Below are positions 1 to 47,836 of a stretch of DNA of 47,836 bases, one piece after another. The stretch is taken from sequence record DRR723986_18833. One strand, written 5' to 3'. Position 1 is the first letter of the stretch. Each line of letters begins with the position of its first letter. The translations under genes and the position numbers were made by a program. Under the pieces are notes generated by a model. That model was not told the DNA's origin, did no database searches, and saw only the letters and a program-made list of their open reading frames with translations.

Positions 1-24
1 GGCAACTGGCATCATTGCGGATAA

Positions 25-1413
25 TTACATAATGGAATTGAGATACTTTTCTAGCATAGTATAACCGTCTTGAATTATATTTCGATCACTTGAATCAGAT
101 GGATCAAGTCCATTTTTCTTTTCCCATTCATCTGGCATTCCATCGTGATCTGAATCTGTGAGTGCAGGCAAACTCTTTAATTCAGGCCAGCCACCTACAT
201 CCTCCTGAGTATCTATAATTCCTGATTTTTTTGAAGTATCTGCCAAAGTGATTCTCTTTCTATAGGTACCTCCTTCATAGGTGGTAAAACCGCCTTTCGT
301 TTCATTGACTATTCGGGTATCCACCGCATCCCGCTTAGGCAAAGTAGCCCCAGCATTTGCAAGTACTAAGTCAAATGCTTCTTCAGCGGACTGCTGATTG
401 ATAGGCATTGATTCCCATGGTTTTTCAAGTCTGACATATTGAATATTTGAGTTGCCACCTTGAGGCTGCACCCCACCATCCCAATTGTCAGCCGTGACGC
501 GATCACTACCAATCATCACATTATCAGCAATAAACCATTTACCAAAATCACTGACATCGTTGCGCATGGATGGATTTGCCAGCCTGTGAGAATTTTCACC
601 CGCCTGTGTCGCAGGCCCAGGCTTATAGTAGTTGGCTACCATATTGATGATCGAAAAGGTAAATCGAGGATCCGTACCTTGTTTGTTTTCACCGCCATAG
701 GTGCTGTTATACCCCCAATTATAAACCACATTATTTCTATAATCCGTGTAACCAGAACCCGAAGCCATTCTCGGGTTTCGACTTCCATGATGCGCTAGTA
801 AATTATGGTGATAGCTCCCAAAGTTCGAGCCCCAAATACCACCGAAGCTATGAGCTCCCTTTACATGGTTTGAATCGTGCATACTTTCAGAAATAATACT
901 CCATTGCACCGTAATACTATCATTATGATAAATTGACATGGTTTCATCAACACTCCAGCTGGCCGAAATATGATCCAAAATAAGGTGCTTATTATATCTG
1001 CCTGAAACCGCATCAGCATCATCGCCGGATTCATTTCCCAGTCTAACTCTCAGATACCTTACAATCACATGATCTGCTTCGATTACCAATGGATTTTTTT
1101 TGATACAAATACCATCTCCGGGAGCTGTTTGACCAGCAATAGTGATATATGGATTCTTGATCCGTAAAGCACTTTCGAGTTCTATAGTTCCTGATACCCG
1201 AAATACAACAGTTCGAGGTTCCGATGCTTCCACAGCAGCTCGCAAGCTTCCCTCTCCACTATCGTTAAGGTTGGTGACTTCAAACACTACACCTCCACGA
1301 CCACCTTTCGAGAACTTCCCATATCCTTCTGCTGTGGGGAATGCTAACTGCTGAGAAAATGCCGAAGTGATGGCAATAATGCTTATCACTGCGATTAAAT
1401 TGATTCTTTTCAT
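25..1413 (-). CDS. Secreted pectate lyase, PL1 family (subfamily 2-like)
   Basis: Signal peptide, then AFPTAEGYG...GGRGG..VTNLNDSGEGSLR, TIAGQTAPGDGI, ILDHISASWSVDE, RNPR and a C-terminal DSDHDGMPDEWE motif, typical of Bacteroidota PL1 lyases. Confidence 0.9.
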   Translation of the reverse strand: MKRINLIAVISIIAITSAFSQQLAFPTAEGYGKFSKGGRGGVVFEVTNLNDSGEGSLRAAVEASEPRTVVFRVSGTIELESALRIKNPYITIAGQTAPGDGICIKKNPLVIEADHVIVRYLRVRLGNESGDDADAVSGRYNKHLILDHISASWSVDETMSIYHNDSITVQWSIISESMHDSNHVKGAHSFGGIWGSNFGSYHHNLLAHHGSRNPRMASGSGYTDYRNNVVYNWGYNSTYGGENKQGTDPRFTFSIINMVANYYKPGPATQAGENSHRLANPSMRNDVSDFGKWFIADNVMIGSDRVTADNWDGGVQPQGGNSNIQYVRLEKPWESMPINQQSAEEAFDLVLANAGATLPKRDAVDTRIVNETKGGFTTYEGGTYRKRITLADTSKKSGIIDTQEDVGGWPELKSLPALTDSDHDGMPDEWEKKNGLDPSDSSDRNIIQDGYTMLEKYLNSIM

Positions 1414-1459
1414 AAAAGTGGGACTTATTGTCTTTTCTTTGAATGTGAGTTAGGCACAA

Positions 1460-2755
1460 TTACTTATCAAGCCATTTCCATCTTTCTGCCCAATCCAATA
1501 AAAACTCTTGCCTATGTTTTGAGATTGTTTTAGCTCCCTGTTGATCCTTTATAAAGAGCACCGGATCTAATTTGTCACTATACCACTTATTTCCTAGCTG
1601 ATAATCATCTGGCGAAGCCTTTCCTGGCCAAGGATCCGTACTTATATAACCGCCTTCCAAGCCATCTAATTCAGCAATTGCACTTCGGGTTTTGTAGGTT
1701 CCTTTTTCTGGTTTTTTGGAGCTATACTTTACCCCATACATACCTTCGCCTAAGTAATAGCCTGGCCAGATTTGATTTTGCACTTCCAGTTCAAATACCA
1801 CCGAATCTTCTGAAATACTCAATTCTGGGCCAGTAAACCTCCATTCAATAGTTCCATAAGCAGCTACCGTATCTTCCACAGTACTTCCATCTATAAAAAT
1901 ATTTCGTGAGCTGTGATCAATTTTCTCAAAACTACCTCCCCAGCTTTCACCCATAGGGTCATTTGGATCGCCGCTCATTAGGTAGGCAAGTGACGGGGTA
2001 TCCCCCATTTTGACCCGACCATCATAATACTTGATAAAATCCTTCCCCATAGCACCTCTGCCCTGTATGTAATTGTCATAATAAGCATCACCCTTCACAT
2101 CTTTTGGAGAATCTTCATCCATAAACCAACCTCTGTAAGTTGCATTTGCTTCAATCATCCAGAGATCCGGATGATGCTCAGCTATATAAGAATAGGCATT
2201 AATGCTCCATTTCTTGTTGGGCCCTCCTATCCAATAGACGCGAATATTGTCTTTGATCTCCGGTGCATCGTGGAGTGCCTGTGCGAGATCTTCAATGCCA
2301 CCCCACACAAGTACCCATAGCGGTTGATCACTTTCTTTTTTAGCGCATTGAATAATCCATTCCGATCCTTCTGTAGCAGTAGCAAACCCTTTGAATGGTG
2401 CCGCATCTTTCTCGCCTTGCTTGGTGATATTCCGAAGTGAATTAGGGGAAGGCAGTTCTGGAGCGTGCTTCAGAAGTCGATTGTAATCACTTTCATAATG
2501 CTCAATGATATCCAGAAAATCCTTTTTACTCCCATCACCAAAAGGAGAAGAAACCAAACCTTCAATTTCGAATTGATCAGCATACAACAATAAGTGTATC
2601 ATCGATTGGAAGTCATCCGGATCTGTCCCTCCTATATCTGAACTGATCAACACTCTGGGTTTATGACGCTCGTTTTCAGCAGTATTACAGCTGAGCAATG
2701 TTAAAAAAGCAATCATTACAACCCATTCCATCCCACTAATTATATTTCTATTCAT
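1460..2755 (-). CDS. DUF1593 (Sde182-type nucleoside-hydrolase-like) lipoprotein with a distinct C-terminal domain
   Basis: Lipobox LLSC; PRVLISSDIGGTDPDDFQS..LLLYADQFEIEGLVSS, LWVLVWGG, MGDTPS, WGG motifs. Confidence 0.85.
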   Translation of the reverse strand: MNRNIISGMEWVVMIAFLTLLSCNTAENERHKPRVLISSDIGGTDPDDFQSMIHLLLYADQFEIEGLVSSPFGDGSKKDFLDIIEHYESDYNRLLKHAPELPSPNSLRNITKQGEKDAAPFKGFATATEGSEWIIQCAKKESDQPLWVLVWGGIEDLAQALHDAPEIKDNIRVYWIGGPNKKWSINAYSYIAEHHPDLWMIEANATYRGWFMDEDSPKDVKGDAYYDNYIQGRGAMGKDFIKYYDGRVKMGDTPSLAYLMSGDPNDPMGESWGGSFEKIDHSSRNIFIDGSTVEDTVAAYGTIEWRFTGPELSISEDSVVFELEVQNQIWPGYYLGEGMYGVKYSSKKPEKGTYKTRSAIAELDGLEGGYISTDPWPGKASPDDYQLGNKWYSDKLDPVLFIKDQQGAKTISKHRQEFLLDWAERWKWLDK

Positions 2756-2842
2756 ACGTAAAATTCGTGAAGTTTTGAAACTGAAGATACCATACTAACA
2801 AATAACCAAGTGATTGATGCTATATACCTGCTAATTGACACT

Positions 2843-2850
2843 CAAATGTA
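2843..2850 (-). promoter_or_regulatory. Bacteroidota sigma70 -7 element (TAcaTTTG) for the DUF1593-PL1 operon
   Basis: Plus-strand CAAATGTA matches TAnnTTTG on the minus strand, about 90 bp upstream of the start at 2755; no clear -33 TTTG. Confidence 0.5.
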
Positions 2851-3284
2851 TCAAAAAGAAAGTAAACGAAGAATAAAAAGGAAATAAACGTAAATTTTTA
2901 TCAGTAAATCCTTTGTTTATTTTTATTATTAGCTAGATTTACCCTATAAATAGCTTCAAACACTTATTATTTATTTCATATACTTTCGATATTGTGAGAT
3001 TACCAATAAAGCTATGGGGTTCGCCAGAGAGTCAAATGATAAAGTAAAGTCTGCGGGAATCACTAAACATACTAATGAACAATAAATAGATTGGCCTAGA
3101 GGGTTAGAAGGGAGAACTCTGCTGATAGCAGGAGGGCTCCCCTCTTTTTGAATGGCACTAACAATTTCCTAAGTCACAAACTTCCATTCTGTTCACAATT
3201 ACAACTCGAATTTAGATCAGATATAGGTTTGAGAATATTTTGCGAAAGCAAACAAAATGAAAAGCTTAAGTTTTCGAAATAGGT

Positions 3285-3292
3285 TACTTTTG
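3285..3292 (+). promoter_or_regulatory. Bacteroidota sigma70 -7 element (TActTTTG) for the DeoR operon
   Basis: Exact TAnnTTTG match 25 bp upstream of the ATG at 3318. Confidence 0.55.
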
Positions 3293-3317
3293 TTTTTCAC
3301 CAAGAAACAAAAATTCC

Positions 3318-4094
3318 ATGCTCCCTAAACAAAGAAAAGAAAAGATACTAGAACTGCTTAAAGAAGATGGATCCGCTAAGGTCATTGATCTGGCTAGGAT
3401 CTTTAAAGTAACTGAAGTTACCATTCGACAGGACCTGGAAAAACTAGAGAAAAATGGATTGGTAAATCGGGAACATGGCGGCGTACATCTAAAAGATGTG
3501 GAAAATAAGGTCCGTAACTTCTCTTTGGTACATCAAGACAATCTAAAGGAAAAAGAAATCATCGCAGAAAAATGCCTTGAATTCATCCAACCGGGCGACA
3601 CCATTATTCTAGACTCTGGTTCTACTACCACGGAAATCGCTAAAAAAATTGTAAACATCAAAGGGCTCACAGTAATTACCAACGCTCTGAATATTGCACT
3701 AATGCTTGGCGCTAATCCAAATATTGACATCATCATGACAGGGGGAGAATTCAAAGCACCTACCCTTTCATTGACAGGACAAAAGGCCGCAGATTTCTTT
3801 AAAGGGCTGAATGTCCAAAAACTCTTTCTAGCAACTGCCGGAATATCACTGAAATCAGGGCTTACCTATCCTAGTCTTAGTGACCTAGTTGTCAAAAAAG
3901 CAATGATTGATGCGGCAGACACTACTTATCTAGTAGCAGACTCTTCCAAAATCGGAAAAAGTGCCTTTGCTAGTCTGGGAGCGCTTTCTCTAATAGATTA
4001 TATCATTACAGATGAGGGGGTAGAAAATAAACATAAGGAAGTTTTTAAGGAACACGACATCCAATTAATCATCGCAGAAGACACATCTAAATAA
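3318..4094 (+). CDS. DeoR/GlpR-family transcriptional repressor
   Basis: N-terminal HTH VTEVTIRQDLEKLE..RxHGG; sensor domain IILDSGSTT, VITNALNIA, ADSSKIG. Confidence 0.95.
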   Translation: MLPKQRKEKILELLKEDGSAKVIDLARIFKVTEVTIRQDLEKLEKNGLVNREHGGVHLKDVENKVRNFSLVHQDNLKEKEIIAEKCLEFIQPGDTIILDSGSTTTEIAKKIVNIKGLTVITNALNIALMLGANPNIDIIMTGGEFKAPTLSLTGQKAADFFKGLNVQKLFLATAGISLKSGLTYPSLSDLVVKKAMIDAADTTYLVADSSKIGKSAFASLGALSLIDYIITDEGVENKHKEVFKEHDIQLIIAEDTSK

Positions 4095-4119
4095 GCACTA
4101 GTCAGCTATATCACACGTA

Positions 4120-5535
4120 ATGAAAAAGCAAAATATAACTTTAGGGGTAATCATTGGGAACCGAGACTTTTTTCCGGATAAACTGGTGACAGAGGCAAGG
4201 ATAGAAGTACTGAAAATGCTGGGTGAACAAGGAATTCAAACAATTATTCTGGATGAGACAGACACCAAACTTGGTGGAGTAGAAACCTATACTGATGCAA
4301 GAAAATGCGCAGACCTATTCAAGAAACATAAAGATGCTATAGCCGGGGTTTTGGTGGTTCTTCCAAATTTCGGAGATGAAAGAGGAATTGCCGATACCTT
4401 ACACCTAGCGGACTTGAAAGTACCCGTACTTATCCAAGGCTACCCAGATGAACTTAATAAGCTTAATGTAGCAAATCGCCGAGATTCTTGGTGTGGCAAG
4501 ATTTCCGTTTGTAACAACCTTTATCAATACGGCATCAAATATTCAATCACTACCAAGCATGTCGTCCATCCTACCGATCCTTCGTTTTTAGCGGATCTAA
4601 AGCAGTTTCTGGGTGTCTGCCGTGTAGTAAAAGGAATGAAAAATGTGCGTATCGGAGCAATTGGAGCAAGACCAACTGCCTTTAATACTGTACGATACAG
4701 CGAAAAAATTCTTCAGAAAAATGGAATCTCTGTAGTTACCTGCGACCTGTCTGAGATACTAGGTTACGCCAATAAACTGGACAAATCTGATCAACGCGTA
4801 AAAGATCATTTGGAGAAAATCCACAACTACGCTTCCACAGGTAAAACTCCTAGCGAATCTCTAATTCAAATGGCCAAGCTGGATGTTGTACTGAATGATT
4901 TTATGACCGAAAATCAACTGGATGCTAATGCCATTCAGTGTTGGACTTCTTTGCAGCAAAATTTTGGATGTAATGTCTGCACCAGCTCCAGCATGTTTAG
5001 CGAGGGAATGATTCCTAGCGCCTGCGAGGTAGATGTCACAGGAACACTCAGTATGTATGCCATGCAATTGGCTTCTGGCTCCCCGAGTGCATTAGTGGAT
5101 TGGAACAATAACTACGCAGATGATGATGAGAAATGTGTGCTTTTCCACTGTGGAAACTGGGCAAAATCATTTCTACCAGACATTGAAATCAGTAATGCCC
5201 CTATCCTAGGGACTACTGTAGGAGTGGAAAACACCTACGGCGCTTTGGATGGACGCACCCCGGCTTCCCCATTGACTTTTGGTAGAATCAGCACGGACGA
5301 TACCAGAGGAATCATGAAAGCTTATGTTGGTGATGGGGTATTAACCGATGATGAATTGAAAACATTCGGAAACCGAGCAGTGGCCAAAATCCCTAACCTT
5401 CAAGGTTTGATGAAGCACATCTGCAAAAATGGCTTTGAACATCACGTAGTAATGAATGCGTCACATACATCCGACGCACTTAAGGAAGCATTTGAAAACT
5501 ATATGGGATGGGAAGTATACCATCACGAAGGGTAG
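4120..5535 (+). CDS. L-fucose/L-arabinose isomerase-family protein; candidate D-apiose isomerase
   Basis: LPNFGDE, DSWCGKIS, IQCWTS, ACEVD, FHCGN and GFEHH metal-ligand motifs of the FucI/AraA family; the substrate is inferred from context. Confidence 0.8.
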   Translation: MKKQNITLGVIIGNRDFFPDKLVTEARIEVLKMLGEQGIQTIILDETDTKLGGVETYTDARKCADLFKKHKDAIAGVLVVLPNFGDERGIADTLHLADLKVPVLIQGYPDELNKLNVANRRDSWCGKISVCNNLYQYGIKYSITTKHVVHPTDPSFLADLKQFLGVCRVVKGMKNVRIGAIGARPTAFNTVRYSEKILQKNGISVVTCDLSEILGYANKLDKSDQRVKDHLEKIHNYASTGKTPSESLIQMAKLDVVLNDFMTENQLDANAIQCWTSLQQNFGCNVCTSSSMFSEGMIPSACEVDVTGTLSMYAMQLASGSPSALVDWNNNYADDDEKCVLFHCGNWAKSFLPDIEISNAPILGTTVGVENTYGALDGRTPASPLTFGRISTDDTRGIMKAYVGDGVLTDDELKTFGNRAVAKIPNLQGLMKHICKNGFEHHVVMNASHTSDALKEAFENYMGWEVYHHEG

Positions 5536-5630
5536 TTTATCATCCAAGAATCCTTCCTTCAATTGAGACCAAACTTTTCATACTAATGAAAACCAGTTTA
5601 GCACAAACTGCTAATTAATAAGAACCGAAC

Positions 5631-6455
5631 ATGACAGATAAAGATTTGAAACTGAAGTCTGTATTTCTGAGAAAAAACCTTCTCAAGTACATTTATAAAG
5701 CAAAAGCTGGTCATACAGGAGGAAGCCTGTCATGTGTGGACATCCTCAATGTACTCTATAACAGAGTGCTAAATGTAGATCCAAGCAATTTCAAAAACCC
5801 AGATCGTGATCGCTACATACAAAGTAAAGGTCATTGTGTAGAAGCCCTTTTTGTGACCTTGGCGGATCGCGGTTTTTTTCCAGAATCTGATCTGGAAACT
5901 CTTTGTCAATACCAATCCCACTACATCGGCCATCCAACCAAAAAGGTGAATGGTGTAGAGCAAAATACCGGAGCATTGGGTCATGGATTACCTATTTGTG
6001 TGGGAGAAGCAATAGCGGCTAAACTGGATAAAAAAACGCATAGAATATTTACGCTTTTAGGAGATGGGGAATTGCCTGAGGGCTCAAACTGGGAAGCATT
6101 TCTATCCGCTTCCCATTACAAGCTGGATAATTTATACGCCATTCTGGACAACAACAAGCAGCAGATTACCGGGTCCAATCAAGAGGTGATGAATACAGAT
6201 TCCCTACGGGACAAATTGGAAGCTTTCGGTTGGTCAGTACGGGAAGTAGACGGACATAACCTAGCTGAACTGGAGGAGGCGTTAAATACCGGTCCTTTCG
6301 AAGTTGGTAAGCCCAATTTCATAATTGCCCATACCATTAAAGGTAAAGGAATCAGCTACATGGAACGCGTACTAAAATGGCACCATGGTGTACCAAGCCC
6401 AGAGCAGTACGACTTAGCATTATCAGAATTAGACGCGGCGGAAGCATTAATCTAA
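5631..6455 (+). CDS. Transketolase N-terminal (TPP-binding) subunit; probable apulose-4-phosphate transketolase subunit A
   Basis: GHTGGSLS, DRYIQSKGH, TGALGHGL, GDGELPEGSNWEA...DNN TPP motif, KWHH. Confidence 0.9.
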   Translation: MTDKDLKLKSVFLRKNLLKYIYKAKAGHTGGSLSCVDILNVLYNRVLNVDPSNFKNPDRDRYIQSKGHCVEALFVTLADRGFFPESDLETLCQYQSHYIGHPTKKVNGVEQNTGALGHGLPICVGEAIAAKLDKKTHRIFTLLGDGELPEGSNWEAFLSASHYKLDNLYAILDNNKQQITGSNQEVMNTDSLRDKLEAFGWSVREVDGHNLAELEEALNTGPFEVGKPNFIIAHTIKGKGISYMERVLKWHHGVPSPEQYDLALSELDAAEALI

Positions 6456-6461
6456 CGAATC

Positions 6462-7430
6462 ATGGAATTAGATAAAATTATAGAGACAGACTTGAAAATG
6501 GGAAGCGCAAACCAGGAGGTTTTCGCTGATACATTGGAATCATTAGCCGCCATAGATAAATCGATCATCGTGGTGACAAGTGACTCCCGAGGTTCAGGAA
6601 AACTCGTTCCCTTCGGTCAAAAATTCCCGGAGCAGATTGTAGAAGTAGGTATTGCTGAGCAAAATCTTGTTGGCGTAGCTGCTGGCTTGGCATCTGCAGG
6701 AAAGAAAACATTTGCCATTTCTCCGGCTTGCTTTCTTACTGCACGAGCTTTGGAACAAATCAAAAACGATGTAGCCTATTCCGACAACCCAGTCAAACTG
6801 GTAGGAATCAGTGCGGGAGTAAGCTACGGGGCACTTGGAACTACTCACCATAGTCTACATGATTTTGCCGTGCTTCGAGCGATCAATAATATCATCATTG
6901 TCGTACCGGCTGACAATTTCGAAACGGAACAAGCTGTACTATTAGCCGCGAAGCTAGATCAACCGATTTATCTCCGATTTGGCAAAAAACTCATGCCTTT
7001 TCTATCTGAAGAAAACCAAGAGTTTGAATTTGGAAAAGGTCGAATTGTACGTGAAGGAAATGATCTCACCATCATCGCAAACGGTGAAACTGTCTACCCT
7101 GCATGGCAGGCTGCAAAAGCTTTGGAAGAAAAGCATGGGGTCTCTGCCAGAGTAATAAGTATGCATACAATCAAGCCATTAGACACAGCACTTTTGGATG
7201 AATTGGCTGCTGAAGGCAGACCAATTATCACAGTGGAAGAACACATGGTAAACGGAGGATTGGGCGAAGCCTGCGCTTCCTACCTTTTCCAAAAAGGAGC
7301 CAGAAACCGATTCCATATCATCGGAATACCAGATGAATATACCGTGACAGGTTCACAGGGAGAAATCTTCAATCACTACGGCATATCCCGAGATGGTATT
7401 TTGGCGCAGGCCGAAACACTTTTGAAATAA
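6462..7430 (+). CDS. Transketolase C-terminal (pyrimidine-binding) subunit; probable apulose-4-phosphate transketolase subunit B
   Basis: [38 protein letters not shown]; starts 6 bp after subunit A. Confidence 0.9.
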
Positions 7431-7446
7431 CAATAACCCACCCAAA

Positions 7447-8406
7447 ATGACCTATTTCAAACCCATAAAAATTGTATGCCTGCTCCTCTTCACCGCTATA
7501 TTATTCAGCTGCCAAAAGCAAAAGTCTGAAAAGCAGGATCAGCCTAAAAAAGTAGCCGTCATCGTTTCATCACTCAATAACCCATGGTTTGTAGTGCTAG
7601 CAGAGACTGCTGCCAACCATGCCATAGAGCTAGGATTTGAGGCTACTATTTTTGATTCCCAAAATAATACCGCACTGGAGACAGATCACTTTGAAAATGC
7701 GATCTCTTCAGGCTACGACGCTATACTTTTCAATCCCACAGATGCGGATGGCTCGATCGCGAATGTGAGAATTGCCAAAAAAGCTGAAATCCCTGTATTC
7801 TGCATGGATCGTGAGATCAACGCTACGGACGCAGCAACCAGTCAAATCCTCTCAGACAGCTACGCGGGATGCGTAGCTATAGGCAAATACTTCGTTGAGA
7901 AGTTGAATAAAAGTGGAAAGTACGTAGAAATCTTGGGCTTAGTCGGAGACAATAATACCTGGAGTCGCTCGAAAGGATTTCACTCTGTAGTCGATAACTA
8001 TCCTGAGCTGCAGATGGTCGCTCAGCAAAATGCTGACTTTGACAGAAACAAAGCCATGGAAGTAATGGAGTCTATTTTACAGGTACATCCAGATATCAAA
8101 GGAGTCTTCTGCGGCAATGACGGCATGGCCATGGGAGCTTACCAAGCTTTGGTGGCTGCAGGAAAGGCAGAGCAAGTCATGGTTTTCGGCTTTGACGGAG
8201 CAAGCGATGTGATCACCTCCATCGAGCAGAAAAAAATCCTAGCTACGGGAATGCAATTCCCAAAGCTAATCGCAAGAACAGCCGCCAATTATGCATTGGA
8301 GTACTTCAATGGCAAACGGGATTTCGCACAAAAAGTCCCTGTGACTGTAGAAATGGTCAATCAAGAAAATGTACATGAGTACGAAGCCTACGGAAGCGAT
8401 GAATAA
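7447..8406 (+). CDS. Sugar ABC transporter substrate-binding lipoprotein (RbsB-like; candidate D-apiose-binding protein)
   Basis: Lipobox [31 protein letters not shown] motifs of the Peripla_BP_4 family. Confidence 0.9.
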
Positions 8407-9022
8407 TAAAGCTATAAAATATGGCATTGGAGTAGTTGCATTAGCTCTTGTGGGTTATAATTCAATCTATATCCAGCCTCTAGACCAAAAGCTGGCAGAA
8501 AATCAGCAAACTGTTTTCAATGCGAAAGCCTATGTAGATGGCATCTGGAATCAGGATCTCTCAAAGGCTTACCAAGATTGCTCTGATATATCTCAACTAA
8601 TTGACAGTTTCAATCAGGACGTAAACAGCACATTTGAGAAAAATAGTCATGCCTTAGGTATTGGCAATATTGGCTATTTCCGGGTGAAAGGAGAAGGCAT
8701 AGTCAGCGCTGTAAATGAAAACAATGTGCTGCTTCAAGTAGGCAGTTCTATCATAGAAATTGAAACGGAATTCATTTTTGGAAATGCCCTCCGTGATGCT
8801 TCAGGATTGGTCAAAATCAATGATTACGAAGATACTGCGGATTTTAACAGCATCTCTGAGGCAATGAATGACAGGATTCGTCAAGAAGTAATACCAAGCT
8901 TCAGATCCAAAGTGAAAAACGGCGATTCAGTGAAGTTTGAAGGAGCTATTGAACTCAACAAAGTTCATTTGAATCTAGACCAACTCGAGGTTATTCCATT
9001 TACTCTCCAAATCTCCTCCTAG
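8399..9022 (+). CDS. DUF2291-family protein (ABC sugar transporter accessory)
   Basis: [11 protein letters not shown]...F..ISEAMN and VKFEGA motifs; lies between the SBP and the ATPase. Start moved to ATG 8399, which overlaps the end of the SBP gene; N-terminal hydrophobic anchor. Confidence 0.8.
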
Positions 9023-9023
9023 C

Positions 9024-10544
9024 ATGACGGCACTATTGGAAGTAAAAGAAATAACCAAAAAGTTCTCTGGAGTTACTGCCCTCAGTAATGTCAATCTCAG
9101 TCTGGAAGGAGGAAAAGTAACCGCATTAATCGGTGAAAACGGCGCAGGAAAATCTACCCTTTTGAAAATCATGTCAGGAATTTATACTGATTTTGAGGGA
9201 CAAATGCTCTTTAAAGGCCAAGAAATTAAATTCTCCAGACCTAAGGACGCTCAGGAAATGGGAATTGGAATTATTCACCAAGAGTTAAATCTGATTCCTT
9301 ACCTGACAGTAGCTCAAAACATCTTCTTGGGAAGAGAGTTGGTCAATGCATTTGGCTTTTTGGAGCGCGAGAAAATGATCAACAAGACTAAAGCTTTACT
9401 TAGCAGACTCAAACTGGAAGTAGAACCAACAGCCTTGGTAGGTACATTGAAAGTTGGCCAACAGCAAATCGTAGAAATCGCCAAAGCCCTGCTCACAGAA
9501 TCTGAGGTAGTTTTTATGGACGAGCCTACTTCAGCCATCGGGGAAAGCGAAGTGGAAGTTCTCTTCGAAATCATCAATAAACTAAAAGCAGAGGGTAAAG
9601 CCATTGTCTATATCTCGCACAAACTGGATGAGCTTTTTGCATTAGCAGATGATTTTGTAGTGCTGCGGGATGGGAAAGTGGTCGGTCAAGGGGGAGTTTC
9701 AGAAATATCCCGTGCCCAACTCATTAATATGATGGCAGGGCGTGAAGTGAAAGTGGTCAAAAAATCCACCAAAAACTGTACAGAAGAGAAAGTCTTAGAA
9801 GTCAAAAACCTTGGTTTACTCAATCCTGAAAATCCACAACGTCCTTTACTAAAAGATATTAGTTTCGATTTATGCAAAGGAGAAGTCCTGGGAGTTTATG
9901 GATTGATGGGAGCAGGAAGAACAGAGCTCTGCGAAAGTCTCTTTGGGCTTAATCACCGCAAATTGACAGGATCTATCCTACTCAACGGCCATAAAACAGG
10001 CTTCAAAAGTCCCATTGAAGCAATTGATGCGGGTATGGCTCTGGTACCTGAAGACCGCAAAAAAGATGGGATTGTAGCAGGAATGTCAGTTTCAAAAAAC
10101 CTAAGCCTTACCGTGATCGAGAAGGTCAGCAAATTCGGATTTCTGAGCGATGCCCTACATACCAAACTCTATGACAAACATGTCGCTTCCCTGAAAATCA
10201 AAGTTCACAACGAAGATCAAGCAATCAAAAATCTGAGTGGCGGAAATCAGCAAAAAGTAATATTAGGTAAGTGGATAGAGCGAAACCCCACCGTGCTCAT
10301 GCTGGACGAACCTACGCGTGGAATAGATATAAATGCCAAAAATGAAATCTATGAGCTTATCGCTCGACTAAGCGCTTCTGGTATTTCCATTCTGGTTATT
10401 TCTTCTGAAATCCCCGAAATACTGGCTATTTCAGACAGAATATTAGTCATGTCTGAAGGTGAAATCACCGCCGAGTTTTCGAGTGAAGAAGCCACCGAAA
10501 CTAACATAATGAATGCCTGCATCCCTGAAAACATGAATCAATGA
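9024..10544 (+). CDS. Sugar ABC transporter ATP-binding protein (RbsA-like, two ABC domains)
   Basis: Walker A GENGAGKST, MDEPT, YISHK, PEDRK, LSGGNQQK, LDEPTRGID. Confidence 0.95.
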   Translation: MTALLEVKEITKKFSGVTALSNVNLSLEGGKVTALIGENGAGKSTLLKIMSGIYTDFEGQMLFKGQEIKFSRPKDAQEMGIGIIHQELNLIPYLTVAQNIFLGRELVNAFGFLEREKMINKTKALLSRLKLEVEPTALVGTLKVGQQQIVEIAKALLTESEVVFMDEPTSAIGESEVEVLFEIINKLKAEGKAIVYISHKLDELFALADDFVVLRDGKVVGQGGVSEISRAQLINMMAGREVKVVKKSTKNCTEEKVLEVKNLGLLNPENPQRPLLKDISFDLCKGEVLGVYGLMGAGRTELCESLFGLNHRKLTGSILLNGHKTGFKSPIEAIDAGMALVPEDRKKDGIVAGMSVSKNLSLTVIEKVSKFGFLSDALHTKLYDKHVASLKIKVHNEDQAIKNLSGGNQQKVILGKWIERNPTVLMLDEPTRGIDINAKNEIYELIARLSASGISILVISSEIPEILAISDRILVMSEGEITAEFSSEEATETNIMNACIPENMNQ

Positions 10545-11515
10545 TCTCTTTGAAGAAAAACTTTAACATAGCCCAGTTTCAGTCACTTATCGCATTATTC
10601 GTCTTATGCTTGGCTTTGGCATTGCTGACAGACAATTTCATGACTACGGACAATTTTTGGAATGTCATGCGCCAAATCTCTGTAAACGTGTGCATCTCGG
10701 TGGGAATGACACTGGTTGTTTTAACTGCCGGAATTGACCTTTCTGTAGGTTCTATCTTGGCATTTTGCGGAGCAGTGACGGCAGGTTTATTGAAAAATGG
10801 ACTCAGCATTCCCTCATTAAATCTGTTTATTGGATTCACAGTTTTAGGTGCAATAGTAGCCGGATTTTTAATCGGCGGAGGCTTAGGATTTGTTAATGGG
10901 TATGCCGTCACCAAATTCAAAGTTCCTCCTTTTGTCGCTACGCTAGCCATGCTCACTATGGCCCGTGGATTCACCATGCTCTGGACAAAAGGCCATCCAA
11001 TCACAGGACTGGGAGATAGTTTCGGTTTCTTAGGGACGGGATGGTTCTTAGGAATACCTATGCCAGTATGGATCTCAGGTCTAGTGGTAATCACAGCAGT
11101 TATTCTTACTAGCAAAACCCGATTTGGAAGATACATCTACGCCATAGGAGGAAATGAAAATGCTTCCCGACTCTCTGGAATTCCGATTAACAAAGTCAAA
11201 ATCTGGGTGTATTCTATTGCTGGATTGCTTGCAGCCGTTGGTGGGGTGCTGGTAACAGCTCGGCTGGATTCCGCCCAGCCAAATGCCGGAATAAGTTATG
11301 AATTGGATGCAATTGCAGCAGTGGTGATTGGTGGTACTTCACTTTCCGGAGGCAGAGGAACAATCTGGGGAACAGTCCTCGGCGCGATCATTATAGGAGT
11401 GCTGAATAATGGTTTGGTTCTCATGAATGTCTCTCCTTTTTGGCAGCAGGTAATCAAAGGGATGGTGATCCTACTAGCTGTCATTATCGACAAGTCGAAT
11501 CAAAAGAGTGAGTAA
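10541..11515 (+). CDS. Sugar ABC transporter permease (RbsC-like)
   Basis: GIDLSVGS, PPFVATL, GRYIYAIGGNENASRLSGI, YELDAIAAVVIGGTSLSGG; ATGA overlap with the ATPase. Confidence 0.95.
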   Translation: MISLKKNFNIAQFQSLIALFVLCLALALLTDNFMTTDNFWNVMRQISVNVCISVGMTLVVLTAGIDLSVGSILAFCGAVTAGLLKNGLSIPSLNLFIGFTVLGAIVAGFLIGGGLGFVNGYAVTKFKVPPFVATLAMLTMARGFTMLWTKGHPITGLGDSFGFLGTGWFLGIPMPVWISGLVVITAVILTSKTRFGRYIYAIGGNENASRLSGIPINKVKIWVYSIAGLLAAVGGVLVTARLDSAQPNAGISYELDAIAAVVIGGTSLSGGRGTIWGTVLGAIIIGVLNNGLVLMNVSPFWQQVIKGMVILLAVIIDKSNQKSE

Positions 11516-11566
11516 TCGTCCAAATAGGCCAGGTTTTGAAACGATTTAACAACAGAAATTAGAAAC

Positions 11567-13060
11567 ATGTCTTTCATATTAGCAATAGATCAAGGAACCA
11601 GCAGTACCAAAACCATCATCTTCGATGAGCAGGGTAATGCTGTGCACAAGGAGACAGAACTTCTCAAAACCCACTACTTAGAAGGAAACCGTGTGGAGCA
11701 AGATCCTGAGGAGATTTACCAAAACATTTTAACCTCAGTGGGTAAATGTCTGGGCGGCTTTGTGTCCAAAAAGGGAGATTTGAGCAAAATTAAAGCCTGT
11801 GGTATTTCCAATCAGCGGGAGACTTTTGTGCTGTGGGACATAACTGGCAAACCACTCTATAATGCCATTGTATGGCAGTGCAAGCGTTCGGTAGCCATCT
11901 GTGAAAGATTGGAAAAAGAAGGTTTGGGACCAAAAATCAACGAGAAAACCGGATTGATCATTGACCCTTATTTCTCGGGAACCAAAGTAATCTGGCTCTA
12001 TGAAAATGAGCCTAAAATCAAAGAAGCAATCGATAAAGGAGAAGCCTATTTTGGAACGATTGACACTTGGTTGCTTTATAAATTAACCAAAGGTCAATCT
12101 TACCTAACAGATTATACAAATGCTTCCAGAACCCAGTTTTTCAATCTAAAAGAGCTTTGCTGGGATCAGGAGTTATTGGCGGATTTCGGTTTATCCAAAC
12201 TGAATTTACCAGAATTAAAAACCTCCTCTTTTCACTTTGGCACTACCAATTTGGAAGGTCTGTTGGATCATCAAATAAGCATTTCGGCGATGATTGGGGA
12301 CTCTCATGCCGCTGCATTTGGGGAAGGATGTTTTGAACCAGGCAGTGCCAAAGCCACGCTGGGAACGGGCAGTTCAATTCTGATGAATATTGGAAAGGAA
12401 CCAAAAACTTCTCAAAATGGAATGGTCACTACGATATGCTGGAGCACAGAAAATCGAGTGGATTATGCGCTGGAGGGAATAATAGTCTCTGCCGGTGCCA
12501 CGATAGAATGGATCAAAAATCAAATGGGTCTCTTTGAAAACGCATCAGAACTGGAGCAAATATGCCTTTCCCTTTCCGACAATGGAGGCGTCTATATCGT
12601 TCCGGCCTTCTCGGGATTGGGAGCACCTCATTGGGACATGAATCGCAAAGCAACCATTGAAGGATTGTCTTTCGAAACATCCAAAAACCATGTAATCCGC
12701 GCAGCTGTGGAATCTGTTCCTTACCAGATCAAAGATGTGATCGTCGCCATGGAAGCCGATTCCGGGACGCCACTAACAGAGCTAAAAATAGATGGAGGGA
12801 TTACTTCAAACAAGTTTGTAGTGCAGTTCCTAGCTGACATACTTCAGCGCAAAGTAACCAACATCGCGATTGCCGATGTATCAGCTTTGGGTGCCGCTTA
12901 TTTGGCAGGCCTAAACTCCAAAGTCTATGAAAGTATAGACCAGCTTAAATCCTTTAATCAAAGTTCTACTAGCACTTTACCTGGAGAAAACTCTGAGAAA
13001 GTAGCTGGCTATTATGAGGGATGGAAAAAAATAATTGGCAAAAAAAACTCCCAAACCTGA
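11567..13060 (+). CDS. FGGY carbohydrate kinase (glycerol-kinase-like); probable apulose kinase
   Basis: IDQGTSSTK, ISNQRET, WQCKR, DPYFSGTK, TNASRT. It has GDSHAA and KATLGTG where GlpK has GDQQAA and KNTYGTG, which argues against glycerol as substrate. Confidence 0.85.
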   Translation: MSFILAIDQGTSSTKTIIFDEQGNAVHKETELLKTHYLEGNRVEQDPEEIYQNILTSVGKCLGGFVSKKGDLSKIKACGISNQRETFVLWDITGKPLYNAIVWQCKRSVAICERLEKEGLGPKINEKTGLIIDPYFSGTKVIWLYENEPKIKEAIDKGEAYFGTIDTWLLYKLTKGQSYLTDYTNASRTQFFNLKELCWDQELLADFGLSKLNLPELKTSSFHFGTTNLEGLLDHQISISAMIGDSHAAAFGEGCFEPGSAKATLGTGSSILMNIGKEPKTSQNGMVTTICWSTENRVDYALEGIIVSAGATIEWIKNQMGLFENASELEQICLSLSDNGGVYIVPAFSGLGAPHWDMNRKATIEGLSFETSKNHVIRAAVESVPYQIKDVIVAMEADSGTPLTELKIDGGITSNKFVVQFLADILQRKVTNIAIADVSALGAAYLAGLNSKVYESIDQLKSFNQSSTSTLPGENSEKVAGYYEGWKKIIGKKNSQT

Positions 13061-13067
13061 AATCCCC

Positions 13068-14495
13068 ATGAAATACCTAGCCAAAATACCTTTTCTACTT
13101 ATTGCCTTACTCCTCCTTGGTTTTTCTGAAGGAATGGCTCAAAAAAAGAAATTTGAGAAAACTCGTGTTTTGGTTACCAGTGATGGAGAAATAGATGATC
13201 AATGTTCTATCGTCCGTTTCCTGTTTTATGTGAATGAATGGGATTTAGAAGGCATAATTACCTCCAGTTCACAATATCATGCGCATGACCACAATTGGCC
13301 TGGAGATAATTGGATTGATCCTTATTTGGATGCCTACGCCAAGGATTATCCAAACCTGGTAAAGCATGATCCTGATTTTCCTAGCCCAGAATTTTTACGC
13401 GAAAGAACGCTCTTAGGCAACGTGAAAACTGAAGGTGAAATGACTGAAATCACTCCCGGTTCAGAGCTTATAGTGAAAGTTTTGTTGGATGAAACAGATG
13501 ATCGTCCTATTTGGATTCAAGCTTGGGGCGGGACAAATACAATAGCCAGAGCTTTGAAAACCATCGAAGAAAGCTATCCTGACAAAATGGAATATGTCGC
13601 CAATAAGATGCGTCTGTATCTGATCTGGGAGCAGGATGTGACTTATCAGGAATACATTTGTCCGAAATGGGGGAAATATAATATTCCGACCATCATCGCG
13701 GATCAGTTTGAGGCGATTGCCTATCGATGGGTTCAGGTGCAGCCTACAGAAATGATTCCTTATTTTGAAGGTCCATGGATGAAAGCCAATATTCTTGAAA
13801 ACCACGGTGCTTTAGCTGCACTTTATCCCGCTATGGAAAACGGTGACTTCCGCTCTGAAGGTGATTCTCCAGCTTTTTTACATACCATTCCTACAGGCTT
13901 GAGAAGTTTGGAATCACCAAACTTTGGAGGTTGGGGAGGGAGATTTGTAAAAGTCCGTGACAATACCTGGTTGGATTCAGTACCAGTCTCTGGCTATGAG
14001 TATCCAGAAGGCAGATGGTACGGAAGTAATGGTTGGGGAAGAGCAAGTTTACGTGAAGGGTTCAACTCTACGGCAGCACAGCGCAGCACTTATTTCAAAC
14101 CTATGTGGCGCTGGTCTGATGCGATGCAGAATGACTTTGCCGCTCGGGCAGACTGGAGCGTAAAGTCCTACGCTGAAGCAAATCATCCTCCAATCGTCTA
14201 CACTAAAAGCAAGCTGAATCAGAGTGCCAAACCTGGTGACACCATCAAACTAAGTGTAGCTGGCAGCAAAGATCCAGACGGAGACAAACTCAGCTACCAA
14301 TGGTATGTTCATACCGAGCCAAGCACTCTTGCAAATGCAGGCGAGCAGGTAAGACTGACAGACGCTGATCAAGCGCAATCTTCTTTTAAAGTACCGCAAG
14401 GAGCTGGAACCATCCATTTAATCTGTGCAGTGACTGATAACGGTAGTCCAGCACTGACGCGATATACCCGTGTAATAGTAACTGTGAAACCTTAA
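13068..14495 (+). CDS. Secreted DUF1593 nucleoside-hydrolase-like protein with C-terminal Ig-like domain
   Basis: Start moved to ATG 13068 (signal peptide); VTSDGEIDD, WIQAWGGTN, SEGDSPAF, GGWGGRF, QNDFAARADW, ANHPP, DPDGD. Confidence 0.88.
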   Translation: MKYLAKIPFLLIALLLLGFSEGMAQKKKFEKTRVLVTSDGEIDDQCSIVRFLFYVNEWDLEGIITSSSQYHAHDHNWPGDNWIDPYLDAYAKDYPNLVKHDPDFPSPEFLRERTLLGNVKTEGEMTEITPGSELIVKVLLDETDDRPIWIQAWGGTNTIARALKTIEESYPDKMEYVANKMRLYLIWEQDVTYQEYICPKWGKYNIPTIIADQFEAIAYRWVQVQPTEMIPYFEGPWMKANILENHGALAALYPAMENGDFRSEGDSPAFLHTIPTGLRSLESPNFGGWGGRFVKVRDNTWLDSVPVSGYEYPEGRWYGSNGWGRASLREGFNSTAAQRSTYFKPMWRWSDAMQNDFAARADWSVKSYAEANHPPIVYTKSKLNQSAKPGDTIKLSVAGSKDPDGDKLSYQWYVHTEPSTLANAGEQVRLTDADQAQSSFKVPQGAGTIHLICAVTDNGSPALTRYTRVIVTVKP

Positions 14496-14536
14496 AACCT
14501 AATGTACCAGCAGCTTAAATGTGAAACATAACAGCC

Positions 14537-15982
14537 ATGAACCTACTTATCCATTTTCCTAAATCCATACTCCTAGCTATTCTAATCAGCAGTTTAGGTT
14601 CTGATCTTATTGCTCAGGAAAAGACAGAAAAACCACGTGTCATCGTAACAAGTGATGGGGAAATAGATGATGAGTGCTCTTTGGTTCGCTTTCTCCTTTA
14701 TGCCAACGAATGGGATATTGAGGGGATCATAACTTCAAGTTCCCAATACCACTGGCATGGACACAAATGGGCTGGAGATGACTGGGCTGTACCCTACTTG
14801 GATGCTTACGCCAAAGTACAACCCAATTTGCTTAAGCATGATAAGGATTATCCTACAGCAGAATTCCTAAAGTCCAGAACCTTTCTAGGCAATGTAGAGA
14901 CAGAAGGCGAAATGGAAAAAATCACAGACGGCTCTCAGCATATTGTAAAAGTATTGTTGGATGAATCTGACGCAAGACCAATCTGGATACAGGCTTGGGG
15001 TGGGACAAATACTATTGCTCGAGCATTGAAAACTATAGAGGAAGATCATCCCGAAAAAATGGATGCCGTAGCTAGTAAAATCCGATTTTATTTCATCTGG
15101 GAACAAGACGATAGTTTTCAGAAATACATTCGCCCTGTCTGGGGTAAATACAATATTCCCACGATTATCTCAGACCAGTTTATTGCCATTTTCTATCATT
15201 GGAAAAAGTATTTGCCAGAAGCTGAGCAGAAATACCTTGCTGCAGATTGGATGAATGAAAATATCCTGGAAGCACACGGCCCACTTTTGTCCATGTACCC
15301 TGCCCATGAAGAAGGTGACAAGGGATTTGACAAGGGAGATTTTAGATCTGAAGGAGATTCTCCAGCTTTTTTACACACCATACCTACAGGCTTGCGCAGC
15401 ATGGAATCTCCAGACTATGGAGGTTGGGGAGGTAGATATGTGAAAGTCCGAGAAAATACTTGGCTAGACCCCGTGTTGGATTCCTCTTATACTTACCCTG
15501 AAGGCAGATGGTATGGAAACTCAGCATGGGGAAGAGAGCGGCTTAAGGAGGAAATCCCCAACGATCAAGAACTCACAGACTATCTGGAACCACTCTGGCG
15601 CTGGACTGCTGCGATGCAAAATGATTTTGCAGCACGTGCAGACTGGACCATCAAGTCCTATGATGAAGCCAATCATGAGCCCATAGTTAAGCTGGCTCAC
15701 AGTGAAGACTTGCTTCTAAAAGCAGGATCAAGTGTAAAACTTAGTGCAGCGGGATCATACGATCCAGACGGAGATAAACTTAACTACAGCTGGTGGCAGT
15801 ATCAAGATCCAGGAACTTACAAAGGAGAGGTGTCAATCAATCAGTCAAATGAGCAAGACGCAAAACTAACAGTACCAAAAGATGCAAAACCTGGGCAAAC
15901 AATACATGTGATCTGTGAAGTCACGGACAATGGAAGCCCTGCTTTAACTAGGTATAGACGAGTGATTATTAAAGTAAAATGA
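14537..15982 (+). CDS. Secreted DUF1593 nucleoside-hydrolase-like protein with C-terminal Ig-like domain (close paralogue of the preceding gene)
   Basis: Same motifs: VTSDGEIDD, WIQAWGGTN, SEGDSPAFLHTIPTGLRS, QNDFAARADW, DPDGDKL. Confidence 0.88.
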   Translation: MNLLIHFPKSILLAILISSLGSDLIAQEKTEKPRVIVTSDGEIDDECSLVRFLLYANEWDIEGIITSSSQYHWHGHKWAGDDWAVPYLDAYAKVQPNLLKHDKDYPTAEFLKSRTFLGNVETEGEMEKITDGSQHIVKVLLDESDARPIWIQAWGGTNTIARALKTIEEDHPEKMDAVASKIRFYFIWEQDDSFQKYIRPVWGKYNIPTIISDQFIAIFYHWKKYLPEAEQKYLAADWMNENILEAHGPLLSMYPAHEEGDKGFDKGDFRSEGDSPAFLHTIPTGLRSMESPDYGGWGGRYVKVRENTWLDPVLDSSYTYPEGRWYGNSAWGRERLKEEIPNDQELTDYLEPLWRWTAAMQNDFAARADWTIKSYDEANHEPIVKLAHSEDLLLKAGSSVKLSAAGSYDPDGDKLNYSWWQYQDPGTYKGEVSINQSNEQDAKLTVPKDAKPGQTIHVICEVTDNGSPALTRYRRVIIKVK

Positions 15983-16071
15983 AGAAAGAAGAGACCCTAG
16001 AGATCCAATTAAAAGCCAATTCGGCTCAGAGATATTTTCCTTTTTAACTAATAACCCAAACCTAAATAACC

Positions 16072-17550
16072 ATGAAAAGACAGTTGATTTTTACGCTAGT
16101 CCTACTTCTATTTTCGGTAAATATTTTTGCCCAAGCACCATGGGATAGCCATGGCAAACTCCAGGTTGCAGGAAACGGTCACTATATAGAACACAAAGAC
16201 GGCACACCATTTCTTTGGATGGCTGATACTGGATGGGGTATGTTTCAGCAATTAACTCGCGAAGAAGTAGATCGATACCTTGATAACCGACAGCAACTCG
16301 GCTTCAATGTCATCCAATCTGTGGCGTTCTGGTATCCTCACGGAGGTGGGTTAAAAAATGGCCCGCACAATGCTGCAAATGCTTATGGTCATCGTCCATT
16401 CACCGGTGGAGAAGACAACCCCAACACTGCGAAACCGCTAGTTGTGTCTGGGGGATCTCCTGACGCACCAAACGATTATTGGGATCATGTAGACTATATC
16501 ATCGAGGGGATCAAAAAAAGAAATATGTATGTAGCCCTCCTCCCAAACTGGGGACGTGCCTATATCACAGATCAATTTAGCGGTGCTCATCAAGAGTTTA
16601 CAGCGCAGGAGGCTAAAGAATACGGTGTTTTTTTAGGAAAAAGATATAAGACAGAACCTCACATACTGTGGGTTCTGGGTGGAGATGCGAAAGGAAAATA
16701 TTTTGCAGTTTCAGATACGATCTCAGAAAAAAATGTGGACAGACGTTCCATTTTCCGGGCAATGGCAGAAGGGATAGCCAATGGGGTCACTGGCAAAACA
16801 GTTCAATGGAACAAAGCTGATCAAGCCTGGAAGGATGTTTTTTTCACTTATCACCCTGATGGAGACCCAAGTGACAACTCATCTACTTGGTTTCATGAAG
16901 ATGCGTGGATCACAGCCAATGGGGTGGAAGTATGGACACAGGTCAATGAAGTATATCCAACTATGGCAAGGGAATACAATCTGGACAATCCTAAGAAGCC
17001 AAGTCTATTCCTGGAGGGTTCCTACGAATTTGGAGCTTACGGTCAAGAGTGCGGATATATTACTCCTCTCCGTTTGCGTCGACAAGTATACCATACATTT
17101 TTTGCTGGAGGAGCTGGCCACACTTATGGAGCAGGCCCTATTTGGGCAATGCGCGGTACTCAAGGGAACTACAATTGTGGTTTTACCTGGGAACAAGCTT
17201 TGAATTTCCCTGGAGCAGTTCAGTTTGCGCAGCTGGCAAAAAACTTACTTATCGAAAATAATTGGTCTGAATGGATTCCTGACCAAAGCATTCTACAAGG
17301 AACTGAAAGTGACAACGAAAGCCTAAAAGCAGCGGTCAGACTCTCTTCCGGCAAGAAAATTCTGGTCTATTTCTCTGACAATTCAGAGGCAACTGTTAAA
17401 AACATCCTAGATAAAGACGCTGAAGCAAATTGGTTTGATCCGATGGAAGGGCGTGAAAGTACGGCTGAATCATTCCAAACTGGTGAATCTCGAATAATCA
17501 CGCCACCAACTGGTTGGGAGGACGCAATCCTCATTCTAACATCAAACTAA
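16072..17550 (+). CDS. GH140-like apiosidase (DUF4038 plus C-terminal 'collagen-binding' domain)
   Basis: Signal peptide; DGTPFLWMADTGW, YLDNRQQLGFNVIQ, YWDHVDYII, WVLGGD, TYHP, E..YE, RRQVY...AGGAGHTYG, WFDP, WEDAILIL. Confidence 0.82.
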   Translation: MKRQLIFTLVLLLFSVNIFAQAPWDSHGKLQVAGNGHYIEHKDGTPFLWMADTGWGMFQQLTREEVDRYLDNRQQLGFNVIQSVAFWYPHGGGLKNGPHNAANAYGHRPFTGGEDNPNTAKPLVVSGGSPDAPNDYWDHVDYIIEGIKKRNMYVALLPNWGRAYITDQFSGAHQEFTAQEAKEYGVFLGKRYKTEPHILWVLGGDAKGKYFAVSDTISEKNVDRRSIFRAMAEGIANGVTGKTVQWNKADQAWKDVFFTYHPDGDPSDNSSTWFHEDAWITANGVEVWTQVNEVYPTMAREYNLDNPKKPSLFLEGSYEFGAYGQECGYITPLRLRRQVYHTFFAGGAGHTYGAGPIWAMRGTQGNYNCGFTWEQALNFPGAVQFAQLAKNLLIENNWSEWIPDQSILQGTESDNESLKAAVRLSSGKKILVYFSDNSEATVKNILDKDAEANWFDPMEGRESTAESFQTGESRIITPPTGWEDAILILTSN

Positions 17551-17580
17551 GCCTCATTAAAGCATCAAACCCACCAAATA

Positions 17581-19011
17581 ATGAAGAAGTATTTTAGATA
17601 TTGGACGATTTTAGTCGGAATTCTACTCCACGGACAGATCGATCTTTTTGCCCAAAGCAGCACAGAAAAAGAACGAATCATCGTCCTGACAGATATAGAA
17701 AATGAACCTGACGATGCGATGTCCTTGGTACGGTTCCTCACCTACTCCAATCAATGGGATGTAGAAGGACTTGTGGCCACCACTTCCATACATCAGCAAA
17801 ATGAGATTGCAACTTGGAGAATACTTGAAATCTTGGATGCTTACAGCAAAGTGCGAGACAACTTAGAAAAGCATGAGCAAGGCTATCCCACCGCTGACTA
17901 CCTAAGAACAATCGTGAAAGAAGGCATCCCAAAATATGGAATGGAAGCTGTTGGGAAAGGAATGGACTCCGATGGGTCTGAACTAATCATCAGGACTGTG
18001 GATAAGGAGGATGACCGACCTGTTTGGGTTCTTGTTTGGGGAGGACCGAATTGTCTTGCCCAAGCACTATGGAAAATCAAAGAAACCAGAAGTTCTGAAG
18101 ACCTCGCAAAATTTGTAGCGAAACTCCGTGTCTACACGATATCCGACCAAGACAATAGCGGCCCTTGGCTGAGAAAGACTTTCCCGAACCTGTTTTATAT
18201 AGCAAGTCCTGGGATCCACGCACTAGGAGCTTATCATTTCGCAACTTGGTCAGGCATAAGCGGAGACAAATTCCACGGCAGGTTTGCCGGGGGAAACTTT
18301 GAGATCGTGGACAATCCTTGGCTGGACGAGCATATCCGCAGCAAAGGTCCCTTGGGAGCCGAATACCCCCACATGGAATTCCTCATGGAGGGAGATTCCC
18401 CGAGTTTTATGCATTTGATTCATACTGGCATGGAAAATCCGGAGCGACCAGATTACGGAAACTGGGGAGGTCGATATGAATTTTACCAACCTAGAACAGA
18501 AAGTTGGTTTTCTGAGCCGGAAACACGTCCACTTTGGACAGATGCCATGGATGAAGTGTACGGTGCAGATGGAAATTGGCATACGACGAATAAAGCAACA
18601 ATCTGGCGCTGGAGAGTGGCCTACCAAAATGATTTCGAAGCTAGAATGGACTGGACAATCAAAGATTACAAGGATGCCAATCATCCACCAGTAGTCAAAT
18701 TGAAAACTCCAGAATTCATTTTAGCCAAAGTTGGAGATAGAATTGAACTCAGTGCCGATGAGAGCAGCGATCCAGATGGGGACGGTTTAAACTACCACTG
18801 GTTTCACTATGGTGAACCTGGAGAGTACACGCTAGCGAGCGGGCGAACTGCTACTCCCTTAAAAATTGAAAATGCAGATACGGCAAATGCATTCTTCATA
18901 GTTCCTAAACCAGGGAAATATGGAGAAATGCACATTATTCTGGCAGTGACAGACCAAGGGTCCCCTGCCCTAACGCGCTATAAAAGGATAATTGTCAAAG
19001 TGAATCCTTAG
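17581..19011 (+). CDS. Secreted DUF1593 nucleoside-hydrolase-like protein with C-terminal Ig-like domain (canonical motif type)
   Basis: [57 protein letters not shown]. Confidence 0.9.
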
Positions 19012-19136
19012 ATGTCTAACACATCAAAATGCCTAACTATTAAACCTATTGAAATTTAAAAGCAGTGAGAGCTGGACACAGTAAAAAACCACTATCGATC
19101 TGAAGTCAATTAACAATTAACACAAACCTATTTTAC

Positions 19137-21395
19137 ATGAAGCCTAACCAATTGATTTTCTGTGTGGCAATAGTTGCACTACTTTTTTATTCTCCCCATA
19201 AAACTAGGGCCGAACAACAGGAAAATGAAAGTAATTCATACAAACCTAGAATAATCAATACCACCGACCTAGGAGCTGATCCAGATGACGAGCAATCTTT
19301 AGTTCGTCAGCTGGTCGCTTCAAATGAATTTGACATTGAAGGGCTAATTGTAGCTACAGGATGCTGGAAAAAAACGCAGGACAACACAGCTATGTTAGAT
19401 GTGATTTTGGATGCTTATGAAGAAGCTTATCCAAACCTTACAGTCCATGCTGCTGGTTTCCCAACACCTGAATACCTTAAATCCATCGCTGTAATGGGGC
19501 AAGATGGCTATGGTATGAGCGACGTGGGTACAGGAAAGGACAGCCCAGGATCAGAACTCATCATAGCAGCAACAGACAAGGATGATCCACGGCCTCTTTG
19601 GGTAATGGGATGGGGCGGAATGAATACCATTGCTCAAGCGATTTGGAAAGTAAGAGAAACCCGTAGCCCAGCAGAATTGAAGAAGTTTTTGTCAAAGCTC
19701 AGATTGTATGATGTCTTAGGGCAAGACGATGCTGGTGCTTGGATTGCCAAAAACTTCCCGGATGTTTTCTATATCCGAGCAACTGGAGTATATGGCTGGC
19801 AACCTCCAAAAGAATACGCCGCTGAACACATCCAAGGACATGGACCGCTTGGACGGGTATATCCAGATACACAATGGGCAATGGAAGGAGACACACCTGC
19901 ATTCATGCATGTCTATCCCAATGGACTCAATGACCCTGAGCAGATTGATCAAGGTGGCTGGGGAGGTCGTTTCAGTTTCACCAAAAAAGCTGGGATACGA
20001 AGTATGTCAGAGGTTCCTAAAATTCAGGAAGACGGAGAAACTCAATATGACCCTTACATGATGTATGGAAATACAGATGAAAAAGCCGAAGCCATTAAAA
20101 AATGGAACAAAGGATATAACAATGATTTTGCGGCACGGATGGACTGGAGTATTAGCAGCAAATATGAAGATGCTAACCACCATCCCACAGCCATACTCAA
20201 TGGAGATAAATCTCGAAAGGTGCTGAGGATGTCCGCTTCTTCAGGAGAAAAAATCACATTGAGTGCTGAAGGCTCGAGTGATCCTGACGGAGATGCTTTG
20301 AAATACAAATGGTCTTTCTATGCTGAGCCAAGTACGTATAAAGAGTCAGTGGAAATTCAGAATAGCACTTCTTCCAAAGCTACTGTCCATATTCCTGCGA
20401 ATGCCTCCGGAAGATCTATTCATGTAATCTTGGAAGTCTATGACGATGGAGAGCCTAATTTATACGCCTACAGAAGGATGATTATCGAGGTGGCAGGTTC
20501 GCCTACTACTGAAAACTTAGAACCAGATGCAGGTAGTCCTTATTCTCCATTCCCACATACGGTGTTGGTGACCAAAGTTCGCCATTTCGACAACATGTGT
20601 TGGAAAATCGCCGCTGCAGGTGGCACTTGGTATTTTGAGAATGGTGAGACCGAAGGCAAAACAGGTTTTAGTAGTGCTTTTGATCAGGCAGGAAACGACT
20701 GGATAGGCAATGATGCCGATCGAGGATACAACAAGTCCTCCAATGCAGGTGGTAAACATGAATACCGAGGCTGGCCAAATTTCGGCGAGGGAAACTTTAA
20801 TCATCCACAGCGCAAAAGCAACTCCACCTCATGGTGGGTGGATGAAAGTGGAAAGAAAATAGCTTTTGAAGACAGCCTTTCTGGTGATCACCTGATCATG
20901 AGAAGCTCCAATCCTTCCTATGAACTGGAGTATCATTTTTTCCCTTCTCATGCAGCAATCAAAATCATCAGAGCTGATGATAAGTATGCATTTTTATTTG
21001 AAGGGCCGGTTGGGGGAGAGCAAGAAGCTTCTGTGGAGAAAGACTATTACGTGTTAAAAGATGGCGTACACCGAGAAATCAAATCAGGAGGTCTAGGCTA
21101 CTTAGAACCTGAATTTGGAAATAAATTCCCCTCTCCATTTTTCTACTTAGCAGACAGCGACCCAAAGGACAAGCAAGTATTCTATGCCGGTGTTCGTGAC
21201 GTAGGACCAATTACGGCAGGTGATGAAGGATGGAGACAGGGAGAAAATATGGTGATTTTCAGTTTTGGAAGAGATGAGGACAAGCGTGCATACACAGGCA
21301 CAGAGGCTATATGTGTATTTGGTTTTGCTGAAAAAACAGAACACAAGGAAATCAGCAGTTTTATCGAGTCAAAAATTAAATCTCCTTTCAATTAA
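19137..21395 (+). CDS. Secreted DUF1593 protein + Ig-like domain + ~280-aa unknown C-terminal domain
   Basis: NTTDLGADPDD, WGGMN, GQDD, MEGDTPAF, NDFAARMDW; the Ig domain ends at YRRMIIEV, then a Pro/Ser/Thr linker and an extra beta-rich domain. Confidence 0.85.
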   Translation: MKPNQLIFCVAIVALLFYSPHKTRAEQQENESNSYKPRIINTTDLGADPDDEQSLVRQLVASNEFDIEGLIVATGCWKKTQDNTAMLDVILDAYEEAYPNLTVHAAGFPTPEYLKSIAVMGQDGYGMSDVGTGKDSPGSELIIAATDKDDPRPLWVMGWGGMNTIAQAIWKVRETRSPAELKKFLSKLRLYDVLGQDDAGAWIAKNFPDVFYIRATGVYGWQPPKEYAAEHIQGHGPLGRVYPDTQWAMEGDTPAFMHVYPNGLNDPEQIDQGGWGGRFSFTKKAGIRSMSEVPKIQEDGETQYDPYMMYGNTDEKAEAIKKWNKGYNNDFAARMDWSISSKYEDANHHPTAILNGDKSRKVLRMSASSGEKITLSAEGSSDPDGDALKYKWSFYAEPSTYKESVEIQNSTSSKATVHIPANASGRSIHVILEVYDDGEPNLYAYRRMIIEVAGSPTTENLEPDAGSPYSPFPHTVLVTKVRHFDNMCWKIAAAGGTWYFENGETEGKTGFSSAFDQAGNDWIGNDADRGYNKSSNAGGKHEYRGWPNFGEGNFNHPQRKSNSTSWWVDESGKKIAFEDSLSGDHLIMRSSNPSYELEYHFFPSHAAIKIIRADDKYAFLFEGPVGGEQEASVEKDYYVLKDGVHREIKSGGLGYLEPEFGNKFPSPFFYLADSDPKDKQVFYAGVRDVGPITAGDEGWRQGENMVIFSFGRDEDKRAYTGTEAICVFGFAEKTEHKEISSFIESKIKSPFN

Positions 21396-21511
21396 AGACC
21401 ATAAATCCATCTTGGAAATAGATCAAACATGAATGAATACAAATTTTAACCATCCCAATAATCTTTAATATTAACAACAAACCCAACAAACCTATGAAAT
21501 CAACCCAGACT

Positions 21512-23200
21512 ATGAAGGCTAACTTCTTTGTTATCCTTCTCACATCATTGATCGTGATTGCCCCGCTCAAGCACTCACAGGCAGAAATTCAACAGAAAGA
21601 TAAATTAATTCTGGCTGATTGGTTACGAGACTACATTCCTTCTCAATACCCTGGAGTAGAAATAATAGACAACAAAGATTGGTACCAGGCAGTGATCCCA
21701 GCAGTAGATGTTACTATTAGTTGGGCGTTTTTACCGCAGGAACAATTGAATCTGAAAGGAGTGACAGGCCACTACGAAGGAAAAGCGCTTTACATTTCAG
21801 AGCCAATCAATGACAATTGGACTACAATCCCGACCATGGAATTGACCGAAGGCGCAGGCTATTTCATCCCAGGCTATACTGAAGCTACCATGGGAGATCT
21901 CGAAGTGGCCAAGCTTTCAGTTCTGCAGTTTAGAGGTACAGGTGCCAGAAAATTTGTGGAAAGGATGCAGAAAGATTGGTTGTTTGAAAATACTCCAGAA
22001 TACGAATCATCCATGACTAGATGGTTAAAAGACTACACACAATCAGAATTTCCTCAAAATGATTTCCTGCAGCACCATGGTTGGTATCATGTAGAAATAC
22101 CAGAATATGATATCAAATTAAGTTGGGGACAAATGCTTCAGGATCACATGGATTTAGGTGTAAGTGAAGGCTTGAATGAGGACCAAACCATCTTTATAGC
22201 CAAGGAGGATAAAACTGATTGGGTAAAGAATACTTCCATTCAATATTACAAGGGCGTTGGTTACTATGTTCCTAATTACAAGTCTGCGACCATGGGCAAA
22301 TTTGATGTAGGACGACTGGCAGTTATCCATTTTAACGGAGCTAACACGCGTCCTTTTGTAGAGAAAATGCAAGAAGTCTACGCAAAAACGGCTGACAAAT
22401 CAGAGTTGAACTTCGCTCTTTGGCTAGTGGACTATGTGAAGGCAAAACACCCAAACAATCCTATCACCTATCATGGAGCTTGGTATCAAAGCGTCTTTCC
22501 TAATGATGAACTGACGGTAACCTGGGGCTCTATGTCCAATTCTCAAATGGAGTTGAAAGAACTTCACGGACTTTTTAAAGGCAAATCTATATTCATAGAA
22601 CAACCTAAAAGCCAAGGCTGGGAGTCCATTCACAATGTTAACTTTATTAGCGGAGTGGGATATAGTATACCCAGCTATGATGAAGCCACGATGGGACACT
22701 TTGAGGTGGGCCTTGTAGCGGTGATTCAATACAGTGGTGGAAAATCTGATGATTTCACTAAAAAGATGGCAGAGGCTTGGCGGGCAAAAAAGGTCGCAGA
22801 TATACCAAATCTACCATTCAGACAGTGGCTCTATGAATATATCCCCACTCAATATGCCAATGCTAAAATGATTGATCACAAGTACTGGTTGCAAGGCCAT
22901 ATAGGTGGGGGTCTAGTGGCAAGCTGGGCACTTTTTGATCAGGAAAATGTAACACTCAATTACGTTGAAGATCACAATTTAACAGAAGGGAAAACCATTT
23001 TTATAGAGAAAAGAGGTAAAAATGAATGGGCGAAAAACCCCAAGGTAACCTACTACGACAATGCAGGCTATTTAATCTCAGGATATAACTCGGCTACGAT
23101 GAGCAGCTGGAATGTCCAAGATTGCAATATAATTCAGTTTGACGGTGAGCCTGGGAAATTCACCGCACAAATGGCCAAAGCCTGGGGAAAAACCCACTGA
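21512..23200 (+). CDS. Secreted hypothetical protein made of four tandem ~134-aa repeats
   Basis: Long ORF with a signal peptide (likely start 21512; alternative 21494); internal repeats are visible by eye (WLxDY...WY...SW...GY..P.Y..ATM...F...M...W). Confidence 0.85.
   Translation: MKANFFVILLTSLIVIAPLKHSQAEIQQKDKLILADWLRDYIPSQYPGVEIIDNKDWYQAVIPAVDVTISWAFLPQEQLNLKGVTGHYEGKALYISEPINDNWTTIPTMELTEGAGYFIPGYTEATMGDLEVAKLSVLQFRGTGARKFVERMQKDWLFENTPEYESSMTRWLKDYTQSEFPQNDFLQHHGWYHVEIPEYDIKLSWGQMLQDHMDLGVSEGLNEDQTIFIAKEDKTDWVKNTSIQYYKGVGYYVPNYKSATMGKFDVGRLAVIHFNGANTRPFVEKMQEVYAKTADKSELNFALWLVDYVKAKHPNNPITYHGAWYQSVFPNDELTVTWGSMSNSQMELKELHGLFKGKSIFIEQPKSQGWESIHNVNFISGVGYSIPSYDEATMGHFEVGLVAVIQYSGGKSDDFTKKMAEAWRAKKVADIPNLPFRQWLYEYIPTQYANAKMIDHKYWLQGHIGGGLVASWALFDQENVTLNYVEDHNLTEGKTIFIEKRGKNEWAKNPKVTYYDNAGYLISGYNSATMSSWNVQDCNIIQFDGEPGKFTAQMAKAWGKTH
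21611..23197 (+). repeat. Four intragenic protein-domain repeats (period ~400 nt)
   Basis: The conserved Trp of WL(R/K/V/Y)(D/E)Y falls at nt 21620, 22022, 22421 and 22826 (spacing 134, 133, 135 codons). Confidence 0.9.
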
Positions 23201-23302
23201 CCCTGTTCAAAACAACAGGTTTTGCATAGGGTAATTTTACCGCAAAAATGATAGATATAGAAGAGATATTATTATCCGCAATGATTCCAGCATCCATTAG
23301 TT

Positions 23303-23344
23303 CTTTGTTCACCTGACCGGAAGACCAAAAACAGGTGAACGAAG
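23303..23344 (+). terminator. Stem-loop downstream of the long + strand operon (possible terminator or stabiliser)
   Basis: CTTTGTTCACCTG / CAGGTGAACGAAG, 13-bp stem (one G-U), 16-nt loop, no clean U-tract. A weaker hairpin CCTGTT/AACAGG+TTTT lies at 23202-23223. Confidence 0.4.
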
Positions 23345-23711
23345 TAGCATAAAATCTAGAGTTTAGCTTATCTTAAGATTATTTAATCTCTTTATAATGG
23401 AATAGCATATATATACATAAGACAGACATCAAAATTAAAAATATTCAGCTCAAAAATCTCCTAGTTCAACACAACGATTATTAACATCAACTTATAAAAA
23501 ATTAATAGCGACTGGATGAATAACATAAAATAAAACCGATCAGTCCACCTAGCGCTATTTACATTTAAACATAAATAAATTTAAAACAATCAAATCAACC
23601 CAAGAATACCATAAGAATTAGTTGTTAGATAATAGAATAAGTAAAAAAAAGGAAGACATGACTCATTTTATATGTCTATTTAATAATAGTATAGCACTAG
23701 AAAAAGTGATT

Positions 23712-23719
23712 TAATTTTG
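23712..23719 (+). promoter_or_regulatory. Bacteroidota sigma70 -7 element (TAatTTTG) for araC-kinase
   Basis: Exact TAnnTTTG match 20 bp upstream of ATG 23740. Confidence 0.55.
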
Positions 23720-23739
23720 CACTTATCAGCAGCCAACAG

Positions 23740-24630
23740 ATGCCTCATTGTCCATTTAAATATCAACATGAAACGCTAGCGGAAGTCAATCGATTTCCAC
23801 ATATAGTAGAATTTGGATTGAGAAATAATAATTCTGTCACCTTAGATTCCTTTGAGGTGAGAAAGGCTAACTATTTACAACTCTATTATATAGTAGACGG
23901 AAAATTTGATTGGATTATTAATGGCAAAAATGAGACACTATACCCAGGTGATTCTGCACTAATTTTACCAGGTCAAGAAATAGGCGGAGCACATGGGTAT
24001 TTTGGCATTGGCACACTTTATTGGATCTACCTTAAGGTAGAAAAAATTGATTCGGAGGGGTATTTGGTTCTAGGAAAATGGAGCAGAATAAAAAAAAGTG
24101 AATGGCAAATTATTGGTAAAATTCTCGAATCAAATCAAAAACCTGTGATGCGAGCAGGTGAATTTTCCTCTATGTTTCAGGTAATGCAGTCAGAGATTGA
24201 AAACAGTGAAATAGGTAGTTTTACACGGGTGAATTACATCTTAGATTCTATCCTAATCCTGCTATGCAGACAGGTCACTAGACAGGCAGTATCTAGACGT
24301 GATTTCCCAAAATCCTTCACCAACTTAGAAGAAAGTTTGAGAAAAGATCTTTCTCATAAATGGACCGTTGAGGAGATGGCGGCTTTGATGGGATTAGGCA
24401 CGACTACCTTTACAGAAAAGGTTAAAAATTACACCGGATTCCCTCCCTTAAACTATTTAATCAATATTCGAATTTCAGAAGCCATTCGCTTGTTGAAACT
24501 GAAGGATATAAACATTACAGATATAGCATTGGAGACGGGCTTTTATTCTTCTCAGCATTTTTCTACCACATTTAAGAAGCTTACGGGCCATACACCCAAT
24601 GAATACCGGAAGAGATATACATCCAACTAA
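23740..24630 (+). CDS. AraC-family transcriptional regulator (cupin-like N-domain + HTH)
   Basis: WTVEEMA, TGFPPLNYL..IRI..A..LL, ITDIALETGFYSSQHFSTTFKKLTGHTPNEYR. Confidence 0.95.
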   Translation: MPHCPFKYQHETLAEVNRFPHIVEFGLRNNNSVTLDSFEVRKANYLQLYYIVDGKFDWIINGKNETLYPGDSALILPGQEIGGAHGYFGIGTLYWIYLKVEKIDSEGYLVLGKWSRIKKSEWQIIGKILESNQKPVMRAGEFSSMFQVMQSEIENSEIGSFTRVNYILDSILILLCRQVTRQAVSRRDFPKSFTNLEESLRKDLSHKWTVEEMAALMGLGTTTFTEKVKNYTGFPPLNYLINIRISEAIRLLKLKDINITDIALETGFYSSQHFSTTFKKLTGHTPNEYRKRYTSN

Positions 24631-24648
24631 CCACATTATCCCACGACT

Positions 24649-26169
24649 ATGGAATGTATTATTACGATAGAAATCGGAACAAACGCAGTTCGGATCTTGG
24701 CAATAGATCTGAAAGGCAATGTCATTGCTAAATCTAAGGGCTCTTACCCTACTTTTCACCGGGAGCCAGACTACAGCGAGCAGGACCCTGACCAGATGTT
24801 CATCACCATGCTATATGTGTTGAAAAACCTCCTAAGCGAGCAGATCCACCCTAAAAATCATACCGTGATTTCTATCTGTTTCAGCGCCTCCATGCATAGT
24901 GTATTGCCTGTAGATAGACATGGAGTTCCGATAGGATATGCAATTACCTGGGCTGACAATAGAGGTAAAAATGAGGCGCTTGAGTTAAAAAATTCCGGCA
25001 TAGGACAGAAAATATACGAAGCCACAGGAACTCCTATTCATCCTATGTCACCTATGATAAAAATAGCCTGGATGAAGCGATATGACTCCAAGCGATTCGA
25101 AAAAACCGACAAATTCATCACAATCAAAAGCTACATAATTCAGCAACTTACTCAAGACTATCTGCTTGATTATAGCTTAGCATCTGCAACTGGCTTATTG
25201 AACATCCACACGCGAAAATGGGAAAATAACGCGCTGGATTTTGCTGGGATAAAGGCAGGGCAGTTACCAGATTTGGTCCCTGTTTTCCATCCACTCAACA
25301 GACTACGAAGTGAGTATCAAAAATCACTCGGGTTGCCCAAAGGAGTTAAAATCATCATTGGTTCGAGCGATGGGTGCCTCGCAACTTTGGGAGGTGGAAT
25401 ATGGGAAGAAGAGAAAGCAACCATTACGATTGAAGATAGCGGTGCAGTCCGAGTTGTCGGAAAAAAGCCTTTAAATGATCCTCAACAACGAATTTTTAGC
25501 TACTTGCTGACTGACAAATACTACGTTTCGGGTGGGCCTACTAATAATGGAGGAATTGCTTTCGAATGGTTCACCAAACATTTTGGAGATTTCAAGGAAG
25601 CCTATGATATAGAATATGCCATGAAAGGACTGATCACGGAAGCATCCACAATAAAGCCTGGTTCCGATGGGTTGCTTTTCCTTCCCTATCTTTTAGGTGA
25701 GCGAGCTCCGATTTGGAATGCAAACGCTAGAGGCTCCTACTTCGGAATTAACATCAAACATGAGCGGCAGCACTTTATTCGAGCTTCTCTCGAAGGTATT
25801 TTGTATGAGATTTACAGTATAGGAAAAACCCTGGAAGACCATAAAAACTTCAATTCCCTGACCACCAATGGCAGCTTTGCCTCTATTCCATTTTGTACAC
25901 AAATACTGGCAGATCTTTTCAACAAGCCTGTAAGTGTAGGCAAAAATCCAGACAGCATTGCCCAAGGTGCATTTTTACTTAGCGCTACAGACCTAGGAAT
26001 TTTCAGCGACTTGGAAGACGCTGCCAAGTCAGTGGTAATGTCCACTACTTTTGAACCAAACTACCAAAACAATACGGCTTACATGAAATATTTTTCAATT
26101 TTTGAGCGCTTAAGTTCCAAATTACATGAGGAGTTCGCAGATATCGCAAGACTACAAAGTGAACTTTAG
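24649..26169 (+). CDS. Gluconokinase (GntK)-like FGGY protein with degenerate ATP-binding motifs
   Basis: SASMHS, ITWADNR, TGTPIHPMSP, DYSLASATG, GGPTNNGG and LPYLLGERAPIWN match GntK; it has EIGTNA, IEDSG and NGSF in place of DIGTTS, IGTSG and TGGF. Confidence 0.8.
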   Translation: MECIITIEIGTNAVRILAIDLKGNVIAKSKGSYPTFHREPDYSEQDPDQMFITMLYVLKNLLSEQIHPKNHTVISICFSASMHSVLPVDRHGVPIGYAITWADNRGKNEALELKNSGIGQKIYEATGTPIHPMSPMIKIAWMKRYDSKRFEKTDKFITIKSYIIQQLTQDYLLDYSLASATGLLNIHTRKWENNALDFAGIKAGQLPDLVPVFHPLNRLRSEYQKSLGLPKGVKIIIGSSDGCLATLGGGIWEEEKATITIEDSGAVRVVGKKPLNDPQQRIFSYLLTDKYYVSGGPTNNGGIAFEWFTKHFGDFKEAYDIEYAMKGLITEASTIKPGSDGLLFLPYLLGERAPIWNANARGSYFGINIKHERQHFIRASLEGILYEIYSIGKTLEDHKNFNSLTTNGSFASIPFCTQILADLFNKPVSVGKNPDSIAQGAFLLSATDLGIFSDLEDAAKSVVMSTTFEPNYQNNTAYMKYFSIFERLSSKLHEEFADIARLQSEL

Positions 26170-26293
26170 CCAACATATTATTCCAACGCACTATATAATT
26201 TACTGTAAATAAAAAAACTATGTTTTGAATTCATAATTCCAATCAACTGTATTACCTAGTTTTTATCCCCCAAGGCATCTATAATGTTTATTT

Positions 26294-26334
26294 AAATAGC
26301 TTCATTCACCTATTGTGGATGAAGCTATTTTTTT
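26294..26334 (+). terminator. Rho-independent terminator after the araC-kinase pair
   Basis: AAATAGCTTCATTCAC-ctatt-GTGGATGAAGCTATTT followed by a T-run. Confidence 0.85.
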
Positions 26335-26425
26335 GTTCAAAATCCTACGGAGGTTATTTTTGGAAGTATCGATAAATAGTAATTTTTAACTTGTTATCAA
26401 TAAGAATAACTCAACCTATTAAACC

Positions 26426-26476
26426 TAGTTACAGAAGTTATTTTATTAAATACAATAAAATATACTTCTGTAACTA
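26426..26476. repeat. Long inverted repeat upstream of susC
   Basis: TAGTTACAGAAGT-TATTTTATT / AATAAAATA-(T)-ACTTCTGTAACTA: 22-bp stem with one bulge and a 6-nt loop. Confidence 0.85.
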
Positions 26477-26523
26477 TTTGGTCAATGGGAGAAGTTCACT
26501 ATCACTAACCAAAACCCATAATA

Positions 26524-29500
26524 ATGAAAAAAAATTACCTGATATTCGGTATAGCGATATTTTTGCATACCGGAGGTATAACTCATGCACATGAGATGTA
26601 TACCTCACTCGAAACACCTACAGGAACTGCCTTAAATAGCATTGAATTATACTCGGAAACTCCCACTTCTATAATAGTCACGGGTATTGTATTTGATGAA
26701 ACAGGCATGCCTCTTCCTGGAGTTTCAGTTATTGTAAAAGGTTCGTCTTCTGGAACGGTAACTAATGCAGATGGAAAATATTCTGTAGAGGTTGAAGATG
26801 AAAACAGTATACTTACCTTCTCATTTATAGGCTATTCTACCACAGAAGTCATCGTCGGAAACAGAGCTGAAATCAATGTAAATCTAGAAGTAGATGAAAA
26901 ATCGTTGGAAGAGGTTGTAGTCACCGCTCTTGGTATCAAAAAGGAATCCAAGAAATTAGGCTATTCTGCGACCTCTGTTAACACTGATGAATTGGTTAAA
27001 AACAGAACTACCAACGTGATGGAATCACTGGAAGGCAAGGTAGCAGGACTAAATATCACTCCTCCTGCAGCAGGTGCAGGGTCTAGTACACAAATCAGAC
27101 TTCGTGGACAATCTGCCTTTGCAGGAGCTAATAATGCTCCCCTCATCGTAATCAATGGCCTACCTATGGATCAAGGTGCGCGTGGAGTAAATGGAAATGG
27201 GCAACAGCGCGACAGAGGTGATAATCTACAGAATATCAACCCGGACGATATTGAGAGCATGACTGTACTCAAAGGAGCTACAGCAGCAGCAATCTATGGA
27301 GCTAGAGCTGCAAATGGCGCCATTATTATTACAACCAAATCAGGGGAGAAAGGTCAAGGAATCGGCGTAGATTTCACCACTAGCTATACTTCTTCTACTC
27401 CACTAAATTTTCTGGATGAATTAATCCAAACTGAGTATGGAATTGGTACTGGAGGTGTGAGACCTAAAACGCAAGGCGAAGCCCAATCTTACGGGCAATT
27501 TGGATTCGGAGAAAGGTTAGACGGGGCACCAACGATCAATTTTGATGGACAAATGAGACCTTATTCTGCCAATCCATACCAGTTATATGATTTTTTACAA
27601 ACTGGATCAAACTGGACAAACACCATTGGGATCTCTGGTGGTACGAGTAAAGGGAGTTTCCGTGTTTCATTTTCAAATGTGGATGCGACCGGCATACAGC
27701 CAATGAATGAATACGTCAAGCGTATATTTAATGTGGGGATTAATCATAGTTTATCCGATAAGCTATCATTTCAATTGAATATAAACTATGCGAATGAACA
27801 TAACCTTAACCCGCCTCAAATAGGTACGCAGGGAGATGGGGCAATTAACTTTTTTAACCGTATGGGAATTTCCACTCCTTATGAAGCATACAGAGAAAGT
27901 GCTGTAAATCCTGAAACTGGAGCGGAGTTTCGTACAAATGGGTTTTTAGGCACTATAAATAACCCTTTCTACCCATTGCAAGGAAAGCAATATTTTGACG
28001 AGAAAAGAAGTAGATTACTCGGCACAGCGACGTTGAGGTATCAAATCACCGATTGGCTATATGCTCAAGGCAGGTTGAATTACGATGATGGCAATGCTTT
28101 CGCGGAATGGAACAGATTAAATGGCACCGGTTCCACTACTTTATTCCAAGGTGATGGCACTTATCGTGGGTCATATAATCTTTCCCAAACTACTACTTCT
28201 GATATCAATGCTGACTTCTTGGTAGGAGGAAATAAGCAATGGGAAAAGTTTTCGATGGACGTTAGTTTTGGTGGCAATACCTGGCGTACGAAATATCAGA
28301 ACATGAGTCAGGATGCGAGTAATTTTGTAGTAGCTGATCTATATTCGATTGCAAACGGGACAATAAAAAATCAGAGCTATGGTTTCTCCGAGAGTCGTGT
28401 AAACTCACTTTATGGCTTAGCTGAATTTGGTTATAACGGCATCCTTTACCTGAATTTCACAGGTAGAAACGACTGGTTTTCTGTCCTCAACCCCCAAAAC
28501 AATTCCAAGTTCTACCCATCCATTTCAGGTAGTTTTATTTTCTCCGAACTCATGCCAAGTGCCAATTGGCTTTCCTATGCCAAATTGAGAGGCTCATGGG
28601 CAGAAGTAGGAAGTGCAAATGGAGTAGGGACCTATGAGGGTTTGCTAACCTATAGTATAAATCAAAACCAATTTAATGGGCAGACACTAGCTGGAGTAAA
28701 CGGAAGTTTCGCTCCGAATTCTAATCTGCAGCCATTTACTGTTACTGAAAAGGAAATCGGATTGGAAATGAGGCTATTTAACAATCGCCTATTATTGGAC
28801 ATAGGAGCGTTTGAAAAGATAACGACCGACCAAATCTTGGATGTGCAACTTTCCAATGCCTCCGGCTATACGGATTCAAAACAAAACACAGCTTCATTAA
28901 AAAATAGCGGATTAGAATTCTTGATTGAATATTCTCCTATAGAAACCTCCAATTTCAGATGGACAAGTTCTTGGAATAGCGCATACTTGACTACTGAAGT
29001 ATTAGACGTGGGCAATGAGAGCGGCACTATGCTAGTAGTATCTTTTAACGACACAGGAAATGAGTTCCTAGGGCAATTAAGATACACAGAAGGCCTCCCA
29101 ATGAACCAACTGTATACCAGAACCTATCTTAGGAATGCAAATGGTGACATTCTAGTAACCAATCAAGGCAGATTAAGATCCACTAATAGCACTACACCAG
29201 GTGGAGAAGACACGAATGGTTTTTTGCCAATCGGAAGCTCAATACCAAAGCATACAGGAGGGTGGACGAATACGTTTACCTATAAAAAATTGAGTCTAGG
29301 AGTACATATTGACTACAAACTCGGCGGTATGGTCATGTCATCGACACACCTAAACATGCTTAGACAAGGTCATTCTCAGCTTTCCTTACAAGGACGTAGA
29401 GAGGGTGAAAATGGATTGATTTTCCCTGGCGTATATGATAATGGAGAGCCTAATACCACTGTGGTTACCAATTTACAAAGCTTCTATGCTGATTATAGAA

Positions 29501-29787
29501 ACCAGCAGATTGGAGATCCATTTATTTTTAAATCGGACTTCGTGAAACTTAGAAACGTTTCCATTTCCTATAACCTCACAGAGGCTGTAAGTAATGTGCC
29601 ATTCATGAAGTTTGTAAAAGGTCTTTCTGTCTCTGCGGCTGCAAGGAATTTAGCTATCCTTTATAAAGACTTCCCAGGATTAGACCCTGAGGCAGTGCAG
29701 TCATCCGGTGACTTTAGAGCAGGTTATGAAAACTCCTCATTGCCTACCACCAGAAATTTCAATTTGAGCTTAAATGTTAAATTCTAA
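26524..29787 (+). CDS. susC: SusC/RagA TonB-dependent outer-membrane transporter
   Basis: CarboxypepD-like N-domain, EEVVVTALG, plug [35 protein letters not shown], C-terminal Phe. Confidence 0.97.
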   Translation: [1087 protein letters not shown]

Positions 29788-29791
29788 TATT

Positions 29792-31345
29792 ATGAAATCG
29801 ATAAGATACTATATCCTCGCTATTTCTGCCATTATTTCCCTTAGTGGATGCGATAAGGATTTTATAGATATAAATACAAATCCGTACGCAGTAACGGACA
29901 TTGATCCGGCCTTGCTCTTCGCAGGGGCTCAACGAACTCCCTTGGGAGGTTATGCAGCTGAACACACGATTGTACAACAATTCGTCAATCCATATAATCA
30001 AGGAGCAACATTAGGCTTCAACTTTAATGAAGATATTGACGGGTTAAGTAATGGTAAATGGAATTTGTCCTATCCTGGACCTATCAAAAACATGAACCAA
30101 GCGATTGCTCTTTTAGGAAAGGACACTGATCGCACCAACCTGCTAAATATGATTAGAATTTGGAAAGCTCAAGCATTTATGGGACTGGTGGATTCCTATG
30201 GAGATGTACCCTATTTCGAAGCAGGAAATGCAGTAATAGACGGGGTGTTTTTCCCTGCATACGATGACGATCAAGCCATATACATTGATCTTCAGAAAGA
30301 ACTGTCAGAAGCCATTGCAGGATTGAATTCCGGAGCTGACTATGTACCCGAAGATCTTTTCTTTGGCAATAATAGTGAAAGCCCCGCGGGTAGTGCGCCG
30401 GCGCAAGTAGAGCAATGGAAAAAGCTAGGAAACTCTCTTCTCTTAAGGCTAGGAATGCGATATAGCAAGATTGACCCCTCAAAAGCTCAATCGATCGTCT
30501 CCCAAGCTTTCAATGCGGGTGTGATGAATTCAAATGAAGACAACGCCTATGTCAAGTACGATGGAACCTTATATGCACAGGGCGACAATAATAACTTGCG
30601 AAATTTTTCCTATTTCAACTATGCTGCTGAGCCTTTCGTGAATCAACTCAAATCAACTAATGATCCTCGTGCTCCATATATCATAGCTACTTTTGAGGAC
30701 CCCGCCGCAGTAGCGAACGATTTGAATCCTGATACAGATTTAGAAAATCAATTTGGCGTGCCTATAGGAGTCATTAGTACAGTTCTAGCTGATCCGAATG
30801 GTGATTACAGAGGATCGAGAGGTGGTGGTCTTAACTATTCACAAATGAATATCTATTCGGTTGCAGCCCCTGATGCTCCTGACTTTTGGGTGACTTATGC
30901 GCAAACTTCTTTGCTACTCGCAGAAGCAGCCCACAGAGGATGGGTAACTGGTTCTGCCCAGACGTATTATGAAAATGGAATTAGAGCAGATTTGAAGAAT
31001 TATGATCGATATCCACAAACGGATCCAATAACTGCTGAGCAAATTGCGGCATATTTGGAGCACCCTGATGTCGCCTTCAATTCGACTAATGCCTTGGAAC
31101 TGATAAACACTCAATATTGGGTGGTAAATATCAGAAATGGTACAGAAGCTTTTGCGAATTTTAGAAGGAGTGGCTATCCAAGCTTAAGTCCAAATCTAGC
31201 CAACAATAATTTGAATGGTGGCTTTGTACGAAGATTTTCCTATCCTGACGAAGAAGGCTCCACCAATACCAAGAATTATACCGCTGCTGCAACGGCAATC
31301 GGAGGGGATAATTTACTATCCAGAATATTTTGGGATGCGCAGTAA
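29792..31345 (+). CDS. susD: SusD/RagB glycan-binding lipoprotein
   Basis: Start moved to ATG 29792; lipobox LSGCD, INTNP, YGDVPYFEA, WKKLGNSLLLR, EAFANFRRSGYP, IFWD. Confidence 0.95.
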   Translation: MKSIRYYILAISAIISLSGCDKDFIDINTNPYAVTDIDPALLFAGAQRTPLGGYAAEHTIVQQFVNPYNQGATLGFNFNEDIDGLSNGKWNLSYPGPIKNMNQAIALLGKDTDRTNLLNMIRIWKAQAFMGLVDSYGDVPYFEAGNAVIDGVFFPAYDDDQAIYIDLQKELSEAIAGLNSGADYVPEDLFFGNNSESPAGSAPAQVEQWKKLGNSLLLRLGMRYSKIDPSKAQSIVSQAFNAGVMNSNEDNAYVKYDGTLYAQGDNNNLRNFSYFNYAAEPFVNQLKSTNDPRAPYIIATFEDPAAVANDLNPDTDLENQFGVPIGVISTVLADPNGDYRGSRGGGLNYSQMNIYSVAAPDAPDFWVTYAQTSLLLAEAAHRGWVTGSAQTYYENGIRADLKNYDRYPQTDPITAEQIAAYLEHPDVAFNSTNALELINTQYWVVNIRNGTEAFANFRRSGYPSLSPNLANNNLNGGFVRRFSYPDEEGSTNTKNYTAAATAIGGDNLLSRIFWDAQ

Positions 31346-31376
31346 AAATAAGCGCATTAATAAAGTAAATAGATTT

Positions 31377-31409
31377 AAATCTAGCTGGGGATCCGGCTAG
31401 ATTTTTTTT
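31377..31409 (+). terminator. Rho-independent terminator after susD
   Basis: AAATCTAGCTGG-ggat-CCGGCTAGATTT, with the T-run continuing to 31409. Confidence 0.85.
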
Positions 31410-31749
31410 CTTTTAGCTCTTCTTATTATTTCTGTAAATCTCAGTGACAGGAATTTCTTTAAAACAAAAGAAACAGAACTTCTTTGAAAGCATTATGGGA
31501 TGAAAGCTCCAAATTCAATAAAAAATCAGTAAATGAGAGTTAAAATTAGAAATAAACCTTTGATTTCGAATCCCTCTACAATCTCGTATTATCCGTAGGT
31601 CACGAGGGGTACGAGCAACTTTATCGTTTTGAAAATTTGACAGAAATACTAACGGTTTTCACTAGATAAAAAACTGGGACACACCCCTAAAAGAACTCTT
31701 AACACTATTCATTTCAACCAATTGTAGGTCAAGTGTTACTGCCGAAATT

Positions 31750-34700
31750 CTATTTAATTAATTTACTTGGTGCATATCCAAATTGCTCCTTAAATCTCCT
31801 GCTGAAATAAAGAGGATCATTGAACCCCACTGCGTTAGCAACCTCTGACACATTGTAATTCTTGGTTTTCAATAAGGAAGCTGATTTTTTCAATCGTATT
31901 GTCCTTATGAACTCATTTGGCGACATACCTGTAAGCTCTGTGATTTTACGATAGAGTTTTGATGAACTAAGGCCAATTTCTGAACAAAGAAATGCAGATG
32001 TAAGCTCCGAATTGGATATATGCTCTTCTATGATTTCTTTAATTTTTGAAATCATGTCAATGTCTATCTGTGAATGCGCCAAGCTGGTCACATCACTTTC
32101 GGTTTCTTCGGAAAAGCGCTGTTTCAATTCGATTCGGATTTTGATGATATTATCTATTCTGGATTTTAGTAGATAGGGATCAAATGGTTTGACCACATAT
32201 CCATCTATTCCTATTTTGTATCCTTTAATCCTATTTTCATTTTCACTCAGGGCAGTCAACAAAACAATGGCAGTATGAGAGATTTTTTCATCACTTTTGA
32301 GCGCATTTACAAATTCGAAACCATCCATAACTGGCATCATCACATCTACCACGCAAAGAACCGGTTTGATCTTGTGACAGAGCTCTAATCCTTCTTTTCC
32401 ATTCTCCGCGCCATATACTTGGTAAAATGGGGAAAGAAAGTCGATAACATAATTGCGAAGGTCAGTGCTATCATCTATCACTAAGATGGTGGATTTCACA
32501 TCCGTATTCGAATTTTGCGGAGTATACACGCCCTGAGGATAGAGGGACTTAGTAAATCCCAAACTAACGACCTCTTCTTTTTCAACAAGTTCGGTAGAAA
32601 TTTCATGGCTCTCAAAAGCATCTTTTGAGATGGGGAATTCTACCGTGAATATACTTCCTGAAGTCGTAGAGCTTTTAACTGAAACTTTGCCTCGATGAAT
32701 ATCTACCAAAGATTTAACAAGAGCCAAACCAATGCCGGTTCCTGTCGTGTTTTCCTTACTATTGGAAGCCTGATAAAACCTTGAAAACACCTTTTCCTGA
32801 CTTTCGAGAGGGATACCAATGCCATTATCGCTAACCTCTACAATTAGTGTTTTAGAGTCTTGTTCTTTCACTCCAACATATAAATCTACGTGCCCATGAG
32901 AGTTGGTGAATTTCAAGGCGTTCGATAATAGATTGTATAAGATCTTACTGTATTTGTCGATATCTATCCAGCATTCAATCCTCTCATCTTCAGAATTGAA
33001 ATTGAAATTAATATTTTTGGACTGAGCCAATTCCATAAAGGAATAAAATACATTGTTGGTGTAGGGCAGTATATCAATTTTCACCACTTTTAAGTTGATC
33101 TCTCCTGTCTCTGCACGCCTGAAATCGAGTATTTGATTGACCAACCTTAAAAGCCTATTTGTGCTATGGTTGATTAGATTCGCCTTGTTCTTGACAAAAT
33201 CATTGCTGGTTTCATGCTCCAAAATCTGCTTTACAGGCCCTTGGATTAAGGAAAGTGGGGTTCTTAATTCATGGGAAATATTGGTAAAGAATCTCAGCTT
33301 ATCATTGTTAAGTTTCTCATCCCGTTCCCGCTTGACTTTTTCAGTTAACAGCTCATGACGTAATTTGATACGAACCTTGATTTGCCTTCTTGTGAAGAAT
33401 ACGATTAGACCCAAGACGAACAATATCAATACTATCCCTTCGGAACTTGCCCAAAAAGGAGGTAGAATCTTGATGCTGTATGATGATACCTCACTCCATT
33501 TTCCGTCGCTATTACTTGCCTTAATCTGGAAATTATATGTACCCCAAGGCAAATTGGTATATTGAACTAGCCTGGAATTACTATTGGTTTCAATCCATTC
33601 TTGATCAAATCCTTCCAGCATGTATTCGTATTTATTTAAACGCTGGTTAGTAAAGGAGGCAGTTGAAAATTGAATTGAAAAGTTTCGATTTCCGTAGGTT
33701 AGCGTGGCACTTCTGGAATAATTCAGATCTTTCTTTAAAGGAACTTGCCCGTTTAATTGCAATCCAGGCAATACCAATTCATTATCCACTTTAAACTCTG
33801 TGATTATGGGTTTGGGAGACCATTCATTCTCTATAATGGTTTTTGGTGAAAAGTATATTATTCCGTTTTTCCCTCCCAAATAGATATTTGAATTATTTAA
33901 ATTATAAAACCCGCTGGAACTGAAGATATCAAGTCTGTTCCCGCTATTTACATTGTAGATGGTAGCTTGATTGTTTCCTACATCATACCTTGATATTTTA
34001 TTATTGTTCAGATTCAGCCACAGATATCCATTTATATCTTCCACAATATCAGTCACCCAGATCCCGTCCAATTCCCTAGCTTCTGATTTTGGCTTAAAAT
34101 CCTTAATGGCGGGATCGTAAACTGCAAGTCCCTTTCGCGTGGCTGCCCAGATTATTCCCCTGGAATCAATAAGAATATCACTTACATTCACATGAGGAAG
34201 CCCAGTGCCAGCATTCGTCTTTTCGCCATACACTGTGGTTTCCTGAGTGTTGACCTCATATTGCACCACTCCTGTTTCAGTAGCAAACCATAGATTATCA
34301 TCATTATCCACAGCCACTTTATTGACATCGTAACCCTCCACCAGATATACAGAGGGTTCTAAAGATTCCTTACCCAAAAGAACAGCTCCCTCTCCAAAGG
34401 AACATACTATCAACTCGTCCTTGTACTCCAATATGTTGAAAATGGGGGAGTTCTTGAACCCTACGTCTAGTACTGAGGACGCTTTTTGAAGGGAATTGTA
34501 AACCAGTACTTTTCCATTCCATAACCCACAGTAAAAGGTGGTACCGTCATAGGAGTAAATACTGGCAATGTCATATTTCCTTGGTAAAAGCGGGACAAAT
34601 TCCCCCTCCTCTGAAATGAAAAGACCATTATGTCTGGTGGCTACTACAGTTTCATCCAAATTAGTTTTGGCAAATCCCCTGATTCTTGGAGCTTGATTTT

Positions 34701-35787
34701 GGATATACTTCGAGATGTCTTTATTGATCTTAAATTGGTTTTCGTAGGGATCATACTTGTCCAGACCTTCTTCCGTACCGATCCATAGCACGCCAGAAGG
34801 GTCAAAATAAAGTGCTGAAATCAAATTGTCCACAAGCGACTTATCCTCAGAAAGCACAGAAAAATACCATTGATAATCTCCTGCCTGAATATCTTCCAAA
34901 GCCTCACAAACCAATAAGCCCCCGAGGGTTCCTACCCAATATTTACCATCTGGCGCCTGCGCAACAGAGAGAAAATATGGCCCCAATTTGCCTCTCACTT
35001 CAGCATCTTCGATTTGCAAATTCACGAAACTATCCAAGGCAGGATCAAACTTATACAACCCCGTACGCGTGCCAACAAACATGTCCCCTTTTCCATCCTG
35101 ATAGATGAAATACAAATAAGGGTTTACCGATGATGACCCGTTGATAGGTATAGTAAAGTATTTGATTTCGGAAATCATACCAGTACTTCCAAGAGTAATT
35201 CTAGCTACACCGCCTGTATCATAGGAACCTATCCAGATGTCCCCATTTTTATCTTCAAAAATCTCCTTGACGTAAGTGAAACCCTCTAGTGGCACTTTGC
35301 TGAAGGTATTTTTATCCGGTTCAAACATAAATAGGCCGGCATCCTTTGTACCTACCCAAATCCGGCTAAAATTATCTATATAAACTGCACGAACCTCCTC
35401 ATCAGGAAGGCTGTTGGGGTTAGTTGGATCAGAAAAATAGGTGGTAAAAGACTGTGTTTCTAAATCCAGATGTGACAATCCTCTTCGGGTGCCTATCCAA
35501 AGGCTATTGCTTGCACTATCAAGTTTAACAGCGGTGATATCATCATTGGGAATAGTATTCTTTCCTTCATCATTACTCAGATAGTTCTGAAACTGGAATC
35601 CATCAAAACGATTTAAACCATTAAAGGTGCCCAGCCAAAGAAACCCTTGATTGTCCTGAACAATATGTCGGATAGAATTATGAGACAGGCCATCTTTGTC
35701 ATTGTAATGCTGAAACTCTAAACTCTGGGAATAAGCACTTACGATTGAAATTGCAACAAATAAACTTATGACTAAAAACCTCCTCAT
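31750..35787 (-). CDS. Hybrid two-component system sensor-regulator (beta-propeller, Y_Y_Y, HisKA, HATPase, REC, AraC HTH)
   Basis: Reg_prop repeats (LWLGT.NGL), YTNLPWGTY, FFTNISHELRTPL, NLLSNALKF, GTGIGL, DVMMP, GFNDPLYFSRRFK. Confidence 0.97.
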   Translation of the reverse strand: MRRFLVISLFVAISIVSAYSQSLEFQHYNDKDGLSHNSIRHIVQDNQGFLWLGTFNGLNRFDGFQFQNYLSNDEGKNTIPNDDITAVKLDSASNSLWIGTRRGLSHLDLETQSFTTYFSDPTNPNSLPDEEVRAVYIDNFSRIWVGTKDAGLFMFEPDKNTFSKVPLEGFTYVKEIFEDKNGDIWIGSYDTGGVARITLGSTGMISEIKYFTIPINGSSSVNPYLYFIYQDGKGDMFVGTRTGLYKFDPALDSFVNLQIEDAEVRGKLGPYFLSVAQAPDGKYWVGTLGGLLVCEALEDIQAGDYQWYFSVLSEDKSLVDNLISALYFDPSGVLWIGTEEGLDKYDPYENQFKINKDISKYIQNQAPRIRGFAKTNLDETVVATRHNGLFISEEGEFVPLLPRKYDIASIYSYDGTTFYCGLWNGKVLVYNSLQKASSVLDVGFKNSPIFNILEYKDELIVCSFGEGAVLLGKESLEPSVYLVEGYDVNKVAVDNDDNLWFATETGVVQYEVNTQETTVYGEKTNAGTGLPHVNVSDILIDSRGIIWAATRKGLAVYDPAIKDFKPKSEARELDGIWVTDIVEDINGYLWLNLNNNKISRYDVGNNQATIYNVNSGNRLDIFSSSGFYNLNNSNIYLGGKNGIIYFSPKTIIENEWSPKPIITEFKVDNELVLPGLQLNGQVPLKKDLNYSRSATLTYGNRNFSIQFSTASFTNQRLNKYEYMLEGFDQEWIETNSNSRLVQYTNLPWGTYNFQIKASNSDGKWSEVSSYSIKILPPFWASSEGIVLILFVLGLIVFFTRRQIKVRIKLRHELLTEKVKRERDEKLNNDKLRFFTNISHELRTPLSLIQGPVKQILEHETSNDFVKNKANLINHSTNRLLRLVNQILDFRRAETGEINLKVVKIDILPYTNNVFYSFMELAQSKNINFNFNSEDERIECWIDIDKYSKILYNLLSNALKFTNSHGHVDLYVGVKEQDSKTLIVEVSDNGIGIPLESQEKVFSRFYQASNSKENTTGTGIGLALVKSLVDIHRGKVSVKSSTTSGSIFTVEFPISKDAFESHEISTELVEKEEVVSLGFTKSLYPQGVYTPQNSNTDVKSTILVIDDSTDLRNYVIDFLSPFYQVYGAENGKEGLELCHKIKPVLCVVDVMMPVMDGFEFVNALKSDEKISHTAIVLLTALSENENRIKGYKIGIDGYVVKPFDPYLLKSRIDNIIKIRIELKQRFSEETESDVTSLAHSQIDIDMISKIKEIIEEHISNSELTSAFLCSEIGLSSSKLYRKITELTGMSPNEFIRTIRLKKSASLLKTKNYNVSEVANAVGFNDPLYFSRRFKEQFGYAPSKLIK

Positions 35788-35919
35788 TTTTCTACACCTG
35801 TATTTATCGGCAATTTACTTGAACTTACTGTACTTAACCTATCCTAACCTATCCAACTCCTATACTTAGAGAATTCTGCGAAAGAACTATTCTGTCAAGG
35901 TTCTATAACTATGTAATGA

Positions 35920-37584
35920 TTACAAATCCCCATCGATCAATGGCCAGGAATCGAAATCCCGATTAAGATTTTGATCATCTTCCGAAATCATCACCCACTG
36001 CTCTTTTTTAGCTTTTACATCAAACTTGAGTAGTGGGCCATCAGGAAATTGAAATTGATTGTGGAGTAGATCTAAATCAGAATTCACACCCAATACTTTC
36101 TCAAAAATAGCAGCGGGTTCAACGTCTTCAAATACAGCTAGCAAGCCGAAATTTTCAATAGTATAAACCACTGTGGTTACATTATCGGGCCCCGAATAAA
36201 CCGACCAATTTCCTTTCTTTTCAATAGCTTGCATACTTTTCGGAACCGAGACAGCACCGGCGGCGCAGGCAAAATTCTTATAAACTCCTGTATTGTTCCA
36301 TGCCATGAAATCGTCACCCGGACCTGAAAGGTGAATCGTCTCGGAGAGAAGATCCGCACTGTCATTGAGAAAAAGACAAATCGGCCTAGTTACGATTTCT
36401 GATCGCTTGCCTCTATTTACTCCTCCTGAACTAATGAGAAAATGCTTTCCGGCACTGCTAATCTCCGGTGAAGCTTTGGGTCCGTGACCTTGGCGTATAA
36501 AATAACCATCACCCTTATCAAATAAGATCTCCACAAACTTGTCTGCCGGACGATAAGGCATACATGCGCCCATCATCGCATGAATGGCTGCTACCCCGAC
36601 GTTTCGATCATATTCTTCTATTTCAGAGAAACTCAACCAGGATTTTATGAAGGCAGCGTGGTAATCCGTAGTAAGTTCCTTAATGCCTGCTTTTTCATAC
36701 CTCCTCCGCATCGGAGGAAAATGTTTTAAGTTTAAACTACTCAAAGCATAACTCCAGTTGATGTAATCCAACACATCCCTAGCCGATTTGCTGACATCTT
36801 TGGAAGCAAAAGCTTCGAGGTTCAGTAAAGCAGTAATGGTGTAGGCTAAATATGGAATGGAATTAAATTCAACCAGGCCATTGGTTTTCATTTCCTCCAT
36901 AAGGAAAAGAAGCTTTTCCTCCATCCCATTTTTCGCATTGTCGTAGTGATTATCTTGATTTCCATGAAGCCTGATCCATCTGTTTTTCAGATAGCGGGAA
37001 CCCTCTGTCATCAGCATATGATTTTCAGTTTCCATCACCAAACCCAAGGTTTTTGGAGCTGTGTAACTGAAATTACCTCCTTCTTCTGATAATAATACCT
37101 TTAGTAAATGCGCTTTGGTTTCAGGGAAAAGGAGAGTTGAGTCCTCTCCGAATTTCCATAATATGGTCGTAAGGATAGTAAGAGGGAAATCGTAATCTCC
37201 CTTTGGGTTCATAATCCAAGAAGAACCAACATTCCCCCATACAGTCATCTTCTGAAGTATTTCATTCACCTCAGAAACATTTTCTTTCAATATCAGTCTC
37301 GCTAATAGAATGCGGGTTGTATTTCCCTTGCCAAAAAGCATGTCATCCGTAATGGGCATTTTGGCAATGCTACGGTAAATGCTGTCCGCAAAAGCAGATT
37401 CCTTTTTCCATACTAGAGTCCTTTCGTAAGGAACAGCAATATTTCCCGGACTCATCTCAACATCACGATAGTTGATTGGACCCAAAGCCTGAGACCTAAG
37501 TTGCTTGTTATTGAACAGGATCAATAATAGCAAGATGCCAAAAGGCATGATAATCAGGTACTTTTTCACTTTGTTCATCTGCAT
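35920..37584 (-). CDS. Exported hypothetical protein in a PUL; possible alpha/alpha-toroid enzyme
   Basis: 554-aa ORF with an N-terminal hydrophobic segment, co-oriented between GH92 and the HTCS; motifs ETENH and EFNSIPY. Confidence 0.7.
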   Translation of the reverse strand: MQMNKVKKYLIIMPFGILLLLILFNNKQLRSQALGPINYRDVEMSPGNIAVPYERTLVWKKESAFADSIYRSIAKMPITDDMLFGKGNTTRILLARLILKENVSEVNEILQKMTVWGNVGSSWIMNPKGDYDFPLTILTTILWKFGEDSTLLFPETKAHLLKVLLSEEGGNFSYTAPKTLGLVMETENHMLMTEGSRYLKNRWIRLHGNQDNHYDNAKNGMEEKLLFLMEEMKTNGLVEFNSIPYLAYTITALLNLEAFASKDVSKSARDVLDYINWSYALSSLNLKHFPPMRRRYEKAGIKELTTDYHAAFIKSWLSFSEIEEYDRNVGVAAIHAMMGACMPYRPADKFVEILFDKGDGYFIRQGHGPKASPEISSAGKHFLISSGGVNRGKRSEIVTRPICLFLNDSADLLSETIHLSGPGDDFMAWNNTGVYKNFACAAGAVSVPKSMQAIEKKGNWSVYSGPDNVTTVVYTIENFGLLAVFEDVEPAAIFEKVLGVNSDLDLLHNQFQFPDGPLLKFDVKAKKEQWVMISEDDQNLNRDFDSWPLIDGDL

Positions 37585-37678
37585 AATTCATACATTCCAC
37601 ATTCCCCTTCGGTTTTGACCAACCGACTCGCCCCTTAATCCCATTCATTTCCCTGTCCTCAATTTCAATCTATCGGAC

Positions 37679-40021
37679 CTAATTTTGATTTTTTAATATC
37701 TCCGAGTTAGACGTAGAAGTATTGCTTAGCTGGAGTTCCAGCTTACCGCCCTTGGTAATCTGACTATGGCGAAGAACATAGCCATTGAGCGGCTGCCCAT
37801 TCAAGAGAAGTGAGTGAACGTACACATTATCTTTGCTGATATTTTTCGCTTCGATGGTGAAAGTAGCATCGGAATAAAAGTCCGGATTCAATTCAATAGT
37901 GATTTTATCGAACACAGGACTTCCAATGAGATATTCAGGATTTTCATCTGTGCCTCCATTCATTTGAAACAAGCCCATTTTCATCAAAACAGCCAAACTT
38001 CCCATCAGACCTTGATCCTCATCTCCATTGTAACCTGTAGATGGTGACAGCCCACTAAAGGTTTTCTCAACCACTTGGCGGGACCAGTATTGAGTAAGAT
38101 CAGGTCGGCCTAGTTTGTGAAATATAAATGCAGTCTGAATCGAAGGTTGATTTCCGTAATTGATAGGAATTCTTCTATACTCCGGATGCTCCTCCAAGTC
38201 ATGGGATGTACCTGCCGTAAAGCCCAGTTTTTCAGCTTCCTCAAATTGTGAATTCAACTTATCAACTGCTTTGGCAGGTCCTCCCATCAATTCTGCCAAT
38301 CCTTCCAAATTGTGCGGTACAAACCAAGTAGCCTGTGCACCATTAGCCTCCACAAAACCCACCTTGTAAGCATAAGGATCATAGTTTTCAAACCATTTGC
38401 CATCCACATTTTTTGGACGCATCCAGCCTGTAGACTCATCGTAAACATTCCTGAAATTATCTGAGCGCTTTAAGAAATACTGGTATTCCTCCTCTTTGCC
38501 GAGCTTCTTAGCTAACTGTGCAAGCGTCCAGTCCTGATAAGCGTACTCCATGGTAAGACTTGCTCCATCCTGATGACCTGCCAACACTCCTTCAGGAAGA
38601 GGGTAAGGCACAAAGCCCTTTTCCAAATAGTATTTTAAGCCGCCGCCAAGATTTGTTTTATGCTCGTAACCCGCCTTTTCCATTATTCCACCTGGCATGT
38701 GATTCTTTTTCAAAGCCTGGTAGATATTTTCTAAATCTTCGGTGATTAATCCCTCCTGGATTGCACTGACGATGAATGGTGTGCTGGAAGCACCGGTCAT
38801 CACATAGGTATAATTACCTCCAGAGGGACCACGGGGAATCAAACCGCCATCTTTGTAATACTGCAAAAGTGAGTAAACAAATTGCTTTTTGATCTCCGGA
38901 TAAACAAGGCCCCAGAGAGTATTGATGGTCCACTGTGCCCCCCAAAAAGAATCGGAGTTGAATTGGTTGAATTTAGGTTTCCCATTAGCATCCAGGGGAA
39001 GCTGCCCAATCCTGAATTCCGCACCAGTATTGTCTGGGTAGGCGCCATTGAAATCACTGATGATTCTTCTTCCCTGCAGCGCATGCCATAGATCAGTGTA
39101 AAATCTTCTTTGTGCTTGTTCACTACCACCTTCGATTTTAATCCTGCCTAATAGACTATCCCACTCACTTTTTGAATCCGCTACCACTTGGTCAAAATCC
39201 CAATGTGGCAATTCCTTTTCAATATTTAGGCGGGCGTTTTCTGCAGAGGTGTAGGAAATCCCTACTTTCATATACACATCCTTTTGATCACCATTTAGTT
39301 TAGCAAGGTAGTTTCCGGTCTTTTCATCTTGGTTGATTTCCGCAATCCCAGCATCAAGTTGTACATTGAAATATACTGTTACGGGTTTAGGTCTTCGACT
39401 TGTCGAAGTCATAACTACTTTGCCCGATAGTTCTTTTTCCCCGATTTTCTTCAGCTCCCCATCTTGATTTTCACATGGTCCTAAGAGGGTGTTTAGGTTA
39501 AATAAAATTGCTGCCTGATCATTGGCAGGAAAAGTATAATGATGCAGACCCACACGCGTAGTGCTTGTAATTGCTGCTTGGATCTCATATCTATCCAGCT
39601 TAACATATTGATATCCTGGAGCTATTTTCTCGGTTTCATGGCTGAATTTGGAATAAAAATCTTCATACACGGATTTTTCATTTTCAGTTGAAATAGTTAC
39701 CGGCATTACCGAAACCCCAGCAAGTTGCCATGCATGAATGTGACTAAATCCCTTGATAGTATCCGTCTTGTATCTGTATCCACTACCCCATGCTCCATTA
39801 ATTTCTGTATCTGGACTGAGATTTACCATACCAAAAGGCCTGCTGGCTGAGGAAAAGAAGAACCACCTAGAGTTCTCTGTATCAAGTGCTGGATAAACCT
39901 TGTCTGAAAAAGACATTCGATCTGTAGGTTTGTCTCCAGATGTAACTTCTTTAATACAAGAACTCAATGTTCCCAACGCCAGACAAAATATAATTTGTAT
40001 ATATAAATTTTTATTATGCAT
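37679..40021 (-). CDS. GH92 alpha-mannosidase-family lipoprotein
   Basis: Lipobox LSSC; PFGMVNLSPDT, GFSHIH, FYTDLWH, TMEYAYQDW, FVEAN..Q.TWFVPH, YGNQPS, GDEDQGLMGS, IGSPVFD. Confidence 0.92.
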   Translation of the reverse strand: MHNKNLYIQIIFCLALGTLSSCIKEVTSGDKPTDRMSFSDKVYPALDTENSRWFFFSSASRPFGMVNLSPDTEINGAWGSGYRYKTDTIKGFSHIHAWQLAGVSVMPVTISTENEKSVYEDFYSKFSHETEKIAPGYQYVKLDRYEIQAAITSTTRVGLHHYTFPANDQAAILFNLNTLLGPCENQDGELKKIGEKELSGKVVMTSTSRRPKPVTVYFNVQLDAGIAEINQDEKTGNYLAKLNGDQKDVYMKVGISYTSAENARLNIEKELPHWDFDQVVADSKSEWDSLLGRIKIEGGSEQAQRRFYTDLWHALQGRRIISDFNGAYPDNTGAEFRIGQLPLDANGKPKFNQFNSDSFWGAQWTINTLWGLVYPEIKKQFVYSLLQYYKDGGLIPRGPSGGNYTYVMTGASSTPFIVSAIQEGLITEDLENIYQALKKNHMPGGIMEKAGYEHKTNLGGGLKYYLEKGFVPYPLPEGVLAGHQDGASLTMEYAYQDWTLAQLAKKLGKEEEYQYFLKRSDNFRNVYDESTGWMRPKNVDGKWFENYDPYAYKVGFVEANGAQATWFVPHNLEGLAELMGGPAKAVDKLNSQFEEAEKLGFTAGTSHDLEEHPEYRRIPINYGNQPSIQTAFIFHKLGRPDLTQYWSRQVVEKTFSGLSPSTGYNGDEDQGLMGSLAVLMKMGLFQMNGGTDENPEYLIGSPVFDKITIELNPDFYSDATFTIEAKNISKDNVYVHSLLLNGQPLNGYVLRHSQITKGGKLELQLSNTSTSNSEILKNQN

Positions 40022-40249
40022 TATTTTCTAGTTAAACCGAGGCTCTAAAAATTTTCATTTCTATGAAAGCCAATAAAACTCCAATGATTCTTTTAAAACT
40101 AATTAATGTACTTTTTTGGGTTTTAGGTTTTGTACCAAAAAACCTCTTTTCCTTTTAGCTAATTCATTCTTCATTTGTCGAATTGTATTGTTAAGTGGTG
40201 ATTATAAAAAGCATGACAAACCATAGCTGATAGTGGGAAAGAGGCAATT

Positions 40250-40279
40250 AAAAGGCAGACGAAAAATTCGTCTGCCTTT
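40250..40279 (-). terminator. Hairpin terminator between susD and GH92
   Basis: Perfect 13-bp stem AAAGGCAGACGAA-aaa-TTCGTCTGCCTTT, 57 bp past the susD stop; short U-tract on the minus strand. Confidence 0.75.
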
Positions 40280-40336
40280 ATAAACAAAAAACCCATACTA
40301 GTTAAACTTGTCCTGATTATGTTCTAAATGCATGAT

Positions 40337-42181
40337 TTAGTATCCACTATTTTGAGAAATAGAAGGAATAGACCTGTCAATCTCCTTCTGAGGAATCGGA
40401 CGCAGGTAATGCTTTTCTTGCAATTGCCCAACTACCGCAGTCCAAGGGTTCATTTTTTTGGTTCTTTCGATCAGTTTTTCAGTTCTTTTCAAATCAAACC
40501 AACGGCTATATTCGCCCATCAATTCCCTCGCACGTTCATCCAGGATCATATCAATATCCAGATTTCCTTTTGCTCTATAAGATACAGCTTCTAGTGAAGC
40601 TAAGTTTGCGGGCTCCGCCGCACGCATAGGATCACTTCCAGAATTAGCACCCAAAGCTCTATCAACGATGGTATTATAATATGCATCTGCTCCTCCTAGA
40701 TTTCCATTACTAGCTCCTTTCACTATAGCTTCTGCTGCTATTAAATAAGCTTCTGCTGAACGGAAAAGAGCCAAATTGAAAGTGCCTTGGGCTTCATCAT
40801 AAGGAATGCCTGGCTCCCAGAATTTCCACATCAGTGGAGTCATATCCTTAATATGATAAGGGGTCAAGTCATTAATACCGATTTCATCCAGGTTCAATAC
40901 TGAATAACGCTTGCTACCACCTACGTCCATACCTTTTTCGGCATTACTCACAGGTTTGGTCCACGGCGGGAAATACATCACCGTGTCCCCTTTCGCGATA
41001 TTGATTTTGTTGTTCGGATTGCTAAGATTAGGCACAAAATCACTAACACTCGTCATTGCATACATTGCTTCAATGAAATTGTGATGGTATCTGGTATCCA
41101 GCTCCGGATCAAATAGTCTATAGGTTGCAGGAGTGACGATATAGTTATTTCTGCCGCCATTACGGTTGTATTCAGAGGTCCTTCCCAATGAACCAGGGAT
41201 ACTTTCAGCATCACCTCCGAAAATAGAATGGTAGTCATTTCCTACCTGATACTCACTAGGCTCATCGTCGTCAGATCCGTTAGTCAAAATATTATCGCTA
41301 AACTGGACTGAAAAAACGATTTCAGGACTTTTATCATTCTGATCGGCAAAGGTTTCTTCAAGCGGGTTTTCGGCACGAAGGGGAAATAGTTTGTGATATT
41401 CTAACTCCAGCGGGTAACCGGAAATGATCATATCGGCATACTTCACAGCTTTGTTGAAATCCTCAGCTGTTCCTCCTAGAGAATTGTTGAAATTCCAGCC
41501 TCTAGTAAGGTGAACTCTCGCCAAGAGAAACTGTGCTGCGCCTTTTGTAGCTCTGCCATATTCAGTAGCCCCTTTCACGGGAAGTACAGCTTCTGCTTCT
41601 TCCAGATCCTTGATTATTTGATCATACACTTGCGATGCAGGCACCTTTATCACTTCTCTGCTAGCCGTGGTAGTTTCCACTAAAGGCATTGGAATATCTC
41701 CCCATTGCTGAACAGCATAGAAATAAGCAAAGGCTCTAAGAAATTTGGCTTCTCCGACTCTAGTAGCTAATAAATCCGGATCCATACCTTGAACACGGTC
41801 CTGTCTTGAGATTGCAGTATTTGTTCTGGCGATTTGCTTGTAAAGCAAATCCCAAAGCGCAGTAGCCTGCCCCAAATTTGGAGTAAAGCGTATATCATCA
41901 TACACATTTAATACACTACCCTGATTTCCTGATGTTGCCTCGTCCCAGGCTTTGCCGGTAAATAAATCTGTGCCCATAAACACCAAATCTCGCTCCTTAT
42001 GAATTTCTCTTAACTTGGTATAGTTGGACCGGATTAGATCTTCGAATCCCTGTGGAGTAGTGTAATAATTATCCGTAGTCTGGTAGGACAATGGATCTTC
42101 ATCCAGAAAATCATCACAACTGGTTCCTAAGAAAGCTATTAAGGCCAGTGCTATTGTATATTTTTTATTAAATAGTTTCAT
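40337..42181 (-). CDS. susD: SusD/RagB lipoprotein
   Basis: Lipobox GTSCDDFL, GEAKFLRAFAYF, WGDIP, RATKGAA, FRSAEAYL, ILDERAREL.GE..RWFDLKRT, LRPIPQ.EI, QNSGY. Confidence 0.96.
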   Translation of the reverse strand: MKLFNKKYTIALALIAFLGTSCDDFLDEDPLSYQTTDNYYTTPQGFEDLIRSNYTKLREIHKERDLVFMGTDLFTGKAWDEATSGNQGSVLNVYDDIRFTPNLGQATALWDLLYKQIARTNTAISRQDRVQGMDPDLLATRVGEAKFLRAFAYFYAVQQWGDIPMPLVETTTASREVIKVPASQVYDQIIKDLEEAEAVLPVKGATEYGRATKGAAQFLLARVHLTRGWNFNNSLGGTAEDFNKAVKYADMIISGYPLELEYHKLFPLRAENPLEETFADQNDKSPEIVFSVQFSDNILTNGSDDDEPSEYQVGNDYHSIFGGDAESIPGSLGRTSEYNRNGGRNNYIVTPATYRLFDPELDTRYHHNFIEAMYAMTSVSDFVPNLSNPNNKINIAKGDTVMYFPPWTKPVSNAEKGMDVGGSKRYSVLNLDEIGINDLTPYHIKDMTPLMWKFWEPGIPYDEAQGTFNLALFRSAEAYLIAAEAIVKGASNGNLGGADAYYNTIVDRALGANSGSDPMRAAEPANLASLEAVSYRAKGNLDIDMILDERARELMGEYSRWFDLKRTEKLIERTKKMNPWTAVVGQLQEKHYLRPIPQKEIDRSIPSISQNSGY

Positions 42182-42213
42182 ATTTTTAATTTTTACTGTC
42201 CGAAATAAAATGA

Positions 42214-45201
42214 TTAGAATGAGACATTTAATCCAAACAAATAGGCCGCGGTAGGTATACCATCATTGTAAGTACTGGAGTTAAATTCCGGATCCAATCC
42301 ATCAAAATCGTAGAAAACAAACGGATTGCTCACCTGAGCATACATTCTAAATTTGCTGAAACCCATTTTATTCAAGGCCGTTCTTGGCAAGGTATAGCCG
42401 AAAGTAATGTCTGAGATTCTTATAAAACTTGCATCTTGATATTGGATTGGTGTTCTATATGGGTTGGGAACGCCTGGGCCATAGTATTCATTGGAAGGAT
42501 TATCGACAGTCCAATAATTCAGGTTTAAAGCATTATATCTCCCGGCTCCTATTTCACCCATTGTACCGCTCAACATGCTATTTCTAAACATCGCACCCTG
42601 ACTGGTGTAGATCAGAAAAGACAAATCAAAATTGCTATAAGTGAATTTATTTGTCATACCCATAGTCCAATCTGGCTGTTGAGAACCAAGTATTGTCCTA
42701 TCGTCTATACCCTCATTAGAAGAAATAACACCATCACCATTTTGATCGACTACCCTCACTGATCCCGGTACTTGACCATACTCAGCAGCAGCAGCCCTTT
42801 CACTCAATTGCCAAATTCCATCAAACTTATAATCATAGTGAGACTGCAGTGGGTGACCTACAAATAAACCAGTGGCAATATCCGCCATGATTCCATCACT
42901 ACCAATGGAGATTACCTCATTCACATTTTTGGCAAAATTGATATTTGTAAACCATTTGAATTTGGTACCAACCACATTCACAGTATTCAATGTCAATTCG
43001 ACACCTCTATTAGCTACTTCACCAATATTAGTTGTAACACTGCTGAATCCTGAAGAAGTAGGAATTTGTTCGTTGTAAATCAAATCCACGGTATTTCTGA
43101 AATAAACTTCCAAGGCACCTCCAATTCTATTGTTTAGAAAACCCATATTTAGACCGAAATTCAATTCCTTACTTTTTTCCCAGCTCAAAGACTTATCGGC
43201 CAAGTTCTCTGGCGCAAAACCGAAGGCAGGAGCGCCATCAAAATCATAAGGCGTTTTAACCAGTCTAGCTTGTGTGCTGTAAGGGGTCACTGCACTATTT
43301 CCAACATAACCGTAGCTTACTCTCAGTTTCAAATCAGAAATAGCACTTAAGTTTTTGATGAATTCCTCATCACCCAATCTCCACGCTACAGCAGCGGAGG
43401 GGAAAAAATCCCATTTGTTACCTTCACTTAGCTGAGAAGCTCCATCCCAACGACCGGTAAGTGTTAGTAAATACTTATCTTGGAAACCATAGATTACCCT
43501 TCCCATGTAGGAAAGCAAAGATCTTTCGGTCAACCTCGTGTCTAATTGTGTAGGTCTTCCTGTCCCAAAGGCATACCACAAGGAATTATAAGGAATCTCA
43601 TCTACGGAGCTGTCCAGCTCTTCAAATCTCTCTTGAAATGTACTTTGCACACCTGTAATAGTGAAATTATGATCACCTAGCTGTTTTTTATAGGTGATTA
43701 TATTATCCAATGTGAAATTGGAGATATCATCTGTTTGGTAAAAGGCTCTAGGCAATCTGGTAGTTGCACGATCCTTGGTCATAGTACCTCTGAATTGGCC
43801 CCATCTTGAATTACTAATTCCTGCGGAAAAAGAGGATCTGATAGAAAGGCCTTCAAATGGAATTAATTCCAAATATGCATTTCCAAAGAAAGAATTTGAT
43901 CTGGTTTCATCCTGGAAGTTTTCCTTATCTATTTCGAGTAGAGGACTTAAAACCTGCTTATCATTAATCCCCATCCAAGCAGCATATCCATTCCATGAAA
44001 AATCCTGATTCTCATCCGGATTGAGAATATCATCATACAACGCTACACCAGTTGGACGTGCACGGTAAGCACTTCTCAAGGCTTCGTTTGATCCCAACTC
44101 GGTTTTTGAAACACTGTAATTAGCTGTAAAGCCAACATTTAGGAATTTAGTCAACTTGCTATCCAAACTTCCTTTGAGGTTATATCGCTGAAATTTGGTG
44201 TTTTGCAAGGCTCCACCTTCATTCAAGTAACCTCCGGAAAAGTGGTAATTAGTATTATCACTTCCACCCCCCACGGATAAAGAATGGTTTGTCTGAAGAG
44301 CAGTTCTTGAAATTTCATCGAGCCAATCTGTAGTCTGACCAGAATTGACTAAACCCAACTCAGTCGAAGTGAAAGGAAGGGTTTGAGTGTAGCCGTTTAG
44401 TTCACGATCTATCACACTTGCCTTGTAGAATTGTTGCGCATTCATCATTTCTGGTAGGTGGGCAGGTGTCTTTACCCCCACATAACCGTCATAGGTTACA
44501 ACTGGCTTACCTTTTATTCCTCTTTTGGTAGAGATTATAATTACACCATTTGCGCCTCTAGAACCATAAATAGCCGTGGATGAAGCATCCTTCAAGATAT
44601 CCATAGACTCGATATCTGCAGGATTGAGCGCATTGATATCACCGCCCATTACACCGTCAATGACTACTAGTGGTTCGTTGCTATAATCTATAGAACTTAA
44701 GCCTCGTATATTAATATTATATCCTGCACCTGGCCGGCTACTTTGTTTGGTGACTATCACACCTGCAGCCTGTCCTTGTATTGCTTTGGCAGCCTGAACT
44801 GGATTTGCACGAACAATATCATCCGACTCTACTGAGCCAATAGCCCCAGTCACATCTTTCTTTTCTACCTCACCATAACCGATGACGACTACTTCCTCCA
44901 TTCCAGTGACATCGAACTCCATGGTCAAATTAATCACAGACTGGTTGCCAACCTTTATTTCTTGGGTGAGAAAACCAATAGAACTAAATACTAAAACAGC
45001 ATCTTGGTCTGAAACTTCCAAAGAATAGCGACCGTCGACATCAGTAACAGCACCTCCTGTAGTTCCTTTAATAAGAATGTTAACCCCAGGTATGGGGAAA
45101 TTTGAATCATCGGTCACAAGGCCCGATATCTTTGTCTGTGCATAGGACATAGTAAACATGCCTAGCAATAGAAGAATCATTATGGGTTTACGTTTTTTCA
45201 T
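42214..45201 (-). CDS. susC: SusC/RagA TonB-dependent transporter
   Basis: EEVVVIGYG, LNPADIESMDILKDASSTAIYGSRGANGVIII, WDFFPS, C-terminal GLNVSF. Confidence 0.97.
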   Translation of the reverse strand: MKKRKPIMILLLLGMFTMSYAQTKISGLVTDDSNFPIPGVNILIKGTTGGAVTDVDGRYSLEVSDQDAVLVFSSIGFLTQEIKVGNQSVINLTMEFDVTGMEEVVVIGYGEVEKKDVTGAIGSVESDDIVRANPVQAAKAIQGQAAGVIVTKQSSRPGAGYNINIRGLSSIDYSNEPLVVIDGVMGGDINALNPADIESMDILKDASSTAIYGSRGANGVIIISTKRGIKGKPVVTYDGYVGVKTPAHLPEMMNAQQFYKASVIDRELNGYTQTLPFTSTELGLVNSGQTTDWLDEISRTALQTNHSLSVGGGSDNTNYHFSGGYLNEGGALQNTKFQRYNLKGSLDSKLTKFLNVGFTANYSVSKTELGSNEALRSAYRARPTGVALYDDILNPDENQDFSWNGYAAWMGINDKQVLSPLLEIDKENFQDETRSNSFFGNAYLELIPFEGLSIRSSFSAGISNSRWGQFRGTMTKDRATTRLPRAFYQTDDISNFTLDNIITYKKQLGDHNFTITGVQSTFQERFEELDSSVDEIPYNSLWYAFGTGRPTQLDTRLTERSLLSYMGRVIYGFQDKYLLTLTGRWDGASQLSEGNKWDFFPSAAVAWRLGDEEFIKNLSAISDLKLRVSYGYVGNSAVTPYSTQARLVKTPYDFDGAPAFGFAPENLADKSLSWEKSKELNFGLNMGFLNNRIGGALEVYFRNTVDLIYNEQIPTSSGFSSVTTNIGEVANRGVELTLNTVNVVGTKFKWFTNINFAKNVNEVISIGSDGIMADIATGLFVGHPLQSHYDYKFDGIWQLSERAAAAEYGQVPGSVRVVDQNGDGVISSNEGIDDRTILGSQQPDWTMGMTNKFTYSNFDLSFLIYTSQGAMFRNSMLSGTMGEIGAGRYNALNLNYWTVDNPSNEYYGPGVPNPYRTPIQYQDASFIRISDITFGYTLPRTALNKMGFSKFRMYAQVSNPFVFYDFDGLDPEFNSSTYNDGIPTAAYLFGLNVSF

Positions 45202-45767
45202 AAGTATGATTTTAAGAAATACAAATATTCAATCGTTATTGAATGCTGTGAATAAAATGGAAATGGCTGATTTGAAAATGGATTTTTCAGTCAAAAACAT
45301 GGATAGATTTGGATTATATAAAAAATATCATGCAAATGAATATTTTCATAGCGCTGTATTTCAACCGCTTACGTTTTAGGAAGGATGTAAAATCTTGGCT
45401 GTAGAAAAAAGAATACATTGAAGATTTTGAAATAGAACGATGGTTTGCAGGGGTAATTCAAATTAATAAACCTTAGCCCATTCTTATAGTAGACCAATCC
45501 ATGCCTCGTCAATTTCAGGTAGTAAAAAATTATATGTCATCCAGACAAGTCGGTGAAACTTTAGGCTTAGTACGAAATTATGGTTTTGATATGGGAGATG
45601 TCTTACCCCTCTCGATCCAAGCATCGATTAAAAGCATATGCTGCTGGGTGCCTATATTGCATACATTACCTGTGGCCTCCTTAAAAATCTGAAAAAAATT
45701 GGCAAGCAAGTGCCTAGAAGTTGCTTAAAAATAATTTAGCCATAACATATAGTATGAGGTATTATAC

Positions 45768-47162
45768 CTACTTACTTTCTGTTACAGATAGTGGTCGGAT
45801 CTTAATATTTTTAAAAGAAACCAAATTCCCATGATCCTGTAACAGAATTTGTCCTTTATCCAATTCCCCAAAATCTTTCCACTTCACATATTTACTCTCA
45901 GCCACTAATTTTCTGTATTCTGGGCTTTTACGCTCGAACTCTAAAACTTTCACTCCATTCAACCAATGTTCTACATGATTATTTACAGATTTGATAGTTG
46001 CAGTATTCCATTCGCCAACTGGATTAATAGGCTTATTGATATCTGCCTTAATTAAATCATATAGAGAGGCCACAGTTCTGCTTCCTTCATGATTCCCCAA
46101 TTTAGCATCGGGATGCAAATCATCATCCAAGATCTGATATTCCAAACCCGTTGTTGCGCCAGCACCCTTATTTAGTTCGGTATCAACATAATATTTAATG
46201 CCGCTATTGGCTCCTGGCGTGAGCTTAAAGTCTAAGGAAAGTTCAAAATCACTATAGAACGCCTCTGTCACTATATCACCGCCTGCCCTATCACTCTCAT
46301 TTTTGCCTGCTAGAATAGACAAAACACCATCCTCCATTACCCAGCCTTTATCGGGAAAACCATCTATTTTGGCTCCTTTCCAGCCTTTGGGTGTTTTGCC
46401 GTCCCAAAGTAATTCCCATCCATTTTTTTTCTCATCTATAGTTAAGCTGTTCTTAGTTATCACTGGCTTCAAAGGCGACTCAGTTGTATATCGACTCAAA
46501 TTTTCTGTGAGAATTCGGATATTCTTCCATTTAATATTCTTTCCCTCTAGCAACTTATCTTTGACGCTATGCACCTGCAGCGCAATAAATCCAATGGCTG
46601 TTTTATCATCAATAAGATAAGCTGCCGGCACATCATTGATCCATGTTTTGATGGTGTCTGAAATGGCTTCAATTCTGTAATGATTCCAATCATTTTGTTT
46701 AAATGCCTTTTGGGCCTCAGCGTTATCTGTCAAGGGGACCAACCAACCTCTTCTGGCTTCATCAAAGATTCCTGCGCTCCACGCTCTTTCTGAAGGATCA
46801 ATTTCTATTTGGTACCCGTGGACTCTGCCATTTCGGTAATGATCAAAACTATTACTTCTGATCTGGATGCCCGAATTCATAGAAGGGTAGACCAAATAAT
46901 CTAATTCCAAGATAAAATCACCATATACTTCATCAGTTCTTAAAAATGAATTAGGTGTATTTCCCACTGTAGTTCCTACTATTAATCCTTCCACCACTGT
47001 GTAGCTCGCTTCTCCACCTATTGTATGCCAGCCTTCTAAATTCTCACCATTAAATAATTCGACCCAAGGTGTTTGATCATCATGCTCCGCATTGCAAGCG
47101 AATAGACTGATAGAAATCAAAAATGCGCCTAAAATTTTAAAAGCTTTAAATTTAATCATCAT
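45768..47162 (-). CDS. DUF1080 (3-keto-disaccharide hydrolase family) lipoprotein, two tandem domains
   Basis: Lipobox LFAC; LFNGENLEGW...NSGIQIR...GFIALQVH, then LWDGK..GW...NSGIKY..EYQILDD...GQILLQDHG..VSFKNIKIR. Confidence 0.9.
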   Translation of the reverse strand: MMIKFKAFKILGAFLISISLFACNAEHDDQTPWVELFNGENLEGWHTIGGEASYTVVEGLIVGTTVGNTPNSFLRTDEVYGDFILELDYLVYPSMNSGIQIRSNSFDHYRNGRVHGYQIEIDPSERAWSAGIFDEARRGWLVPLTDNAEAQKAFKQNDWNHYRIEAISDTIKTWINDVPAAYLIDDKTAIGFIALQVHSVKDKLLEGKNIKWKNIRILTENLSRYTTESPLKPVITKNSLTIDEKKNGWELLWDGKTPKGWKGAKIDGFPDKGWVMEDGVLSILAGKNESDRAGGDIVTEAFYSDFELSLDFKLTPGANSGIKYYVDTELNKGAGATTGLEYQILDDDLHPDAKLGNHEGSRTVASLYDLIKADINKPINPVGEWNTATIKSVNNHVEHWLNGVKVLEFERKSPEYRKLVAESKYVKWKDFGELDKGQILLQDHGNLVSFKNIKIRPLSVTESK

Positions 47163-47694
47163 GTGAAAGCATCAATATATTGAAGTATGTAAAGCCGTCT
47201 TTCTACCAATCCTGAAAGGTAGTCAAAGCAATGTATGATATGTTAAACGTAAGAATTGAGACCACTTCAGTCTTGGGTTTCCCAGTAGCTACCGAGAGGT
47301 CTTCCAACCTGATAAGCAAAGATTCTAAGGTGACTGGCATTATTACGGATAATCATATTTTGAAGTAATAAAATTTTTCAAACCTAACTTATTTTAAAAA
47401 TCTTATTATGGATTATTTATCCAAAAATATAGAAAGTCAAGATCAAATAGACCCCTGAGTTTGATATAAGACAGATTTAGGGTTAAGAATTTGACCTTTA
47501 TGAGAATTAAAAAAAATTCATTTGAAAACTGTTCAAAAAGAAGGAACAGGATAAGATAAAAGATCAATACTATATTTTCATACCCTAAGCTTGATCTTAC
47601 CCCAAAATCAATAAAAAGGGTGGGAGCAAATTTGTATCAACCAGACCCTTGGGAAATAGATTTAAATCCACAGCCCGCATCAAAAATCTTATAA

Positions 47695-47724
47695 AACAAA
47701 AAAGCCGATCATTACTGATCGGCT
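47695..47724 (-). terminator. Rho-independent terminator directly behind a tRNA 3'-end remnant
   Basis: Minus strand: AGCCGATCA-gtaa-TGATCGGCT followed by TTTTTGTTTT. Confidence 0.8.
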
Positions 47725-47726
47725 AG

Positions 47727-47747
47727 TGTAGCGGGAACAGCGCTACA
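47727..47747 (-). mobile_element. Putative att site (tRNA-fMet 3'-end duplication) of an integrative element lying to the right of the window
   Basis: Minus strand CTGTTCCCGCTACA resembles the 3' end of initiator tRNA (recalled as ...GTCCTGTTCCCGCTAC) but has no T-loop upstream; it sits in a 7-7-7 inverted repeat TGTAGCG-GGAACAG-CGCTACA. Confidence 0.6.
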
Positions 47748-47836
47748 AACTTCTCTTGATTTTCAAAGACTTATAAGAAAAGGGGGACAGGTTCATTTTG
47801 CTTTTGCATTTTTAAATTTATTTGAATTGAACCATT

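Follow-up and report, generated by a model that had tools for sequence, protein, structure and literature searches.

Which sugar does this locus harvest, and from what material is it released? The window analysed here, a stretch of 47,836 nucleotides, probably belongs to an Algoriphagus-like member of the Cytophagales, a marine-type Bacteroidota, and carries the features collected in Table 1. The reading favoured here, at a probability of about 0.55, is that it holds the part of a D-apiose-harvesting locus that strips side chains and catabolises the sugar, the source being apiose-decorated pectin, e.g., apiogalacturonan-type side chains.

Table 1. Features of the window, with the basis of each assignment.
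Feature	Position	Strand	Basis
Secreted PL1-type (subfamily-2-like) pectate/pectin lyase	25..1413	-	9buj (PfPL1); signal peptide
PF07632 (DUF1593, nucleoside-hydrolase-like) + DUF5060 lipoprotein, paralogue a	1460..2755	-	201 + 36 bits; lipobox LLSC
DeoR-family regulator	3318..4094	+	Pfam DeoRC + HTH_DeoR
Fucose_iso_C-type aldose-ketose isomerase, candidate D-apiose isomerase	4120..5535	+	PF02952
Transketolase N-terminal subunit, AptA-like	5631..6455	+	48% identity to E. coli AptA
Transketolase C-terminal subunit, AptB-like	6462..7430	+	41% identity to E. coli AptB vs 36% to own-lineage paralogue
Lipoprotein SBP, CUT2-type ABC importer (pentofuranose-binding type)	7447..8406	+	PF13407
DUF2291 accessory lipoprotein	8369..9022	+	PF10054, 162 bits
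ABC ATPase, two cassettes	9024..10544	+	PF00005 x2; 40% identity to E. coli cluster ATPase
ABC permease	10541..11515	+	PF02653; 44% identity to E. coli cluster permease
GlpK-like FGGY kinase, candidate apulose kinase	11567..13060	+	FGGY_N + FGGY_C
PF07632 + Sde0182_C, paralogue b	13035..14495	+	Pfam, 236 + 80 bits
PF07632 + Sde0182_C, paralogue c	14537..15982	+	Pfam, 248 + 120 bits
GH140, beta-D-apiosidase family	16072..17550	+	PF13204, 249 bits
PF07632 + Sde0182_C, paralogue d	17581..19011	+	Pfam, 377 bits; PDB 2yhg, 8.7e-96
PF07632 + Sde0182_C + C-terminal region of ~300 aa, paralogue e	19137..21395	+	Pfam
Secreted orphan, 568 aa, four repeats of ~134 aa	21494..23200	+	Repeat structure
AraC - FGGY kinase 2 - SusC - SusD module, four genes	23740..31345	+	Pfam
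AraC regulator	23740..24630	+	
FGGY kinase 2	24649..26169	+	
SusC	26524..29787	+	
SusD	29774..31345	+	

The catabolic core resembles the apiose cluster of E. coli SE15, in which AptA, AptB and AplK are encoded together with an SBP, a DUF2291 protein, an ATPase and a permease; the core of the window consists of the same parts, including an SBP with 37% identity to its E. coli counterpart. Growth on D-apiose is reported, in the available text of PMC13001218, for strains carrying a cluster of this type. The N-terminal transketolase subunit scores 252.7 bits against E. coli AptA, compared with 168.3 bits against its own-lineage paralogue and ~100 bits against TktA/B, and the reverse comparison agrees with the AptA assignment. 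A Rahnella plasmid bears a cluster whose AplK and AptAB homologues share 72-79% identity with the E. coli proteins; between aptB and aplK it encodes a Fucose_iso_C isomerase, to which the isomerase of the window is 52% identical. This Rahnella operon suggests that ApsI is a member of the Fucose_iso_C family. DUF2291 is likewise common to the E. coli and Rahnella clusters. By parts list and identities, the earlier note's reading of the core as a pathway for apiose catabolism is supported, in that the core is a homologue of the enterobacterial D-apiose transketolase cluster.

The identity of the kinase is ambiguous. It shares 37-41% identity with E. coli AplK versus 42-43% with E. coli GlpK, and forms a separate lineage outside the GlpK and AplK group in a tree of nine sequences. 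In G001, the genome nearest to the window (97.99% identity across positions 1-31775), the housekeeping GlpK is encoded elsewhere, away from the locus kinase. Of 80 related loci, 46 contain a homologue of the DeoR regulator (69-87% identity), in most cases immediately upstream of the isomerase gene.

Every gene listed in the earlier note was recovered by Pfam, NCBIfam or PDB matches, and its co-oriented run at 3318-23200 was borne out, with 15 ORFs separated by gaps of -38 to +125 bp. The note did not list the five PF07632 paralogues, the four-repeat orphan, the AraC regulator or the second FGGY kinase; the paralogues and the orphan make up ~9 kb of the run. A single, complete locus spanning 25-31345, as had been proposed, is not what the window contains. 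The locus is incomplete because its left edge is cut by the start of the window and backbone enzymes are located elsewhere. In G001 the locus extends leftward by another two PF07632 genes and a GH127 gene, while the GH28 and GH88/105 genes of this genome lie on another contig; GH28, GH105 and uronate catabolism genes are absent from the locus itself. The statement that other enzymes for rhamnogalacturonan-II (RG-II) are lacking needs qualifying, because the GH127 gene stands just beyond it in the nearest genome. On the right, the block 23740-31345 is probably a separate unit outside the apiose locus. It is kept as a unit in the genus-mate G041 (62-83% identity), which lacks the isomerase and has neither apiose genes nor PF07632 in the 10 kb around the module. 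The only SusC/D pair neighbouring the apiose locus belongs to this conserved module, and the two uptake systems formerly ascribed to one locus therefore have to be separated.

The secreted lyase and GH140 adjoin the catabolic core, GH140 being inside the run. The lyase has no Pfam match and scores 141.8 bits against NCBIfam PelZ, below the cut-off of 840. Its best solved relative is PfPL1 (9buj; 1.8e-63, 218 bits), for which activity on apiogalacturonan is stated in the available text of PMC11229556, citing Hobbs 2019. GH140 matches the 'Apiosidase' 8t9w (2.8e-44) and 3kzs/5msy (3e-41). Together with the related loci described below, these neighbours lend support to the apiose-rich pectin proposed in the earlier note.

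Of the 80 related loci, 60 are isomerase loci that span 20 kb or more; they come from Bacteroidota and Verrucomicrobiota. PF07632 occurs within 10 kb in 27 of these 60, and in 14 of the 27 it stands between core genes, inside the operon. GH127 was found in 13/60, GH140 in 9/60 and PL1 in 7/60, and the control queries GH92 and UNK554 matched none of the 80 loci. The loci of Lacihabitans and Jiulongibacter combine the core with six to eight PF07632 genes, with GH140, GH140-like and PL1 genes and with two SusC genes; a Pfam scan of the Lacihabitans locus added GH28, GH88/105, DUF5123 and SusD. Related loci of freshwater Cytophagales contain galacturonan enzymes (PL1, GH28, GH88/105, DUF5123) but no further RG-II families among those scanned, which fits an apiose-decorated galacturonan. 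Comparative genomics therefore supports an apiose-rich pectin as the likely substrate.

The PF07632 expansion is the most informative feature of the locus. Five genes are present in the window and seven in the sister genome, and every copy of the window has a signal peptide. Paralogue d represents the type most frequently embedded in related operons, and the C-terminal region of paralogue e matches clusters of hypothetical proteins only. The likely true start of paralogue b is an ATG 33 nt downstream of 13035, and the DUF5060 domain of paralogue a is also found at the front of GH140-like proteins in Lacihabitans. Four genomes have 24 PF07632 matches between them, and 19 of these are no more than 55 kb from the isomerase; in a Reichenbachiella MAG, none of three copies is near it. 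The family is not restricted to the apiose pathway. The genus is represented by 41 genomes, of which 3 contain the isomerase and 30 contain PF07632; the latter include 27 of the 38 isomerase-negative genomes, two of which have six and seven matches. A PF07632 pair in an isomerase-negative genome adjoins SusC/D and cytochrome-c/DUF7133 proteins. The orphan at the end of the run has no match in Pfam, NCBIfam or PDB; its repeat module has 13 homologues, eight of them fused to PF07632 in other species, and the protein probably helps to bind the substrate.

The presence of GH140 and PL1 in the window would also suit a trimmed system for RG-II side chains, resembling that of Bacteroides thetaiotaomicron in its PL1, GH140 and GH127, in which PF07632 replaces other side-chain enzymes and catabolism at this locus is limited to the released apiose. 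GH127, the family to which BT1003 belongs, recurs in the isomerase loci, and the GH127 gene immediately beyond the window's left edge in G001 is also compatible with RG-II fragments. BT1012 (apiosidase), BT1023 (lyase) and BT1003 (aceric acid release) act on RG-II according to the available text of bioRxiv 10.64898/2026.03.13.711244. However, no match to GH78, GH106, GH95, GH2, GH43 or GH33 was found among window ORFs of at least 100 aa or among the ORFs scanned in the flank of G001 and in part of the Lacihabitans locus, with models for GH137-139 and GH141-143 possibly missing from Pfam. The extended loci instead carry homogalacturonan-type enzymes (GH28, GH88/105, DUF5123), which makes the RG-II system unlikely. 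It is quite improbable that, in place of a polysaccharide, the substrates are small plant metabolites bearing apiose (apiin and other apiosides, for example). Many PF07632 paralogues differing in aglycone preference could mirror many aglycones, the available text of PMC10602602 puts the number of apiosylated metabolites above 1,200, and no SusC/D pair belongs to the locus itself, but a secreted PL1 lyase is part of it and recurs in related loci, the Lacihabitans locus has GH28, GH88/105 and DUF5123, and SusC genes accompany the core in both Lacihabitans and Jiulongibacter. A variant of the Bacteroidetes ribose utilisation systems, serving to scavenge ribose or a different furanoside with a cis-diol, is a highly improbable reading. 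The SBP, which would bind ribose, is closest among solved proteins to the Thermotoga ribose-binding protein crystallised with ribose (2fn8; 4.7e-107, 361 bits), compared with only 7e-56 and 193 bits for the Rhizobium protein 5ibq/4ry0. Its best NCBIfam match is RbsB (215.9 bits, below the cut-off of 337), and the nucleoside-hydrolase-like fold of PF07632 would suit the release of ribose from conjugates. The enzyme content of ribose utilisation systems varies widely, but the available text of bioRxiv 10.1101/574913 describes ribokinases as defining them, and Pfam scans of window ORFs of at least 100 aa revealed no ribokinase (PfkB). The isomerase, the GlpK-like kinase and the AptAB-like transketolase would moreover be superfluous for ribose, and GH140 and PL1 would be left unexplained. 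The genome of Thermotoga maritima, included as a control, contains GH140, DUF2291 and Fucose_iso_C families, and its 'ribose' protein may therefore itself belong to an apiose-type system.

A further alternative leaves the core to apiose but regards the PF07632 proteins as non-catalytic, furanose-binding glycan binders at the surface or in the periplasm, with GH140 as the sole apiosidase. The available text of PMC8910321 reports the solved member as inactive on nucleosides and proposes it as a binding module that interacts with furanose and is joined to carbohydrate-binding domains, and the canonical DXDXXXDD spacing is lost in PF07632. Yet D38, D44, D45 and D272 are invariant across 45 diverse sequences, 38 of which represent 50%-identity clusters, and in 14 operons a single copy of PF07632 is placed among the catabolic genes. 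PF07632 proteins also gain accessory modules (Sde0182_C, DUF5060 and the orphan repeat), which is usual for enzymes and unusual for binding proteins. A purely binding role is thus distinctly unlikely. The solved relative retains a Ca2+ ion (PMC8910321, available text), and a classical nucleoside hydrolase is described as cleaving pNP-beta-D-ribofuranoside in the available text of bioRxiv 10.1101/574913.

From gene content, homology and synteny, we infer the activities and substrates of the following scheme for harvesting apiose from pectin, including the enzymatic nature of the PF07632 proteins. The secreted PL1 lyase would open the galacturonan backbone, and apiofuranosyl and apiobiosyl branches would be removed by the GH140 apiosidase and the secreted PF07632 battery, probably with the four-repeat orphan aiding substrate binding. 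The PF07632 proteins may act as Ca2+-dependent furanosidases, whose nucleoside-hydrolase-type metal site would grip the cis-2,3-diol of the furanose. Free apiose could then enter via the SBP/DUF2291/ATPase/permease importer and pass along a known three-enzyme route, in which it would be converted to apulose by the isomerase and phosphorylated by the GlpK-like FGGY kinase, and the split transketolase would turn the phosphorylated product into xylulose 5-phosphate and dihydroxyacetone phosphate, with the run presumably controlled by the DeoR regulator. PF07632, an uncharacterised family that accounts for a large share of the cluster, may represent a new kind of sugar-releasing enzyme.

Harvest of D-apiose from an apiose-decorated pectin is the best available reading of the gene run that extends from a DeoR regulator to an orphan 568-aa protein, with a probability, judged from sequence comparisons, of a little over one half. 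The run comprises 15 genes, all co-oriented and separated by intergenic gaps of -38 to +125 bp, as mapped by ORF listing and by family scans (Pfam, NCBIfam) of window ORFs of at least 100 aa. Signal peptides are found on every window protein predicted to be extracytoplasmic, and lipoprotein cysteines on the PF07632 (DUF1593) paralogue 'a', the solute-binding protein (SBP) and SusD. All genes listed in an earlier note on this DNA are present, but the note left out the five PF07632 paralogues ('a' to 'e'), the orphan protein, the AraC regulator and the second FGGY kinase. Its observation is thus partly confirmed, and its interpretation as a complete apiose/apiogalacturonan locus with two uptake systems is partly supported.

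Features of the window and the basis on which they were mapped
Feature	Position	Strand	Basis
PL1-like lyase	25-1413	-	ORF + family scan
PF07632 + DUF5060 (paralogue 'a')	1460-2755	-	ORF + family scan
12-mer CATACTAATGAA, copy upstream of DeoR	3068-3079		
DeoR regulator	3318-4094	+	ORF + family scan
Fucose_iso_C-type isomerase	4120-5535	+	ORF + family scan
12-mer CATACTAATGAA, copy between isomerase and transketolase genes	5579-5590		
Split transketolase, N subunit	5631-6455	+	ORF + family scan
Split transketolase, C subunit	6462-7430	+	ORF + family scan
RbsB-like SBP	7447-8406	+	ORF + family scan
DUF2291	8369-9022	+	ORF + family scan
ABC ATPase	9024-10544	+	ORF + family scan
ABC permease	10541-11515	+	ORF + family scan
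GlpK-like FGGY kinase	11567-13060	+	ORF + family scan
PF07632 + Sde0182_C (paralogue 'b')	13035-14495	+	ORF + family scan
PF07632 + Sde0182_C (paralogue 'c')	14537-15982	+	ORF + family scan
GH140	16072-17550	+	ORF + family scan
PF07632 + Sde0182_C (paralogue 'd')	17581-19011	+	ORF + family scan
PF07632 + Sde0182_C (paralogue 'e')	19137-21395	+	ORF + family scan
C-terminal region of paralogue 'e'	20500-21395		
Orphan 568-aa protein	21494-23200	+	ORF listing
AraC regulator	23740-24630	+	ORF + family scan
Second FGGY kinase	24649-26169	+	ORF + family scan
SusC	26524-29787	+	ORF + family scan
SusD	29774-31345	+	ORF + family scan
Divergent HTCS/GH92/SusCD locus	31750-45201		
Tandem PF06439 protein	45768-47162		

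The non-oxidative D-apiose transketolase cluster of Enterobacterales consists of apsI, aplK, aptAB and an ABC importer with SBP and DUF2291 (Carter et al. 2018, via PMC13001218). According to the accessible text of PMC13001218, aplK, aptA and aptB are named in the E. coli SE15 apiose cluster (ECSF_RS02670-02715), apsI is present in the Pectobacterium cluster and missing from E. coli, and cluster-positive strains grow on D-apiose, whereas K-12 does not. The SE15 region encodes two SDRs, a permease, an ATPase, DUF2291, an SBP, an FGGY kinase, a regulator and two transketolase subunits. The window shares with the enterobacterial cluster the split transketolase (48% identity to AptA, 41% to AptB), the FGGY kinase (37% to AplK, 37-41% across comparisons) and the RbsB-like SBP (37%), ATPase (40%), permease (44%) and DUF2291 (24% over 96 residues only, a family-level match), and all four importer genes are clustered as in the apiose transketolase cluster. 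The transketolase N subunit scores 252.7 bits against AptA, 168.3 bits against the other split transketolase of G001, the nearest relative genome, and about 100 bits against TktA/B. In the reverse comparison, E. coli AptA and AptB score the window proteins above the G001 paralogue. By this sequence evidence, the window subunits are the predicted orthologues of AptA and AptB.

A version of the cluster that includes an isomerase was located on a Rahnella aquatilis plasmid by a tblastn search of plasmids with the window isomerase. The genes are arranged as SBP-DUF2291-ATPase-permease-regulator-transketolase N-transketolase C-'fucose isomerase'-kinase, and the transketolase subunits and the kinase share 72-79% identity with their E. 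coli counterparts. The Rahnella Fucose_iso_C isomerase, encoded between the aptB and aplK homologues, is 52% identical to the window isomerase, the upper end of the 37% to 52% range of identities between the two systems. As it is the sole catabolic gene added to the E. coli set, it is probably apsI. The name 'apiose isomerase' is absent from the source names, in which homologues of the window and Rahnella isomerases are generically called 'L-fucose/L-arabinose isomerase family'.

The window cluster differs from its enterobacterial counterpart in the regulator, which is DeoR instead of SorC-type, in its Bacteroidota host, and in an operon that runs straight into secreted glycan-degrading genes, none of which occur in the enterobacterial clusters. 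It also differs in the kinase, which represents a GlpK-like lineage of its own: identity to E. coli GlpK is 42-43%, and a well-supported GlpK+AplK group in a nine-sequence tree excludes both the window kinase and the Chondrinema kinase. G001 encodes a separate GlpK that adjoins a glpD-like ORF. From its sequence relationships, the window kinase appears to be an operon-dedicated GlpK-like paralogue whose orthology to AplK is not demonstrable, and the kinase and SBP assignments are the points likeliest to fail.

For the SBP, ribose has to be weighed as the alternative ligand. Among solved structures it is most closely related to the ribose-binding protein of Thermotoga maritima (2fn8; 4.7e-107, 361 bits; roughly 60% identity, counted by hand from the printed alignment), and the match to the Rhizobium protein 5ibq/4ry0, of which we take 5ibq to be the apiose complex from the Carter study, reaches 193 bits. 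As it stands, this closeness speaks against the apiose reading. Its weight is softened by the presence of the GH140, DUF2291 and Fucose_iso_C families in the T. maritima control genome (presence only), where the three genes are presumably adjacent. According to the accessible part of PMC2630998, the assignment of the T. maritima protein was based on similarity and operon context, and its crystals contained ribose. The window SBP is far nearer to this protein than to its counterpart in the apiose cluster of E. coli, which suggests a cross-phylum transfer of the transporter module. The ribose utilisation systems (rus) of Bacteroidetes, defined by one or two ribokinases, rusC/D and a rusT permease, resemble the window in coupling pentofuranose uptake to nucleoside-hydrolase-fold proteins and variable glycosidases (bioRxiv 10.1101/574913, accessible sections). 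In contrast, the window is devoid of ribokinases, with no PfkB-type kinase in Pfam scans of its ORFs of at least 100 aa, and of a RusT-type permease. Its hydrolase-like genes are PF07632 members and not classical inosine-uridine nucleoside hydrolases, and its catabolism is predicted to proceed via isomerase, kinase and transketolase.

Beside the putative apiose importer, the window encodes candidate enzymes for apiose release. GH140 family membership is secure (PF13204, 249.3 bits against a cut-off of 26.5), and the PDB matches are 8t9w, named 'Apiosidase' (2.8e-44), and 3kzs/5msy (3e-41), which we take to be BT1012 of Bacteroides thetaiotaomicron. Both BT1012 and the window GH140 are secreted, but BT1012 belongs to a rhamnogalacturonan-II (RG-II) locus of about 50 genes, whereas the window gene lies in an apiose-catabolic operon. 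To our knowledge, the B. thetaiotaomicron RG-II locus encodes no apiose catabolism, in contrast to the window locus. In the accessible part of bioRxiv 10.64898/2026.03.13.711244, BT1012 is described to cleave D-Apif-beta-1,2-GalA, and D-apiose is listed among the secreted products left in B. thetaiotaomicron cultures on RG-II. Pfam added no RG-II family to GH140, PL1 and GH127 when the other ORFs of at least 100 aa in the window and the G001 flank were scanned. The claim that none of the other RG-II enzymes accompany the locus therefore holds for the window, which has GH140 and PL1 only, but not for the G001 flank, which contains a GH127.

The best solved relative of the lyase is PfPL1 (9buj, PL1 subfamily 2; 218 bits). 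The lyase has no Pfam match at E <=0.001, and its score of 141.8 bits against the NCBIfam PelZ equivalog is far under the cut-off of 840. PfPL1 is stated to be active on apiogalacturonan, and the pectin locus of Pseudoalteromonas fuliginea PS47 is described as a set of 20 proteins that depolymerise, transport and assimilate pectin (PMC11229556, accessible text, citing Hobbs et al. 2019). PfPL1 comes from a marine setting, and no apiose catabolism or PF07632 genes are mentioned for PS47 in the accessible text of that paper.

The distribution of this gene combination was followed from an alignment (A1) of six isomerases: of 600 candidate stretches from GTDB species genomes, 590 contain a gene for a relative. 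From these loci the best 80, all of Bacteroidota and Verrucomicrobiota, were analysed by BLASTP of their ORFs against the window proteins, and features were counted in those 60 that are 20 kb or longer. The transketolase subunits are nearly constant (N subunit in 60/60 loci, C subunit in 59/60), followed by the kinase (53/60) and the SBP (46/60). PF07632 genes are present in 27/60 loci and lie between core genes in 14/60, while GH127 (13/60), a GH140 only 28-29% identical to that of the window (9/60), a SusC (8/60) and PL1 (7/60) are rarer. GH92 and UNK554 of the neighbouring locus, used as queries for an internal control, gave matches in 0/80 loci. The distance of PF07632 matches to the isomerase was checked in five large assemblies: 6/7 matches lie within about 40 kb in Jiulongibacter, 8/9 within about 55 kb in Lacihabitans and 5/5 within 8 kb in Spirosoma telluris, whereas 0/3 are near the isomerase in a Reichenbachiella MAG and the Oleiharenicola genome has no PF07632 match at all. 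In S. telluris (locus L030, G003:C1:2212909-2218391), the PF07632 matches beside the isomerase are fragmented and one contains two in-frame TGA stops, which suggests decaying copies within the operon.

Over about 60 kb, the Lacihabitans locus combines the DeoR-to-kinase core with 8 PF07632 genes, two GH140, two DUF5060-GH140-like-DUF5605 proteins, GH28, GH88/105, a DUF5123 protein and a two-component system. Four of its ORFs match the window PL1 best, three of them at 62-65% identity. It also contains two SusC genes, one with an adjoining SusD; the Jiulongibacter locus has SusC genes of its own, and the SusD partner is Pfam-confirmed in Lacihabitans only. Judged from gene content, the Lacihabitans set of homogalacturonan-type backbone enzymes, a large putative side-chain battery and apiose catabolism is the expected look of an apiogalacturonan system. 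In 6 of 16 full-length Verrucomicrobiota loci (L076, L078, L079, L081, L088, L092; Opitutaceae and others), the isomerase-transketolase-kinase genes have a GH127 gene as immediate neighbour, and some GH127 members may also deliver the sugar on which the apiose pathway runs.

The proposed completeness of the locus did not hold. G001 aligns to window positions 1-31775 at 97.99% identity and continues to the left of the lyase with two further PF07632 genes and a GH127, followed by housekeeping genes (ribB and others). As all seven PF07632 matches of G001 are in this single locus, the window start evidently truncates it. The GH28 and GH88/105 of the window's own lineage are located on a different contig. 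On the other side, window positions 31776-46611 are missing from G001, with flanks 98% identical on both sides, which marks the HTCS/GH92 locus as a distinct and variable insert. This 14.8-kb block encodes a hybrid two-component regulator, an orphan 554-aa protein, GH92, SusD and SusC, and represents a strain-level insertion or deletion of an entire mannoside-type utilisation locus. The gene bordering it, whose product has two tandem 3-keto-disaccharide hydrolase (PF06439) domains, is common to G001 from position 46612 on.

The SusC/SusD pair next to the run was counted in the earlier note among the two uptake systems of the locus, but it travels with AraC and the second FGGY kinase in a genome without the isomerase. 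Orthologues of SusD with 77-78% identity occur in four genus-mates (G019, G034, G035, G041), in none of which the isomerase was found. G041 keeps the whole AraC-FGGY2-SusC-SusD block at 62-83% identity in a different genomic place, where PF07632 and apiose-type genes are absent from the surrounding ~10 kb. Conversely, the genus-mate G040 is isomerase-positive, yet its closest match to the window SusD is only 33% identical. Thus, 23740-31345 is probably an independent four-gene module beside the apiose locus, and the pair is not in the same conserved unit as glycan-degrading genes, as a SusC/SusD-centred PUL would have it. The second FGGY kinase is gluconokinase-like (438 bits, below cut-off), and the AraC-FGGY-SusC-SusD(-like_2) module contains no glycanase. 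The 12-mer CATACTAATGAA occurs in exactly two copies and, when one mismatch is allowed, gives 4 matches against 0.37 expected by chance. It was dropped as a regulon signal, as both one-mismatch matches overlap SusC start codons, and a motif search found no operator shared between the DeoR region and the AraC/SusC upstream regions.

For PF07632, a single structure is available, 2yhg; it matches paralogue 'd' at 8.7e-96 and corresponds to the C-terminal region of Sde_0182 from Saccharophagus degradans (PF07632 + PF21027; Hehemann et al. 2011, via the review PMC8910321). The accessible part of this review describes a nucleoside-hydrolase-like fold with a preserved Ca2+ and a protein without activity on nucleosides that is believed to interact with furanoses. 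The two-domain architecture is shared by 4/5 window paralogues, but the window proteins are free-standing, secreted and multiplied 5-7 fold. They are also encoded inside or beside a pentofuranose catabolic operon, a setting that provides a concrete candidate substrate for PF07632. In the seven paralogues of the window lineage, D38, D44, D45, E62, W153-G-G, G271-D272 and W295-G-G are invariant, and D38, D44, D45 and D272 remain strictly invariant when 38 representatives of 50%-identity clusters are included. The Asp motif is D-x(3-12)-D-D, in which the first, third and fourth Asp positions of DXDXXXDD are invariant and the second is lost. The paralogues match PF07632, with no nucleoside-hydrolase family among their Pfam matches, and in this respect differ from classical nucleoside hydrolases. 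PF07632 comprises 5,829 cluster representatives at E <=0.001 and at least 2,680 (50%-identity clusters) at E <=1e-10, with many members residing within long multidomain proteins.

Nucleoside hydrolases chelate the ribose 2',3'-diol via their metal, and by analogy the Asp-bound Ca2+ of PF07632 would chelate the cis-2,3-diol of beta-D-apiofuranosides. This proposal is supported by the cleavage of pNP-beta-D-ribofuranoside by a classical nucleoside hydrolase, reported in the accessible sections of bioRxiv 10.1101/574913. PF07632 could tentatively be regarded as a new nucleoside-hydrolase-fold GH family on beta-D-apiofuranosides, which together with GH140 and a previously unseen 134-aa repeat module would constitute the side-chain machinery of the first recognisable apiogalacturonan system; in both Bacteroidota and Verrucomicrobiota this machinery would be directly wired to the apiose transketolase pathway. 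We consider this possible, with the odds somewhat against it. A survey of 41 genomes of the genus found the isomerase in 3 and PF07632 in 30 (21/23 in the high-quality subset). PF07632 is therefore not confined to the transketolase route, as 27/38 isomerase-negative genomes carry it, two of them with 6 and 7 matches. One PF07632 pair in an isomerase-negative genome is accompanied by SusC/D and cytochrome-c/DUF7133 proteins, and its surroundings show no recognisable sugar catabolism. Isomerase-negative genomes may use another route, or a different furanose may be released. The three isomerase-positive genomes have the highest or near-highest PF07632 counts (7, 8 and 9), but as close kin they count as one observation. 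The C-terminal ~300 aa of paralogue 'e' (residues about 455-752) match no Pfam family, and Atlas feature matches of 0.94-0.96 lead to hypothetical-protein clusters only.

The 134-aa module is found in the orphan protein at the end of the run, which is built from four repeats of about 134 aa each with invariant W, Y, G-Y and A-T-M positions. It has no Pfam, NCBIfam or PDB sequence match and no usable Atlas match, and a search of 5.8 billion sequences yielded only 13 homologues. As 8/13 homologues carry PF07632 in the same polypeptide, the repeat is probably an accessory module of PF07632 proteins. AlphaFold models are of moderate confidence for the whole protein (pLDDT 78.6, pTM 0.39) and for a single repeat (pLDDT 70.5, pTM 0.68). 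Foldseek searches against the PDB gave no credible match for the whole model (TM <=0.15) and, for the repeat, TM values <=0.26 with 0 matches at E <=0.001.

The apiose transketolase pathway, GH140 and PL1 are each already known separately. The searchable literature, which does not extend to subscription papers and supplements, contained no report of a locus joining the three, and no function assigned to PF07632/DUF1593 was found in it. In duckweed and seagrass, a large share of the cell wall is apiose-rich pectin, and no description of its microbial dismantling via such a locus was found among the titles surveyed from the apiogalacturonan literature since 2016. This locus type ties polymer attack to a known apiose catabolic route and supplies a testable parts list; for a sizeable orphan family, it also offers a first concrete hypothesis on the substrate. 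Should the PF07632 proteins prove to be apiofuranosidases, they would add a mechanistically unusual, metal-dependent glycosidase family, provide enzymes for dissecting RG-II and apiogalacturonan, and serve as markers for carbon turnover of seagrass and duckweed.
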